DNA from: Vicinamibacteria bacterium
GTDB lineage: Bacteria; Acidobacteriota; Vicinamibacteria; Marinacidobacterales; Marinacidobacteraceae
DNA: 64,000 bases
Direction of reading: 5' to 3'
Assembly (NCBI GenBank): GCA_963668695.2
Contig: CAXXLQ010000004.1
Location: 2,400,001 to 2,464,000, forward strand
Position numbers and translations under genes: made by a program. The notes beneath the pieces were generated by a model. It was not told where the DNA came from. It searched no databases and saw nothing but the letters and a program-made list of their open reading frames with translations. Shown piece by piece: positions 1-64,000 of this stretch. Numbering within the stretch: position 1 is the stretch's first letter; every line of letters begins with the position of its first letter.

Positions 1-45
1 GTCGTCGGGGCGATGCGGGGCGCTTCCCCCGCGGGCTGCTGTTAG

Positions 46-224
46 CAGCCGGTGGACAAAGTCACGCGGCGTTCGAGCGGCGATCCATCCCGGCTGAAAC
101 ACTCCGCTTCGCGTCGTTCATCGTTGCGCTTCGGTCGAAATACACCAGGTATTCCTCCCTCGCGCGCCTTGTCAGCCGGGCGCCTCGCCGCTCTCGGCGC
201 TCACGCCACTTTATCCACAGGCTG
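46..224. mobile_element. MITE-like repeat (family 1), copy without 18-mer insertions
   Basis: Terminal inverted repeats CAGCCGGTGGA...TCCACAGGCTG, flanked by TTAG and CTAG. The right end abuts the stop codon of the CBS gene. Related copies occur at 5.7, 10.1, 23.6, 24.2, 29.3-30.2, 54.0 and 54.5 kb. Confidence 0.8.
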
Positions 225-662
225 CTAGCCGCCGATGCCGTCGGCGTTGAAGAAGCTCACCACCGATTCGAGTGCTTCCTTTTCCTCGTCGAGCTTGCAC
301 TTGAGCACCTGGCGCACGGTCGCCATGCCGACCACCGCGTCGCCGTCCACCACCGGCAGATGCCGAAAGTGATGGGACACCATGACCTCAAGCGCCTGCT
401 CGAGCGACGTGTCCGGGGTGATGGTGACCGGTTCGGTGGTCATCGCATCCCCGACGGCGGTGGTTTCCGGATCCCGGTGCTGGGCAACCACCCGGGTCAT
501 GAGGTCGCGCTCGGTAAAGATCCCGGCAAGCGAGCCGTCGGGATTCATGACCGCCGCGGCGCCCACCCGAGCCTTGACCATCGCCTTTACGGTGGCGCAG
601 ATGGTCTCGCTCGGCGGGACGCAGGTCGCGGGACGGTGGCTGATCTTGAGCAGCGGATCCAT
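225..662 (-). CDS. CBS domain-containing protein
   Basis: Two CBS motifs (GIFTERD..., RHLPVVDG...VGM), 145 aa. Confidence 0.9.
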   Translation of the reverse strand: MDPLLKISHRPATCVPPSETICATVKAMVKARVGAAAVMNPDGSLAGIFTERDLMTRVVAQHRDPETTAVGDAMTTEPVTITPDTSLEQALEVMVSHHFRHLPVVDGDAVVGMATVRQVLKCKLDEEKEALESVVSFFNADGIGG

Positions 663-796
663 GACTTAGTCCTTCGATAATTTTGGTTACGAACCTGGAA
701 GTTTCGCAAAAGGCGGCCGCGATGGCAATCTCCGCTCCCGGCGATCGAAAAAGGGAACAGAATTCCCTTGGTGACCGTCGAACAGTCCACCGGATC

Positions 797-1942
797 ATGA
801 GGCTCGCCATCGTCTGCTACCCCACCCACGGCGGGAGCGGTGCGGTCGCCTCCGACCTGGCGATCGGGATGGCGGACGCCGGGCACGATGTCCACGTGGT
901 GAGTTACGCGGTGCCCTTCCGACTGCGCCGCTTCCACCCGGGAGTAAGGCTCCACGAGGTGGAGATCGCCTCCTATCCGCTCTTCCGCTACCCCCCATAC
1001 ACCCTTGGACTCGCGACGAAACTCGCCGAGGTAGCGAACGACGAGGGAGGTCTGGACGTCATCCACGCGCACTACGCGGTTCCGAACGCGGTCAGCGCTT
1101 TCCTCGCCCGCGAGATCATCGGAGACGGCCGCACCCGGGTGGTCACCACCCTCCACGGCACCGACATCACCCTCGTCGGTGCGGACAAGTCGTTCGACCG
1201 GGTCATCCGCTTTGCACTGGAGCGGTCGGACGCCGTGACCGCGGTTTCGAGCTATCTCGCCGACCGGACCCAGCGCGATTTCGCGCCGCACCTTCCCGTC
1301 GAGGTGATCCCGAACTTCGTGGATACTGCCCCGTGGGCGCCCGGACCGGAGCGCCTCGCCCGGGACGTCTGGGCCCCGGGCGGGGAACGGATCCTCATGC
1401 ACATTTCGAATTTCCGTCCGGTGAAGCGGATCAGCGATGTGGTGCGCGTCTTTGCCGAGGTGCGGCGCCAGCTTCCGGCGAAGCTGGTGCTGATCGGGGA
1501 GGGCCCGGAGCGGCTCTTCGCCCAGCAGCTCGTCCGCGAACTCGAACTCACCGCGGACGTGATCTTCCTCGGCCAGCAGGACGACATCCGGGGGCCGCTC
1601 GCCAGTGCCGATCTGCTGCTGCTTCCGAGCGAACAGGAAAGCTTCGGCTTGACCGCGCTCGAGGCGATGGTGAGCCGGGTGCCGGTGATCGCCACCTCGA
1701 TCGGTGGCCTCCCGGAGGTGGTTTCGGACGGGGAGAGCGGGCGGCTGTTTCCGGTGGGCGAGGTGCGGGGTATGGCGGCGGAGGCGGTTCGCCTGCTGAC
1801 CGACGAACCGGCCCGCCAAGCGATGGGCGAAGCGGGCCGGGCCCGCGCCATCACGCACTTCGCGCGGGAGGTCGTGTTGCCGCGCTACGAAGATCTCTAC
1901 CGCCGGGTGGTGGCCGGCGCCCCCTCAGGGGCGGTCGGCTGA
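797..1942 (+). CDS. bshA: N-acetyl-alpha-D-glucosaminyl L-malate synthase (GT4)
   Basis: Motifs CYPTHGGSG, HAHYAVP, TTLHGTDITLVG, HISNFRPVKR and ESFGLTALEAM. Start placed at ATG 797. Confidence 0.9.
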   Translation: MRLAIVCYPTHGGSGAVASDLAIGMADAGHDVHVVSYAVPFRLRRFHPGVRLHEVEIASYPLFRYPPYTLGLATKLAEVANDEGGLDVIHAHYAVPNAVSAFLAREIIGDGRTRVVTTLHGTDITLVGADKSFDRVIRFALERSDAVTAVSSYLADRTQRDFAPHLPVEVIPNFVDTAPWAPGPERLARDVWAPGGERILMHISNFRPVKRISDVVRVFAEVRRQLPAKLVLIGEGPERLFAQQLVRELELTADVIFLGQQDDIRGPLASADLLLLPSEQESFGLTALEAMVSRVPVIATSIGGLPEVVSDGESGRLFPVGEVRGMAAEAVRLLTDEPARQAMGEAGRARAITHFAREVVLPRYEDLYRRVVAGAPSGAVG

Positions 1943-1980
1943 ACCGCGCCCGGCCGGGGACATCGATCACTGGACATCGA

Positions 1981-2991
1981 TCACTCCGCTCCGTAGATCT
2001 GCTCCCGGTAGCCGAGGGCCTCCGGCCGCTCAACGAGATACGCCTGCTCCGCGAGGCTGTTCACTTCGACCTTCGCCGCCCAGCCGCCGAGGGACCGCAC
2101 CGGGATCGCGAGCGGAACCTCGAGAGCGAAGAAAGCGCCGATCTCGTCGGCGAGCCGGGCGCGGCCGGCCGGATCGAGCCACTTCTTGAGGTGGCCGGCC
2201 AGGTGCAGGAGGACGTTGTGATGCGTTCCCACGGACGCCGGCTCGGCGAGTCCGGCGAGGAAGTCCTGCCGGTACGCCGGAAATGCGGTCGCCGCGCCCC
2301 GCGTTCCAGCGAGTGTTCGACCCAGTCGGCGGGCGGTCCTTTCCGAGTGCGCCATCAGGACCATCTTCCAGCGGGCGTGGAAGTCGTAGAGCCCGGCAAC
2401 GTCCCGCGGGCCTCGAGCGAGTTCCTGAAGTTCCGCGACGGCGAAGACCCGGGTCAGCCAGTGGTCGCGGCGCGCGGGACTCTCGAGATGCACCTCGGAG
2501 ATGCGCGGAATGGCCGGGAGTGCCGCCGCCAGCCTGCCCGCGAAGATGCCGTCGCCGTCCTCGGAAAGCACGGCGCCGTTCTCGTAGAGCTTGACGTCCC
2601 CCATGCCGCAGCTCGGTGAACGGGACTTGAGCACGACGCCGGCGACTCCCACCTCCCGAAAGCGCTCCGCCGCCTTCCCGGCGTAGTCGTCCATGAGCTG
2701 AGTGAGGTCTTCGTCCCGGGACCCGAGCAGCCTGGTGACGGTCTCCATCCGTTCCAGCCGGATCTTCGGCCGCGGCACTCCGAGACCGATGCCGACCTCG
2801 GGGCACTCGGAAACCAATTCGAAAACACTGCCGAGACCGTCGTTGACATAGTCGCTCCGCCGGTGCCCGCCGTCGTAGCGCACCGCTTCGCCGAGCAGGC
2901 AGCCCGAAACAGCGATGCGGATCCGCGGTCTTGCGGTGTGCCGCTCCACGGCCTGCCGCGACGGGCGCTGTGTTCCTGCCGCCATGCTCAT
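1981..2991 (-). CDS. DUF523/DUF1722 (YbgA-like, 2-thiouracil desulfurase family) protein
   Basis: SGCLLGEAVRYDGGH, CPEVGIGLGVPR and KSRSPSCG, plus C-terminal FHARWKMVLMAH and NVLLHLAGHLK. Confidence 0.88.
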   Translation of the reverse strand: MSMAAGTQRPSRQAVERHTARPRIRIAVSGCLLGEAVRYDGGHRRSDYVNDGLGSVFELVSECPEVGIGLGVPRPKIRLERMETVTRLLGSRDEDLTQLMDDYAGKAAERFREVGVAGVVLKSRSPSCGMGDVKLYENGAVLSEDGDGIFAGRLAAALPAIPRISEVHLESPARRDHWLTRVFAVAELQELARGPRDVAGLYDFHARWKMVLMAHSERTARRLGRTLAGTRGAATAFPAYRQDFLAGLAEPASVGTHHNVLLHLAGHLKKWLDPAGRARLADEIGAFFALEVPLAIPVRSLGGWAAKVEVNSLAEQAYLVERPEALGYREQIYGAE

Positions 2992-3674
2992 TCGCTACAG
3001 AGCTGCCGCGCCGCGGCGAATACCTGGTGAAACATCGGCCGGGTAAGCCTGCCGGTGAAGGTGTTCTGCTGGCTCGGGTGGTAGCTCGCCAGCAGTTGGA
3101 CTTCGGGTGCGAGCCGGAACCGGGCGCCGTGGCCGAAGGCGGGCGCGGGAGTCGGCACTTCGCGGCCGATCGTCTTCCAGGTGCGGAGGAACGCGCGGAA
3201 GGCGATCGCGCCCAGGGCGACAACCACCCGCAGCTCTTTCGCTCCGCGGATCTCCTCCTCGAGAAAGGTCTGGCAGGAGGCAAGTTCGTCGGTGGTAGGG
3301 CGGTTCCCGGGAGGGGCGCAGTGAGCCGCGGCGGTGATCCTGGCCCCCAGCAGCCGAAGCCCGTCGTTCGGGTCGGGCGAGTGCGGCGCCGACGAGAAAC
3401 CGAACCGGTGGAGTGCCTCGTAAAGCCACTCACCCGACCGGTCCCCGGTGAACATCCGCCCCGTGCGGTTCGCGCCGTGGGCGGCGGGCGCGAGGCCCAC
3501 GATCAGCAGGCGGAAGCCGTCTTCGCCGAACGAGGGAACGGGCCGCGCCCAGTAGTCGAGCCCTCGATAGCGGCGCGGGGGCGCGAGAGCCACCGCCTCG
3601 CGATGGGCCACCAGGCGTGGACAGATCCGGCAGGCGGCGACGCGCGCGTGGAAGTCGGCCCGGTGGTTGGACAA
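2988..3674 (-). CDS. Uracil-DNA glycosylase, family 5 (UdgB-like)
   Basis: CRICPRL Fe-S motif, GLAPAAHGANRTGRMFTGD, CAPPGNRP and YHPSQQN. Start uncertain (TTG 3674 chosen; the ORF extends to 3740). Confidence 0.88.
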   Translation of the reverse strand: MSNHRADFHARVAACRICPRLVAHREAVALAPPRRYRGLDYWARPVPSFGEDGFRLLIVGLAPAAHGANRTGRMFTGDRSGEWLYEALHRFGFSSAPHSPDPNDGLRLLGARITAAAHCAPPGNRPTTDELASCQTFLEEEIRGAKELRVVVALGAIAFRAFLRTWKTIGREVPTPAPAFGHGARFRLAPEVQLLASYHPSQQNTFTGRLTRPMFHQVFAAARQLCSE

Positions 3675-3771
3675 GGGTCCCGCGATTGTCGCAGGAGCGG
3701 GTCGGCGAGCGATGAGGCATGGCGGGGATCTGGACGCCATCCGTCAGAATGTGCGGCAGGAACCCTGCCGA

Positions 3772-4566
3772 ATGAACGCGCTCCTTGCCGCCGGCTCCGG
3801 TCAGGAACGGTTTCTCGAACCGGACGATCCGGGTCGGGCGCGGCTCGCGCTGAGCTGGACGGCGGGAAGCGGCTCCGACGCTCCCGTCTGGATCTTTCTC
3901 CACGGCTTGGGCTCCGACCGGAAGGGGGACAAGGCGCGGAGGTTCCGCGACCACCTTGCCGGACGGGGGCCGGGCTTCCTCTCCCTCGACTTCACCGGAC
4001 ACGGCGAGAGTGGGGGCGACTGTCGCGACCTCTCGCTCACCCGCAATCTCGAGGACATCGGCCGGGCGGTTTCCTTCCTTCGGGAGGAGGCGCCCGACGC
4101 TCCCCTGTTTCTCGTTGGATCCTCGATGGGGGGAATCGCCGCGCTCTGGTACGCCGCGCTTCATCCCGCAGGGGTCAGCCAGGTGTTCGCCATCGCTCCC
4201 GCCTTCCTGATGGCGGCCCGCTTCGCCGCCAGCCTTTCCGCCGCCGCGCGCCGGGAGTGGGCCGATCGGGGATTCCTGCCGGTAGCTATCGGGGAGATCG
4301 TCCTCGAATTCGGATGGGGGGCCGTTGCGGATGAGGACCGCTACGACATGGACCGCCTGGCGGCGGACCTTCGAACCCCTTCGCTGCTGATCCACGGAGC
4401 GGAGGACGCCGTGGTGCCGCCGGAGCTCTCACGGGATTTCGCCCATTCCTGTCCCTTCGCCGAACTGGTCGAGATCGAAGGCGGTGACCACCGGCTGAGC
4501 GAACAAAAGGACCTCCTCTTCGAGATCATGTGGTCCGCCGCTTCCGGCGCGGTTCCGGTGACCTGA
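3772..4566 (+). CDS. Alpha/beta fold hydrolase
   Basis: FLHGLGSD, DFTGHGES, GSSMGG nucleophile elbow, IHGAED and GGDH. Confidence 0.88.
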   Translation: MNALLAAGSGQERFLEPDDPGRARLALSWTAGSGSDAPVWIFLHGLGSDRKGDKARRFRDHLAGRGPGFLSLDFTGHGESGGDCRDLSLTRNLEDIGRAVSFLREEAPDAPLFLVGSSMGGIAALWYAALHPAGVSQVFAIAPAFLMAARFAASLSAAARREWADRGFLPVAIGEIVLEFGWGAVADEDRYDMDRLAADLRTPSLLIHGAEDAVVPPELSRDFAHSCPFAELVEIEGGDHRLSEQKDLLFEIMWSAASGAVPVT

Positions 4567-5639
4567 TGTCCGCCCTGTTCCTCGCCCTGAGCGTCTACGC
4601 GGCGGTCCTGGTAGCGGCCTTCGGCTTTGGGCTCGTGCTCGAGCGGACCGCGCGCGCCTTCTTCCGCAAGAAAGCCGAGAAGACGCAAACCGACTGGGAC
4701 GACTGGCTCGCCACCGAAGGGTTCCACCTGGTGCCCTCGCTGCTGCTGGCGGTAGTCGCCACCCGGGTCCTGATGACGGTCCGGCCGCCGGCCGACACGG
4801 TGGAGCCGCTCGTGACCACCGGCCTGCAGGTTGTCCTGGTGCTGGCCGCGATCCGGGTCGGGGTGGATATCGGCCTCGCGAGCCTCCGCATCCGGCAGCA
4901 ACGGCTCGGACTCCAGGGCGTGTCCATCCTCCGCAACACCCTGGTCGGCGTGGCGCTGACCGTCGGGGTGATCGTCGTCCTGGACCAGCTTGGGATCTCG
5001 GTCGCGCCCCTGCTCGCGACCCTCGGCGTCGGGGCGCTCGCGCTCGCCCTCGCGCTCCAGCCGACGCTCGGAAACATCTTCGCCGGGATCCAGCTGGTAG
5101 TCGCCGCGGAGTTCAAGATCGATGACTTCATCCGGGTAAACGCAGCCGGGGTCGAGGGTTACGTCACCGACATCGGGTGGCGGACCACCACCCTCCGGAC
5201 CCTGCTCGACAACCACGTGATCATCCCGAATTCGCAGCTCGCCGATTCCGTGCTGACGAACCTGTACACCCCGGACCCGCGTGTCCGGCTAAGCATCGGC
5301 GTCGGGGTTCACTACGACACGGACCTCGACAAGGCCGAGCGCATCGCCCGCGAGGTGATCCGGGAGGTGCAGGACAAAACGGAGGCCGCGGTCTCCGGTT
5401 TCGAGGGCGACATCCGCTGGACGGCCTTCGGGGACTCGGCGATCACCTACGACGCGATCCTCCAGGCAAGGAAACCACTGGACCGCTTCGCGCTCGCCAG
5501 CGCCTTCATCAAGACGTTGCACCGCCGCTACGCCGAGGCGAACATCGAAATCCCGTATCCCATCCGGAATCTCTATCTCCGGACCGGACTCGAAGTGACC
5601 GGGCTCGGCAACAAGACGTCCGGCGCGGACCGGGATTGA
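4566..5639 (+). CDS. Small-conductance mechanosensitive channel (MscS family)
   Basis: TM helices, LALALQPTLGNIFAG, DIGWRTT, IPNSQL and IEIPYP. TGATG overlap with the upstream gene. Confidence 0.9.
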   Translation: MSALFLALSVYAAVLVAAFGFGLVLERTARAFFRKKAEKTQTDWDDWLATEGFHLVPSLLLAVVATRVLMTVRPPADTVEPLVTTGLQVVLVLAAIRVGVDIGLASLRIRQQRLGLQGVSILRNTLVGVALTVGVIVVLDQLGISVAPLLATLGVGALALALALQPTLGNIFAGIQLVVAAEFKIDDFIRVNAAGVEGYVTDIGWRTTTLRTLLDNHVIIPNSQLADSVLTNLYTPDPRVRLSIGVGVHYDTDLDKAERIAREVIREVQDKTEAAVSGFEGDIRWTAFGDSAITYDAILQARKPLDRFALASAFIKTLHRRYAEANIEIPYPIRNLYLRTGLEVTGLGNKTSGADRD

Positions 5640-5687
5640 CCGGAGGTCCGGCAAGTTATCTCCCAACCATTGGCCCTTGTCGAGCCA

Positions 5688-5900
5688 CCTGTGAACAAAG
5701 TGACGCGGCGTTCGACCGCCGATGCATCCCGCCTGAACCGCGCCGCTCCGCGGCGCTCATCGTTGCGCTTCGGTCGAAATACGCGCGGTATTCCTCCCTC
5801 GCGCGCCTTGTCAGCCGGGCCCCCACCGGGAGAACTGGCCCCACCGGGAGAACTGGGCCTCGCCGGTCTCGGCGCTCACGCCACTTTGTCCACAGGCTGC
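5688..5900. mobile_element. MITE-like repeat (family 1) with two tandem 18-mer insertions
   Basis: Aligns to 46-224 apart from CCCCACCGGGAGAACTGG x2 at 5821-5856. Ends TCCACAGGCTGCTAA. Confidence 0.8.
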
Positions 5901-5914
5901 TAAGGAGGTTCTTC

Positions 5915-7675
5915 ATGACAGAGGGCGATTCCACTCGTGCGCGAGCCGGGGGCGGCGCCCCCGACTCTTCGGTTCGCTACCAGCCGGACGAAAGGCCCCC
6001 GGAGGCGCTCGCCTTCGGTCTCGGCCTCCAGATGGCGATCCTGCAGATCGCGGGCATCGTCCTCACTCCCGCCATCGTGATCCGCGCCGCCGGGCTCGGC
6101 GAGCCGTACCTCTCCTGGGCCGTCTTCGCGGCGCTCGTGGTGTCCGGGCTCTCCACCATCCTGCAGGCGAACCCCGTCGGCCGCTTCGGGGCCGGGCACG
6201 TGCTGCTTATGGGAACTTCCGGCGCCTTCATTGCGATTTCGGTCGCCGCGCTCCGGGAGGGAGGGCCGGCGCTGCTCGCGGTCCTGGTCCTCGTTTCCTC
6301 CCTGTTCCAATTCGGGCTGGCCTTCCGCCTCACCTGGCTGCGCCGCGTGATTACCCCGACGGTCGCCGGGATCGTGATCATGTTGATCGCGGCCACGGTG
6401 ATGCCCATCCTGTTCCCGCTGTTGGGTGACGTTCCCGAGGACGCCCCCGCTTTCGCGGCCCCCCTCTGCGCCGGCGCGGCGCTGGCGGTCTTTGTCGGGC
6501 TCGCGCTGCGGGGAAGGGGAATCCTGCGGCTCTGGGCGCCGCTGATCGGCGTCGTCGTCGGCTCCACGGTGGGGGTCCTTACCGGAATCTTCGATTTCGA
6601 GCCGGTCAGGAACGCCGGCTGGATCGGCATCCCCGCCGGGCGGCCGGGGCTTGACCTATCGTTCGGGGCCTCCTTCTGGGCGCTCCTGCCGGCCTTCGTC
6701 TTTGTGACCCTGATCGGCGCGATCGAGACGATCGGGGACTCCATCGCCATCCAGCGGGTCTCCTGGCGGAAACCCCAGGCGCCCGATTACCGGGTGGTGG
6801 CGGGTGCGGTCGCCGCCGACGGCGTCGGCAACCTGCTTTCGGGTGTTCTCGGAACGGTCCCCAATACGACCTACTCGAACAGCATCTCGATGACCGAGCT
6901 GACCGGGGTGGCCTCGCGGCGGGTCGGGACGTGGATCGGCATCAGCTTCCTCGGTCTCGCCCTCTTCCCCAAGGTCGCCGCCCTGTTCCTGTCCATTCCG
7001 CCGCCGGTGGTGGGCGCCTTTGGCATCGCCCTGATCGGGATCCTGTTCTCTCTCGGCTTGCACATGGTCGTGAGGGACGGCATGAATCTTCAAAAGGCGG
7101 TCATCGTCGGCCTCTCCTTCTGGATCGGCACCGGCTTCCAGGCCCGGGCCATCTATCCCGAGCTGCTCGACGGTTCTTTGGGGGTGCTGCTCGACAACGG
7201 GATGACCGCCGGCGGCTTGATGGCCATTGTGTTGATGGTTTTCCTGAACCTCACCGGCGCCCGGCCGAAACGACTCGACACCAGCCTCGACATGTCGGCC
7301 GGAGCGAAGATCGAGGAGTTCCTGAGACGCCAGGCCGGACGTCGCGGCTGGGATGAGGCCTCGACGGGACGCCTCGTTTCGGCGGGGGAGGAGGCTCTGC
7401 TCACCCTGCTCCCGGATGGAGAATCAGACGAGGCGGGGGCGCGCCAACTCCGGCTCACCGCCCGTACCGGGCGGCGGTCCGCGGAACTCGAGTTCGTGGC
7501 GGCCGCGGGCGGCATGAACATCGAGGATCGGATGGCACTGCTCGGAGACCGTCCCGAGGTCCCCGACGAGAGCGAGATATCCCTGCGCCTGCTGCGGCAC
7601 TACGCGAGTTCGGTGCGCCACCAGAAGTACCCCGACGTGGACATCGTGACCGTGGAAGTGGCCGGCCGCGCCTGA
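5915..7675 (+). CDS. NCS2 family nucleobase (xanthine/uracil) permease with C-terminal HATPase-like extension
   Basis: YQPDERPP, GLQMA, ETIGD, ADGVGN and TTYSNSISMTELTGVASR. AGGAGG RBS upstream. About 140 extra soluble C-terminal residues. Confidence 0.85.
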   Translation: MTEGDSTRARAGGGAPDSSVRYQPDERPPEALAFGLGLQMAILQIAGIVLTPAIVIRAAGLGEPYLSWAVFAALVVSGLSTILQANPVGRFGAGHVLLMGTSGAFIAISVAALREGGPALLAVLVLVSSLFQFGLAFRLTWLRRVITPTVAGIVIMLIAATVMPILFPLLGDVPEDAPAFAAPLCAGAALAVFVGLALRGRGILRLWAPLIGVVVGSTVGVLTGIFDFEPVRNAGWIGIPAGRPGLDLSFGASFWALLPAFVFVTLIGAIETIGDSIAIQRVSWRKPQAPDYRVVAGAVAADGVGNLLSGVLGTVPNTTYSNSISMTELTGVASRRVGTWIGISFLGLALFPKVAALFLSIPPPVVGAFGIALIGILFSLGLHMVVRDGMNLQKAVIVGLSFWIGTGFQARAIYPELLDGSLGVLLDNGMTAGGLMAIVLMVFLNLTGARPKRLDTSLDMSAGAKIEEFLRRQAGRRGWDEASTGRLVSAGEEALLTLLPDGESDEAGARQLRLTARTGRRSAELEFVAAAGGMNIEDRMALLGDRPEVPDESEISLRLLRHYASSVRHQKYPDVDIVTVEVAGRA

Positions 7676-7770
7676 TCACCCTCGATGCGGAGCACCGAAA
7701 TGAGATGCGGAGCGCCGAAATGACCCGCGGGGCCGACAACCGTGGGTGCGTGGCCGGCCGGCCCGGAACG

Positions 7771-8379
7771 ATGGCCGGCGGGATCCGGCGCTTCGCCGCA
7801 GTCGCGCTCTTGTCGCTTGGCCTGGCGGCGACGGCTGCGGGCGCGGAGTCCTGGAGTCTGACGTCGGGCGAGGTGCGGGTCCGGTGCCGCCTTACCGTCG
7901 GGGGGAGCTTCGACGCGGTCACATCGGCGATCTCCGGAACCCTCCGCGAGGAGGGAGCAGGCGGGCGCGGATATGCGGGACCGGTCCGGGTGAGACTCGA
8001 CTTGCTCGACACCGGCATTGGACTCCGAAATATCCATCTTCGTGAGAAGTACCTGGAAGTTGACAGGGGCGAGGCGTTCCGGGAGGCCGTCCTGACCGCC
8101 GTGGAGCTGGCCGCGCCGTTTCCGTCCGGAGCCCGGGGCCACGAAACGAGGTTTGCGGGATTGCTGTCGCTCCACGGGGTGGAGCGGAGGGTCGAGGGAG
8201 AGGCGCAACTCACCCGCCGGGAGGGACGCCTGCGGGTGGAGGCCGAGTTCCCGCTGAGCCTGGCGGACTTTGAGGTCCCGCCCCCCCGCTACCTCGGGGT
8301 GGGCGTGCGTGACGAACTCCGGATCACGGTCACCTTCGATGCCGCCATCGCTCCCTCTCCTCCGGGGGCGCCGCCGTGA
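7771..8379 (+). CDS. YceI family secreted protein
   Basis: Signal peptide, LDTGIGLRNIHLR, GLLSLHGVERRV and LADFEVPPP. Start uncertain (7705-7771). Confidence 0.82.
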   Translation: MAGGIRRFAAVALLSLGLAATAAGAESWSLTSGEVRVRCRLTVGGSFDAVTSAISGTLREEGAGGRGYAGPVRVRLDLLDTGIGLRNIHLREKYLEVDRGEAFREAVLTAVELAAPFPSGARGHETRFAGLLSLHGVERRVEGEAQLTRREGRLRVEAEFPLSLADFEVPPPRYLGVGVRDELRITVTFDAAIAPSPPGAPP

Positions 8380-9524
8380 CGGGAACGCGAAGGCTTCGCG
8401 GGTACTTCTCCTTCGTCTTCGGTGCGGTGGTATCTGTCACGTGCTGGAACGCCGCGCCGGCGGTTGCGGAACCCACGTTTCTCTCGAAGCAATATCCGCG
8501 CTGCACTGCCTGCCACTACTCCCCCTCGGGGGGAGGACTCCTGACGCCGTACGGGCGTTCGCTATCGCGGGAGGAGATTTCGACCTTCGGCCGCCGGAGC
8601 GTTGCGGCGGCCGGGGAAGTCGCCCGGGCCGAGGAGGCATCCCTCTTCGGCGCCGTCCCGAACGACGTCCCGCTGCAGCTCGGGGTGGACCTCCGGCCCT
8701 CGCAGCTACGGATCGAGGTCGCCGGTCGCGACCTCCCCGACCGAAACTTCCTCATGAATCTGGATCTCCAGGCAGCCTGGCGGGCCGGGGAGTGGACCGC
8801 CTACGGCACGGTGGGGCGCCGGCCGGGCGGCGGCCTCGTGTCGTACGAACACTGGATTGCCCGGCAGGTCTCGGACCGGCTGAGCGTGCGGGGCGGGCGT
8901 TTCCTGCCGGCCTACGGAGTGCGCTTCGCCGATCACACGGCGCTTTCCCGAAACCGTCTGGGACTCGCCGAAGACGACCAGATCTACGGGGTGGAACTGG
9001 GACTCTCCACCGATCGCTCGCTGCTCCAGATGACGGTCGGGCCCGGTCGGGCGGAGTCGTTCGTGGACAACGACGGGAGACGGGCCCTCACCGTCAGCGG
9101 CCGCCTGCAGCGCGATCTCGGCTCTCGCACGGTTCTGGTGGGATCGGTTCTCTATCGCGGCGACGCCGCTAGGGCTCCCCGCAGCACTTCGGCGGGAGTC
9201 TCGTTCGGATACGCCCCGGTCCCCTGGCTGGTGACCTGGACCCAGGCGGATGCCCGGCTCCAGGACCCGGCGAGAGGCGATCGAACCATCATCCTCACCA
9301 ACCAGACGTCGGTCGAGGCGTGGCGCGGGATCTGGCTCCGGGTCTCGCCGCAGGTGTTCCGGGCATCGGGGGACCCCCGAGCCGAGATCCGCCGGATGGT
9401 CTACGGGCTGGACCTCTACCCTCGCACCCACTGGCACCTCAACCTGTCCTGGTACCGGGACCGGTTCGTGTCCGCCGGCCGGCTCGATACGCGACTGCTC
9501 GCGCAGTTGCACCTGTATTTGTAA
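8376..9524 (+). CDS. Putative outer-membrane beta-barrel protein with N-terminal CxxCH heme motif
   Basis: Signal peptide, CTACHYSPSGGGLLTPYGR, alternating beta-strand pattern and aromatic C-terminus (QLHLYL). Confidence 0.7.
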   Translation: MTGTRRLRGYFSFVFGAVVSVTCWNAAPAVAEPTFLSKQYPRCTACHYSPSGGGLLTPYGRSLSREEISTFGRRSVAAAGEVARAEEASLFGAVPNDVPLQLGVDLRPSQLRIEVAGRDLPDRNFLMNLDLQAAWRAGEWTAYGTVGRRPGGGLVSYEHWIARQVSDRLSVRGGRFLPAYGVRFADHTALSRNRLGLAEDDQIYGVELGLSTDRSLLQMTVGPGRAESFVDNDGRRALTVSGRLQRDLGSRTVLVGSVLYRGDAARAPRSTSAGVSFGYAPVPWLVTWTQADARLQDPARGDRTIILTNQTSVEAWRGIWLRVSPQVFRASGDPRAEIRRMVYGLDLYPRTHWHLNLSWYRDRFVSAGRLDTRLLAQLHLYL

Positions 9525-9603
9525 CGAGGACCACCTGTCGCCGGGCGGTCCATCCGCTGCACGAAAGGCTGGGGCCGGGACGCTATTTGGTATGTTGCGG
9601 CCC

Positions 9604-10086
9604 ATGACGAGCACGCGAATGGTTTTCCTTCTCGTTCTGGTCGCCGGGGTCTTCGTTGGGTGCGGTTCTTCCGATGATTCGACTCCCGCGGCCCCGACGA
9701 CTCCACCGCCCTCCCCGCCGGCGCCAGCGCCTGCGCCCACACCCCCGCCCACACCCCCGGAAGACGTGCTGATGGCGACGTTTTCGAGTATCCAGGCGCT
9801 GGTCTTCGATCCCCGCTGCGTCGAGCACCATGGCGACCGCGAGGTGAAGGCCGGGCTCAACCTCAGTGAGGGGATGTCTTACGCGAATCTGGTGAACGTG
9901 CCGAGCAGCGAGGCGCCGCTCGATCTGGTGGAGCCCGGAGATGCGGAAAACAGCTACCTGATCCACAAGCTCGAAGGCCGGGTGGGTATCGTCGGGGGCC
10001 CGATGCCGCTCAGCGGGGATCCGCTCACCGCCGAGGAGATCGCGGTAATTCGGGACTGGATCGACGCCGGCGCCCCGAACGAGTAG
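9604..10086 (+). CDS. Lipoprotein with cytochrome c-like domain (atypical CxxHH motif)
   Basis: Lipobox FVGC, Pro-rich linker, CVEHHG, AGLNL, PGDAENSYL, MP...L...I..WI..GA. Confidence 0.7.
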   Translation: MTSTRMVFLLVLVAGVFVGCGSSDDSTPAAPTTPPPSPPAPAPAPTPPPTPPEDVLMATFSSIQALVFDPRCVEHHGDREVKAGLNLSEGMSYANLVNVPSSEAPLDLVEPGDAENSYLIHKLEGRVGIVGGPMPLSGDPLTAEEIAVIRDWIDAGAPNE

Positions 10087-10190
10087 CAGCGGGTGGTGAA
10101 ACCCACGCGGCCCAGTTCTCCCGGCGGGGGCTCGGCCGGCGATCCGCCCGGCTGACAAAGCGCGTGAAGGAGGAGCCCCCACCGGGAGGA
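10087..10190. repeat. Internally deleted MITE family 1 copy with 18-mer variants
   Basis: CAGCGGGTGGTGAAACCCACGCGG begins directly after the TAG stop. 18-mer variants at 10112-10129 and 10177-10190. Confidence 0.65.
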
Positions 10191-10605
10191 ACCCTCATGA
10201 TCGGTCCGCCTGCGCACCCCGCCCATCATGAAAAAGGTGGTGCGGCACCCACGCTGACAGGGCACAGAGTTATCGGCGCCAGTTTTCGCGCTCCCACGCG
10301 ATGCCGGCCGGAGGCCGGCGCTCCAAGCCGTCCCCGCGCTTTTTCCGGTAGGGGCTCCCTGACCGGGGGGCTGCGCCTGTTGGGCTACGTGCCGAGAGGC
10401 GCGGCATCACGGAACCGGGAAGCACGCCGTCTCGCCCCGCTGCGCGGGACGGTGCCGGTGTGAAGCCCCCACCGGGAGAACTGGCCGGCGTTCCCGGGCC
10501 AGTGCGCTATCCGGGGTGTCGGCGTCCCCGCGGCCTCATTTTCGCAGCAACTGGGCCGCCTGGGTTTCACCAACGGCGGCCAAGTTCGAGGTGGCGTCCG
10601 TCGTC

Positions 10606-11010
10606 TCAGCCGTCCGTCCGGCTCCCGAGCAGGTGGATTGGGCCGGGGTAGCGTGCGACGGTCCGGTCGGCGGTCAGGAGGGTGATCCCCTCCACCTGGG
10701 CCTGGGCGATCAGGATCCGGTCGAACGGGTCCTTGTGGATGGGTGGCAGGTGGGCCACCGCGGCGGCGTGGGCGCTGGTGATGGGGAGTTCGAAACAGCC
10801 GACTTCGACCAGCGTGGTGCGGAGTACCTCGGGATCAACGAGGAAATCGGAACGTCCTGTCTGGGACTTGATGGCGACCTCCCAGATGGTCGCCGGGCTG
10901 AATACGGCTGCCGTGTCCGGCGATTCGAGCAAGGCGCGGAGTTCCGGGGTCCGCCGTCCGGGCACGCTGGTCGCCCACAGCAGGACGTGGGTGTCGAGCA
11001 GAAGCCTCAC
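10606..11010 (-). CDS. vapC: PIN-domain toxin of a type II TA system
   Basis: LLLDTHVLLW, SPATIWEVAIK, HKDPFDRILIAQA and LLTAD. Confidence 0.92.
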   Translation of the reverse strand: MRLLLDTHVLLWATSVPGRRTPELRALLESPDTAAVFSPATIWEVAIKSQTGRSDFLVDPEVLRTTLVEVGCFELPITSAHAAAVAHLPPIHKDPFDRILIAQAQVEGITLLTADRTVARYPGPIHLLGSRTDG

Positions 11011-11270
11011 CGGTCATCCTCGATCTTTCCTTTGTACTTGCCCTCGAACATCGCCTGTATCTCGTCGGCGCACATCGTGTCGAAGTCGTCCGGCACCTTG
11101 AACAGGCCGTCGAGACATCCCACGAGGCTCTTCTTCGGGGCTGCCGCCACGGCGGTCACGCGCACGAGCGGCTTTCCGGCGCGGGCGATGATGAACGGTT
11201 CTCCCTCCACGGCTTTTCGCACGAGACGCGACAAATGCGTCTTGGCTTCGTGCATGTTGACAGTGCGCAT
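11007..11270 (-). CDS. Phd/YefM family antitoxin
   Basis: VNMHEAKTHLSRLV...GEPFIIARAGKP, with a 4-nt overlap to the toxin gene. Confidence 0.92.
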   Translation of the reverse strand: MRTVNMHEAKTHLSRLVRKAVEGEPFIIARAGKPLVRVTAVAAAPKKSLVGCLDGLFKVPDDFDTMCADEIQAMFEGKYKGKIEDDR

Positions 11271-11423
11271 CGCGAACTCCCCCGGTTAGTCCACTGCGGT
11301 TAGTTTAGCGGCGAACCGAGAGCGCATCCCGCGGAAGCCGTGTTGTGCTCCCGTCGGCACTCGCGCCGGGGCTCCCGTTTACACTGCCGCCGCAGCACCG
11401 GCCCATCGGCAACCGGCGTCAAA

Positions 11424-11615
11424 ACAATAGAAGCGTTGTCGGGACGCCCGCTGTCCGATTTGGGCTTCTTGGTGAGGTGGCTCAAGCGTGGAATGGCGAG
11501 GGCGAACGAGAACGAGTGGATCTTGGACAACTCACTGCTGAACGAAGGCATCAAGAAGCTTCCCAAGCCTCCGCAGAAGCTGGCCGGCATCGGTTTCCGT
11601 GCAGCGGTTCCATAG
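11424..11615 (+). pseudogene. Possible C-terminal remnant of an AAA+ ATPase gene
   Basis: Lower-GC patch reading LSGRPLSDLGFLVR...IGFR-stop, resembling AAA ATPase C-termini. No plausible N-terminus. Confidence 0.3.
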
Positions 11616-11711
11616 TTCCCTGACCAGACGCTGATGCGGACCTGGTGTACGCTCGGCGGCTGGCCGTGCGGCGGTGCGCCGAAGACCCGGGCGGCGACGG
11701 AGGCGACACCC

Positions 11712-14700
11712 ATGTTTGTTCCACTTGCATCGCACGGGGAGCGCCGGCGGGTTCGAAACGCCGGCCCCGGCTGGCTTCTTTTCTCCGCGTTCCTGCTGCT
11801 GGCCGCGGCGCCGGCCGCCTCCCAGACCGCCGAACAGGTGGACTCGGTCCTGAACCGGATCGAGTGGCGGAACATCGGACCCGCGATCATGGGCGGCCGC
11901 ATCGACGACTTCGCCGTCGTCGAGTCCGATCCCAAGGTGATGTGGGTCGCGACCGCCTCCGCCGGCGTCTGGAAGACCGAGAACTACGGGATTACCTGGA
12001 TCCCGCAGTTCCAGAACGAGGTGGTGTCCTCGATCGGTTCGATCGCGGTGGCGGCCTCCGATCCCTCGGTGGTCTGGGTGGGCAGCGGGGAGCCGGCGAA
12101 CCGGCAGAGCAGTTCCTGGGGGAATGGGGTGTACGTCTCCCGGGACGGCGGTACGACCTGGAGTCACCGGGGGCTCGATGACACCCACCACATCGGCCGG
12201 ATCCTGGTCCACCCGACCGATCCCGACACCGTGTACGTCGCCGCGCTCGGCCATCTCTGGGGCCCGAACGAGGAGCGCGGGGTCTTCCGGACCCGGGACG
12301 GCGGAGAGACCTGGGACCGGGTGCTCTACCACGACGAGAACACCGGCGCCGTGGACCTCGCGATGGATCCGGAGAGCCCCGACACCGTCTATGCGGCCCT
12401 TTACCAGCGGCGGCGGCGGGCCTACGGATTTGCCGGCGGCGGCCCGGGCAGCGGGATCCACCGCACCACCGACGGCGGGGACACCTGGATGAAGCTTGCC
12501 GGCGGCCTGCCCGAGGGCGACACCGGACGGATCGGCCTGAACGTCTATCGCGGCGACCCGAGGATCGTCTACGCCATCGTCGAGAACAAGGAGGGCGGCG
12601 TCTTCCGCTCCGAGGACAAGGGTCTGACCTGGGAGCGGATGAGCGACACGAACCCGCGGCCCATGTACTACAGCCAGATCCGCATCGACCCGAGCAACGA
12701 CCAGCGCATCTGGGTTCTCGATACCCAGATGTACTACTCCCAGGACGGCGGGCGAACCTTCGCCACCGACTGGGTCGAGGGCATCCATGTGGACCATCAC
12801 GCACTGTGGATCGATCCCGCCGACTCGAACCACATGGTCCTCGGGGGCGATGGGGGCATCCACATCTCTTGGGACCGGGGGCGCGCCTGGGATTTCGTGA
12901 ACACCATCCCGCTCGGGCAGTTCTACGAAGTCGGCCACGACATGAGCACCCCCTACCTGGTGTACGGGGGTCTCCAGGACAACGGGAGCTGGGCCGGCCC
13001 GTCGCGGACCTTGTTCCGGCAGGGGATCAGCAATGAGGACTGGTTCCGGGTCGGTGGCGGCGACGGTTTTTACACCCAAGTGGTCCCGGGAGACCCGGAC
13101 ACCGTTTACGTCGAGTCCCAAAATGGCAACGTCCGCCGGCTGAACCGCCGCACCTCGGAAACCAAGCTGATCCGCCCGCAGCCCGAAAACGGCGGCGAGC
13201 GCTACCGGTTCGACTGGAACAGTCCGATGGTGGTCTCACCGCACGATCCGGACACCGTGCTCTACGGCGGGAACCGGCTCTTCATCTCGACGAACCGCGG
13301 CGACACCTGGACCCGCACCGACGACCTCACGAAGCGCCTCGACCGGGACGAGTTGCCGATCATGGATGTCCCGGTCACCGACGACACCCTTTCGCGCCAC
13401 GACGGGATCTCGAGCTTCGGCCAGATCGTGACGATCGCCGTGTCCCCGGTCGAAGCGGGCGTCATCTACGTGGGCGCCGACGACGGCAATCTCCAGCGGA
13501 GCCGGGACGGCGGCGCGACCTGGGACAACCTGACCACAAACCTGCCCGGAGTCCCCGACCAGACCTACGTGACCCGGATCGTTGCCTCCGCGCACGCGGC
13601 CTCGCGGGTCTACGTAACCCTCGACGGGCACCGGAACGACGACTACGCCACCTACGCGTTCCTGAGCGACGACTACGGGGACAGCTTCCGCTCGATCGGC
13701 GGGACGCTGCCGGCGGAAGCCGCGCTGAACGTAATCCGCGAGCACCACGACAACGAGGACTTCCTGGTGGCCGGCGGCGAGTTCGGGGTGTACGTGACGC
13801 TGGACCGCGGGGCGAACTGGCACCGGATCGGAGGCCAGATCCCGACGGTGCCGGTGGATGACCTCGCGATTCACCCCCGCGAGAACGACCTGATCCTCGG
13901 GACCCACGGCCGGAGTGTCTGGATCGCCGACGACATCGCCCCGCTCACGACCCTCGACGCGGCGGTGTTCGAGAAGGATCTGCACCTCTTCCCGGTCCGG
14001 GACGCGGTCGCCTGGCGGATCTACAACCACAAGGGGAACACCGGCCACAAGTTCTTCATCGCCGAGAACCCTCCCGAGGGCGCGCTCCTCCACATCTACG
14101 CGGGCGCCGCCGGCGAGGCCGAGATCACCGTCAGCGGCGCGGGGGGCGACGCGGTGCGCACGCTGAAGGCCGAACTCGAGCCGGGGCTCAATCGGGCGAA
14201 CTGGGATCTGCGCCACGACTCCCCCGTTCCGGGGGCCGGCCAGGGCTCCCGCGGGCCGCCGCCCGGCCCGCGGGTGCTCCCGGGCGAGTACACGGTGCGG
14301 ATCGCGAGCGGAGACGCCTCGGCGGAGGGGTCCGTGCAGGTGGCCGAAGACCCCCGGATCCGGATTTCCGAGGCTGACCGCCGCGCCAACTACGACGCGC
14401 TGATGCGATTCACCGGGATGCTCTCCGGGATGAGCAGCGCGCACGAGGCGGCCGAGGCCACCGCCGGCGAGGCGGCGGAACTCGTGAAGGCCCTTGCGGA
14501 TGAGCCGGACAGCGAGTTGAAGACCCGGGTCGGCGACTTCCAGGAGGCGGCCGCGGAAGCGGCGAAGAACCTCTCCCGGAACGAAGGCCGCGAGGGATTC
14601 GGCGCCTGGCCGCGGCCGCTCTTTGCCCGGATCGGGGCGGAGGCCCGGAACCTCGACGCCTACACCGAGGCGCCGGATGCCGAGGTCCGCGCCCGGATCG

Positions 14701-14834
14701 ATTCGCTCGACGCCGAGTACGACGAGCGGATCGCCGCGTGGGAGGCGGTCCGGGGGCAGATCGACTCGCTGAACGACGCTCTCCGCGAGGGCGGGCCGCC
14801 GCGCCTTACGCCGCGGCCGGGTGGTGTGAACTGA
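11712..14834 (+). CDS. Secreted VPS10/sortilin-like BNR-repeat beta-propeller protein (glycosyl hydrolase-like)
   Basis: WRNIGPAIMGGRI, repeated S/TxDGGxTW Asp-boxes, DLILGTHGRS and a coiled-coil C-terminus. Confidence 0.88.
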   Translation: MFVPLASHGERRRVRNAGPGWLLFSAFLLLAAAPAASQTAEQVDSVLNRIEWRNIGPAIMGGRIDDFAVVESDPKVMWVATASAGVWKTENYGITWIPQFQNEVVSSIGSIAVAASDPSVVWVGSGEPANRQSSSWGNGVYVSRDGGTTWSHRGLDDTHHIGRILVHPTDPDTVYVAALGHLWGPNEERGVFRTRDGGETWDRVLYHDENTGAVDLAMDPESPDTVYAALYQRRRRAYGFAGGGPGSGIHRTTDGGDTWMKLAGGLPEGDTGRIGLNVYRGDPRIVYAIVENKEGGVFRSEDKGLTWERMSDTNPRPMYYSQIRIDPSNDQRIWVLDTQMYYSQDGGRTFATDWVEGIHVDHHALWIDPADSNHMVLGGDGGIHISWDRGRAWDFVNTIPLGQFYEVGHDMSTPYLVYGGLQDNGSWAGPSRTLFRQGISNEDWFRVGGGDGFYTQVVPGDPDTVYVESQNGNVRRLNRRTSETKLIRPQPENGGERYRFDWNSPMVVSPHDPDTVLYGGNRLFISTNRGDTWTRTDDLTKRLDRDELPIMDVPVTDDTLSRHDGISSFGQIVTIAVSPVEAGVIYVGADDGNLQRSRDGGATWDNLTTNLPGVPDQTYVTRIVASAHAASRVYVTLDGHRNDDYATYAFLSDDYGDSFRSIGGTLPAEAALNVIREHHDNEDFLVAGGEFGVYVTLDRGANWHRIGGQIPTVPVDDLAIHPRENDLILGTHGRSVWIADDIAPLTTLDAAVFEKDLHLFPVRDAVAWRIYNHKGNTGHKFFIAENPPEGALLHIYAGAAGEAEITVSGAGGDAVRTLKAELEPGLNRANWDLRHDSPVPGAGQGSRGPPPGPRVLPGEYTVRIASGDASAEGSVQVAEDPRIRISEADRRANYDALMRFTGMLSGMSSAHEAAEATAGEAAELVKALADEPDSELKTRVGDFQEAAAEAAKNLSRNEGREGFGAWPRPLFARIGAEARNLDAYTEAPDAEVRARIDSLDAEYDERIAAWEAVRGQIDSLNDALREGGPPRLTPRPGGVN

Positions 14835-14972
14835 CAACCCCTCGCGAAGCGCACCCTTCCCCAAGCGCACCCTTCCCCCTGCGCCGCTTCACCCCGTATG
14901 CTCACGCTGGCTGCCCTTCCCCACCGCCGTCCGAATGACGAAAACCCTTCCCACGCCCGGAGAAAATCGCAT

Positions 14973-16700
14973 ATGTCCCGTCTGCTTGACAAGAACCTGA
15001 GCCGCGCCGAGTTCCTGAAACTCTCGGGCGCCGCTGCCGCCGCGGGGCTCACCACCGCGGCCGGCTGCCAGCCGGCGGGATCGAGCCGTCCCGACCTGAT
15101 CGTGCATAACGCCCGGGTGTACACCTCGGAATACAGCGAGGGCGCCGAGATGATGGACCAGGCCGAAGCGTTCGCCGTCCAGCACGGGAAGTTCGTGGCG
15201 GTGGGTTCGAACGACGAGGTCATGAACCTCGCCGGGCCCGGGGTCGAGGTGGTGGACGCCGGCGGCATGGCGGTGACGCCGGGCTTCATCGACGCCCACT
15301 GCCACCCCGGCGGGATGCGCGACCTCTTCGAGGTCAATCTCGACGTCCGCACCATCGACGACATCAAGCTGGCGATCCGCGCCGCCGCCGCCGACACCCA
15401 GGCCGGCTACTGGGTGGACGGGTTCAAGTACGACGACACCAAGGTCACCGGCGAGAACGGGCAGTACCGCCGGATCACCAAGCAGGATCTCGACGAGGCG
15501 TCAACGGAGGTCCCGGTCCGGGTCTCCCACCGGGGCGGCCATATCTCCTGGTACAACTCGAAGGCCTTCGAGATGGCCGGCGTGGGCAACAACGTTGCCG
15601 ATCCGCCGGGCGGCCGGTACGAAAAGGACACGAACGGCGAGCTGACCGGCCTCGTGGAGGAGCGAGCCCAGGACGTGTTCCGCGGGGTTGGCCAGCGGCG
15701 GGTGTACGGCAGGCGGGAGTTCCAGCAGGGCGTCGCCCACATGTCGCAGCTGATGACCGCCGCCGGGATCACCGGTGTCCACCAGACCGGCGGAGACGCC
15801 GACGGCCTCCGCGCCCTCGAGGACGCCTACGCCGCCGGGGAGCTGCGCTACCGGATGTACTACTTCGCTTCCGGGAACTCGGACCTCTACAGCGGGCTGA
15901 AGGCCGCGGGGATCCACCGCGGGTTCGGGAACGAGTGGCTCCGGATCGGCGCGGTCAAGTACGGCGCCGACGGGTCGGCCTCCGGCCGCACCATGTACAT
16001 GAGCACGCCGTACGAGGGCACCGATGACCACGGCATCCTGACGATGACTCCGGAGGAGATCATGGAGGCGGTCGAGGATTCGCACGCCCACGACTTCCAC
16101 ATCGGGATCCACGCGAACGGCGACTTGACGATCGGTTACGTGCTCGACGCCTACGAAAAGGTGCTCGCGGAGGCGCCGCGGGACGCCCGCCACCGCCTTG
16201 AGCACTGCTCGCTGGTGAACCCGGAACTGCTCGCCCGGATCCGGGACACCGGCTCCATCCCCACTCCTTTCTGGACCTACGTCCACTACCACGGGAACAA
16301 GTGGGTGGAGTACGGCGAAGAGAAGATGAAGTGGATGTTCGCCCACAAATCCTTCCTCGACTACGACATCCCGGTCGCTGGGGCTTCCGACTACGTGCCG
16401 GGACCCTACGAGCCGATGATGGCGCTCCAGGCGATGGTGACCCGCAAGGACACCCAGGGCCGGGTGTGGGGCGACAACCAGAAGGTCTCGATGGACCAGG
16501 CGCTCCGGATCGGCACGATCAACGGCGCCCATGCGTCGTTCGAGGAGGACCTGAAGGGCAGCATCAAAGTCGGCAAGCTGGCGGACTTCGTGATACTCGA
16601 GCAGGATCCGCACGACCTGGCGGAGAACGATCCCGACCAGATCAAGCACATCGGCATCCACCAGACCGTCGTCGGCGGCAAAACCATGCACCAGGCCTAG
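14973..16700 (+). CDS. Amidohydrolase (YtcJ-like, amidohydrolase_3), probable Tat lipoprotein
   Basis: PGFIDAHCH, HANGD, RLEHC, GASD and KGSIKVGKLADF. N-terminal SRAEFLK...AAGC. Confidence 0.9.
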   Translation: MSRLLDKNLSRAEFLKLSGAAAAAGLTTAAGCQPAGSSRPDLIVHNARVYTSEYSEGAEMMDQAEAFAVQHGKFVAVGSNDEVMNLAGPGVEVVDAGGMAVTPGFIDAHCHPGGMRDLFEVNLDVRTIDDIKLAIRAAAADTQAGYWVDGFKYDDTKVTGENGQYRRITKQDLDEASTEVPVRVSHRGGHISWYNSKAFEMAGVGNNVADPPGGRYEKDTNGELTGLVEERAQDVFRGVGQRRVYGRREFQQGVAHMSQLMTAAGITGVHQTGGDADGLRALEDAYAAGELRYRMYYFASGNSDLYSGLKAAGIHRGFGNEWLRIGAVKYGADGSASGRTMYMSTPYEGTDDHGILTMTPEEIMEAVEDSHAHDFHIGIHANGDLTIGYVLDAYEKVLAEAPRDARHRLEHCSLVNPELLARIRDTGSIPTPFWTYVHYHGNKWVEYGEEKMKWMFAHKSFLDYDIPVAGASDYVPGPYEPMMALQAMVTRKDTQGRVWGDNQKVSMDQALRIGTINGAHASFEEDLKGSIKVGKLADFVILEQDPHDLAENDPDQIKHIGIHQTVVGGKTMHQA

Positions 16701-16858
16701 CGGTCCGCAAGGGGGGCGCCTCGACGGATTGGGATCCGGACATCAACTCTTCCGCGGGCATCGCCCCCCTTGCGAACCGCCAGGCGCTGCGCGCCTCAAA
16801 TCGGAACTCCCTGGTGCGCCTGAGGCGCACCGCGAGAAGTTCCGATTCCTGGTTGTCC

Positions 16859-17297
16859 TTTTGTGAAAGGGGGGATGCCCCCCTTTCACACTTTCCCCCC
16901 GGTCAGGCGGATGTCGAACCCTCCGGGTTCGCCGCCATTCGTCTTTTCCGACTGGTAGGGCGGGAGTCGTTTTGCGAAGGGGGGATGCCCTCCTTTCGCA
17001 CTTTCCCCCGGTCAGGCGGGCGTCGAACCCTCCGGGTTCACCGCCATTCGTCTTTTCCGACTGGTAGGGCGGGAGTCGTTTTGCGAAGGGGGGATGCCCC
17101 CCTTTCACACTTTCCCCCCGGTCAGGCGGATGTCGAACCCTCCGGGTTCGCCGCCATTCGTCTTTTCCGACTGGCAGGGCGGGAGTCGTTTTGCGAAGGG
17201 GGGATGCCCTCCTTTCGCACTCTTCCCCCGGTCAGGCGGGCGTCGAACCCTGCGGGTTCGCCGCCATTCATCTTTTTCGCGTCGCAGGGCGGGAGTC
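16859..17297. repeat. Tandem array of four ~110-bp hairpin-rich units
   Basis: Units start at 16859, 16970, 17079 and 17189. Each has hairpins TGCGAAGGGGGG-ATG-CCCTCCTTTCGCA and GAACCC-TCC-GGGTTC. Confidence 0.92.
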
Positions 17298-17540
17298 CGC
17301 TGTTGGGCCAGGAGCGCCGCTCTTCAGAGCGGCATTACGGCCGTAGGCCGGAGGATCACGACTACTTCGACAATCGGATGCCATAGCTGCCCGGGCTGAC
17401 CCCTGCACCGAACCCGCGGTACCCGGGAGCGACGCCTGCGGACGTGGGTCGCGCCCTGCTCGGGAAGAAACCCGTTGCCAAGTCACGCATGAAAACCCCC
17501 TATGATGCCGGCGGTTAGCTCACAACCTGGAGGTGGCACT

Positions 17541-18752
17541 ATGGACGTTACGCGCCGCGAGTTCATTGGCAACGTTTCTGCTGCTGCCGTCATGACCCAG
17601 CCGGGATCGGCGAGCCCGGTCGTGGTCGATGACGATCCGCTTGGCGTTCGGGGCGACTTCCCGGTGGTCGAGGAGGGCGTCTATCTCGACTCCGCGTACA
17701 TCGCGCCTTCACCGATCCCGGCGGTGGAAGCCGTCCGAGCATTTCTCGACGCGAAGACCCGGAGTCCAGTGAGCCTGGGAGCCATGGTGGAGGAGGCTGA
17801 CGCCGTGCGGCGCAAGTTCGCCCGGCTCATCGGCGCCACCGAACCGGAGATCGGATTGCTCTATTCCACCAGCGACGGGGAAAACATCGTGGCCGGGTCG
17901 CTCGACCTCGGCCCCGGCGACAACGTCGTGATCGACGATCTTCACTTCCAGACCACGTACGTCCTCTACCAGCACCTCGCCGAAACCAAGGGAGTCGAGA
18001 TTCGCGTCGTGCCCTCCCTTGATGGAGGCGTGCCGGTGGACGCGTTCGCGGATCGCATCGACGGACGCACCCGGGTTGTCTCTGTGGCCTGGGTCTCCAA
18101 CCAAAACGGCTACCGCCACGACCTCGCGGCCCTCGCCCAACTGGCCCACGCCCATGGCACGTACCTGTACGCCGACGCAATCCAGGGGATCGGGAGCTTG
18201 GATCTGGACGTGAAAGAGGTCGGCATCGACTTCCTTACCGCGGGAACCTACAAGTGGTTGCTTGCCGGGCATGGCGTGGCCCCCCTCTATGTCCGGGAAG
18301 AACTCCTGGATCTCGTGGTCCCCGATCGCTACGGGCACCTCCACGTATCGGAGACGCTTGGCGAGTACCGCTACCGGCTGCATGACGACGCGCGAAAGTA
18401 TGGGTACGCGTCCATGGCCTTTGAATCGGTCTACCAGCTGAGCGCGGCCCTCGATTACCTGCTCCGGATAGGCGTGAAGGACATCGAGCGGCACACGGTG
18501 GGTCTGGCCCACCGCCTCCACGAAGGGCTCACTGCCCAGGGGATGGCCGTCTGGACCCCATCCGGCAACCAGTCCGCCATCGTCACCTTCGAGCACGGCC
18601 GGGACGTCGAGACGGTCCGGCGCTCTCTCGATGAGGCGCGGATCAAGCTGAGCTTCAGGGACGGCGGTGCGAAGCTCCGGGCGTCGGTGGCGCTCTTCAA
18701 CACGGCCGAAGAGATCGACCTGCTGCTGGATGTGAGCAGGGGGTGGGTCTAG
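17541..18752 (+). CDS. Class V PLP-dependent aminotransferase / cysteine desulfurase-like protein, Tat-exported
   Basis: TRREFIG Tat motif, YLDSAY, ADAIQGIG, GTYKWLL PLP lysine and RASVALFN. GGAGG RBS. Confidence 0.88.
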   Translation: MDVTRREFIGNVSAAAVMTQPGSASPVVVDDDPLGVRGDFPVVEEGVYLDSAYIAPSPIPAVEAVRAFLDAKTRSPVSLGAMVEEADAVRRKFARLIGATEPEIGLLYSTSDGENIVAGSLDLGPGDNVVIDDLHFQTTYVLYQHLAETKGVEIRVVPSLDGGVPVDAFADRIDGRTRVVSVAWVSNQNGYRHDLAALAQLAHAHGTYLYADAIQGIGSLDLDVKEVGIDFLTAGTYKWLLAGHGVAPLYVREELLDLVVPDRYGHLHVSETLGEYRYRLHDDARKYGYASMAFESVYQLSAALDYLLRIGVKDIERHTVGLAHRLHEGLTAQGMAVWTPSGNQSAIVTFEHGRDVETVRRSLDEARIKLSFRDGGAKLRASVALFNTAEEIDLLLDVSRGWV

Positions 18753-18878
18753 GAGATGCGTTGGACGGCCTGAACGCCGACCTTCAGCCAGTTCTCCCGG
18801 TGGGGGCCGGCTTCACCCGTCAACGGCGGTCGAAACTCGCATTCCGTTCGCCCGCACGGTCTGCTCAACCCTTCCTGC

Positions 18879-19331
18879 TCAGCCCTTCGCCCGGAGCTTC
18901 GCCGCGATGAACGCCGGATGCTCCACATGCAGCAGGGTCGCGACCTGGCGGATGACGTGCTCTTCCTCCCCGGCGAGCCACCCGTCCGCGAAGGCGACGC
19001 GGAACAGCAACTCGATGATCGTCGCCTTGTGCTCCTTCGCGAGGCTCCGGTCCACCAACCGGGTGAACTCGTAGAGCGAGATCGCCTCGGCGGACCGCCG
19101 GCCGGCTACCGCGACGATCTCCGCCGTCTCCTCCGGCGTCAGTGCGAAGGCCGATTCGAGGCTCCGGACGATCTCCCGAGTCTCCCGTTCGTCCACGTCA
19201 TGGTCGGCCGCCGAAACTTCGACAAGCAGCACCGCCGTCGCGATCTGCACGTCCCGCGGCGAGGGCGGTGGGGGAGGGGAGTGCTCGGGGCGGCGTCGCC
19301 CGCCGCTCACCAAGTCGCTGATCCAACCCAT
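18879..19331 (-). CDS. TerB family (tellurite resistance-like) protein
   Basis: ATAVLLVEVSAAD, SLYEFTRLV and VAFADG...EEHVIRQVATLL. TGATG overlap with vapC. Confidence 0.85.
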   Translation of the reverse strand: MGWISDLVSGGRRRPEHSPPPPPSPRDVQIATAVLLVEVSAADHDVDERETREIVRSLESAFALTPEETAEIVAVAGRRSAEAISLYEFTRLVDRSLAKEHKATIIELLFRVAFADGWLAGEEEHVIRQVATLLHVEHPAFIAAKLRAKG

Positions 19332-19756
19332 CACGAACCTCCGGCCTGCTCGGTTGGCGTCGCGCTCACGACCGCAACACCCTCGCGGACAGCGGCCCGC
19401 AAGAGCGCCTGATCCAGTGTTGCCAGGGGTGCGGCGCGACGTTTCGCCAGTTCGAGATAAAGCGCGTCGTAGAAGGAAAGATCGCAACTGCGGGCGAGCG
19501 ACAGGACGGCCCCCAAGTCTGGGTCCTGGTCCGTTGTGGTCTTGAGTTCGGCAAGGGCCCGGAGCCGGGGCCCGGTCTCCGAAGCGTCCAGCCGGCCTCG
19601 TCTTTCCGCGACCAGCAGAGCGTTACGCACCTCAAAGTGCCACAGCACGGGAACCAAAGCCTGTTCGGTCTCGAGCCGCTCCATTGTGGCGCGGATTACC
19701 GGCCCCTGTTCGGCCAGGAGCCGGGCGACGGCGATAGAGGCGTCGACGACGACCAA
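19331..19756 (-). CDS. vapC: PIN-domain toxin of a type II TA system
   Basis: VVDAS, WHFEVRNALL, LSFYDALYLELA and LATLD. Confidence 0.9.
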   Translation of the reverse strand: MVVVDASIAVARLLAEQGPVIRATMERLETEQALVPVLWHFEVRNALLVAERRGRLDASETGPRLRALAELKTTTDQDPDLGAVLSLARSCDLSFYDALYLELAKRRAAPLATLDQALLRAAVREGVAVVSATPTEQAGGS

Positions 19757-19758
19757 GT

Positions 19759-20010
19759 TCAGAAACGGCGCCCATCGTGGCGGGCGGCGAGGATCTCCTC
19801 AACCGTCATACGGCTGGGTTTCCACCCGGCGGCTGCGGCCCGGAATCGCGCGACACCATCGCTGCATGCCTCGCGTTCGGCGTCGCCGGCCGGAACGAGG
19901 TAGGCCACGACTTTGCCGTTACGGCTGATCGCGATTCGCTCCCCGTTTTCGGCGGTGCGGAGGAACTCGGCAAAACGGGCCTTGGCTTCCGTGGATTGGA
20001 TCTGACGCAT
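19759..20010 (-). CDS. Phd/YefM family antitoxin
   Basis: STEAKARFAEFL...GERIAISRNGKVVAYLVP. Confidence 0.9.
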   Translation of the reverse strand: MRQIQSTEAKARFAEFLRTAENGERIAISRNGKVVAYLVPAGDAEREACSDGVARFRAAAAGWKPSRMTVEEILAARHDGRRF

Positions 20011-20111
20011 ACTTCTGACCCGTCATTATAACCGGATATGTTCCGCAACATCTCATTGGCAGGCGCGGTCCGCGCCAGTCGTGGCGGGACGGTTCGACGC
20101 CCCGACGCGAA

Positions 20112-21692
20112 CTACGAGACCACCGCCGGGCGCCGCGAGCGCCACACCCAGAGCCCGAAGGCGCCGAGGCCGAAGAACATGACGAGGAGAGTGACCATCC
20201 CGCCGATGACCGGAACTTCCACGGCCAACACGAGGATCCCGAGGCCGAGGGCGATCCGCCCGATCCGCTGGACGTTCGTGGAAGCCAGCCCGAGGATCGC
20301 CTGGCCGATCACCATGGCCGCCACCACCCGCGCGGCGAAGAGCAGGAAGAGGTAGAGCGCTCCGACCGCGAAGGCGATCGGCAGCCCGATGAAGGTGATC
20401 GCGAGCAGGATCGCCGCAAAGGGGAGCCCCACGAACAGCAACAGACCGACGAGCAGCGGGGCGATGGGCCTCCCCCCGATGGCGGCCATCGCGCCGAGCG
20501 GCCCGGAGGCGAGCAGCACGAGAACGAGCCCGAGCGCAATTCCCATCCCCCAGCGGGTCGCGAGGCTCATGGCGGTGTCCCAGGCGCTCTCCTCTTCCGG
20601 TTCGGGTTCGGACCACTCCACGGAGGACGCTCCCGGCTCGCGCTCGGGTTCCGACGGTCCGGTGTAATCGGCCGATCCGCCGATCCTGGCCCCGGGTCCG
20701 AGATGGAGTTCCTCCCCGTGGTACTTGAGGTTCCCCTCGATGGCCGCATCCACCTCCAGCCTGCTCCCTCCGGCAAGCACGGAACCGCCGACGGGTCCTG
20801 CGACGGTGAGCCGATCGCCGGCCATCATGACGCTGCCTCCCACCGAGGCTCCGGGAAGGATGGACAGCCGCCCCCCCGCTACGGCTAGACCGCGACCCAG
20901 TTCGCCGCCGATGCGTACCGTCTGGGCCGCTCCCCGCAGGCTGAGGCCGACGCTCCCGTCAATGACCACTTCGTTGCCGAAGGCGAACACGTCACCGTCC
21001 ACCCGCCCGCTGACGACGAGGGAGCGGCCGGCGAAATAGAGATCTCCGTGCACCGTGCCCTGGATGACTGCTTCCTCGCACAGGAGCAGCAGGTCGTCGT
21101 TCACCACCTGCTCCGGGGCGACCCGGCATCCCGGGGCGTCCCCGGTGACGACCTCGAGGGCCTCGGCGGGGGCGCTGAGGGCGCCGAAAGTGGGAAGCAG
21201 CGCGGCCAGCAGCAGCGGCAGGACGCCGGCGCGGGAGCGGCGGATGGCGTTCGAGGCCAGGGCAATACCGAAGAGGGTCATGAGGACGATGCCTCCGTAG
21301 GCAATCTGAAGTCCGAGCTGCTGTACGTCCAGCAGGGAGAGAAGGCGGAAACCGAGATCCGAGAACACGGGAAGGGCGTCCGGCATCGGCGTCTCAGCCG
21401 CCGCTTCCTCGATTCCCAGGAAGACCCGGCGAAAGGCGACGAGTCCCAGCGAGAGGACGAGGCCGGCGGCGACGACCCAGCCGAGTTCGTGGGAGACCTC
21501 GCGCCGTGAGGATGTCTCCGGGGCGGCGGCCGCCCGCAGGACGTCGCTTTCGCGGCGGAGGCCTTCGTAGAGGCGGTGGCACGGGAAGCAGCGGGTGAGG
21601 TGGGAGCGTGCCGCGGCCGCTTCGGGGCGGGGCAGCTCTTCGTCCAGCAGGGCGAGGAGCTGGAGTTCCGAGAAGTGCTCGACGGTGGCCAT
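20112..21692 (-). CDS. Zinc-finger anti-sigma factor fused to a bactofilin-like beta-helix and a multi-TM C-terminus
   Basis: HLTRCFPC (HxxxCxxC), TM segments, repeated GxVxGD/S beta-helix units and six C-terminal TM helices. Coupled to the sigma gene. Confidence 0.8.
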   Translation of the reverse strand: MATVEHFSELQLLALLDEELPRPEAAAARSHLTRCFPCHRLYEGLRRESDVLRAAAAPETSSRREVSHELGWVVAAGLVLSLGLVAFRRVFLGIEEAAAETPMPDALPVFSDLGFRLLSLLDVQQLGLQIAYGGIVLMTLFGIALASNAIRRSRAGVLPLLLAALLPTFGALSAPAEALEVVTGDAPGCRVAPEQVVNDDLLLLCEEAVIQGTVHGDLYFAGRSLVVSGRVDGDVFAFGNEVVIDGSVGLSLRGAAQTVRIGGELGRGLAVAGGRLSILPGASVGGSVMMAGDRLTVAGPVGGSVLAGGSRLEVDAAIEGNLKYHGEELHLGPGARIGGSADYTGPSEPEREPGASSVEWSEPEPEEESAWDTAMSLATRWGMGIALGLVLVLLASGPLGAMAAIGGRPIAPLLVGLLLFVGLPFAAILLAITFIGLPIAFAVGALYLFLLFAARVVAAMVIGQAILGLASTNVQRIGRIALGLGILVLAVEVPVIGGMVTLLVMFFGLGAFGLWVWRSRRPAVVS

Positions 21693-22303
21693 CAGACGAC
21701 CTCCTCTCCGGCGATTCCCTCTCCGGTGAGTTGGTCCCGCATCCGGCGGCGGCCGCGGAGCAGCAGTACCCCCACGTTCGTGCGGGTGATCCCGAGGGTG
21801 TCGGCGATCTCCTGGTAGCTGAGCCCCGCGCCGTAGCGCAGGGTGAGCGCGAAGCGCTGCCGGAGCGGTAGCCCGGAGAGCGCCTCGCGGACCCGCTCGC
21901 GGCGTTCGGCGGTGATCAGCCGGTCGAGCGGGCTCGGGGAATCGGACGCCAGTTGGGTCGCGCCTTCGTCGTCCAGGGGTTCGGAGCGACGGTTCTTGCG
22001 CGCCTCGTCCCAGCACCGATTGGCCGCAATCCGGAACAGCCAGGGCCCAAGGGGGCGCGAAGCATCGAAAGAATCCAACCGGAAGCGGGTCTTCATCATG
22101 ATCTCGCCGGCGAGGTCCTCGCCCGAGTCGCCGGGCAGCGTTCGGCGGCAAAACGCGAGCACCTGGGGATGGAAGTGTTCGTAGAGGGCGCCCCAGGCGT
22201 CCTGGGCGGCAGCCTGGTCGTCATCCTGTCCGCCGGCCGGCCTCTGCCGGTCGGCTTCCTGGCATACGCGGACAAGCCGTGCGATTTCCTGATCGTGGAG
22301 CAT
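21692..22303 (-). CDS. ECF RNA polymerase sigma factor
   Basis: WLFRIAANRCWD (region 2) and LSYQEIADTLG...VGVLLLRGR (region 4). ATG 22303 follows GGAGGG. Confidence 0.92.
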   Translation of the reverse strand: MLHDQEIARLVRVCQEADRQRPAGGQDDDQAAAQDAWGALYEHFHPQVLAFCRRTLPGDSGEDLAGEIMMKTRFRLDSFDASRPLGPWLFRIAANRCWDEARKNRRSEPLDDEGATQLASDSPSPLDRLITAERRERVREALSGLPLRQRFALTLRYGAGLSYQEIADTLGITRTNVGVLLLRGRRRMRDQLTGEGIAGEEVV

Positions 22304-22317
22304 CCCTCCGTTTGTCA

Positions 22318-22344
22318 TACGTCCTGGCTGCCCTGGAAGTTACA
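22318..22344 (-). promoter_or_regulatory. Putative ECF-type (autoregulatory) promoter
   Basis: Minus strand TGTAAC-N17-CGTA directly upstream of the sigma gene RBS, matching the AAC/CGT ECF consensus. Confidence 0.6.
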
Positions 22345-22504
22345 GCGCAGGCGGAACAGCCGAGCCCTCCCGATGTGACCCTTCTTCCGCGTCGGGGCAG
22401 GTTTCCAGGTTGCGCGCTCTTCCGAGACGTTTCGCCGTCCGCTTCGCCCTGACCCTGGCGCTCGTCCTGGCGGAGGCCGCGGAGACGCGCCCGAAACGGG
22501 CGAA

Positions 22505-23251
22505 TCAGCGATGGCGAAGCGCGAAATCGGCCCAGACGCCGAAGTGGTCGGACATGGGCTCGTTCCGGTCGTTTCGCTCGGGCCAGATTCCGATGGGGCC
22601 CGTCCGCTTCAGATCCTGCGTGTGCGCGATGTGGTCGACGGCCCGTCCCCGCGCACCGGGGAGGTCCCCGGCGGTTCCGATCTCCAATCCCTCGAAAGCG
22701 CGGAGCAGCGCCTGGTGGATCCTCTGGGGTGTCCGAGCCCGCGGAATCCGCTGATTGAAGTCTCCCAGGACGACGGTGCGCTGCGCGGCGCTCCGATACG
22801 GGAGCCCTGCGAACGCCTCAAGCCAACGTTGGTGGTCCTGCCAGCGTCTCCGGTCTTTTCGGCCGGTGCCGACGTGAGCCCCGTCCCAGGGAATGCAAAC
22901 GCCGACGACGGCGAGCGGACCGCTGGCGGTCTCGGTGACGCCCTTGACGAAGCGCCCGCCCGGGAGATCCTCCGAACCGAGGGAATCCAGCTCGGTCCAC
23001 GGCGATCGGCTCCAGAGAACTACCTTCCTGCGACCTTCGCGCGGCAGGGAATACCCCCAGTTGGTGCCGGCATCAATGATGTGGCCTTCCCCGGGAAGCA
23101 GACCTGCCGATCCTTCCGTGACGCACAGGATGTCGCAGCCGGGGACGGCGAGGGAGGTGCTGACGCGAGCGCCCCTGGCGCTGCCGGGCACGGCCCACTG
23201 GGTGTTCCAGGTACCGAGGCGGACGCTGGCCAGCTCGGTGATCTTCGTCAT
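22505..23251 (-). CDS. Endonuclease/exonuclease/phosphatase family protein
   Basis: GTWN, DILCVTE, LGDFN, VDHI and SDH motifs. Confidence 0.88.
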   Translation of the reverse strand: MTKITELASVRLGTWNTQWAVPGSARGARVSTSLAVPGCDILCVTEGSAGLLPGEGHIIDAGTNWGYSLPREGRRKVVLWSRSPWTELDSLGSEDLPGGRFVKGVTETASGPLAVVGVCIPWDGAHVGTGRKDRRRWQDHQRWLEAFAGLPYRSAAQRTVVLGDFNQRIPRARTPQRIHQALLRAFEGLEIGTAGDLPGARGRAVDHIAHTQDLKRTGPIGIWPERNDRNEPMSDHFGVWADFALRHR

Positions 23252-23332
23252 CTGCGCGGCGGGGAACTCTACCGGGCTGTGGAGAGACCCGCGCGCTCGT
23301 TTCGCCCGCTCCCGGCGGGCGACGCCGGCTGG

Positions 23333-23894
23333 CTAGCGGCTGGAGGCAGACAGCGTGGGCCAGGCGCCGCGCACGGAGCCCCAGTGGCGAGCGAGCGTCC
23401 GAAATCCATTCGACGACGGATCCGGAGTGGCCGGGTGTCCCTCGGTGTCGAGGTAGAGGCAGCCGACCTCGGCGGCCGGAAGTTCCGCCACGAGCCTTCG
23501 CGCTCGCTCGACTGCCGCCAGCCAACGTCGTTTGAGGACGCCGAGGTCGAGCGGTTTTCGGAGCGCCAGCCGGTCGAGATCCCCCTGGGTATAGGCCGCA
23601 TGCCGCGCCGCCTGCTCCAGCAGGAAGTCCGGGGTAACAGCCTGTGGTGGAACCCGGGTGAGCGCCGAGGCCGGCCAGTTCTCCCGGTGGGGGCGAGGCG
23701 CCCGGCTGACAAGGCGCGTGAGGGAGGAATACCTAGTGTATTTCGACCGAAACGCAACGATGAGCGGCGCGAAGCGACGCGGTTCAGCCGGGATGGATCG
23801 CCGGCCGAGCCCCCACCGGGAGAACTGGGCCGCGTGGGTTTTGCCACAGGCTGATAAGGCGCAGCACCTCCGCCTGGGCGGAACTCAGCGGCAT
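23333..23894 (-). pseudogene. Disrupted nucleotidyltransferase-type (AbiEii-like) toxin gene
   Basis: N-terminus MPLSSAQAEVLRLI (from 23894) runs into a MITE. A coding-like C-terminus PDFLLEQAARH...EVGCLYL...RHWGSVRGAWP ends at TAG 23333. The middle is missing. Family assignment is from recall. Confidence 0.6.
23638..23853. mobile_element. MITE-like repeat (family 1), reverse orientation, two 18-mers
   Basis: TIR CAGCCTGTGG...CCACAGGCTG. 18-mers at 23675-23692 and 23811-23828. Confidence 0.82.
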
Positions 23895-24157
23895 AGCCGC
23901 GCCGCGGTGATGAACCCTCTCCGGCCGCCGTGTTGCCGCAGACCCCGGACGATCTCCGGGACGTCGTCGAGGGTGACGGCCAGGTCGGGGCGAAGGTGCC
24001 AGAAGCACTGGGCGTGGAACGTGCGGAACGCTCGCCGGGCCTCGCGGACCCGCACCATGTCGCGGGCTTGGGCGGACGACAGTTTGCGGCGGCTGCGAAC
24101 CCCGCCCTTGCGGCCAATCCGGGAGAAGTACTCCCGGAGCGCGGCGGGCAGGTCCAT
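23885..24157 (-). CDS. Small basic protein, probable antitoxin partner of the disrupted toxin
   Basis: 90 aa (IGRKGG...ARRAFRTFHAQCFW...GLRQHGG). Its stop overlaps the start of the downstream pseudogene. Confidence 0.65.
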   Translation of the reverse strand: MDLPAALREYFSRIGRKGGVRSRRKLSSAQARDMVRVREARRAFRTFHAQCFWHLRPDLAVTLDDVPEIVRGLRQHGGRRGFITAARLCR

Positions 24158-24211
24158 GGTGGTATTTTAACATAAGCGGCTTACGTTTCTGCCGGTTGTT
24201 TCAGTCGTTAA

Positions 24212-24427
24212 CAGCCTGTGGTGAAACCCACGTGAGCGCCGAGGTTGGCCAGTTCTCCCGGTGGGGGCGAGGCGCCCGGCTGACAAGGCGCGTGAGGGAG
24301 GAGCCCCCACCGGGAGAACTGGCCCGGGTGTATTTCGACCGAAACGCAACGCAGAACGCAGCGAAGCGGAGTGGTTCAGCCGGGATGGATCGCCGGTCGA
24401 ACGCCGCGTGGGTTTTGCCACAGGCTG
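24212..24427. mobile_element. MITE-like repeat (family 1), reverse orientation, two 18-mers
   Basis: TTAA-CAGCCTGTGG...CCACAGGCTG-TTCA. 18-mers at 24249-24266 and 24305-24322. Confidence 0.82.
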
Positions 24428-24750
24428 TTCAGGTGGACGCGCCTGCCACGATCGTCGCCAGGATGGACACCCGGCTCGAACGGCTCGAGAACCAGCAGTC
24501 GCGCCTGATCCGGGGCGTCCTCGGGCTGCAGGCCGCGCTTGCGGTGGCCATCATCACGCTCCTGCTCCGGTCCTGATCCGGGGGACTCTCCCCCGGAGAC
24601 TTTTTCCAGGTCGCGCACTATCCATCCGGGTAGCGGACGCGGTTTCGCGGCCCGGAGGCCGCGATGCCGACCTGGAGGTCGGCGGTTCCTTACGCCAACT
24701 CTGGCCCGCGGTCCCTCCGTAGTCCGTCCCCGTCTCCTAGAATCCCGGCG

Positions 24751-26088
24751 ATGCGTGTCCTGCACCGGAAGCTGCTTGTTGTCGGAGCGGTCGTCCTGGC
24801 GGTCGTTCCGGTGCTGTTCGGGGTCCGGCTCCTCGATCGGATGGCGCTGGCCTATACGACCGGGCTGCGGCGGAGCCCGGACAGCCCGGGCTTCGGGGGC
24901 GTCATGCCGCCGGCCGACGGTCCGCCGCCGGGAGTTGCGTTCATCGGCTTTTCGCGGCCCGCGGAAAGCGGCGAAGGCTTTGTCATGCGGCGGGTCACCG
25001 CCCAGGGCCGGGAGGCGGGACTGCGGGACGGGGACCGGGTCACCGCAGTGGACGGGGTGGTGTATCGCGATGCGCGAGCCGCGATGGGTGGTCTCATCAG
25101 CACCCGGACTGCGGGAGAGACGGTGGAACTCCGGGTCGTGCGAGGAGGATCGGATCGCACGCTTCAACTCCGGCTGTCGCGCTACGTCCGCCATCCCGGC
25201 GACCTCGGACTGCCCTACGAAGAGGTCTCGCTGGCCTCGGGAAGCGGCCACGTCCTTCGGGGCTGGTGGATCCCGCCGCCCGCGGACAGCGACGGGCGGG
25301 CGGTGGTGTGGGTGCACGGCGCCCATTCGTCGCGCTATCAGGCACTCGACCACGGGGCCGAATTCCTGCAGGAGCGGGGCTACGGGATCCTGACGATGGA
25401 TCTCTCCGGCCGCGGCTCGAGCGGCGGCGAATACATCACCTACACCTGGAACGAACGCCACGATGTGCGCTCGGCGGTGCGCTACCTGCGCTCGCGGCCG
25501 GACACCGACGAATCCCGGGTGGTGGTCTTCGGAACTTCGAACGGCGCCGCGTCCGCGATTTATGCCGCCGCCGAACTGGGCGATCTTCCGGCGCTCGCGC
25601 TCGATGCCCCCTACGCCGACCTCTGGCGGGCCGCGGGTTCGATGCTGGAGATGCGGGGAGGGGTGCCGGCGCTCCGCGGGCCGCTCTCGCTCTTCGTCTG
25701 GGCGCGGACGGGTCTCCGCATCCGGGAAGTCCGGCCCATCGAAGTGATCGCCGAGATCCCCGGGCCGGTGCTCTTCCTGCACGGCGACCGCGACCGCCAG
25801 GTGCCCCCGGAGCACAGCCTGGAGCTCCACGAGGCCCGGCTCGCGGCCGGGCTTCCCTCGAGGCGCTGGGTGCTCCCGGGCGGGGAGCACGGCTTCGATG
25901 ACTACCCCCCGCCCGGGATCCTCTGGAATCGGGTCGCCGATTTCTTCGACGATGCGCTCGGCGGCCGCCCGGCGGGCCGGGAACTGGGCGGGCCGGTGCC
26001 CGACACCCTCGACAATCCGCAGTGGACCGGCGGCGCCAACGCTCCAGCGAACGGAACGAACGGAAATGGTCGCGGAGGAGCGCGGTGA
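24751..26088 (+). CDS. Membrane-anchored PDZ-domain alpha/beta hydrolase
   Basis: N-terminal TM, AGLRDGDRVTAVDG (PDZ), VHG, GTSNG, LHGDRD and GEHG. Confidence 0.85.
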   Translation: MRVLHRKLLVVGAVVLAVVPVLFGVRLLDRMALAYTTGLRRSPDSPGFGGVMPPADGPPPGVAFIGFSRPAESGEGFVMRRVTAQGREAGLRDGDRVTAVDGVVYRDARAAMGGLISTRTAGETVELRVVRGGSDRTLQLRLSRYVRHPGDLGLPYEEVSLASGSGHVLRGWWIPPPADSDGRAVVWVHGAHSSRYQALDHGAEFLQERGYGILTMDLSGRGSSGGEYITYTWNERHDVRSAVRYLRSRPDTDESRVVVFGTSNGAASAIYAAAELGDLPALALDAPYADLWRAAGSMLEMRGGVPALRGPLSLFVWARTGLRIREVRPIEVIAEIPGPVLFLHGDRDRQVPPEHSLELHEARLAAGLPSRRWVLPGGEHGFDDYPPPGILWNRVADFFDDALGGRPAGRELGGPVPDTLDNPQWTGGANAPANGTNGNGRGGAR

Positions 26089-28544
26089 CGGGCGGATTCC
26101 GAAACCTCGGCGCCGCCGCGCTGGCCTTGGCGCTGCTTGCCGGCTGCGGGGAACAGGGCGCCCCGCGACCGGCCACCGTCGGACCGGAGTCCGGCTACGA
26201 GGACCTGGCGGCCAGGCTCTCCGATTTCGTCGCCGCCGAAATGGAGCACAAACGAATCCCGGCGCTCGCGCTCGCCCTCACTGACGGAGATCGGATCGTC
26301 TGGGCGCGGGGATTCGGCGAGGCGCAGCCGGGCGTACCCGCGGATGCGGACACTCTCTTCAGGGTGGGTTCGGTTTCGAAGCTCTTCACCGACATCGCGG
26401 TGGTGGCCCGTCAAGCGTCCGGCGAGCTGGATCTCGACGCCGAGGTCTCGGATGTACTACCCGGCTTCGCACCCGCCGGCGTACCGGAGGAGGGCGGAGT
26501 CAGCCTGCGCCGGCTTATGGCGCATCGCGCGGGACTCGTGCGCGAGCCCCCGGTGGGTCACTACTTCGACGACACCGACCCCTCGCTCGCCGCCACTGTC
26601 GAGAGCCTGAACGGCGTTCCGCTCGTCTTCCCTCCGGGCCTGCGGCAGAAGTACTCGAACGCGGGGATCGCGGTGGTGGGGCGCGTGCTGGAGCACGCCG
26701 CGGGGAAGCCCTTTGCCGAGGCGGTGACCGAGGAGGTGCTCGTCCCGCTCGGGCTCGATTCGAGTTCCTTCTCGGTGGCCTCCGCGCCGGCGGAGCGCCT
26801 GGCTCAGGCGTCGATGTGGAGCTACGACGGCCGGGAATTTCCCGCGCCGGATTTTCCGCTCGGAATGGCCCCGGCGGGTTCGATGGTCACCTCGGTCCGC
26901 GATTTGGCCAAGTTCATGACTCTGCTGGCTGGAGGCGAGCTCCCCGGAGTGCTTGACGGGGAGTCGCTCGCAGAGATGTGGCGCGTCCAGTTCCCGGACG
27001 ATCCCCAGGGTCCCGATCCCAGCGGGTTCGGGCTCGGCTTCAACCGGGGCACGCTGGAGGCCCAAAACGCCGCCGGCGAAACCACCTCCTACGCGGTGAT
27101 CGGCCACGGGGGGGCCATCTACGGCTACTCCACCGAACTCGCCTTCCTGCCCGAGGTCGGACTCGGCGCCGTCGTGGTGACGAACGTGGATTTCACGAAT
27201 GCCGTGGCCTCCCGGATCGTCGGGCTCGCGCTCCGGGGGGCGCTCGGCCTCCGTTCGGGAACCGAGGGTGCCGAGGGTGCCGAGGGTGCGCTGCCCCGCT
27301 CCGCGCCGCTGCGCGAGGGGCTGGCGAGGCGGCTTCACGGTTTGTACGAGTCCGGGGAGGGCAGCCGGCTTCGGGTGCTGGCCCGCGGCGACCGCGCCGA
27401 GATGGAAATCGGGAGCGCCACTCTGGAACTTCGCGCCTCGGATACCCCGGGCGTGCTTGTCGCCGACTCGCGGCTGTCCTTCGGTCCCGAAGTCGAGATC
27501 GCCGAAGAGGAGGAGGCCGGACCGGAGGAGGCCGGACCGATCGAATCCCTTCGGATCGGCGAGCGGGAATTCCGCCGCGTCCCCGACCCGCGTCCGCCTC
27601 CCCCGCCGGCGGAGTTCAACCCTCTCCTCGGCGAGTACGGCTGGGATCACAACATTCTCTTCGTCTTCGAGCGCGACGGCGCCCTCACCGTGCTGATCGA
27701 ATGGCTGGAGCGCTACCCGCTCACTGCCGCCACCGAAGACCCGAACCTGTTTCACTTCCCGGACCGGGGCCTCTACCCGGGCGAGTCGCTCCGCTTTCTC
27801 AGGGACGATGACGGGCGGGTGAGGGGAGCGGATCTCTCCGGGATCGTCTTCCCGCGCCGGCCCGGCCCGGGCGAAGGGACCTTCCGCATCGAGCCCCTGC
27901 TACCGGTCTCGGAGCTTCGGCGGCTCGCCGATGACGCGTCTCCGCCGGCTGAGGAAGGCGACTTCCGCGATTCGGATCTCGTCCGGCTCACTGACCTGGA
28001 TTCCACCATTCGGTTGGACGTCCGCTACGCCGGCGACAACAACTTCATGGGGACCGCCTTCTACGAGGTCGCGGACGCCTTCCTGCAGCGTCCCGCGGCC
28101 GAGGCTCTCGCCCGGGCGCACGCCGCGCTCGGAGAGTACGGCTACGGCGTGGTGGCCCACGACGGCTACCGTCCGTGGCGGGTCACGAAGATGTTCTTCG
28201 ACGCCACTCCCGAGCCCCAGCGGATCTTCGTCGCCGATCCCTCTGCGGGGTCCCGGCACAACCGCGGCGCCGCGGTGGACATCGGCCTCTACGACCTCGC
28301 CACCGGCGAGGTGCAGGTCTTCGTCTCGGGTTACGACGAGTTCTCGGAACGCGCCTTCCCCCGCTACGTCGGCGGGACCTCGGAACAGCGCTGGCTTCGG
28401 GAACTGCTCCGCAGGCTCATGGAGCGCGAGGGCTTCGCCGTCTACGAACACGAGTGGTGGCACTTCGACTACGGGGACTGGCAGCGCTACGGCATCGAGA
28501 ACGTTCCGCTCCACCGCATCGGAGTAGCGGACTCCGGGTCGTGA
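26085..28544 (+). CDS. Lipoprotein: serine hydrolase (beta-lactamase/PBP-like) fused to a VanX-type D-Ala-D-Ala dipeptidase (M15D)
   Basis: Lipobox LAGC. SVSK, YSN and HGG motifs, then DGYRP, SRHNRGAAVD and EWWHF. Confidence 0.88.
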   Translation: MTGGFRNLGAAALALALLAGCGEQGAPRPATVGPESGYEDLAARLSDFVAAEMEHKRIPALALALTDGDRIVWARGFGEAQPGVPADADTLFRVGSVSKLFTDIAVVARQASGELDLDAEVSDVLPGFAPAGVPEEGGVSLRRLMAHRAGLVREPPVGHYFDDTDPSLAATVESLNGVPLVFPPGLRQKYSNAGIAVVGRVLEHAAGKPFAEAVTEEVLVPLGLDSSSFSVASAPAERLAQASMWSYDGREFPAPDFPLGMAPAGSMVTSVRDLAKFMTLLAGGELPGVLDGESLAEMWRVQFPDDPQGPDPSGFGLGFNRGTLEAQNAAGETTSYAVIGHGGAIYGYSTELAFLPEVGLGAVVVTNVDFTNAVASRIVGLALRGALGLRSGTEGAEGAEGALPRSAPLREGLARRLHGLYESGEGSRLRVLARGDRAEMEIGSATLELRASDTPGVLVADSRLSFGPEVEIAEEEEAGPEEAGPIESLRIGEREFRRVPDPRPPPPPAEFNPLLGEYGWDHNILFVFERDGALTVLIEWLERYPLTAATEDPNLFHFPDRGLYPGESLRFLRDDDGRVRGADLSGIVFPRRPGPGEGTFRIEPLLPVSELRRLADDASPPAEEGDFRDSDLVRLTDLDSTIRLDVRYAGDNNFMGTAFYEVADAFLQRPAAEALARAHAALGEYGYGVVAHDGYRPWRVTKMFFDATPEPQRIFVADPSAGSRHNRGAAVDIGLYDLATGEVQVFVSGYDEFSERAFPRYVGGTSEQRWLRELLRRLMEREGFAVYEHEWWHFDYGDWQRYGIENVPLHRIGVADSGS

Positions 28545-29266
28545 TTCTCGAACTCCTTTCGCGGGAGGGCCGGGAGGCGGCCCGCATTCGGCGCGCGGCG
28601 AAGACGCTCACCGAGCGGTACGCGCAGCCGGAGCCCCGGATGGACGCTGCCGATCGGCTCGTCCGGATCGGGACCCCCGAGGCGATCTACCAGCTCGCCC
28701 GGCGGTTCGCCATCACCTCCGGGAATCTGGAGCAGGACGATCAGGAAAAGCGCTGGGTCCGTGACCTGCTGATCGAACAGGGCGACCGCGCGGCCGATCC
28801 ACTGCGGCGCTACCTGAGGGGCCACGATGACATCACCTGGGCGATGGACGCCCTCTTGAAGCTCCTGCCAGCCGATGCGTTGGCCGAATTCCTCTTCGAA
28901 GTGCTCCAGGACGGCGACGCGGTGGCCATCCGGGGACCGAAGGCGGTCCAGATCATCGACTTTCTCGCCGGACTCGACACGGAAGGGATTGCCGCGGGGG
29001 TGGCGCGTTGCCTCACGAGCAGCGACGACACGGTGCGGATCGCCGCGGTGGCGGCACTCCGGACGTACGCGGAGCCCGCGACCCGGGAAGCGCTGCTCGA
29101 GGCCGTCGTCTCCGAGGAGGAGGACTCGGTACGCGTCCGGATCGCGATCTCCGAACTCTTTGCCGACCTGGAGTGGGAAATCCGCGGGCACCGTCCCGGA
29201 GTGGAGCGGGTTCTCCCGGATGGCTTCCGGGTCAGCTCTCGCGGCCGGATTCTTCGCGCCGGTTAA
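28541..29266 (+). CDS. HEAT-repeat protein
   Basis: RMDAADRL, DDTVRIAAVAAL and SVRVRIAISE repeats. GTGA overlap with the upstream gene. Confidence 0.75.
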   Translation: MILELLSREGREAARIRRAAKTLTERYAQPEPRMDAADRLVRIGTPEAIYQLARRFAITSGNLEQDDQEKRWVRDLLIEQGDRAADPLRRYLRGHDDITWAMDALLKLLPADALAEFLFEVLQDGDAVAIRGPKAVQIIDFLAGLDTEGIAAGVARCLTSSDDTVRIAAVAALRTYAEPATREALLEAVVSEEEDSVRVRIAISELFADLEWEIRGHRPGVERVLPDGFRVSSRGRILRAG

Positions 29267-30186
29267 CAGCCGGTGGTGAAACCCACGCGGCCCAGTTCTC
29301 CCGGTGGGGGCTCGGCCGGCGATCCATCCCGGCCAAACAGCCTGTGATGAAACCCGCGCGGCCCAGTTCTCCCGGTGGGGGCTCGGCCGGCGATCCATCC
29401 CGGCTGAACCGCGCCGCTGCGTGCCGCTCATCGTTGCGTTTCGGTCGAAATACACTCGGGCCAGTTCTCCCGGTGGGGGCTCCTCCCTCACGCGCCTTGT
29501 CAGCCGGACCCCCACCGGGAGAACTGGCCAGCCTCGGCGCTCGCGTGGGTTCCACCACCGGCTGTTCACCGCGTCGCTGCGCGCCGCTCATCGTTGCGTT
29601 TCGGTCGAAATACACCCGGGCCAGTTCTCCCGGTGGGGGCTTCTCCCTCACGCGCCTTGTCAGCCGGGCGCCTCGCCGGCCTCGGCGCTCACGCGGGTTC
29701 CACCACCGGCTGTTCACCGCGTCGCTTCGCGTCGCGCGTCGTTGCGTTTCGGTCGAAATACACCCGGGCCAGTTCTCCCGGTGGGGGCTTCTCCCTCACG
29801 CGCCTTGTCAGCCGGGCCCCCACCGGGAGGACTGGCCCCACCGGGAGAACTGGGCCTCGCCCCCACCGGGAGAACTGGCGGCCTCGGCGCTCACCCGGGT
29901 TTCACCACAGGCGGTTAACAGCCGGTGAACGAAGTCACGCGGCCCAGTTCTCCCGGTGGGGGCTCGGCCGGCGATGCATCCCGGCTGAACTCTCCGCTTC
30001 GCGCCGCGCGTCGTTGCGCTTCGGTCGAAATACACCCGGGCCGGTTCTCCCGGTGGGGGCTCCTCCCTCGCGCGCCTTGTCAGCCGGGCCCCCACCGGGA
30101 GGACTGGCCCCACCGGGAGAACTGGGCCTCGCCCCCACCGGGAGAACTGGCGGCCTCGGCGCTCACGTCACTTCATCCACCGCCGG
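29267..30186. repeat. Cluster of about five full or partial MITE family 1 copies carrying ~14 18-mers
   Basis: Repeated CAGCC(G/T)GTG...CAC(C/A)GGCTG ends joined at TTAA/TTCA, with the recurring core CGTTGCGTTTCGGTCGAAATACAC. Confidence 0.9.
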
Positions 30187-30271
30187 TTAACCGACCGGTG
30201 CGGCAAATCTCCCGAAAGCGGGTTTGTCCGGACATCGTGGCGCGGGGTAGCGCCGGCCGCGGTCTCAACTG

Positions 30272-31705
30272 ATGGTTTCGGCTTCCACCGTCCTCGTCGT
30301 TGTCGGCTATCTCGCCGGGATCACGGCCTTCGGCATCTGGGTGGGTCGCCGGGATCGGACGGTCACCGGGTTCTTCCTGGCCGGCCGGTCCGCCCCCTAC
30401 TGGGCGGTGGCCGCCTGCATCGTGGCGACCGAGACCAGCGTCCTCACCTTCACTTCGATTCCCGGGTTCGCCTACGAAGGGAACTTCGGTTTCCTGCAGC
30501 TTGCGATCGGGTTCGTGCTGGGCCGGGTAGGGATCGCGCTGGTGCTCCTGCCGGCCTACTTCCGCGGGCAGGTGGTCACCACCTACGAACTCCTGCTGCA
30601 GCGGTTCGGCACCCGCGTGCGGAGCGCCGCCGCCGCCATCTTCCTCGTCTACCGCAACCTCGCCGACGGCGTCCGGCTCCACGCCGCCGCGCTCATGGTG
30701 GCGATCGTCGCCGGGGTTCCCGAGTGGTGGTGCATCGTGGCGCTCGCGGCCGCAATGGTCGTGTTCTCGGAGGAGGGCGGGGTCAAGGCCACCATCTGGA
30801 CCGACGTGATCCAGCTCGGCGTGTATCTCATCGGGGCCGGGGTGATCGTCGCGGCGCTCTGGCAGGGGAGTGGCCCCGAGCCGCTCGCCTGGATCCCTGC
30901 TGCCCGCGAGGCCGGGAAGTTCGCGGTGGTGTTTCCCGCCTTCGACCTCACCATCCCATACACGATCTGGGCCGGGGTGGCCGGCGGGTTCTTCCTCACC
31001 TTCGCGACCCACGGTGCGGACCAGTACCTGGCCCAGCGGCTGCTCGCGGCACGTTCGCTCCGCCACGCCCAGGCGGGTCTGGTGATTTCCGGGTTCGGGG
31101 CTTTGCTCCAGTTCGGGCTCTTCCTGGGCATCGGCGCCTGGCTCTGGCACTACTACGACGGCCGGGCGTTCGCCCGTCCCGACGAAGTGCTCCCCACCTT
31201 CGTCGCGGAGAATCTCTCCGGTCTCGCGGCCGGGGTCACCCTCGCCGCGGTCGTGGCGGCAGCGCTTTCTCCATCCCTCGTGAGCCTCGCTTCGACCACC
31301 GTGCGGGACTTCTGGCTGCCCTGGAAACAGCGGCAGGGGACGGCGGGAGGCGCCGGCGATGACTCCGGGCAGGTCCGGGTCGGCCGGCAGTTCGTGGTGG
31401 TCTGGGGGATCGTGCAGACCGGGGTGGCGCTCATGGCCCAGCGTGCGCCCTCGGCGCTGGAGGCCGGCCTCTCGGTGCTCTCCTACGCCTCCGGACCGAC
31501 GGTGGGGGCCTTCCTGCTCGCGGTCTTCGCGCGGCGCACCGAACCCACCGCCGTGCTGATCGGGATGGCCGGCGGTTTCGCGGCCCCGGCGGCGATCCGG
31601 CTGGCCGGCTTTCCCCTCGCGTGGACGTGGGACGTCATGGTGGGCTCCCTCGCCACCGCCGCGGTGGGCCTCCTGATCAGCCGCTGGCGAAGAGGCGCTG
31701 CGTAG
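30272..31705 (+). CDS. Sodium:solute symporter (SSS family)
   Basis: FFLAGR, VATETS, GGVKATIWTDVIQ and HGADQYLAQRLL, with many TM helices. Confidence 0.9.
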   Translation: MVSASTVLVVVGYLAGITAFGIWVGRRDRTVTGFFLAGRSAPYWAVAACIVATETSVLTFTSIPGFAYEGNFGFLQLAIGFVLGRVGIALVLLPAYFRGQVVTTYELLLQRFGTRVRSAAAAIFLVYRNLADGVRLHAAALMVAIVAGVPEWWCIVALAAAMVVFSEEGGVKATIWTDVIQLGVYLIGAGVIVAALWQGSGPEPLAWIPAAREAGKFAVVFPAFDLTIPYTIWAGVAGGFFLTFATHGADQYLAQRLLAARSLRHAQAGLVISGFGALLQFGLFLGIGAWLWHYYDGRAFARPDEVLPTFVAENLSGLAAGVTLAAVVAAALSPSLVSLASTTVRDFWLPWKQRQGTAGGAGDDSGQVRVGRQFVVVWGIVQTGVALMAQRAPSALEAGLSVLSYASGPTVGAFLLAVFARRTEPTAVLIGMAGGFAAPAAIRLAGFPLAWTWDVMVGSLATAAVGLLISRWRRGAA

Positions 31706-31828
31706 AATGCGTCCGGTGCCCCGACGGGATGTGACTGAGTGGCGGGCGGCGCCGGGGAGAGCCGCAGCGCGGCGAAACCGCCGGTGCGCGGCCCGCGGAG
31801 CCGGCCCGGTGAACGGCGTGGAACCAAA

Positions 31829-33364
31829 GTGACGGGCTTCCGGACCATCCTGGGCGCCTTCCGCTCCTGGCGGACCCTCTCGGTCACGCTGCTGTCGTTC
31901 TCGTCGGGGCTGCCCCTTGGCCTTGTCTGGATCGCCATTCCCGACTGGATGCGTGACATCGGGGTGGACATCCGCATCGTCGGGCTCTTCAACCTGGCGC
32001 AGATCCCCTGGGCGTTCAAGGTCCTCTGGTCGCCTTTCATGGACCGCTACGTCCCGGGCTTCTGGGGACGGCGGCGCGGCTGGATGGCGATCACCCAGGT
32101 GGCTCTCCTGGGCCTCTGCCTCCTGCTCGGGGGTGTCGGGGACCACCCGGACGCCATCTGGCTGGTGGGGGCGCTGGCGCTCGCCCTGGGGGTCGCTTCC
32201 GCTTCGCAGGACATCGTGGTGGATGCCTACGCGGTGGAGGTGCTCCGCCCCGAGGAGCACGGGGTGGCGGTGGGCGCCCGGGTGGCGCTCTACCGCGCCG
32301 CGATGCTGGTCGCCGGAGGGGGTGCGATCAGCCTGGCGGCGCTCTTCGGTTGGGGGGTGGTGAACGCGCTGCTGGGGCTGATCTTCTTTCCCATGCTGTT
32401 CGTCACCTGGCGCGCACCCGAGCCGGAGGAAAGCTTCCAGCCCCCCCGCACCCTGCGCGATGCGGTCTGGAAGCCTTTCCTGGAAGCCCTCTCCCGGCCC
32501 CGGGCTTTGGAAATCCTGGCCTTCGTCTTCTTCTACAAGTTCGCCGACAACCTGGCCCAGGCGCTTACCCGGCCCTTCCTGATCGACATGGGATACGGCG
32601 GCGGACACCGGGGCATCGCGCTCGGGACCGTAGGCCTGGTCGCCGCGATCGTCGGCACCTTCGCCGGCGGGATGTTCACGACGCTGGCCGGGCTCGGACC
32701 GGCGCTCTGGCTCTTCGGCGGGCTCCAGATCTTTTCGAATCTCGGCTACTTCTTCGTCGCCGGCGCCGACGGGAGCCTCGCCTGGATGTACGGGGCCTCG
32801 GCCTTCGAGTTGCTGACCGGAGGGCTCGGCACCGGGGCGTTCTCCGTGCTCCTGCTCCGGATCACCGAAAAGCGCTTCTCGGCGACCCAGTACGCGCTCT
32901 TTTCCGGGCTCTTCGCGCTGCCGCGCCTGCTCGCCGGCCCCTTCAGCGGTTTTGCGGTGGACGCCATCGGCTGGCGGACCTTTTTCCTGTCCACGATGGC
33001 GATGGGGATCCCCGGCCTGATCCTCCTCCATCGCTTCTCCCCGCTCGGGGTCCGCGATCCGGAGATCCGGTTCGGCGGCGGTGACGAACCGGCAGCTCCC
33101 CGCCTTTCCTCCGGCCTCGCCAGCCGTTTTGGGATCGCGGCCCTTCTCGGCGGCGGGACGGTCTTCGGCTTCGCCGTCCTGCTCGGCGCCCTCAAGGCGA
33201 TGCGGCTCGATCCCGAGTCCGGCTTCTCGCTCATCGCGGGGCTCAATCCCATCCTCAATCCGGCGTCCTTTGCGGATTGGGTGCAGGTGGGGGGCATTGT
33301 GGTGTTGGGCCTGATCTCCGGTCTCTTCGGGGCCGCCTTCGCCGCCGCTCGGCGGCGGGGATAA
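31829..33364 (+). CDS. ampG: AmpG family muropeptide MFS permease
   Basis: FSSGLP, KVLWSPFMD, GRRRGW, SASQDIVVDAY, YKFAD and FSATQYALFS. Confidence 0.88.
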   Translation: MTGFRTILGAFRSWRTLSVTLLSFSSGLPLGLVWIAIPDWMRDIGVDIRIVGLFNLAQIPWAFKVLWSPFMDRYVPGFWGRRRGWMAITQVALLGLCLLLGGVGDHPDAIWLVGALALALGVASASQDIVVDAYAVEVLRPEEHGVAVGARVALYRAAMLVAGGGAISLAALFGWGVVNALLGLIFFPMLFVTWRAPEPEESFQPPRTLRDAVWKPFLEALSRPRALEILAFVFFYKFADNLAQALTRPFLIDMGYGGGHRGIALGTVGLVAAIVGTFAGGMFTTLAGLGPALWLFGGLQIFSNLGYFFVAGADGSLAWMYGASAFELLTGGLGTGAFSVLLLRITEKRFSATQYALFSGLFALPRLLAGPFSGFAVDAIGWRTFFLSTMAMGIPGLILLHRFSPLGVRDPEIRFGGGDEPAAPRLSSGLASRFGIAALLGGGTVFGFAVLLGALKAMRLDPESGFSLIAGLNPILNPASFADWVQVGGIVVLGLISGLFGAAFAAARRRG

Positions 33365-33401
33365 AGGGTTCCATCGACTCGCCCGGTTAGATTCCCGGTA
33401 G

Positions 33402-35594
33402 ATGTACCGGGTGCGCTCTGCGGTTGCGGTTCTGGCCGTTCTGGGCTGGGCTGCGTCGGGCTCCGCGTTCACCGGAACGGTGCTCCTCCTCAACGGCGAG
33501 CCCGCGGCGGGCGCCATCGTTCAGATCCTCGGGCATCCCGGTTCAGCCACCACCGACGCCAACGGCCGCTTCGAGTGGCTACCGGACCCGGTCCCCCCCT
33601 TCCACGTGTTGGTGGTGCTTCCGGGCGAGCGCTACACCGCCCCCGTCATCGTCGAGTCCTTCGACGGGAGCGAGGTGGAACTTCGCGTCGAGCCGCTCGG
33701 GGTGCACGAGAGCGTCACCATCACCAGCGGCGCCGTGCCGCACACCGACGCCACGCCGGGAAGCGCCGCTGCGGTCATTTCCGGCGAGGCGATCCGCGTC
33801 CGCCAGGCGCCGCGGCTCGCCGACGTGCTGGAGGCGGTTCCCGGAGGCGGGCGCGACAGCGATCTCCACGCCGGGGTCCCCTCGATTCGCGGCCTCTCGG
33901 GAGGCCGGACGGTGCTCCTCCTGGACGGGGCGCGGATCACCAGCGAGCGCCGCGCCGGGCCGAGCGCCACCTTCCTCGATCCGTTCTTCCTCGAAGCCGT
34001 CGAAGTGGTGCGCGGTCCGTCTTCGGTGGCCTACGGCTCGGACGCTTTCGGCGGCGTCATCCACGCCCGGACTCGGCGCCCGGTTCCCGGCGACCCCCTC
34101 GCGGCTCGAGCCCGCGCCACCTGGGGCGCCGGCCTTCCGGAAGCGAGCTTCGGGGCCGAGGTCGCGGGGTCCGTTCTCGAGACCGGTCTGCTCGCCCAGG
34201 CGAGGCGCCGGGTCTTTTCCGAGTACTCGAGCCCCGAGGGCAGGGTTGCCCGGTCGGGCGCCGAGGATTACGGATTCCTGCTCCGCGGTTTGCGGGAGGT
34301 CGCGGGCGGCTTGCTCGGGCTGGGACTCCAGGTCGACGCCGCGCGGAACGTGGGGCGCCCCCGGCGTTCCTCGTCGGTCACTTCCTATCCCTTCGAGGAT
34401 TCGGCCCGGCTCGTTGCCGACTACCAGCTTGCTCCGCGCTGGGGGTTCGCGCGGCTCGACGCCACCGCCTTCGTCGGCGCCCACCGCCTGCTGACGCGGC
34501 GCGAGCAGGGCGGGGAAGCCGCGGATTCCGAGGTCGCGGCGCATGACTTCATGCTGCGGACGCGCGGCGTCCGGCCTCTCCGGGACGGCCGCCTCGAACT
34601 CGGCGCCGAGTTCCTGAGCCGGTTCGATATCTATGCCGGGACCGGCGCTGACGGAATGACGGCGGCCCTCCCGGACGGGGGAGAGTTCGGCTCCGGCCTC
34701 GACGGCGCGGTGCGCCGCGAGGCGTCGGTTTACGGCCACGCCGAGCAGCCGTTCGACGGGCGACTTGCCGGGAGCGCGGGAGCGCGGCTTTCGGCGATCG
34801 CCAGCCGAGCCGGCCCGGCGTCCGGCGGCGCCGGCCCCCGGCCGGAAACGAGCCACGGAGCGCTCAGCGGTTTCCTCGCCCTGCGCGCCGACCTGACGCC
34901 CGGGGTCGCGCTTACCGGCCAGCTTTCCCGTGGCTTCCGCGATCCCACCCTCTCGGATCGCTACTACAGCGGGCTCACCGGCCGCGGCGTGGTGTACGGA
35001 AACCCCGATCTCCGCCCGGAGCGCGCGCTCCAGACGGACCTCGCCCTCCGCTTCGACCGGGGCGCCGTCCATGGCGGGCTCTACGCCTTCCGCTACCGCA
35101 TCACCGATCTCGTCGAGCGCTACGAGGACGGTGAGGACCTCTACTTCTTCCGGAACCGGGGCGAGGCGCATCTTTCCGGCGTCGAATTCGAGCTCCAGGT
35201 CGGCGCCCCGGGTGACGCTTTCCTGTTGGATCTCGCCGGCGGACTGACTCGCGGCCGGACGGAGGACGGGGCGGCCCTCGACGGAGTGCGCCCGGCGAAC
35301 TTCCGGGCCGGGCTCCGCCATCGCCTCCGGGCGCGGAGCTTCGCCGAGGTCGTCCTGCTGGCATTTACCGCGGACAGTGATCCAGGTCCCACCGAGTCGG
35401 CCATGGATGCCTACGCCCGCCTCGACGCCGCCGTCGGCTTCCCGATTGCCGGTGGCGCCGAACTGCGCCTCTCGGGTCGCAACCTGTTGAACGCGACCTA
35501 CCCGATCAGCGCCGACGCTCGCGCCGTCCTTGCCCCCGGGCGCAGTCTGGTCGGAACCATCGTCTGGACGCTCGGGAGCGACGCCGGTCCCTGA
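33402..35594 (+). CDS. TonB-dependent receptor
   Basis: Signal peptide, carboxypeptidase-regulatory-like N-domain, plug (SIRG, LLDG, VEVVRGPSSVAYGSDAFGG), GNPDLRPE, NLLN and PGR. Confidence 0.92.
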   Translation: MYRVRSAVAVLAVLGWAASGSAFTGTVLLLNGEPAAGAIVQILGHPGSATTDANGRFEWLPDPVPPFHVLVVLPGERYTAPVIVESFDGSEVELRVEPLGVHESVTITSGAVPHTDATPGSAAAVISGEAIRVRQAPRLADVLEAVPGGGRDSDLHAGVPSIRGLSGGRTVLLLDGARITSERRAGPSATFLDPFFLEAVEVVRGPSSVAYGSDAFGGVIHARTRRPVPGDPLAARARATWGAGLPEASFGAEVAGSVLETGLLAQARRRVFSEYSSPEGRVARSGAEDYGFLLRGLREVAGGLLGLGLQVDAARNVGRPRRSSSVTSYPFEDSARLVADYQLAPRWGFARLDATAFVGAHRLLTRREQGGEAADSEVAAHDFMLRTRGVRPLRDGRLELGAEFLSRFDIYAGTGADGMTAALPDGGEFGSGLDGAVRREASVYGHAEQPFDGRLAGSAGARLSAIASRAGPASGGAGPRPETSHGALSGFLALRADLTPGVALTGQLSRGFRDPTLSDRYYSGLTGRGVVYGNPDLRPERALQTDLALRFDRGAVHGGLYAFRYRITDLVERYEDGEDLYFFRNRGEAHLSGVEFELQVGAPGDAFLLDLAGGLTRGRTEDGAALDGVRPANFRAGLRHRLRARSFAEVVLLAFTADSDPGPTESAMDAYARLDAAVGFPIAGGAELRLSGRNLLNATYPISADARAVLAPGRSLVGTIVWTLGSDAGP

Positions 35595-36175
35595 CCGCCG
35601 GTAGGTCACGGGCCCCGGTGCCCCGGTGGGGGCTCGGTCGGGAATACAAGGGGGCCCAATTGGGGTGGTGGAAGACTCACGACAGTGTTTCCCGATTCGA
35701 TCAGGTCAAATACCGTCGTAATCCGCTTATGCCTTTGGCTCTGGGAGCCGTTTCGCCAGTGGTACGGATGTTTGCTCTGCCGGGCCCGCTCATAGCCGAA
35801 CGCCGCACCGCCGTGGTGACAGTCCGGAACACGCGGCGAGGTTTCGACGTAGTGACCCAAGTAACTGCAAATGGAACGGCCGTGAATCGGTGGCTGGCGA
35901 GAATTTTTGGAACCATGACCCCGTTCGAAATATGTGAAGTCCCAAATGTTCCTGACATTCGTATGTGACCGGATGACGTTACATTCATTACACACCGGGA
36001 ATGGGGCACATTCCGTGTCTTGGGAGTGTCTGAAGTGGGTTTGCGCTGTGAAAGAATGCAAATACGTTCCACGCACAAGAAATCACCTTTGGTCCGCGCG
36101 TCGGATGCCGTTATTCCGTGCTGAGTGTGACACATGACATTGACACGCGGTTACGGTTGAGGTGAGAACATCGCG

Positions 36176-37876
36176 ATGAATCTCACGGTCTCCGAGTTGG
36201 CACGTGCCGTAAGGAAGAACGAAAATTACGTGCGCCAACACATACATCGGCGCCATCTTGCCGTTCGGAGACAGGGACGAAGCGTTTGTGTACCGCTTGA
36301 AGAGGCTGTGAAATGGGCCGGGGCACGCGGCCTTCCCTTCACCCCGCCGAAACGGGTCCGGCTGACATTCCTGGAAGAGGGGGAGAGGATTGCGCGGCTC
36401 ACGATTCTCGCCTGGCGCGGCCAGGACGGGAGGGCGCGGAATCTGCTCACGCTCCTGCGTCATCGGAAGCGCGAATCCGTGGGTCCGTGGTCAGGCGAAC
36501 CGGATGCAGTCTGGGCTCTTGAATCACTCGGTGACGGGCTCAGTCTGTTTTCCTTCACCGCTTCGTACGCGGAGTGCCGAAAGCACCTCGACCACATCCT
36601 TGCGTCGGAGACGCTTGAGACGATGGGACACGAGATCCACTACGACCTGGAGGACCAGCCCAGGAATCACTGGGCGTACAGGGACTACCGGCGCCGTTCG
36701 GAAGCGTCCATACGCAGTCCGTTCTCGATGCACAGCGCCGCGATTACCGAGTACTGGAGTTTCGAGGACGAACCACACAAGCGTTGGCTGTCGCTACCCG
36801 ACCCTCCGCCGGCCCGCATCCGGTCGGGACTTCGTCGCCTCGGATTCCCACTGGACCGGTGCCCGGAGCGGGTCGGGAACCTGGTCATCGCCGCTGCCGA
36901 AGACGCGATCACCTGTCGACTGACGGCGCATCAGGACCAGACGCTCCGACTTCACGTAGATGCCAAAGCCCTGTTGCCGGAGACGTATCGCGCGACGGTT
37001 TGGGCGAGCCATAGCGGAGACGAAGTACTGCGCAGGGAGGTGCCAATAACAGCCGGGCAGACAACGATCGAACTGGTCTCCGGGGTGGATCGGACTGGTT
37101 TCGCGATCTGCAGGGACGTCGACGGCCAGTATGTGGATCTTGTCGAGAACGTGGCCAATAGCGAGGCACTGCATACCGTAATGCGGGGATCCGGGCCGGT
37201 GCCGCGGTCTCCGGGGCCGCGATCCCGCGGTCCGCAGCGCGTCGACGCTTCTCGTTCGGTTTCCGGGATTGCCGAGTATCCCGAGGTAACCCCCAGTCGA
37301 CTCGACAGGGACATCCGGCAACAGTGGCTCCATCGAGTGGCTTATCGGAAGGAAGTAGGGGCCAGGCGCGAAGCCAACCTCGTGCGCTTCGGTCCCGGCC
37401 GGTTTGACGAGGCGGCGCGGCACTTCTTGTATCTCATATCCAACGACTCGGACACCGCAGGGCCCATCTACCTCGCCGATCCGTGTTTTGTCGGCCACGC
37501 GATGGCGGACGAGGTGGCACAACTGTTTGTGGACATGAGCGCCGCCATTCAGCGCCGGCCGCTGCGGATTCTGTGTGCCGAACGTGAGCCGGACGATGCT
37601 CCCCCCTGGTGGGCGCGTTACCTCCGAAAGATCCGAGCAAACGTTACCGTGCGGACCTTCGTGAACCGAAGCGACGAGCGCGGATGTTTCCACGACCGAT
37701 ATCTGATCACTCCCGCGCGTGAAGTTCTGATGACGAACTCGTTCAACGGGTGGAACAGGTTCGGGGTGACCTTCGTGAGTCTTCCCTACGGCGTGTACCG
37801 TGCCGAGGCGCAGCAACTGTGGGCCATGGACCTGGATGCGCCTGCTTCCGACATTCTCGTGCGTGAGATCTCGTAG
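36176..37876 (+). CDS. HTH-containing protein with C-terminal PLD-like nuclease motif (VPA1262-like), candidate defence protein
   Basis: N-terminal excisionase-type HTH (LTVSELARAVRKNENYVRQHI). C-terminal IYLADP, FHDRYLIT and TNSFNG. Confidence 0.6.
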   Translation: MNLTVSELARAVRKNENYVRQHIHRRHLAVRRQGRSVCVPLEEAVKWAGARGLPFTPPKRVRLTFLEEGERIARLTILAWRGQDGRARNLLTLLRHRKRESVGPWSGEPDAVWALESLGDGLSLFSFTASYAECRKHLDHILASETLETMGHEIHYDLEDQPRNHWAYRDYRRRSEASIRSPFSMHSAAITEYWSFEDEPHKRWLSLPDPPPARIRSGLRRLGFPLDRCPERVGNLVIAAAEDAITCRLTAHQDQTLRLHVDAKALLPETYRATVWASHSGDEVLRREVPITAGQTTIELVSGVDRTGFAICRDVDGQYVDLVENVANSEALHTVMRGSGPVPRSPGPRSRGPQRVDASRSVSGIAEYPEVTPSRLDRDIRQQWLHRVAYRKEVGARREANLVRFGPGRFDEAARHFLYLISNDSDTAGPIYLADPCFVGHAMADEVAQLFVDMSAAIQRRPLRILCAEREPDDAPPWWARYLRKIRANVTVRTFVNRSDERGCFHDRYLITPAREVLMTNSFNGWNRFGVTFVSLPYGVYRAEAQQLWAMDLDAPASDILVREIS

Positions 37877-40032
37877 TGGCCGGCCCGTCCGGGACCGAAC
37901 CCGCGCTGTCTCCGGAAATTCGGGCGGCGGTCTGGCGGATCTTCAGTGCCGGCGCGGCGCCGGGAGCCAGAGGATCGGCTTTCGAGAACATCGAGCCCGT
38001 GATCCGGTTGCATGTGCCGCCGGCAGACCAGAATCGCGCCATCGCAACCATCGGAAGCTGGTTCGACTCGGGGACGCACGTAAGGTGGCTGAATTCGGAT
38101 CGCGCGGCGTTGGTTGCGGATCTGGTGCTTGAGGGCGTCGGCCCGCGGCGCTCGGAGGATGCGATCTGGGCGATCGCCTCCATCGGGCTCGATCTTTCGG
38201 TTGGCATGATTCGTCGGCGCTGGTCGTCGGGCGAGACTGACTCGTTTGTCGAGGCAGCGATCGAAGCGCTGAACGGGCTGGTGGTCGGCTCTCCGATTGC
38301 GGGTAGTTCGGCTGGGGAAGGGGAAGAAGCGGAGGACAGAGGCTTTCGGGAAGCCGCATTGCGTGACGGGATGGTGGGCGCGTTTGCGCGCCTTGAGAAA
38401 CAGAGTCTTGAACTCCTGAGCCAGGGGCTGCACCCCACGGTGGCCAATCTGATTGATCTGGCGGTTGATCTGTCTCCTGAACGCTCCCCGCTACTCATCG
38501 AACGGCTGAAAGCGCCGACGATGCAGGCGAAGGCGGCCCGCCGAATGGTGGCGTGGGTGGCGCGGACGTCCCCCCGTGAGCAGCACCGGATCGTCGGATG
38601 GATCACGAAGCGCTCGGGTGAGGCCGCCGTGGCGCTGGCCATCGTCCACACCCTGAGCGCGGTCCGGAAGATGGACGAGGGCCGCATGGCCGGGGGCATT
38701 CCGGACTCGCTCAAATCTGTCCGGGACGACGATGTCACCAGGGAGGAGGGCCCCCCGGACGACGCCGCCGCAAGTTTGCTGGTCCAACTGTTGGAACGGT
38801 TGGGACGCCTCGATCCATCGGTTTGCCTCCGTTGGGTCGGCGAACTCTTGAGTCAGGCGTCGCTAGCGCTGTCGGCGCCGGGCGATGGACGAAAACCGCT
38901 CCGGCTCGTGGAGCTGGAAGAAGGGTGTACAAGACTGGCGGCAGGTCTCTTCCAGGATTGCGTGTCCGCGGATTTGCTCTCTCAGTTCCAGTTCGGTCTG
39001 CGTCCTGGCCGAAGGAAGCGCTGGGTCCGTCACCAAACGGGGATTGCCAAGGCGATGCGCGAGTTGTCTCCAGAGCGCGCGGCGGAGCTCGCGCGGGCCA
39101 CGCTCGATGAGCACCGGCGGCGCTTGGCGGAGCAGCGGGACGGCCAATACCTCGCCTCCGAGTGGGGCGATTGGAACGACCGAGAATGGCTGGAAGGGCT
39201 GGGAACAGCGCTCGCGCTGTCTGGTGTGGAGCTCGATCTTCCCGTGTGGGTAGCGAAGGAGTGCCGGGACCTGCGGCTCAGCGTCTGGGATGCGGAGGAG
39301 GATCTCGACTCGTTTGCGATCTCGGAACAGATCGCCCAGCACTGGTTGCTGGTCGCGCTGCTCGCGATTCCGCGCCGGAGCGAGTTCGGCCGGCCAATCG
39401 AGCCCTTTCAGGTCTGTGCTCTGGCCGAAGCCGTGTGGGCGCATTGCAGGTTTTGCCGGCAGCACCTCGACAGTCACCCGGAAGCATCTGTCGCTGCCGA
39501 ACTGGCTGCCCGCTATGCAATGCGGTTCGGCCAGGCAGACGATCAGTGGGTTCTTAACCAGGCCCGCGATGAGGGCGTCGGCCCCAGAGCTCTCTGCGTG
39601 CTCGTGGAAGAGCGACGAGCCCGCCGTCGGCAGTCGGGAGAGGGCAATCCCGACTACGACGAGATGATCATCGCCGATCTCGTGCGCATTGCTTCGAACC
39701 GGTTCGAGGATGGTGGCCAGTTCGATCTGGACACCCTGGAGTACTGGGGAAAGCTGTGGCTCTCCCTCGGCGCGGTGGATCAGGCGGAACGAACGGCCAT
39801 GGCAATCGTCAGTTTTCCCTTGCGGGCGACGGATCGGAACTTCCGCATTCTGGCGCTGAAACTCCTCGGCCTGGTCGTGCGGGTTCGCAAACCGCGGCTC
39901 GAGGTCACGGAGCACGTGGTCCCGCTCTACAACCAGCTCTGGCCCGTGTTCGGCGGAACCCCGGCCGAGGAAAGGGCAGCCCGCCAGGAGATAGAGCAGG
40001 CGTTCATCGGCTCGGAACTCATCGCTCTCTAG
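37876..40032 (+). CDS. Large alpha-helical hypothetical protein
   Basis: 718-aa ORF with a GTG start overlapping the upstream TAG. Atypical codon usage and no recognised motif. Confidence 0.7.
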   Translation: MAGPSGTEPALSPEIRAAVWRIFSAGAAPGARGSAFENIEPVIRLHVPPADQNRAIATIGSWFDSGTHVRWLNSDRAALVADLVLEGVGPRRSEDAIWAIASIGLDLSVGMIRRRWSSGETDSFVEAAIEALNGLVVGSPIAGSSAGEGEEAEDRGFREAALRDGMVGAFARLEKQSLELLSQGLHPTVANLIDLAVDLSPERSPLLIERLKAPTMQAKAARRMVAWVARTSPREQHRIVGWITKRSGEAAVALAIVHTLSAVRKMDEGRMAGGIPDSLKSVRDDDVTREEGPPDDAAASLLVQLLERLGRLDPSVCLRWVGELLSQASLALSAPGDGRKPLRLVELEEGCTRLAAGLFQDCVSADLLSQFQFGLRPGRRKRWVRHQTGIAKAMRELSPERAAELARATLDEHRRRLAEQRDGQYLASEWGDWNDREWLEGLGTALALSGVELDLPVWVAKECRDLRLSVWDAEEDLDSFAISEQIAQHWLLVALLAIPRRSEFGRPIEPFQVCALAEAVWAHCRFCRQHLDSHPEASVAAELAARYAMRFGQADDQWVLNQARDEGVGPRALCVLVEERRARRRQSGEGNPDYDEMIIADLVRIASNRFEDGGQFDLDTLEYWGKLWLSLGAVDQAERTAMAIVSFPLRATDRNFRILALKLLGLVVRVRKPRLEVTEHVVPLYNQLWPVFGGTPAEERAARQEIEQAFIGSELIAL

Positions 40033-40283
40033 CCGCGTGACGTTGTCCGCAGACGACCAGTGGTGGGGCAGCCTGTCCGTACCAGGAGGCTCCGTGCCCC
40101 GCCCCGCCGTCGAGGATGCCCTCCGCGCTGCGGGCTCGGTCCGGATCCTGCCTCGCGGTTACGCCCCTTGGGGTGATTCGGATCGCGAGGGGCGGCCCCT
40201 GGGATGCGAAGATCCCCTGCGGTGCGATCTTCCGCCTCTGAGCCCGGCGTTCGGGGCGGCGCCGCGCCGGCGAAGGACGAGCC

Positions 40284-40901
40284 ATGACAACGAGACCCGG
40301 TGACGGACCAGGCGCCCACCGGGAGCGCATGGAGGCGCTCCAGGCCGAAGTGCGGAAAAAGCGCGCCACCGCCCGCGACCCGGGCCGCGGACTCGTGCTG
40401 GTCCACACCGGGGACGGGAAGGGCAAGTCCAGTTCCGCCTTCGGCGTGATCGCGCGGACGCTCGGTTGGGGGCGGCGGGTCGGCGTGGTTCAGTTCATCA
40501 AGGGCAACTGGAAAACCGGCGAGCGCCAGTTCTTTGGCCGTTTCCCGGAGCAGGTGGTCTGGCGGACCCTGGGTGAGGGATTCACCTGGGATACCCAGGA
40601 CCGGGCTCGTGATGTCGAAGTCGCCGAAGCCGCCTTCGCCGCCGCGCGGGAGATGCTCGTTTCCGGCGACTTCGACCTCGTCGTCCTCGACGAGATCAAC
40701 GTGGTGATGAGCTACGACTATCTCGGCTGCGACGCCGTCCTCGATGGCCTCAGGGCGCGCGCCGCGCGCACGAGCGTGATCCTGACCGGCCGCGGCGCCC
40801 TGCCGGAGGTCATGGACTACGCCGATCTGGTCACCGAGATGCGGGAGGTGAAGCATCCCTTTGCGGCCGGGATCAAGGCCCAGCGCGGGATCGACTACTG
40901 A
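40284..40901 (+). CDS. cobO: Cob(I)yrinic acid a,c-diamide adenosyltransferase
   Basis: HTGDGKGKSS, QFIKG, GEGFTW, LDEIN, LTGR, ADLVTEM...KHPF and GIDY. Confidence 0.95.
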   Translation: MTTRPGDGPGAHRERMEALQAEVRKKRATARDPGRGLVLVHTGDGKGKSSSAFGVIARTLGWGRRVGVVQFIKGNWKTGERQFFGRFPEQVVWRTLGEGFTWDTQDRARDVEVAEAAFAAAREMLVSGDFDLVVLDEINVVMSYDYLGCDAVLDGLRARAARTSVILTGRGALPEVMDYADLVTEMREVKHPFAAGIKAQRGIDY

Positions 40902-41067
40902 CGGCTGAGACCTGGGAGCCGGGCTGCCGCACCGCCGCCGGGCGCTCGGGCGCCTGCGGAGCCGGGCGGCAAGACGGGCAGATTCTCTTCCCGTGGTGTT
41001 TTCGCGGGCCCGCAGCGGGCGGCCGGTGGGCCAGAATTGCGCCCGTGCCTCCGGTCGCCCCGATTTC

Positions 41068-41832
41068 ATGAGCGAAAACCTGTCGGTGCGGGGCATCACC
41101 GTCACCGTGGGAGGCAGCGCGCTCGTTCGCGACGTCTCCTTCGAACTCGCCCCGGGGGAGTTCATCGCGCTCATCGGCCCGAACGGGGCCGGCAAGACCA
41201 CCCTGCTGCGCGCCGCGCTGGGTCTCCTGAAGCCCACCCGGGGGCAGGCGCTTCTCGGGGGCCGGGACATTCGGCGACTCGCGCCGCTCGAGCGGGCGCG
41301 GCGGGTTTCCTATCTGCCGCAGACGCGGCCGCTCGTCTGGCCCCAGGCGGTGCGGGACGTGGTGGCGCTCGGACGCTTTGCCTACGGCGTGGTCCTCGGC
41401 CGGCTGTCCGGACGAGACGCCGAGGCGGTGGATGCGGCGCTCGGGGTCTGCGACCTCGTTCACCTCAAGGAGCGTTCCGCCGCGACCTTGTCCGGTGGCG
41501 AACGCGCGCGAATGCACTGCGCCCGGGCGCTGGCCGCCGAAGCGCCGCTCCTGGTTGCCGACGAGCCGGTAGCGTCGCTCGACCCGCGCCATCAGTTCGA
41601 GGTGATGGGACTCATTCGGGATTTCGTGAACCGGGGCGGCGGTGCGCTGATCGTGCTGCACGACGTAGGTCTCGCGAGACGGTTCGCGGATCGGTTCCTC
41701 TGGATGAAGGACGGGGAAATCGTTGCCGACGGCTCCGCCGCGGAGACCCTGGCGCCGGAGCGCATGGAGTCCGTGTTCGGGGTGCGCGCCCGCGTCGAGG
41801 GCGACAGCGTCGCGATCGAGGGGCCGGTTTGA
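41068..41832 (+). CDS. ABC transporter ATP-binding protein (cobalamin/Fe-siderophore type)
   Basis: GPNGAGKT, LSGGE, ADEP and LHD motifs. Confidence 0.9.
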   Translation: MSENLSVRGITVTVGGSALVRDVSFELAPGEFIALIGPNGAGKTTLLRAALGLLKPTRGQALLGGRDIRRLAPLERARRVSYLPQTRPLVWPQAVRDVVALGRFAYGVVLGRLSGRDAEAVDAALGVCDLVHLKERSAATLSGGERARMHCARALAAEAPLLVADEPVASLDPRHQFEVMGLIRDFVNRGGGALIVLHDVGLARRFADRFLWMKDGEIVADGSAAETLAPERMESVFGVRARVEGDSVAIEGPV

Positions 41833-42671
41833 GGACGCTGGTCGTAGCGGCCGTTCTCCTGCTGCTGGCCGCGGATCCCGGCGCCGCCGAAGATCCCGGC
41901 GCCGCCGTGGATCCCGTCGCGGCCGAGGGGACCAAACCTTCGCGGATCGTGAGCCTCGACTACTGCGCCGACCAGTTCGTGCTCAAGCTGGCCGACCGCG
42001 ACCGGATCCTCGCGGTGTCCCCCGACGCCGGGAAGAGTTTTTCCTTCATGCGCGCGGCCGCCGAAGGTCTGCCCCGCGTGCGCCCGCGGGCGGAAGACGT
42101 CTTGCCCCTCGGGCCCGACCTGGTGGTCCGTTCCTACGGCGGGGGTTCCAACATCGCCGCCTTCCTGGAGCGTGCCGGGGTCAGGATCGCGCAGGTCGGG
42201 GTTGCCGAGAACCTCGCCGGGGTGAAACGTGTCCTGCGCGAGATGGCGCAGGCGCTTGGAGAGCCGGGGCGGGGGGAGGCGCTCGTTTCGGAAATGGAGG
42301 AGCGGGAGGCTGCGCTTCGCCGCCGCCCGGGGACGGAGACGATCCTGTACCTGACCCCCTCCGGGATCACCACCGGCCCCGGAACCCTCGTGCACGACAT
42401 GTTGCGCGCCGCTGGTTTTGTGAACTTCCAGCGCGAGCCGGGATGGCGGCCCCTGCCTCTCGAGCGGCTTGCCTACGAGCGGCCGGATCGGGTGGCGGTC
42501 GCGGTCTTCGGCAACGATGCGAGCCGGGTCGAGGCCTGGAGTGCGATGCGCCATCCGCTCGTGCGGGCACGACTGCGGGACTTGCCGGTGACCTCGATTC
42601 CGGGCGCCTGGACCTCCTGCGGAGGGTGGTTCCTGCTCGACGCGATGGAAGCGCTGGCGGCGGGCGAATGA
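41829..42671 (+). CDS. ABC transporter substrate-binding protein (BtuF-like)
   Basis: Signal peptide, RIVSLDYCADQ and PDLVV. TTG start overlaps the upstream stop. Confidence 0.85.
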   Translation: MRTLVVAAVLLLLAADPGAAEDPGAAVDPVAAEGTKPSRIVSLDYCADQFVLKLADRDRILAVSPDAGKSFSFMRAAAEGLPRVRPRAEDVLPLGPDLVVRSYGGGSNIAAFLERAGVRIAQVGVAENLAGVKRVLREMAQALGEPGRGEALVSEMEEREAALRRRPGTETILYLTPSGITTGPGTLVHDMLRAAGFVNFQREPGWRPLPLERLAYERPDRVAVAVFGNDASRVEAWSAMRHPLVRARLRDLPVTSIPGAWTSCGGWFLLDAMEALAAGE

Positions 42672-43660
42672 GCGGTCGCCGGCTCGTGGTCCTCCTGGCG
42701 GCGGCCGGGGCGGCGGGGCTCTTTCTCGCGTGCCTGCTCGGTGCGACCCCGCTCTCGCCCGGCCGGGTGCTGGCGGCGTTTTTGGGTCAGGCGAGCCCGG
42801 GCGACCAACTCGTGGTCTGGCAGATTCGTCTGCCGAGGGCGCTCGCCGCCTTCTGTGTTGGCGGAGCGCTCGGCGTGAGCGGCGCGGCGCTTCAGGGACT
42901 GCTCCGGAACCCACTGGCGGAGCCGGGGGTCCTCGGGGTTTCGGCGGGCGCCGCGCTCGGGTCCACGGTGGTGATCTATTACGGGCTCGCCGGCGCCTGG
43001 CTCTGGGCGGTGCCGGTGGCGGCGGTGGTGAGCGCGCTCGCGGTGACCGCGCTCCTCGCGCTCGCGGCGAGCCACACCCGCTCGGTGGTCACTTTGATCC
43101 TGATCGGGGTGGGGATTTCGAGTTTCGCCGGCGCCGTGATGTCCCTGCTTCTGAATCTCGCGCCGAACCCCTTCTCGCTCGCGGAGATGATCAACTGGAC
43201 GCTCGGTTCGGTGGCGAACCGGAGCTACGAGGATCTGCTGCTTTCGGTGCCGCTGATGGCGGTGGGGGCCGCGATTCTCTTCCGCTACCGGCGGGGGCTC
43301 TCGGCTCTGACCCTCGGGGAGGAGGCCGCGAGCGGCGTCGGACTGGATCTTCCCCGGCAGCGAATTGCGGTAGTCGTGGGGGCGGGACTCGCTGCCGGGG
43401 CGTCCGTGGCCCTCGCCGGAGTGATCGGCTTCGTGGGGATCGTGGCGCCCCATATCGTCCGCCCGCTGGTGGGATACGACCCCGCCCGCAGCCTTGCTCC
43501 CTCGGCCCTCCTGGCGGGAGCCATGTTGGTCTTCGCGGACATCGGCGTCCGGCTCCTGCCCACCGCGGTGGAGTTGAACCTCGGAGTGGTGGCGGCGCTC
43601 TTTGGGGCTCCGGCCTTCATCTGGATCGCGATCCGCCAGCGCCCCCCCGTGGATTCGTAA
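42668..43660 (+). CDS. ABC transporter permease (FecCD/BtuC family)
   Basis: IRLPR, LQGLLRNPLAEPGVLG, LGEEAA and IGFVGIVAPH. Confidence 0.92.
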   Translation: MSGRRLVVLLAAAGAAGLFLACLLGATPLSPGRVLAAFLGQASPGDQLVVWQIRLPRALAAFCVGGALGVSGAALQGLLRNPLAEPGVLGVSAGAALGSTVVIYYGLAGAWLWAVPVAAVVSALAVTALLALAASHTRSVVTLILIGVGISSFAGAVMSLLLNLAPNPFSLAEMINWTLGSVANRSYEDLLLSVPLMAVGAAILFRYRRGLSALTLGEEAASGVGLDLPRQRIAVVVGAGLAAGASVALAGVIGFVGIVAPHIVRPLVGYDPARSLAPSALLAGAMLVFADIGVRLLPTAVELNLGVVAALFGAPAFIWIAIRQRPPVDS

Positions 43661-43990
43661 GGGGCCAAGGAGCGCAAGGAGCGCAAGGAGCGCCGGTCTT
43701 CAGACCGGCATCGCGGCCGCAGGCCGCGAAACCCCCACCACTAACCAAGAAGAAGCGCAAGGAGCGCAAGGAGCGCCGGTCTTCAGACCGGCATCGCGGC
43801 CGCAGGCCGCGGAACTCCCATCGCCAACCGCGAAGAAGCGCGGGGGCGGCAAGGAACGCCGGCCTCCGACCGGCACCGCTGCGCGTAGCGCAGCGAAACG
43901 CGCAGAGCCATTAACCCGGACGGCTCGGCAGGCTCGGGAACGCCGCCCTCCGACCGGCACCGCTGCGCGTAGCGCAGCGAGACCGCGGTT
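43659..43990. repeat. Cluster of REP-like palindromes (family 2)
   Basis: Two copies of GGAGCGCCGGTCTTCAGACCGGCATCGCGGCCGCAGGCCGCG and two of GGAACGCC..CCTCCGACCGGCACCGCTGCGCGTAGCGCAGCG, plus AAGGAGCGC 9-mer repeats. Confidence 0.8.
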
Positions 43991-44145
43991 CGCTGACCCG
44001 CGTGAAGCGCGTAACCGACGGAGCGCCGGCCCGAATCGCGAGCGGCGGAATTACACCTCAGACCCAAGAGTGCCATACACTTCCGTGACGACGTTACACC
44101 GACATTACATCGGAGATTACAGCCTCCGAGGAACGCATAACGACC

Positions 44146-44901
44146 TTGATCCCGCGCGGCGCCAAAGCAGTTGTCCTCGGGACAATTCTCGCTTCTGCCG
44201 CGGTGGCCTCCGTATCTTCGACGGCCCCACAAGAGACCTGGCGGGGGCTCCGCGTAGCACCCGAAGAGCGTTGCACCCGTTACGACTCGGACGACTACCG
44301 CTACTCGCAACGTGTCGAAGACGACATCATCGTGGACCTCGGCGGAATCTACTCGCCCTATACGGGGGAGTGGTTTGACACGAAGCGGGAGACCGACATC
44401 GAGCACCTGGTGGCCCGTTCCGAGGCGCATGACAGCGGGCTGTGCGCCGCCAGCGCGGACACCAGGCGCCGGTTCGCCAATGACTCGCTGAATCTGACGC
44501 TCGCAAGTCCGGCGGTGAATCGGCATCAGAAAAACGACAAGGACGCGTCCGAGTGGCTGCCGGAGAGGAACCGGTGCTGGTTTGCAGGTCGGGTCGTCCA
44601 GGTGCGGCAGAAGTACGTTCTCTCCATCGACCGGCGCGAGGCGGGCGCACTGGAAGCCGTTCTCTCCCAGTGCGACTCCGTGGCAATGACTCCTCCGGGA
44701 AGGAGGTCGAGTACCGCGCGATCGGCGCAACCGAACCCCGAACCACAGTCGACAAGACAGTCCAGTCGTGGAAGCGAGTGCGGGCCCTTCGCCAACTGCA
44801 CGGCGCTCCGTCAGGTGCACCCACGCGGGGTTCCGCGAGGGCATTGCGCCTATGCCAGCAAGATGGACCGGGATCGAGACGGTTGGGCCTGCGAAAGATG
44901 A
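44146..44901 (+). CDS. Secreted DUF1524 (HNH-like) nuclease with Excalibur Ca-binding domain
   Basis: Signal peptide, DIEHLVARSEAHDSG, FANDSLNL, N..K.DKD..EW, and C-terminal FANC...DRDRDGWACE. Confidence 0.85.
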   Translation: MIPRGAKAVVLGTILASAAVASVSSTAPQETWRGLRVAPEERCTRYDSDDYRYSQRVEDDIIVDLGGIYSPYTGEWFDTKRETDIEHLVARSEAHDSGLCAASADTRRRFANDSLNLTLASPAVNRHQKNDKDASEWLPERNRCWFAGRVVQVRQKYVLSIDRREAGALEAVLSQCDSVAMTPPGRRSSTARSAQPNPEPQSTRQSSRGSECGPFANCTALRQVHPRGVPRGHCAYASKMDRDRDGWACER

Positions 44902-45058
44902 TGGCCCGTTCGTCCGGCAGATCCTTGCCGTCGTCGTTCCAACTCCACTGAAGACAGGCCATTCCACTCGCGGCTCGCCTCGCGCGGTCCTTCGGATCCT
45001 GCCGTTCTGATCCCGGTTGCGGGTGGCCGCGGGACCCGCCCCGTGTAACAGTCCTGAC

Positions 45059-46912
45059 ATGCCCAGATCCGTCCTGAACCCGTTCCCGTGCCTTCTTGCC
45101 GTAGCCTTGGTCGCCGCGGGCGCGGCCGACGCCGGCCAGGAAACCCGGGAGCCCCGGATCGTGGTGGATCCCGACTACCTCGTCAGCCGGGATGGCGACC
45201 GGCCTCACGTCGAGATCATGGCGGCCGCGAATCCGCGCAATCCACGGAACCTGCTGGCCGGCGCCATCACCTTCACCCGTCCCGACGGCGGGGCCGCCAC
45301 CAAGGCCTACGTCAGCTTCGACGGCGGTGTTCAGTGGGACGACATCACCTTCCCGGAGCAAAAGGAGACGGGTGGGGGCGATCCCCAGGTGGCGTTCACC
45401 GCGGCCGGCACGGCGATCTTCGCCACCCTCGCCACCCGGGCGGACGAGACCGGGCGCACGCGGGCGTTCCTTCACGCCTACCGGTCCGAAGACGGAGGAC
45501 GGACCTGGTCGGCTCCCTACGACCTCGGGGCTTCGTACGACCACCCCATGCTGGCGGCCGATCAGACGACGGGGCCCTTTGCCGGACGGCTGTACATGAG
45601 TGTCCTCTACGGCCGTGAATACAGCCTCGGCGTCTTCCGCTCGGAAGACGACGGCAGAAGCTGGATCGGCCCGGTGAAGTTCCTGGACGGCGCCGGCGAG
45701 CGAGGGCTCAACGTGGACCCCACGGTGGTGTTTCACGACGGGGCCGTCATGGTTCCCTTTGTGGATTTCCCGTCCACCCCCGAACAGACCGCCAACTGGA
45801 CCGAATCGCGACTCTGGACGGTCGTTTCGACCGACGGTGGAGTGACGTTCTCCGAGCCGAAGCCGGGCCCGGTGAAGATGACGGGCGAGGAGACGCGCCT
45901 GGCGAGGGAGGGGACACCGCGTTTTCGGGGCGGCTCCTGGACCATGCTCGCGGCGGACCGCAGCGAGCGTTTCCGGGATCGCGCCTACGCGGTCTGGCCC
46001 GACTACTCGGAGGGGCTTCCGCGCGTCGTGATTTCCTGGTCCGACGACCGCGGTTCCACCTGGAGCGACCCCGGGCCAGTGGCGTCCCCGGGGGGGCCGG
46101 ATGTCCAGCAGTTCCAGCCCGCGGTCGCCGTCAACCGGGACGGCGTGCTGGGGGTAAGTTGGTACGACACGCGGCACGCTCCGTCGCGGTTCGCCTTCCA
46201 CCAGTACTTCGCGGCTTCCTTCGACGGCGGCGAGACTTTCACCTCACCGATCCAGGTCTCGGGAGCGCTCTCCGAGCCCCTGGGGTCCGGCAATCTGGTG
46301 CCCGCCCCGGTGACCTTCAGCGGAACGGAAGGAGAACTGCGGGTCGCACTGATCTCCGCGGCTTCGCGCTGGGTGAATGGTGGCGACTACATGGGCCTCA
46401 CCACGTCGTCCGACGGGCACTTCCACCCGGTCTGGGCCGACGCGCGGTCGGGCGCCTATCAGGTGTACACCGCCGCAATCCGGATCGTGGACGGACCGCC
46501 CGCGCCGCCGGCAACGGCCGGGGAACCGGTGGACATCACGGGGCGGATCGAGCTCGTGAACGACCCCGGAAGCCATGACGCCGAGACCGGCGTGGCCGAC
46601 CTCTGGATCCGGCTACGGAATGTGTCGGCCACTCCCGTCGCGGGACCGATCGAGGTGGAGATCCGCAAGTTCGGGAGCGGCATGGGAGACATGTTTTCGG
46701 ATCTCGCCCCGGAGGTCCTCAACGCAGATAACGGACTGCGCGGAAACGGCGCCGTCTTCCGCTACGACGAAGTGCTCGGCAGCGACGGCGTCCTGCCTCC
46801 CGGCGGCGTCAGCGGCGCGGTCCTCTGGCGTCTCAAGCTCGCGGAGCCGGTCCGCATTCCCAATCTGCACCTCTACATCACCGGCCGCGAGGTGGTCGCG
46901 GAGCCGCGGTAG
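45059..46912 (+). CDS. Secreted sialidase-like BNR-repeat protein
   Basis: Signal peptide, multiple SxDGGxTW/F Asp-boxes and GGDYMGL. Confidence 0.82.
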   Translation: MPRSVLNPFPCLLAVALVAAGAADAGQETREPRIVVDPDYLVSRDGDRPHVEIMAAANPRNPRNLLAGAITFTRPDGGAATKAYVSFDGGVQWDDITFPEQKETGGGDPQVAFTAAGTAIFATLATRADETGRTRAFLHAYRSEDGGRTWSAPYDLGASYDHPMLAADQTTGPFAGRLYMSVLYGREYSLGVFRSEDDGRSWIGPVKFLDGAGERGLNVDPTVVFHDGAVMVPFVDFPSTPEQTANWTESRLWTVVSTDGGVTFSEPKPGPVKMTGEETRLAREGTPRFRGGSWTMLAADRSERFRDRAYAVWPDYSEGLPRVVISWSDDRGSTWSDPGPVASPGGPDVQQFQPAVAVNRDGVLGVSWYDTRHAPSRFAFHQYFAASFDGGETFTSPIQVSGALSEPLGSGNLVPAPVTFSGTEGELRVALISAASRWVNGGDYMGLTTSSDGHFHPVWADARSGAYQVYTAAIRIVDGPPAPPATAGEPVDITGRIELVNDPGSHDAETGVADLWIRLRNVSATPVAGPIEVEIRKFGSGMGDMFSDLAPEVLNADNGLRGNGAVFRYDEVLGSDGVLPPGGVSGAVLWRLKLAEPVRIPNLHLYITGREVVAEPR

Positions 46913-46965
46913 CGTTTTATTCACCGGTAGCGGTGGTCACCTGGCCCGAAGCGTCGGCGGGCTGC

Positions 46966-47198
46966 CGCACTCCGCCGAGATGAAAGTGCCGGGCCGGGCT
47001 TGGCTCCAGTTCGAGGTGGAGCGGACGGAGGGCGGCAGCCGGATCACCCAGACCGCGGTCTTCGATCCGCTCGGGTTGGGAGGGCTCCTCTACTGGTACG
47101 GGCTCTATCCGATCCACTGGTTGATTTTTCGGTGGATGCTGCGGGGGATAAGCGCTCGGGGGACAGCGAACGGCAGTGTCAGAACGCGAAGCCCATGA
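46966..47198 (+). pseudogene. C-terminal remnant of a DUF2867/YbjT-like SDR gene
   Basis: AEMKVPGRAWLQFEV...QTAVFDPLGLGGLLYWYGLYPIH with no N-terminal part. Confidence 0.7.
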
Positions 47199-47676
47199 CA
47201 TAGAGGGCAAGGCCGGTCGCGCACGTGAGGCACAGACCGAGGAATGTCAGTTGCCCCCAACCTCGGTGATGGCGACTAAAAGTCCCGGGAAGAACAAAGG
47301 TATAGCGCCTCCAGGACACGGTCACCAGGATTCCCCACAGCAAGAATGTCGGGATGGCGATCGCTAGATGGACTCCGAATAGACCACTCATGGCCGGCGT
47401 TCCGTAAAACTCGCTCAACAGGAGTCCCTCCGCGCTACCAAGCTGGAGACTGGTTTCGAGAAGTACCACGGCGCCAAAACCCAACAAGAGTCCGACCAAC
47501 TGAAGATTGCGGTGTTTCAGATACTCCCTGCCTGACGCGAATGTCATCGCGTACCCCATCAAGATCGGCGTTGCGGTCAGAAACACCAAGGAGACGTCAA
47601 TCAAGCTGTCGGCTCGCGTTCCCAAAAAGCCTGTTGAGTCAAGCATCGCCATCTGCCTCCCCGAGTTCCCCGCCAA
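47179..47676 (-). CDS. DUF420 family membrane protein
   Basis: GFLGTRA, HRNLQ, VHLAIA and HHRGWG, with four TM helices. Lower GC. Confidence 0.75.
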   Translation of the reverse strand: MAGNSGRQMAMLDSTGFLGTRADSLIDVSLVFLTATPILMGYAMTFASGREYLKHRNLQLVGLLLGFGAVVLLETSLQLGSAEGLLLSEFYGTPAMSGLFGVHLAIAIPTFLLWGILVTVSWRRYTFVLPGTFSRHHRGWGQLTFLGLCLTCATGLALYVMGFAF

Positions 47677-47826
47677 GTCCTACCGACATGGAGTCCACCG
47701 CTCCCAGCTCTCAGGACTGACCCGACGCTCTCAGCCTCCATCAATGGTATTGCACAAGGGTAGTTCGCCCGCGTCCTTGCCGCGATGCCGGCCGAAAGCC
47801 GGCGCCAGGGGGTGTGCGCAGCGGGT

Positions 47827-49110
47827 TCAGGGGGCGAGTGAACTCACCGGCACCACCGTTACCCCATCCGGCCGCTCGTAGCCGTACCCCGTTCCGGTCA
47901 CTACCGCGAGCTTCGGCGGGTGGCCGACCCGGGCTGTATCCACTCGGTCGCGCAGCCGGAGAAGGTTCCGGGCTGCCTCATCGATGTTGGCCGCCCCACC
48001 GAGCTTGATTTCGATCGGCATCCACCCACCTTGGGCAGTCTCGATGATCACATCCACTTCGAGGCCGGTGTTGTCGCGATAGTGGCTCAATTCGGCATCG
48101 TGAGCCTGCGCGTAAACCCGTAGATCCCGAACCACCAGCGCTTCGAAGAGGAAGCCGAGGTAGGGGAGGTCGCGAAGAAGTGCTTCAGGTGAGGCGCCGA
48201 GCGCCGCGGTGGCCAGCGACGGGTCGATGAGATAACGCTTTGGCGTGGTCCGCAGGCGGGATCGGGACCGGAGATGCGGTGAAAAAGCGGGGAGATCCTC
48301 GATCACGAAGAGCCGGGCAACGTCGTCCAGATACTCGGCTGCGGTGCGCGGGGTGGTTCCGTTGCCGATATCCGCCGCGAGCGTCCTGAGAGTGACGGCA
48401 GTCCCGATATTCCGAGCGAGAGAACGCAGGAGGCGTAGCGCCCGGGTCGGATCTCGTCTTCTTCCCGAGACCCGGTTCAAGTCGGCGAGACGGATCTCGT
48501 TCAGGTAGTTCCGTACGAAGCGACGGGCGGCCGGGAGGTCCTCCCCCAGACTCCCGGGCCAACCTCCGCGACAGATCGCTTCAGCTAGGTCCGGAACGCC
48601 GATGTCCGGGGCTGGAACCGAAACGCGCTCACCCGCAATCAGATCACCGAGCGAGACCTCGCCCGTCGACAGCCCCAGCTCGAACAGGGACATCGGACGC
48701 ATTCGCACCCGAGCGAGCCGCCCGGCACCGGTGTGGCGGGTGAGGTCGTCGGGTGGGACGGCGGATCCAGTCAGTAAGAACTGTCCCTTTTTCCCGCTTA
48801 GATCGGCTGCGCGGCGTACCGGGTTCCACAGCTCAGGTGCGACCTGCCATTCATCGAGGAGACGAGGCTTCGGCCCCTCCAGAACGAGCCAGGGATCGGT
48901 TCTTGCCGCTTCGAGGGCCTTGGGGTCGGCGTCGAGGAAAACCTCGCTGGCGGCTGCGCGCCGGGCGGTTGCGGTCTTTCCACATGCCTTGGGCCCCTCG
49001 ATGAGCAACACCGCCGCACTCCGGAGCTGCTCTTGAAGCTCTGTGTCCACGATGCGGGGCCGGTAAGGGTCCGGGACGCCGGGCGGTGGAAATGCGGAGG
49101 GGAAGTCCAT
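47827..49110 (-). CDS. AAA_14 ATPase with DUF4143 domain
   Basis: EGPKACGKT, LLDEWQ, FLLTGS, HTGAGR, RGGWP, GFLFE and YRD..GLEVD...IEIK. Confidence 0.92.
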   Translation of the reverse strand: MDFPSAFPPPGVPDPYRPRIVDTELQEQLRSAAVLLIEGPKACGKTATARRAAASEVFLDADPKALEAARTDPWLVLEGPKPRLLDEWQVAPELWNPVRRAADLSGKKGQFLLTGSAVPPDDLTRHTGAGRLARVRMRPMSLFELGLSTGEVSLGDLIAGERVSVPAPDIGVPDLAEAICRGGWPGSLGEDLPAARRFVRNYLNEIRLADLNRVSGRRRDPTRALRLLRSLARNIGTAVTLRTLAADIGNGTTPRTAAEYLDDVARLFVIEDLPAFSPHLRSRSRLRTTPKRYLIDPSLATAALGASPEALLRDLPYLGFLFEALVVRDLRVYAQAHDAELSHYRDNTGLEVDVIIETAQGGWMPIEIKLGGAANIDEAARNLLRLRDRVDTARVGHPPKLAVVTGTGYGYERPDGVTVVPVSSLAP

Positions 49111-49157
49111 GGGGAGGCGGCGCGGCGCAGTCGCAGCCGCGCCTGGCATCACCATAG

Positions 49158-49239
49158 CATGTTTTGCAACGAGTCTATAACATGTATTGCAACGGATTCA
49201 TGGCATGTTTCGCAACATCCCTAGGGCAGGGTTTGCAAG
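49158..49239. promoter_or_regulatory. Four 13-bp direct repeats at exact 23-bp period
   Basis: CATGTTTTGCAAC (49158), CATGTATTGCAAC (49181), CATGTTTCGCAAC (49204) and CAGGGTTTGCAAG (49227), upstream of the ATPase gene. Confidence 0.7.
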
Positions 49240-49327
49240 CTACCGAGACCTGCTCCGGAGCCGCAACTCTCTTTCACGCGCTCGACGTGAGCCGGCAGTA
49301 CGCGATTTCGCCCGCCTTCGGCGGGCT

Positions 49328-49522
49328 GTGCCGACCTGGAGGTCGGCGGCCAGTTCTCCCGGTGGGGGCCCCTGTCCAGCGGTGCCATCTGCGCGCGCGG
49401 CGGTACGCGGTTTCGGCGCCCTGTCGGGCGACGGTGCCGGTCTGAAGACCGGCGTTCCCTGGCTCCCGCGCAGCGGTGCCGACCTGGAGGTCGGCGGCCA
49501 GTTCTCCCGGTGGGGGCCCCTT
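49328..49522. repeat. REP-like family 2 cluster with two 18-mer insertions
   Basis: TGCCGACCTGGAGGTCGGC x2 and TGCCGGTCTGAAGACCGGC. 18-mers at 49350-49367 and 49498-49515. Confidence 0.78.
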
Positions 49523-49543
49523 GGTTCCCGGCCGTTCCGACCC

Positions 49544-50797
49544 TCAGGCCATGATGAGGGGTCGCAGGGCCTTCAGCCCGGCCAGCGCCCGCTCCACGTG
49601 CTCCGCCGTGTTGTAGAGGTGCGGCGAGAGGCGGAGGCCGCCCGAAGTCGAGCCCGCGATCCCGTGGTCGTCGTACATCCGGGAGAAGACTTCGGCGCGG
49701 GATTCGGCGGGCACCTCGATGATGACCACGCCCGCCGAGAGCTCGTCTGCCATCGGCGTGACGAGCGGGATCCCGGCTTCCCTGATGCCCTCCTTGAGGC
49801 GGCGGGCCAGGTCGATCATGCGTTTCTCGACCCGGTCCGGGCCGATCTCGCCGTGGAATTCCGCGGTGGTGCCCATCGCCGCGAGACAGGCGTCGTCGCG
49901 CTGCCCCATGGACTCGAATTTCCGGGCGCCGGTGGGATCGGGGTCCGCATCGCCGCCCCAGCCGGGGGCGACGATCGACGGCCACAGACGCGGAATGATC
50001 TCCGCGCGGATCGCGAGCACTCCGCACTCCTTCGGGCCGCAGAACCACTTGTGCGAGCTGCTCGAGAAGGTGTCGGCGCCGATCCCCGGGACGTCCACCG
50101 ACAGTCCGCCGAAGCTCTGGGCGCCATCGACGTGGACGTGGATTCCCCGTTCGTGGGCGGCATCGGCGATCAGGCGTGACGGCATCCGGATGCCCGACAC
50201 GTTGGACACGTGGGTGATCGCGACCACCTTGGTGTTGGCCCCGAACGCCTCGATGAACGGGGCGGCAAGGTCTTCCCCGCTTGCGGGGGCCTTCGGGACC
50301 GACACCCGGCGCACCGAGAACCCGTAGCGGGCGGCGCGCACGTCCCACGCCACGTTGTTCGTGGGGTGGTTCTGGTCCCAGAGGAGGACCTCGTCGCCCT
50401 CCCCGAGCGGGATCCCGGCATTCACGATGTTGTTCGCTTCGCTGGTGTTGCGTACGAGCGCCAACTCGTCGCCCGAGACTCCGAGTTGCGCTGCGACCTG
50501 CTCCCGGGCCATTTCCCGGAGATCCGCGAACTTCCCGCGGTTCTGGAACGAGCAGTCGTGGTCGATGTCCCGGGTCAGCTCGCTGACCCGGTCGCCGACC
50601 GATCTCGGCGACGGACACAGGTTCGCGGCGTTCATCGGCACCCGGTCCTCGTCGAAGGGGAACTCCCGACGCACCATGCGGAACAGCGTTTCGTCGTCGG
50701 CGGCAGCGGCCCGGACGACGGGCAGGAGGGCCGGCGTCGCGGCGGCGGTGCGCAGGAATGCGCGCCGGGTCAGGGCATTGGAGAGTGACGTCGTCAT
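49544..50797 (-). CDS. Class V PLP-dependent enzyme (isopenicillin N epimerase/CefD-like), Tat-exported
   Basis: TRRAFL, VRNTSEAN, VDGAQ, SSHKWFCGP and RLSPHLYN. Confidence 0.88.
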   Translation of the reverse strand: MTTSLSNALTRRAFLRTAAATPALLPVVRAAAADDETLFRMVRREFPFDEDRVPMNAANLCPSPRSVGDRVSELTRDIDHDCSFQNRGKFADLREMAREQVAAQLGVSGDELALVRNTSEANNIVNAGIPLGEGDEVLLWDQNHPTNNVAWDVRAARYGFSVRRVSVPKAPASGEDLAAPFIEAFGANTKVVAITHVSNVSGIRMPSRLIADAAHERGIHVHVDGAQSFGGLSVDVPGIGADTFSSSSHKWFCGPKECGVLAIRAEIIPRLWPSIVAPGWGGDADPDPTGARKFESMGQRDDACLAAMGTTAEFHGEIGPDRVEKRMIDLARRLKEGIREAGIPLVTPMADELSAGVVIIEVPAESRAEVFSRMYDDHGIAGSTSGGLRLSPHLYNTAEHVERALAGLKALRPLIMA

Positions 50798-50822
50798 GGC
50801 GGGCGCCTCCGGATTTCGGAGT

Positions 50823-52010
50823 CTACCGGGTTCCCGGAGCCGCCGCCGTTACCGCCCCTGCGGCCGCGCGGGCGCTGCCCCCGCTGATGATGCGGCGGAA
50901 GAGGATGGGGCAGGTGATCGAGGTGGCGGCCGCGATCATCACCGCGATGGCGCGGTCCTCCCGGTCGAGCAGGCCGAGTTCGAGTCCGACGGTGGCCACC
51001 GCGATGACGAGGCTCAGGCGGGCGGACAACAAGAACCCGGTCGCCGCCGCGGCGCGCAGCGAGAAACCCCAGATCATGAAGAGCAGCGCCGGCACGAACT
51101 TGACGAAGAAGGCCACCGCGATGATGACCCCGGCGCGCGCGAGCACCTCGGGATCGAGCAGCACGGCGACTTCGAAGCGGAGCCCGACGCCGATGAAGAA
51201 GATCGGGATCAGGAAGCCCCAGGAGATTCCGGAGAGTTGGCGGCGGAGTCCTTCGGGCGGATGGAACAGCAGCGCGAAGACTCCTCCCGCGAGGAAGGCC
51301 GCGAGAATCGGCTCCACGTCAAGAACGGTCGAGAGCCCGACGAAAATGAGGAGCAGCGCGAGCGCCCCGCGGATCCCCATCTCGTCGGGATCGTCTTCCC
51401 GGAAGAGTCTCGTTGCCGCGCGCGGGTGCCACCAGAGGAAGAGCTTCATCACGCGGAGCACCAGCACCACCGCGATGAGCAGGACGGGACCGTTGATGAG
51501 TTCGATGCCCCACCCGTCGCGCGCCCAGATGGTGATCTCCGCGACCAGCAGCAACGTGACGAGGTCCGCGATCACCGCGGAAACCAGGATGGACTGCCCC
51601 AGGCTTTCGGCGGTGATCCCCGCGCTTCGCAGGCTGGGGAGGACGAGGGCCGCCGAGGTGGTTGCGAGCAGCGGGGCGTAGAAGACCGGCAGGTCCAGCC
51701 AGACGGTCGCGAGGAACGAAAGCGCGAACGTGCCCGCGAAGACGATGAGCGCCTGACCGATCGGGCCCGCTCCCCCCCGTCTCAGCGCGGGGAAATCGAT
51801 CTCGAAGCCGGCGAGGAACATCAGCATCAGGAGCCCGAGTTCCCCGATCTGGTCCAGCAGCGCGGTCCCTTCGACCAGCCCGAATACGGGGCCGACCAGC
51901 ACCCCGAACAGGATCTCGACGACCACTGCGGGCACCCGCAGCCAGTTGGCCACCGGGGGCAGCAGGAAGGCGGCGATCCCGATGATCACCAGCGCGCCGG
52001 AACCGTCCAT
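50823..52010 (-). CDS. Cation:proton antiporter (CPA2 family)
   Basis: About 12 TM helices, LMFLAGFEID, ATTS, IAD and PIFFIGVG. Confidence 0.88.
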   Translation of the reverse strand: MDGSGALVIIGIAAFLLPPVANWLRVPAVVVEILFGVLVGPVFGLVEGTALLDQIGELGLLMLMFLAGFEIDFPALRRGGAGPIGQALIVFAGTFALSFLATVWLDLPVFYAPLLATTSAALVLPSLRSAGITAESLGQSILVSAVIADLVTLLLVAEITIWARDGWGIELINGPVLLIAVVLVLRVMKLFLWWHPRAATRLFREDDPDEMGIRGALALLLIFVGLSTVLDVEPILAAFLAGGVFALLFHPPEGLRRQLSGISWGFLIPIFFIGVGLRFEVAVLLDPEVLARAGVIIAVAFFVKFVPALLFMIWGFSLRAAAATGFLLSARLSLVIAVATVGLELGLLDREDRAIAVMIAAATSITCPILFRRIISGGSARAAAGAVTAAAPGTR

Positions 52011-53299
52011 CAGGGACTTGCTCCCAGCACGGCGGCCGCGGCAAGGGCGAGGGCGCCGGTGGCCCGCACGAGTTCCTCGACCGGGCAGTGCTCGTCCGGC
52101 CGGTGCGCCAACTCGAGGATCCCCGGCCCGTAGGCGACGCAGTCCGGGACTCCCGCGATCCGGGCCACGTGCTTGTGGTCATAGGTGCCGGGGCTCGCTA
52201 CCTCCTCGACCTCGACGCCCAGCGCGCCCCGCACCCCGTAGCGGACGGCCTCGATGGCGAGGGAGCCCGGTGGCGTCGTTACCGGTTCCACGGTGAGCAG
52301 TTCCTCGATCCGGTAACGCCGGCCGGGATCCCGGCCGGCGCAAGCCGCCACCCGGCGGGCTACCTCCTCGCGAACCTCGTCGAGTCCTTCTTCGGGAAGA
52401 AAGCGCCGGTCCACCACGACCTCGGCCCGGTCGGGAACCTGGGGGCTTTCGGTTCCGGCGCCCGCCTGACCTCCCCGGATGCTGTTCACGTTGACGGTCG
52501 CTGCCCGCGCGCCCTCGGGAACCACCGGAAGCGCGGTTCTCCGGGCAGCCAGCTCCGGAACCCATACGGTTCGGATGTCCTCGAGGAGCGGTGCGAGGTG
52601 GGTGATGGCGTTGTGGCCCAGGAACGGCATGCTCCCGTGTGCGACCTCGCCCTCGGAAATGACCCGAAACCAGTACACCCCGCGGTGCCCCACACACACC
52701 CGGCGGGACCCGAAAGGTTCGGGGATGATCACTGCGTCCGTGTCGGGAGCGATGCGGCCGGACTCGGCCAGCCAGGCGACTCCGGCGTGTCCCCCGGTCT
52801 CCTCGTCCACCGTGCCAGAGACCTCGAGGGTGCCGTGGAGCCGGGCGCCCGCCCGCCGGAGCACCTCCGCCGCGAAGAACGCGGCCGCGATGCCCCCCTT
52901 CATGTCGCTCGCCCCGCGTCCCCAAACCGCCCCGTTTCGCACCTCCCCGGAAAAAGGATCCGTGGTCCAGCCGCTTCCGGCGGGGACCACGTCGAGGTGA
53001 CCGTTCAGATGCAGGCGCCGGCCGCCGCTCCCCAGCCGGCCCATGACGTTTTGCCGGGGGTAGCGCTCCGAACCCGGGGGACACGACTCCCGGGGGGGAT
53101 CGTCGAACTCCACCTCGAAACCGGCGCCTGCCAGCCGCTCGCCGAGAAGTGCGGCGCACTCCGGATAGTTCTCCCCGGGAGGGTTCACGGTGGGGACCCG
53201 GATCAACTCGCCGCAGAAGGCGGCGATCTCGTCGCGGGCCGCTTCCGCCTGGCGCAGGATCCTGGCTTCGAGGCCGGAGGCAACCGGGTGGAGCGGCAT
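52010..53299 (-). CDS. ArgE/DapE family M20 deacylase
   Basis: LNGHLDVVP, GRGASDMKGG, DEETGG, AHGSMP and AHRPDE. Confidence 0.92.
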   Translation of the reverse strand: MPLHPVASGLEARILRQAEAARDEIAAFCGELIRVPTVNPPGENYPECAALLGERLAGAGFEVEFDDPPRESCPPGSERYPRQNVMGRLGSGGRRLHLNGHLDVVPAGSGWTTDPFSGEVRNGAVWGRGASDMKGGIAAAFFAAEVLRRAGARLHGTLEVSGTVDEETGGHAGVAWLAESGRIAPDTDAVIIPEPFGSRRVCVGHRGVYWFRVISEGEVAHGSMPFLGHNAITHLAPLLEDIRTVWVPELAARRTALPVVPEGARAATVNVNSIRGGQAGAGTESPQVPDRAEVVVDRRFLPEEGLDEVREEVARRVAACAGRDPGRRYRIEELLTVEPVTTPPGSLAIEAVRYGVRGALGVEVEEVASPGTYDHKHVARIAGVPDCVAYGPGILELAHRPDEHCPVEELVRATGALALAAAAVLGASP

Positions 53300-53346
53300 C
53301 GAAACCGAGGATACCGCCCTGCTGCGCCGCTGGCGGAAGCTTGGGG

Positions 53347-53382
53347 TTGACTTGCCGTAGTTATTTCGATACTATTGGAACT
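53347..53382 (+). promoter_or_regulatory. Sigma70 promoter with overlapping ArsR-type operator, probably leaderless
   Basis: TTGACT-N17-TACTAT, 7 nt before the ATG. Imperfect inverted repeat TTCGATACTATTGGAA. Confidence 0.72.
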
Positions 53383-53736
53383 ATGGAAAGGACAGCCGCC
53401 TACTCCACCACCAACGCTCTGGAGACGCTCTGCGCACTTTCCCAGGAGAGCCGTCTCGACATCTTCCGGTTGCTGGTCAGCAACGGTCCGGAGGGACTTC
53501 CCGCCGGCGCCATCGCCAGGCAGTGCAACCTGCCGGCGCCAACCTGCTCGTTCCATCTCAAGGAACTCAAGAAGGGTGGGCTCCTCAATTGCTGCCGCCA
53601 CGGGAGGTTCCAGATCTACACCGTGAACTTCCGGGCGATCCGGGCGCTGCTCGGCTATCTGACGGAGCACTGCTGTGCCGATCACGCCTGCGACCATGAG
53701 GGTTCGAACGGCGCCGCAAATGGGGAACTTCGATGA
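53383..53736 (+). CDS. arsR: ArsR/SmtB metalloregulator (C-terminal CC type), copy 1
   Basis: ALSQESRLDIFRLLV..GPEGL.AG, SFHLKEL and YLTEHCC...C. Confidence 0.88.
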   Translation: MERTAAYSTTNALETLCALSQESRLDIFRLLVSNGPEGLPAGAIARQCNLPAPTCSFHLKELKKGGLLNCCRHGRFQIYTVNFRAIRALLGYLTEHCCADHACDHEGSNGAANGELR

Positions 53737-54039
53737 GACCGGGATCCGGGGGCGGATCGCCCCCCCCGGAGGTGATGCGGATAGACCGGGCATCGGAAGT
53801 CGCCAGCGAGGCCGCCTGTTATCCCGTCTGGCGGCTGCGGGCGCCAAAGGGGCAACGAGGGGACGAACCGCCGGGAAGATGAGACCCCGTGGAACTACCT
53901 GGCGCGAATCCTGATCTGGCGGTCGCATCGCGTCTGGCGGTCCCATCGCATTCGGCGGTCTGTGGACAAAGTGGCATGAGCGCGGAGACCCCCACCGGGA
54001 GAACCCGGTGACTCGCGCGGCTCCGGTTACGGATGGGGG

Positions 54040-54074
54040 TTGACTTTCTGTTTTAGTTCGATATTATTGGAAAT
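54040..54074 (+). promoter_or_regulatory. Sigma70 promoter/ArsR operator, copy 2
   Basis: TTGACT-N16-TATTAT and TTCGATATTATTGGAA, homologous to 53347-53382. Confidence 0.68.
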
Positions 54075-54425
54075 ATGGAAACGCCGCCCGCCTATTCCAC
54101 CGATAACGCCTTGGAGATGCTCTGCGCACTCTCCCAGGAAAGCCGTCTCGATATCTTCCGGTTGCTGGTCAGCAGCGGTCCGGAGGGACTTTCCGCGGGC
54201 GCCATCGCCAGACATTGCAACCTCCCGGCGCCAACCTGCTCGTTCCACCTCAAGGAACTCAAGAAGGGTGGGCTGCTCAGTTGCTGCCGCCACGGGAGGT
54301 CCCAGATCTACACGGCGAACTTCCGGGCGATCCGGGGGCTGCTCGGATACCTGACGGAACACTGCTGTGCCGAGGACGACTGCGAGCACGAGAGTTCGAA
54401 CGGCGCCGCAAACGGGAAACCTTGA
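54075..54425 (+). CDS. arsR: ArsR/SmtB metalloregulator, copy 2
   Basis: Close paralogue of 53383-53736. Confidence 0.88.
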   Translation: METPPAYSTDNALEMLCALSQESRLDIFRLLVSSGPEGLSAGAIARHCNLPAPTCSFHLKELKKGGLLSCCRHGRSQIYTANFRAIRGLLGYLTEHCCAEDDCEHESSNGAANGKP

Positions 54426-54530
54426 TCAGGACAGGGAACCGGGGGCGGATCGGCCGCCCCCGGAGGTGATGCGGCTGGACCGGCTATCTGAGGTCGGCTG
54501 CCCGGTGCTTCCGGCACAGAAATAGGGGGC

Positions 54531-54784
54531 CACAGGCTGTTAACAGCCGGTGGTGGAACCCGGGTGAGCGCCGAGAGCGGCCAGTCCTCCCGGTGGGGCG
54601 AGGCGCCCGGCTGACAAGGCGCGTGAGGGAGGAGCCCCCACCGGGAGAACTGGCCCGAGTGTATTCCGACCGAAACGCAACGATGAGCGGCGCGCAGCGA
54701 CGCGGTCAACAGCCGGTGGTGGAACCCGCGTGAGCGCCGAGGTTGGCCAGTTCTCCCGGTGGGGGCGAGGCCCAGTTCTCCCGA
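54531..54784. repeat. MITE family 1 cluster truncated by IS21
   Basis: CACAGGCTG-TTAA-CAGCCGGTGG junction. 18-mers at 54581, 54636 and 54747, and a truncated copy at 54772-54783. Confidence 0.8.
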
Positions 54785-54925
54785 TGTCAGGCGACACCCA
54801 AAACTGGGCCACCTGGCGACATCTAGAACTGGGCCACCCCCAGTGGTCCGGAAGGGGGCCGAGAGATGAGTGGAGGGGCGTGTACTTCCGTTCCGACGCC
54901 GGAGCAGGGCGTCGGGAGGGAAGAG

Positions 54926-56164
54926 ATGTGGACTCCGGAGGACGTTTTGGAGATGCGGCGGCTCCACCGGCTGGGACTGGGGACGCGTCAGATCGCGGCC
55001 CGGCTGGGCTGCTCCCGGACGACAGTTCAGGCATGGCTGCAACGGGGGCGGTGGCGGAAGCCGGCGAGGCGTCCGAGACGTCGAGCGCTCGCGAGCTGGG
55101 AGGAGTGGCTTCGTGACCGGCTGGTGCAGCATGCGGGGAACGCGGACGTGGTTCGCCAGGAACTGGGGGTTTTGGGGGTGCGGGTGAGCCTGCGAACAGT
55201 GGAGCGGGCGGTGGAGCCGTTTCGTCGGGAGTTACGGGCGGCGGTAGTGGCGACGACCCGATTTGAGACGCCGCCGGGCTATCAACTGCAGATTGATTTC
55301 GGCCAGCGGCAGGTATGGATCGGTGGGGAGAAGAGGAAGGTGTCGCTGTTCGTGGCGACCCTGGGGTGTTCGCGTCGGATGCACGTGAGGGTGTTCGTGG
55401 GAGAACGACAGGCGCACTGGTTCGCGGGCCTGGAGAGCACCTTCGAGGAGATCGGGGGTGTCCCGGAGACGGTGTTGCTGGACAACGCCAAGGCGCTGGT
55501 GAAGCACCACAACGCAGCGACGCGGGAAGTGGTGTTCCACCATCGTTTCCTGGCCTTCGCGAAGCACTGGGGGTTCCGGCCGCAAGCCTGCGCTCCGTAT
55601 CGGGCGCGGACGAAGGGGAAGGATGAATCGGGGGTGGGTTATGTGAAGAAGAACGGGATCGCGGGACGGCGGTTCGAGAGCCTGGCGGAACTCGAGGCGC
55701 ATCTGGCCCGGTGGACCCGTGAGGTGGCGGACCGGCGGATCCACGGGACGACCGGGCGGGTTCCGATCGAGCACTTCGCGGAGGAAGAGGCGCAGCGGCT
55801 CCAGCCACTCCCCGCCTACGGACGGTTCGAGCGGGTCCGGGAGCTGACGCGGCGGGTCGCGACGGACTGTTCGGTGGTCGTGGACACCAACGCGTATTCG
55901 GTTCCGTGGCTGTTGATCGGGGAACGGGTTCGGGTTCGGGTGAGCGACACTCAGATGCGCATCCACCACGGCACCGCGGAGGTTGCGGTGCATCCACGGA
56001 ACCGGGGACGCCGGCAGAGGATCACGGACCCGGCGCACTTCGCCGGGGTGGCGGGGGCCGGGGGTCAGGCGGTTCGGAGAACACGGGAACCTGAAGGATC
56101 GCGTTCGGAGAGTCTCCTGCGTCCTCTGGAGGCGTATGCGGAGATCGTGGGAGGCGGATGGTGA
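54926..56164 (+). CDS. istA: IS21 transposase IstA
   Basis: HTH, RFETPPGYQLQIDFG, LLDNAK, RARTKGKDE, HGTT and YSVP. Confidence 0.95.
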   Translation: MWTPEDVLEMRRLHRLGLGTRQIAARLGCSRTTVQAWLQRGRWRKPARRPRRRALASWEEWLRDRLVQHAGNADVVRQELGVLGVRVSLRTVERAVEPFRRELRAAVVATTRFETPPGYQLQIDFGQRQVWIGGEKRKVSLFVATLGCSRRMHVRVFVGERQAHWFAGLESTFEEIGGVPETVLLDNAKALVKHHNAATREVVFHHRFLAFAKHWGFRPQACAPYRARTKGKDESGVGYVKKNGIAGRRFESLAELEAHLARWTREVADRRIHGTTGRVPIEHFAEEEAQRLQPLPAYGRFERVRELTRRVATDCSVVVDTNAYSVPWLLIGERVRVRVSDTQMRIHHGTAEVAVHPRNRGRRQRITDPAHFAGVAGAGGQAVRRTREPEGSRSESLLRPLEAYAEIVGGGW

Positions 56165-56821
56165 GGGGCGACGAAGTGATGGATCCGCTGCCGCAGATGC
56201 TGACGCGCCTGCGTCTCAACGCGATCCGGGATCAGTTGGACACCCTCCTGGACGAGGCGGCGCGCCGCGAGTTGAACCTGCGCGATGCCCTGCGCTTCCT
56301 GTGTGAACGGGAGATCGCGCGCAAGGACGAACGACGGATCACCATGGGAATGAAGCTGGCGAAGTTCCCGGCGATCCGTGACCTGAGCGGTTTCGACTTT
56401 GGGGCGCAGCCGTCGGTAAATGAGGAGCAGATGCGCGACCTGGCGACGGGGCGATTCATCGCACACGGCGAATCGGTGCTCCTGCTCGGTCCCCCGGGAG
56501 TGGGGAAGACCCACTTGGCGGTGGCGATCGGCCGGGGAGCGATCCTGTCGGGTTACACGGTGCTGTTCACCACCGCGGCGGCGCTGGTGGCGAGCTTGGC
56601 GAAGGCCCATCTGACCGGCCGTCTGGAGGAGCAGTTCCTCAACTACACGAAGCCGAAGCTCCTGATCGTGGACGAACTCGGATATCTGCCGCTCGAAGTC
56701 GACGCCGCGCATCTGTTCTTCCAGCTCGTCAGCCGACGCTACGAGCGCGGCGGCTTCCTGGTGACCTCGAACCGGCCGGTGGGAGAGTGGGGGCGGGTCT
56801 TTGGTGACGACGTGGTGGCCA
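56158..56821 (+). pseudogene. istB: IstB helper ATPase, 5' part (interrupted)
   Basis: GPPGVGKTHLA, LIVDELGY and TSN..W..VFGDDVVA, then an abrupt switch to unrelated sequence. Confidence 0.9.
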
Positions 56822-57029
56822 TGGAGACCCTGAATCGCTGATTTGGCGGGCCCAAATGAACTCCGGACGCGGGACTGGATCGGGTCGCGGCGATTCGCTT
56901 GGCGGCGCCGGTGTGTCCCGGCTCCTCCGGTGCTTCCGGCGAAAGCCCCGCCACGACAGTTGCCGCCGAGCGTCGGGGAGAACCCCCGGTGGGCAAAGGG
57001 GTCGCGGCCGCGCGGCGCCCCGCCGCCCG

Positions 57030-58451
57030 CTACTCGTCCGTCAGGAGCAGTTTGACATCGCTCGGGATCACCCAGGGACAGCTAACGGAATTATTGGAAC
57101 TAAAACGGATCCGGTGCCGGGTCTCTCCCTGGATTTCCTCGGTTGGCAGTACGGTCATGTGAAAGACGAGTGTCCCGGACCCGGAGGAACCCACCGGGAT
57201 CACCCGTTCTCGGGGATCGAACCGCACCTCGCGAGTTTTTCGGAAATCAATCACAGGGCGCGAGCCGGGATCGTCCGAGACCACCGAAGGGGCGAACCGC
57301 AATTGGTATTCAAGAGGCGAATATATCTCGTAGTCCACGAGTAGTTGGTGAGTGGTTCCTTCCGCTGCCGACCCGAGCGAGGCTGGGTTCCCGCGGACTC
57401 GAAACATCCCCAAGATCGGCCCCGGCCGGAACGGGGGCACCGCCGCTTCGTCCTCGTACGTCCTGCACGAGACATCCGTGCAAGCCAGGACGGGTCCCGC
57501 CTGTCCCGGACAGGTGCGAAAGATGAGGGGCGGGATTGGCCAGCGGCCATGTGGCACGAACTCGTAAGGAGCCCAGTAGAGCGTAAAGTCATGCCGCACC
57601 CCGGCGGCGCCGGCGCTCCGGATCCGCCAGTCCTTGATCGCGTAGGGGATCAGAAAGTCGGCAACCATGCCGTCGTCTGCCCGGTCGACCTGCAACGAGA
57701 TGTCGACCTCATAGGCCTCCGGACAGGTGTTTCTGCCGGCCTCGACGTTGCTGGAACCCGAGAACAGCGGCCTTGGGGGGGCGGCGGTCACGGTCACGCC
57801 CTCGCACTGCGCCACCGCGTCGACGGCGACCTCCAGCCTGACTCCTCCTCCCGTCCCCGAGAGTCCCGGGCCGAGCCCCGGGAACGGCCGGTGCAACAGA
57901 TCGAATCGCGTCGTCCTGGCGGGACACACTTCCCGGGAGCCGGTTGAGGCCACGCCGACCCCCAAGGGCTCCAGCGTCCAAAACTGATTTTCCCACCCCG
58001 GCCATACGCGGGGAATACTCGATTCCCAGCGCAGGGTCGCGCATTCGGTGATTTCGATCTTCTCCGGCTCCACGGTCAGCGTCGCGGTGTGGAAGGCCGC
58101 TACCGGAAGTTGAACCGATGGAGGCGGCTGCGGCGTCCCTCCCGGGCCTTCCACCACCAGCGTGTAAGTGGTGATCTCGTCAACGCAGACGCGGGTGGAT
58201 CCGCTCGGCTCGACAGTCCCGATGTCGGGCTCGATCCTGACGGACGTCGCGTTGGTCGTCGACCAGAACAGTTCGGAACACTCCCACCTGGCGCGTTGGA
58301 AGTCGAGTCTGGCGGTCAGGGTCGCCTCCAGTCGAGTGGACCCGACGGTTGGAACACCCGGGCCGGTTTCGGAGTCGCAGCCAGCCCAGCCCGCCAGCAG
58401 ACACCCGGCCATCAACCCCCACCGGACGGCGCTTCGAGATTCGTGATGCAT
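57030..58451 (-). CDS. Cys-rich beta-sandwich lipoprotein, copy A
   Basis: Lipobox WAGC. Two LxW...A..V.I.P..G.V..SGS..VC....T.Y/F.L Ig-like repeats. Confidence 0.75.
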   Translation of the reverse strand: MHHESRSAVRWGLMAGCLLAGWAGCDSETGPGVPTVGSTRLEATLTARLDFQRARWECSELFWSTTNATSVRIEPDIGTVEPSGSTRVCVDEITTYTLVVEGPGGTPQPPPSVQLPVAAFHTATLTVEPEKIEITECATLRWESSIPRVWPGWENQFWTLEPLGVGVASTGSREVCPARTTRFDLLHRPFPGLGPGLSGTGGGVRLEVAVDAVAQCEGVTVTAAPPRPLFSGSSNVEAGRNTCPEAYEVDISLQVDRADDGMVADFLIPYAIKDWRIRSAGAAGVRHDFTLYWAPYEFVPHGRWPIPPLIFRTCPGQAGPVLACTDVSCRTYEDEAAVPPFRPGPILGMFRVRGNPASLGSAAEGTTHQLLVDYEIYSPLEYQLRFAPSVVSDDPGSRPVIDFRKTREVRFDPRERVIPVGSSGSGTLVFHMTVLPTEEIQGETRHRIRFSSNNSVSCPWVIPSDVKLLLTDE

Positions 58452-58453
58452 GG

Positions 58454-59563
58454 CTAGGGGTTGCGGTTGAAGCCGCGGGAAGGCAATCCAATATGCTCGG
58501 GGCCGCGCTGCACTCTCAAAACCGTGACCCCGCGGGGTCCGCCAGCGTGGACGGTGATCGGACGCGCCCGAATGGAGGGACGGATGTCGAGCGTCAGACG
58601 TCCGAAATATGCCGCCAGCGACGAAGCAATGTAAACCGGCCGCACCGTGAGGGCGTACTGCGCCGGGGCGAGTCCGGCGAGGAAGAAAAAGCCGTCCTTG
58701 TTGGTGAGGGCGCCCACGCTCTCCACCGGTCTGCCGTCGGTCCCCAGTCGGGTAGCGAGGACGTAGAGGAATCGGACTTCCCCATCGTCGTCGGGAAGAA
58801 CCACCCCTCGAACGCCTCCGGTCGTCTCGATCCAGTTGGTTCGCGGACGAATCAGCGACGCCCCGATCCTGTCGTCCACCGTCAGCCGACCGTCCTGCCG
58901 CAAACCGTAGGACATGAGGGGATCCCGCTGTTGAGGCGCCGACAGCGGTAGCAACCCATCGCGCGACTCATCCCAGGGTCGGTCGGTAGTCGTGCCGGAA
59001 TGCTGGAGGCCGAGGCAGTGCCCGAACTCGTGACGCGCGACAGCGGCGATGTGCGGCAGGCCTTTCGAAGTCGGGGCCAAGAAGACCTGGCACGCCACGA
59101 TTTTCCCGTCCTTGACCACGGCAAGTCCATGCGACGGACCTACGCCCTGGGACACGTACGTCTCCGTCTCGCCGAACGCCTCGTCTTCTTCCGCGACCCG
59201 CCCGATCTCCCAGCGGATGTCCGCGGTTTCGATTGCCGACCACGCGCCCAGCACCTCCCGGTCCAGGAAGCGGACGGCGTTCGCGGTGCTCCCGAATTTG
59301 GTCTTCCACTTCGGAGAATCCACCAGGGTGACGGACAACGTCTGCCCCGGCGCCCACACATCGGGGCTCCAGAGAACCGCCGGCCGCGCGCCGGGGCTTC
59401 CTGTGTAGTAGTTGACCGGGTAGAACACGTAACCCGAGGCCTCGCGCGCCCCGGCGCCCAGCCAGGACGACAGCAACACCACTGCCAGGCTGGCGCCTCC
59501 GAGGAAGCCGCCAGCGGAGAGATGCCGAGTCCATCGTTGCGGTCCGGTGGGTTTCGCGTGCAT
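58454..59563 (-). CDS. Secreted metzincin (matrixin-like) metalloprotease with carboxypeptidase-regulatory-like domain, copy A
   Basis: Signal peptide, HEFGHCLGLQH, Met-turn PLMSY and GFFFLAGLAPAQYAL. Confidence 0.85.
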   Translation of the reverse strand: MHAKPTGPQRWTRHLSAGGFLGGASLAVVLLSSWLGAGAREASGYVFYPVNYYTGSPGARPAVLWSPDVWAPGQTLSVTLVDSPKWKTKFGSTANAVRFLDREVLGAWSAIETADIRWEIGRVAEEDEAFGETETYVSQGVGPSHGLAVVKDGKIVACQVFLAPTSKGLPHIAAVARHEFGHCLGLQHSGTTTDRPWDESRDGLLPLSAPQQRDPLMSYGLRQDGRLTVDDRIGASLIRPRTNWIETTGGVRGVVLPDDDGEVRFLYVLATRLGTDGRPVESVGALTNKDGFFFLAGLAPAQYALTVRPVYIASSLAAYFGRLTLDIRPSIRARPITVHAGGPRGVTVLRVQRGPEHIGLPSRGFNRNP

Positions 59564-60061
59564 CGTCGGCTACTCCTGTTCGAAACGGTCCCGGATTCTG
59601 CGAGGGCTGCGGGGGCTGAACGCGCCCGGACCCCAAATGGAAGTATCGCACTGCACCCCACCAGGCCAATGACGAACAACTCCCAAGAAGGACGCCCAAT
59701 TGGTTGATTTCGCCGGACCCAAACAAATCCGGGCGCGGGGCTCGGTCAGGTCCGGGCGATTACCACCCGGCGGCGGCGGCGGGCGCGGCGCGTTCCCGGC
59801 GCTCGCGGCCCGGCGCACCCGGGCGCCTGCGCGTCTACCGCCCCGGCGCCTGCGATCTGCCGGGCCCCGGGATCGCCCCGGCCGCCGCGTCTCCCCTTCC
59901 GATACCTCGGCGCGACGCCGAGCAACTCCCCGGCCGTCAGCGCGTGGACTGTGAGAGCTCCGTCTCGTTCTGCCCGGGGATTCGAAAACGGAAAAATGAG
60001 GAAGCGAGACCACGCAGGGGGCGGACCGCTGCCAGGCGTTGATGCGAAACTCCGTGCCGCT

Positions 60062-60275
60062 GCCGGTGGGAGAGTGGGGGCGGGTCTTTGGTGACGACGT
60101 GGTGGCCACCGCCATCCTCGATCGGCTGCTCCATCACAGCCACGTGATCACCATCCGTGGGGAAAGCTACCGGCTCCGCGAGAAGCGTCGCAGCGGCCTC
60201 TTCCGGGGCTCCTCCAGCATCCTCTTCTCCTCCGCCGAGCGCACAACGGGGAACCAGCCAAAGGAAACGCCATGA
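60062..60275 (+). pseudogene. istB: IstB 3' part
   Basis: PVGEWGRVFGDDVVATAILDRLLHHSHVITIRGESYR. Confidence 0.9.
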
Positions 60276-60841
60276 ACGTCCCGGACCCTTCGGGGTGGCC
60301 CAGTTTTATCTGTCGCCTGACAACCTCCCGGCCGTCAGCGCGCGGACTGCGAGAGCTCCGCTGCTCCGGCCGGGGGACTCGAAACGAGAACGAATGAGGG
60401 AGCCCCATCAGGCACCCAACAGAGAGGCTCTCCGCAGGCCAATGGGAGGCGCCGATGCGAAACTTCGGCCCGGGTAACGAAGGGGGTGTCAGGCGGAGCC
60501 GCATGAGGGGTCGCCTTTCGTCCGGATTCGGTTGTCCGCGGGGGGCGCACCGCGGGCGGAGCGGACAAAGAGTGCGCGGTCCTCGGAACCCGAGACAGAC
60601 GTGTCAACCCCGAAGACGAGGGTCGACAATCGATGGAGACCCTGAAACGCTGATTTGGCGGACCCAAATGAACTCCGGACGCGGGACTGGAGCGGGTCGC
60701 GGCGATTCGCTTGGCGGCGCCGATGTGTCCCGGCTCCTCCGGTGCTTCCGGCGAAAGCCCCGCCGCGACAGTTGCGGCCGAGCGTCGGGGAGAACCCCCG
60801 GTGGGCAAAGGGGTCGCGGCCGCGCGGCGCCCCGCCGCCCG

Positions 60842-62266
60842 TTACTCGTCCGTCAGGAGCAGTTTGACATCGCTCGGGACCACCAAGGGACAGCTATCGA
60901 AACTTTTGGAGGACCCAAAACGGATCCGGTGCCGGGTCTCTCCCTGGACTTCCTCGTTCGGGAGTACGGTCATGCGAAAGACGAGCGTCCCGGACCCGGA
61001 GGAACCCACCGGGAGCACCCGTTCTCGGGGATCGAACCGCACCTTGCGAGTTTTTCGGAAATCACGCAGAGGTCTCAAGCCGGGATCGTCCAAGACCACC
61101 CAAGCGGTGAGCCCCACTTCGTATTCAAGAGGCGAATAGATCTCGTAGTCCACGAGTAGTTGGTGAGTGGTTCCTTCCGCTGCCAACTCGAGCGAGGCTG
61201 GGTTCCCGCGGACTCGAAACATCCCCAAGATCGGCCCCGGCCGGAACGGGGGCACCGCCGCTTCGTCCTCGTACGTCCTGCACGAGACATCCGTGCAAGC
61301 CAGGACGGGTCCCGCCTGTCCCGGACAGGTACGAAGGATGAGGGGCGGGATTGGCCAGCGGCTATGTGGCACGAACTCGTAAGGAGCCCAGTAGAGCGTG
61401 AAGTCATGCCGCACTCCGGCGGCGCCGGCGCTCCGGATCCGCCAGTCCTTGATCGCGTAGGGCATCAGAAAGTCGGCGACCATGCCCTCGTCTGCCCGGT
61501 CGACCTGCAACGAGATGTCGACCTCATAGACCTCCGGACAGGTGTTTCTGCCGGCGAAGACGTTCCTGAAACCCGGGAACAGCGGCCTTGGGGGGGCGGC
61601 GGTCACGGTCACGCCCTCGCACCGCGCCACCGCGTCGACGGCGACCTCCAGCCTGACTCCTCCTCCCGTCCCCGAGAGTCCCGGGCCGAGCCCCGGGAAC
61701 GGCCGGTGCAACAGATCGAATCGCGTCGTCCTGACGGGACACACTTCCCGGGAGCCGGTTGAGGCCACGGGGACCCCCAAGGGCTCCAGCGTCCAAAACT
61801 GTTCGCCCCGCCCCGGCCATGAATGGGGAAGACTCGATTCCCAGCGCAGGGTCGCGCATTCGGTGAATTCGATCTTCTCCGGCTCCACGGTCAGCGTCGC
61901 GGTGTGGAAGGCCGCTACCGGAAGTTGAACCGATGGAGGCGGCTGCGGCGTCCCTCCCGGGCCTTCCACCACCAGCGTGTACGTGGTGATCTCGTCAACG
62001 CAGACGCGGGTGGATCCGCTCGGCTCGACAGTCCCGATGTCGGGTTCGATCCTGACGGATGTCGCGTTGGTCGTCAACCAGAACAGTTCGGAACACTCCC
62101 ACCTGGCGCGTTGGTAGTCGAGTCTGGCGGTCAGGGTCGCCACCAGTCGAGTGGACCCGACGGTTGGAACACCCGGGCCGGTTTCGGAGTCGCAGCCAGC
62201 CCAGCCCGCCAGCAGACACACGGCCATCAACCCCCACCGGACGGCGCTTCGAGATTCGTGATGCAT
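60842..62266 (-). CDS. Cys-rich beta-sandwich lipoprotein, copy B
   Basis: Paralogue of 57030-58451. Start MHHESRSAVRW at 62266. Confidence 0.75.
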   Translation of the reverse strand: MHHESRSAVRWGLMAVCLLAGWAGCDSETGPGVPTVGSTRLVATLTARLDYQRARWECSELFWLTTNATSVRIEPDIGTVEPSGSTRVCVDEITTYTLVVEGPGGTPQPPPSVQLPVAAFHTATLTVEPEKIEFTECATLRWESSLPHSWPGRGEQFWTLEPLGVPVASTGSREVCPVRTTRFDLLHRPFPGLGPGLSGTGGGVRLEVAVDAVARCEGVTVTAAPPRPLFPGFRNVFAGRNTCPEVYEVDISLQVDRADEGMVADFLMPYAIKDWRIRSAGAAGVRHDFTLYWAPYEFVPHSRWPIPPLILRTCPGQAGPVLACTDVSCRTYEDEAAVPPFRPGPILGMFRVRGNPASLELAAEGTTHQLLVDYEIYSPLEYEVGLTAWVVLDDPGLRPLRDFRKTRKVRFDPRERVLPVGSSGSGTLVFRMTVLPNEEVQGETRHRIRFGSSKSFDSCPLVVPSDVKLLLTDE

Positions 62267-62268
62267 GG

Positions 62269-63372
62269 CTAGGGTTTGAAGTTGAAGCCGCGGGAAGCCC
62301 ATCCAATATGCTCGGGGCCGCGCCCCACTCTCAAAACCGTGATCTCGCGGGGTCCGCCAGCGTCGACGGTGATCGGACGCGCCCGAATGGAGGGACGGAT
62401 GTCGAGCGTCACTCCACCTCCGAAATATGCCGCCACCGACGAAGCAATGTAAAACGGCCGCACCGTAAGGGCGTACTGTGCAGGGGCGAGTCCGGCGAGG
62501 AAGAAAACGCCGTCCTTGTTGGTGAGGGCGCCCACGCTCTCCACCGGTCTGCCGTCGGTCCCCAGTCGGGTAGCGACGACGTAGAGGAATCGGACTTCTC
62601 CATCGTCGTCGGGAAGAACCACCCCCCGAACGCCTCCGGTCGTCTCGATCCAGCCGGTTCGCGGACGAATCAGCGACGCCCCGATCCTGTCGTCCACCGT
62701 CAGCCGACCGTCCTGCCACAAACCGTAGGACATGAGGGGATCCCCCTGTTGAGGCGCCGACAGCGGTAGCAACCCATCGCGCCTCCGATGCCAGGGTCGG
62801 TCGGTAGTCGTGCCCGAATGCAGGAGGCCGAGGCAGTGCCCGAACTCGTGACGCGCGACAGCGGCGACGTACGGCAGGCCTTGCGAAATCGGGCCCAGGG
62901 AGACCCGGCACGCCACGATTTTCCGGTCCCTGATCACGGCAAGTCCATACGTATCTCCGCCCCGGTACACGTACGTGTCCGTCTCGTCGAACGGCTCGTC
63001 TTCTCCCGCGACCCGCCCGATCTCCCAGCGGATGTCCGCGGTTTCGATGGCCGACCACGCGCCCAGCACCTCCCGGTCCAGGAAACGGGCGGCGTTCGCG
63101 GTGCTCCCGAATGTGCTCTTCCACTCCGGAGAATCCACCAGGGTGACGGACAGCGTCTGCCCCGGCGCCCACACATCGGGGCTCCAGAGAACCGCCGGCC
63201 GCGCGCCGGGGCTTGTGTAGTTGATCCGCTGGAACGCGTAACCCGAGGCCTCGCGCGCCCCGGCGCCCAGCCAAGACGACAGCAACACCACTGCCAGGCT
63301 GGCGCCTCCGAGGAAGCCGCCGGCGGAGAGATGCCGAGTCCATCGTTGCGGTCCGGTGGGTTTCGTAGGCAT
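62269..63372 (-). CDS. Secreted metzincin metalloprotease, copy B
   Basis: HEFGHCLGLLH and PLMSY; paralogue of 58454-59563. Confidence 0.85.
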   Translation of the reverse strand: MPTKPTGPQRWTRHLSAGGFLGGASLAVVLLSSWLGAGAREASGYAFQRINYTSPGARPAVLWSPDVWAPGQTLSVTLVDSPEWKSTFGSTANAARFLDREVLGAWSAIETADIRWEIGRVAGEDEPFDETDTYVYRGGDTYGLAVIRDRKIVACRVSLGPISQGLPYVAAVARHEFGHCLGLLHSGTTTDRPWHRRRDGLLPLSAPQQGDPLMSYGLWQDGRLTVDDRIGASLIRPRTGWIETTGGVRGVVLPDDDGEVRFLYVVATRLGTDGRPVESVGALTNKDGVFFLAGLAPAQYALTVRPFYIASSVAAYFGGGVTLDIRPSIRARPITVDAGGPREITVLRVGRGPEHIGWASRGFNFKP

Positions 63373-64000
63373 CGGCGGCTACTCCTGTTCGAAACGGTTC
63401 CGGATTCTGCGAGGGCTGCGGGGGCTGAACGCGCCCAGACCACAAATGGAAGTATTGCACTGCACCCCACCAAGCCAATGAACGAACAACTCCCAAGAAG
63501 GACGCCCAATTAGTTGATTTTGCCGGACCCAAACAGATCCGGGGGCGGGGCTCGGTCAGGTCCGGGCGATTACCACCCGGCGGCGTCGGCGGGCGCGGCG
63601 CGGCACGTTCCCGGCGCCTCAGCCCGGCGCACCCGGGCGCCTGCGCGTCCTACGGCCGCGGCGTCCGCGATCTGCCGGGCCCGGATCGCCCCGGCCGCTG
63701 CGTTCTCCCCTTCCGATACCTCGGCGCGACGCCGAGCAGCCGAGCAACTCCCCGGCCGTCAGCGCGTGGACTGTGAGAGCTCCGTCTCGTTCGGCCCGGG
63801 GATTCGAAAACGGAAGAAATGAGGAAGCGAGACCACGCAGGGGGCGGAGTGCTGCCAAGCGTTGATGCGAAACCTCGCGCCGGGTGTCCCTCCCCCGGTC
63901 GCGGCCTGGAACCCCTCGTAGTCAAAGCGGTTCAGCGTCACCCGGAGCACCTCCGTGGTCTTCGACCGCGACCACCATCCCGCCGGCAGCACGATCTCCC

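Follow-up and report, generated by a model that had tools for sequence, protein, structure and literature searches.

An 18-nt sequence repeated between genes

How does one and the same 18-nt sequence come to lie, many times over, inside the hairpin-forming repeats of a bacterial genome without any duplication of the target? The question is raised by a 64,000-nt stretch of DNA (the window) from a Vicinamibacteria bacterium, in which the 18-mer CCCCACCGGGAGAACTGG occurs as 23 exact copies, while 100 dinucleotide shuffles gave a mean of 0.00 exact copies per window. With up to 3 mismatches allowed there are 29 copies (0.18 expected), in agreement with the roughly 30 copies in both orientations reported by the initial annotation, and every position that it named holds a copy. 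The copies and associated features are given in Table 1.

Table 1. Copies of the 18-mer, and features associated with them, in the window. Genomes other than the source genome are given by number.
Position	Strand	Feature	Context or comparison
39–226	+	Empty host MITE of 188 nt with inverted ends, lacking the 18-mer	Reference for MITE alignments
5821–5856	+	Tandem pair of exact copies, MITE site C	Paralogous MITE 39–226 empty; G004 orthologue has one copy, after AC
10112–10129	−	Copy with 1 mismatch, site A of a truncated MITE	
10177–10554	+	Long form, 378 nt, non-coding interior containing a REP	Starts with first 12 nt of the unit, then GA (A13G variant of first 14); ends AACTGG; left flank MITE site B, right flank MITE site A
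10467–10484	+	Exact copy in REP hairpin nested within the long form	3′ edge of loop in the fold
18788–18805	−	Exact copy at REP hairpin stem-loop junction, unique flanks	Same in G004 at the orthologous spot
23675–23692	−	Exact copy, MITE site D	Orthologous MITE of G001 empty, +19
23811–23828	+	Exact copy, MITE site A	G001 orthologue empty, AAC|GCC vs AGC[18]GCC (HSP 470 nt)
24249–24266	−	Exact copy, MITE site D	
24305–24322	+	Exact copy, MITE site B	
29292–30150	both	Array of ~4.5 MITE units with 14 copies (11 exact, 3 with 1 mismatch)	Sites A–D; two tandem pairs
49350–49367	−	Exact copy adjoining REP2 hairpin	
49498–49515	−	Exact copy adjoining REP2 hairpin	Copy with 1 mismatch at orthologous spot of G001
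53990–54007	+	Degenerate copy, 2 mismatches, by a MITE end	
54581–54764	mixed	Three copies in truncated MITEs: 54581 (−, 1 mismatch), 54636 (+), 54747 (−)	

The count was extended from the window to the whole genome and to related genomes, as the initial annotation had proposed. The 4.1-Mb source genome (G000) carries 1288 exact copies, out of 1631 copies with up to 2 mismatches. The 18-mer was found in all 15 congeners and in 21 of 41 related genomes, with the reversed control pattern in none, and 5 of the 16 genera searched carry it in exact form. There are 564 copies in G001 and 36 in G019; three related genera have zero or one exact copy, with near-matches no higher than the control. This patchiness among related genera is typical of a mobile element. 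The hosts are metagenome-assembled genomes (MAGs) of Acidobacteriota, Vicinamibacteria.

An adapter, primer or assembly artefact is refuted and carries negligible weight as an explanation. The 18-mer is present in the relatives cited above, which come from many assemblies, a conserved gene of two species reads through it in frame, and the copy at 18788 is spanned gap-free by independent short-read contigs from three studies. The 18-mer is a real, lineage-wide micro-element, and may prove to be the smallest piece of mobile DNA on record.

Structure of the insertions

Among 574 anchor contexts of the 18-mer, 234 have empty counterparts. The net change between filled and empty sites was +18 nt in 190 and +19 nt in 130 of 357 distinct pairs, and the boundaries are fixed within 1 nt in 320 of them. 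Target duplication is absent, and 1–3 junction bases are rewritten, mostly to GC. The same structure (a gain of 18 nt, no duplication, an overwritten junction) had been described from a few pairs within the window, and these read as described: 171–187 against 5810–5862, ~29670 against ~29855, ~63 against ~29284, ~49443 against 10461, and the filled site at 18776.

The preference for GC immediately 5′ of the unit, noticed earlier together with AC exceptions at 29510 and 53990, is found in most copies, and both exceptions hold. Of 1287 copies across the genome, 1120 have G at position −2 and 1122 have C at position −1. Clustering of the flanks at 75% identity gave 96 clusters (63 of them singletons) and at 65% identity 40 clusters, in 31 of which −2 is G and in 31 of which −1 is C. 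The 18-mer is a discrete unit that is in practice 19–21 nt long, usually GC plus the 18-mer and sometimes an extra C. It enters non-homologous DNA at or next to G+C-rich hairpin tips, replacing 1–3 target bases and leaving no target duplication. Its ends (CCCC... and ...CTGG) do not form an inverted repeat, and the folding of four stretches of 29–30 nt spanning it did not exceed that of shuffled sequence (z = 0.10 to 1.49). Slippage and an ordinary MITE, both dismissed in the initial annotation, do not suit a unit so short and so invariant.

Copies can stack in tandem, as was seen earlier in the window: there are 140 doubles, and runs reach 5 units. Such runs, and an invariant sequence as if from a single template, would fit writing via RNA, in which a reverse transcriptase or telomerase-like activity adds templated sequence at nicks. 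A mechanism of this type was reportedly once proposed for the small dispersed repeats (SDRs) of cyanobacteria, and it was the first suggestion of the initial annotation. It is very improbable here: 1336 of 1480 runs are single units, neither a conserved master copy nor an RNA family was found, and the genome gave no match to the reverse transcriptase family RVT_1, which was matched in control genomes.

A copy within a coding sequence

The initial annotation placed no copy in an intact gene. This stands for the window, where 0 of 29 copies pass a test demanding coding signal on both flanks of the 18-mer; it fails genome-wide, since an RND transporter gene contains an in-frame copy, reading PHRENW, in an assembly that holds this gene twice. 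An insertion of the 18-mer can give a protein six in-frame codons. The 18 nt are present in G000 and G001 and precisely missing from 14 of 15 congeners, so the insertion is derived; it is the only one polarised by outgroups. In G008 the empty site, GAGCCCGCGCGGGAT, forms the middle of a 10-bp palindrome. The flanks of the filled site match those of any other genomic copy over at most 5+1 bases, and with no donor sharing more than this the insertion needed no flanking homology.

DNA uptake sequences, over-represented words that occur both inside genes and in spacers and are tied to competence, offer a comparison at this point. Over-representation of a short word is found for the 18-mer as well; copies in genes come from one site only (2 of 1631, the two being the duplicate just mentioned), and new copies arrive as clean insertions, not via point mutation.

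A longer repeat sharing both ends

About 29 copies per genome of a non-coding repeat of roughly 150–380 nt were found in this genus; they open with nt 1–14 of the 18-mer and close with its last 6 nt. The split point is GAGAA|CTGG, with AA on both sides, and the host sites and junction bases are as for the 18-mer. Conserved subterminal modules of ~60 nt and ~25 nt are found within these long forms. By sequence, the short unit equals the fused termini of a longer repeat found where it is found, as is looked for in an excision footprint or an internal-deletion derivative. The excision scar that the initial annotation had considered is thereby provided with a concrete candidate parent, a longer non-coding repeat with the same ends that the annotation had not noticed. 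This parent is not an already described IS.

At the site of window position 18788, G000 and G004 have the 18-mer while G008 has a long form, whose best paralogue within G008 is just 80% identical, so that this copy looks older than the species split. This would fit a scar or collapsed derivative, with the long form as the mobile entity: the 18-mer would be left when the interior is excised or deleted between the shared AA dinucleotides, and would be carried afterwards as a passenger of MITEs and REPs. A remnant of 18 nt would also preserve frame, as in the RND gene. Such an origin is nevertheless distinctly unlikely. Genera g4 and g5 hold 220 and 36 exact short copies respectively, but the interior of the long form is absent from them (0 of 4 genomes), and their orphan left ends number just 3 and 2 and represent mutated copies or an IS insertion; the short unit therefore probably does not depend on the long form. 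Only 14 of 29 long forms keep an intact left end over 14 nt, compared with 1288 of 1631 short copies that are intact over their 18 nt, and the subterminal modules with AA on both sides look like an element inserted into the 18-mer. These features suggest that the 18-mer is also used as a site by the long form in this genus, and that some recombination machinery reads it specifically.

Host repeats and their turnover

All 8 sites examined by folding have the 18-mer in or beside a hairpin, consistent with the association with hairpin tips described earlier. When 87 MITE copies were aligned to the empty copy at 39–226, at least 144 of the 163 insertions of 8 nt or more were the 18-mer. Presence or absence of the 18-mer varies among orthologous MITEs and REPs of G001, G004 and G008. 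Given the context counts, and the existence of MITE and REP orthologues distinguished solely by the 18-mers they hold, most of the ~1,300–1,600 copies are probably passengers, at ~8 recurrent positions of the ~190-nt MITE and in REP hairpins, and the host MITEs and REPs would then have multiplied or exchanged sequence between paralogues. The minor-allele frequency within MITEs is 0.2–0.4% in the 18-mer, in a set ascertained at no more than 2 mismatches to it, against roughly 1–8% at conserved MITE positions. The unit surpasses these positions in uniformity by a modest margin only, so much of its uniformity may be owed to recent MITE bursts.

Could these processes suffice, with no dedicated machinery? 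Gene conversion among MITEs and REPs would be joined by microhomology template switching or short-patch illegitimate recombination of plentiful single-stranded repeat fragments at stalled hairpins, with selection for some host function keeping the sequence exact. Short-patch double illegitimate recombination swaps a few bases for a short ectopic patch via microhomologies (bioRxiv 10.1101/2023.11.22.568220), which matches the replacement of 1–3 nt by ~20 nt observed here. The bases that travel with the unit, GC to its left and CC or GCC to its right, are those most often found beside donor copies; ACCGG or CCGG is frequent in targets and recurs inside and just after the unit, and orthologous REPs show wholesale conversion beside gain or loss of the 18-mer. 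We nonetheless consider this account rather unlikely, in view of the near-constant boundaries of the filled/empty pairs, the predominance of a single word among the MITE insertions, and the event in the RND gene with its minimal flank identity to any donor. Moreover, a host function to select for is not known, and the 18-mer does not fold.

Search for a responsible enzyme and proposed mechanism

No candidate enzyme was found among the families searched in the genome, which is 91.7% complete. Y1 HUH/RAYT proteins (PF01797) were matched in the controls but not here, which leaves the HUH/RAYT donor proposed earlier without its enzyme. Y2 HUH proteins likewise gave no match, in a search whose control equally gave none. 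TnpB and a small Ssn-like GIY-YIG nuclease are absent from the genome, the sole PF01541 (GIY-YIG) match being a 664-aa frame that is most likely UvrC. No IS bearing the 18-mer as its ends, and no autonomous partner, was found.

An IS110-type donor had also been suggested. IS110 elements (bridge-RNA) resemble the present case in lacking a long target duplication and in inserting into REP hairpins, and the AA 'core' on both sides of the long form adds to the likeness. The genome has one intact IS110 gene; it is located in a REP, outside any 18-mer, and has untranslated regions without similarity to the unit. IS110 genes are patchy across relatives and their presence does not track the 18-mer: the query used retrieved no member of the family from G019 and only a fragment from G001. 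An IS110-type donor or target was rejected on these grounds.

The reading we favour is that of a micro-element inserted at hairpin tips, now mostly a passenger, whose primary insertion most likely depends on a trans-acting, sequence-specific DNA-joining activity, and which serves also as a site; the probability of this reading is put at about 0.45. The joining activity would recognise the unit itself and act on extruded or single-stranded hairpins, and the 18-mer would be a non-autonomous element pared to little beyond its recognition sequence, by analogy with cyanobacterial SDRs. Against this favoured reading count the searches that yielded no candidate enzyme and no IS with the unit as its ends, the patchiness of IS110, the single outgroup-polarised insertion and the modest margin of uniformity over the MITE. 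In addition, the 18-mer, not folding on itself, lacks the hairpin read by known enzymes that act on single-stranded DNA, and the pattern at orthologous REPs also requires precise losses or gene conversion.

A further proposal is that the 18–21-nt sequence is the whole substrate of an undescribed insertion machinery, one that writes at hairpin tips with replacement of 1–3 bases in a genome lacking a reverse transcriptase, HUH, TnpB and Ssn homologue. We advance this tentatively, as less likely than not; if true, no smaller mobile element would be known, and the machinery would be a natural 'writer' of short inserts.

Comparison with known short repeats

The SDRs of Nostocaceae, reportedly 21–27 nt long and described by Elhai et al. 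in 2008, are the closest precedent. They are nested in MITEs and other repeats, their mobility was inferred from filled and empty homologues, and SDR4-6 share a hairpin secondary structure. We know of no enzyme for SDRs, and to our knowledge their mechanism is still open. Like them, the 18-mer is a very short dispersed repeat and lies within MITEs and other repeats that have empty homologues. It is present in high copy number (1288 exact copies), at a length of 18–21 nt that falls below the range reported for SDRs. It differs further in its acidobacterial host, the absence of a hairpin of its own, the rewriting of 1–3 junction bases, the in-frame gene insertion, and the long form with the same ends. 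The 18-mer is an analogue, not a homologue, of SDRs. SDR5 goes in precisely between nucleotides 3 and 4 of HIP1 (PMC4390886), and SDRs are stated not to be found beyond Nostocaceae (PMC5861425).

The dRS3/NTS repeats of Neisseria (~20–28 nt, hundreds of copies, in intergenic mosaics) are a phage recombinase attachment site and are read by a dedicated small protein, SsnA (PMC11893778). They form a hairpin and are flanked by ssnA, whereas the 18-mer does not fold; the clean insertion polymorphism seen in the 18-mer is not described for dRS3 in the accessible text of PMC11893778. With its lone PF01541 match in the 664-aa frame, the genome gives no grounds for membership of an NTS/dRS3-Ssn system, which was rejected.

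REP/BIME and REPIN-RAYT systems share with the 18-mer an intergenic location, high copy number, association with hairpins and mosaic arrays. Here, the REPs are hosts of the 18-mer and not the unit, which is neither palindromic nor a hairpin, and membership was rejected in the absence of PF01797 from the genome. Elements derived from IS200/IS605 were rejected likewise, there being no Y1 transposase, no TnpB and no hairpin in the 18-mer. MITEs and excision footprints are similar in being non-autonomous and defined by their ends, with short forms arising from longer ones, but the presumed 18-nt footprint is invariant and has no autonomous partner among the elements found. Membership of the MITEs was rejected for want of inverted ends and of a target duplication.

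Mobile DNA is usually defined by an encoded or borrowed enzyme and by ends tens of bases long. The present unit, in well over 1000 copies, is unchanged across genus boundaries and enters non-homologous DNA; at 18–21 nt it would match or undercut the SDRs, the smallest of the mobile elements yet proposed. One family provides several complete genomes, some carrying the unit and some not, which makes a search for the responsible gene by presence and absence directly feasible and is an advantage over the cyanobacterial case.

The spacer that carries the array at 29292–30150 is MITE-free and 179–196 nt long in four species (G004, G008, G014 and G009); in G001 a single MITE with 3 copies occupies it. 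Set against the 4.5 MITEs and 14 inserts of the source genome, these states show that repeat-rich spacers can be quickly rebuilt in symbiont-type genomes such as these.

Copy number and distribution of the 18-mer

The 18-nt unit CCCCACCGGGAGAACTGG occurs as 23 exact copies in the 64-kb window, with none in dinucleotide shuffles, and allowing up to three mismatches there are 29 copies against 0.18 expected. The initial annotation described it as a fixed micro-insertion that colonises palindromic repeats without duplicating its target, and this description stands; every position and every pairing of filled with empty repeats (the same repeat with and without the 18-mer) was borne out when the sequence was re-read. 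The genome-wide count it proposed gave 1288 exact copies in the source genome (G000; 4.1 Mb, 67.5% G+C, four contigs), 640 forward and 648 reverse, and 1631 with up to two mismatches, numbers inflated by a few per cent because contigs C1 and C3 and both ends of C4 duplicate other parts of C4. The large stretches concerned (C1, C3 and C4:~50–150 kb against C4:~3.83–3.90 Mb) fit the 9.3% ‘contamination’ figure of this genome. A single variant is common, A13G (n = 156), and is mostly the first member of a tandem pair. No replication-strand bias was seen over 20 bins of the main contig.

Of 41 related genomes (G000 counted), 21 carry exact copies; these include all 15 congeners, with 5 to 631 copies each, and represent 5 of 16 genera. 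They are absent from the 16 genomes of two sister families, and a reversed control pattern is absent from all 41 related genomes. Matches with up to three mismatches were no commoner than the control in three genera that belong to the same family and have zero or one exact copy. When one genome for each species was scanned, at least 94 stretches carrying the 18-mer were found; among the matches listed, nearly all are in metagenome-assembled genomes of Acidobacteria, Vicinamibacteria or ‘Candidatus Marinacidobacterium’, and the few single matches listed outside those taxa would be expected by chance in a collection of such size. One viral contig gave a single match, and the array at 29292–30150 had no plasmid match. 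In the literature searched, there was no match to the 18-mer, its complement or its 16-nt cores and no mention of ‘Marinacidobacterium’, and a broader search for very small nested elements returned nothing relevant.

The 18-mer is real and unusual. An adapter or assembly artefact is ruled out by its spread across related genomes, its in-frame presence in a gene and the contigs that bridge a copy. In the read data, where the mapped runs were contigs, summed depth in bins of the MITE (a ~190-nt host repeat) reached 146,457 against ~200 at genes. The mapped contigs showed a 36-nt skip at 5820–5857, which is not attributable to that locus because paralogues swamp the MITE bins. An RNA run did not demonstrate transcription.

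Structure of the insertion

Filled and empty sites were paired through 10-mer anchors three bases off each copy, and 234 of 574 anchor contexts also occur without the 18-mer. The 357 distinct pairs show net changes of +18 (n = 190), +19 (n = 130), +17 (n = 22) or other values (n = 15). This alignment, also proposed in the initial annotation, thus gave +18 or +19 in 320 of the 357 pairs, with no target duplication in any; instead, one to three junction bases are changed, most commonly by replacement of A, AC or AT with GC and the 18-mer.

Junction changes at filled sites, and position of one copy of the long form (see below); the slash marks the insertion point and [18] the 18-mer
Feature	Empty site	Filled site	Position in window
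Junction change	AAC/GCC	AGC[18]GCC	
Junction change	AAT/ACC	AGC[18]CCC	
Junction change	GA/CCGG	GGC[18]CCGG	
Junction change	CGC/CGC	CCC[18]CGC	
Long form			10177–10554

Alignment of 87 MITE copies to the empty copy at 39–226 showed 163 insertions no shorter than 8 nt, of which at least 144 were the 18-mer; internal duplications of the MITE and a ~90-nt element account for the remainder. Runs of the unit comprise 1336 single copies, 140 doubles, two triples, a single run of 4 and a single run of 5, and no copy was nested in another at split points 5–13. Its flanks fall into 96 clusters at 75% identity (63 singletons) and 40 at 65%; in the latter set, G at position −2 and C at position −1 are each found in 31 of 40.

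Host repeats

About four-fifths of copies lie at recurrent positions of the MITE (among them sites A and B), about one-tenth lie in REP-type hairpins and the remainder are dispersed. The MITE is an imperfect ~190-nt palindrome (39–226, also 5680–5905, 23636–23853 and 24209–24429). Neighbouring 18-mer clusters 0.5–5 kb apart are arranged +− in 134 cases versus −+ in 36, an excess explained by the mirror-image layout of the MITE sites within the palindrome. When eight sites were folded as DNA, the 18-mer lay within or beside a hairpin, and the unit with its flanks folds no better than shuffles.

The inverted ends of the MITE carry a perfect DnaA-box-like nonamer, TTATCCACA or its complement (~205–215 in the copy at 39–226). 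The ~90-nt element (CCCGAGCC...CTCCGGAAG) is found in several G000 MITE copies at reference position ~35, in the site A region and at nearly the same spot as the 18-mer, once as three tandem units. Empty site B (114–128) resembles the complement of the 18-mer so closely that in 39 of 87 copies a global aligner split the insertion there, with a 12-nt piece; the likeness may reflect chance or a target preference for unit-like sequence. Full-length IS elements lie within or adjoining REP hairpins at the loci orthologous to ~18760 (in congener G001) and ~49440 (in congener G008), the latter splitting the REP loop with a TCTGA duplication.

An in-frame copy within a gene

A coding signal on both flanks was found at one gene site from 130 copy–ORF pairs, and this gene is present twice in the G000 assembly. 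It encodes an RND-type transporter of 1066 aa in which the unit reads PHRENW. Each of the 16 genomes in the genus has an orthologue. The 18 nt are found in G000 and in G001, the genome closest to it; the other 14 are without exactly those bases, and all frames are open. Among the empty alleles that of G008 is closest; its sequence, GAGCCCGCGCGGGAT, forms the centre of a 10-bp palindrome, and the filled allele reads GAGCCCGGC[18]CGGGAT. Absence from 14 genomes, and the sharing of at most 5+1 flanking bases with any other copy, show that the insertion is derived and non-homologous.

Turnover among congeners

Syntenic 80-kb regions from five congeners were compared with the window. In four species the counterpart of the array at 29292–30150 is a MITE-free spacer of 179–196 nt; in G001 it is one MITE. 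In the MITE at 23636–23853, both sites filled in G000 are empty in G001, and the MITE at ~5680–5905 differs at three sites from its orthologue in congener G004. At two orthologous REPs the pattern demands either gains in parallel or exact losses; differences in the REP itself at these loci show that repeats are also undergoing conversion. At 23250–24200, G001 and G008 have extra genes, including one for a coiled-coil-like repeat protein, where G000 has MITEs, and ~700 nt appears to have been lost from G000 by recombination between two MITE copies.

Candidate enzymes and known systems

The reverse transcriptase, IS110 and HUH/RAYT enzymes put forward initially are unsupported. Profile searches of G000, which is 91.7% complete, gave no match for RVT_1 or Y1 HUH, none for Y2 HUH (for which the control was likewise silent) and nothing above the cut-off for TnpB. 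There are six tyrosine recombinase matches, none inside the window. The one intact IS110 gene is located in a REP and its untranslated regions do not resemble the 18-mer; relatives are multi-copy in several congeners, and with the one query used, none was found in G019, another relative, and a fragment only in G001, despite both carrying the 18-mer. IS110 as the driver is thus unsupported.

Other origins were also rejected. An IS with the 18-mer as its ends would give a recurring interior between copies, but for copies 0.5–5 kb apart no interior was found three times or more; interiors recurring twice are assembly duplications, and none of the few multi-copy regions has 18-mer ends. For a tRNA or tmRNA origin, the best match offered by 58 predicted RNAs agreed at 15 of the 18 bases, and the 98-nt call in which it lies is doubtful. 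The window has no Rfam match at gathering score, and the only matches from the array were chance ones to microRNA-like hairpins.

The small dispersed repeats (SDRs) of Nostocaceae are very short and nested in other repeats, and no enzyme is known for them; precise insertion has been described (PMC4390886). SDRs are the nearest precedent, and the 18-mer is classed as a new variant of this kind of element. A second analogue is the dRS3/NTS repeats of Neisseria, which have a dedicated ssDNA nuclease (PMC11893778); unlike the 18-mer these are hairpins, and no Ssn-type nuclease was found in G000, where the sole GIY-YIG match is a 664-aa frame. In short-patch illegitimate recombination, a short patch replaces a few bases, but its products are described as highly variable, unlike the 18-mer (bioRxiv 10.1101/2023.11.22.568220).

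A long form sharing both ends of the 18-mer

Searching for orphan halves of the 18-mer located a longer non-coding repeat, for which 29 left ends and 20 right ends were counted; 15 pairs span 148–378 nt. The initial 14 nt of the 18-mer form its start and are followed by a conserved ~60-nt module, and it finishes with a ~25-nt module and AACTGG; the two ends joined give the 18-mer with AA counted twice. The long form and the 18-mer share their MITE and REP sites and have identical junction bases. At locus 18788, G008 has the long form (its nearest paralogue inside G008 is just 80% identical) versus the short 18-mer in G000 and G004.

The 18-mer may be an excision scar, as initially suggested, and the long form is a concrete candidate parent for it. 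In the genera holding 220 and 36 short copies, the orphan left ends number just 3 and 2, and no long form is among them. The interior is present in 14 of 15 congeners and in none of 12 genomes from six other genera, and the ends are decayed, with 14 of 29 left ends intact over 14 nt. Judged on these sequences, the long form is marginally more likely to be a second element using the 18-mer as its site than to be the parent of the 18-mer (roughly 55:45).

In another genus, an unrelated insertion breaks an 18-mer after its 12th base (L199, G018:C1:3060160-3063174, at ~1500), so that more than one element may target the 18-mer. In a further congener, locus L185 (G010:C1:648495-651556) contains three tandem 383-nt units, each a REP with a long form.
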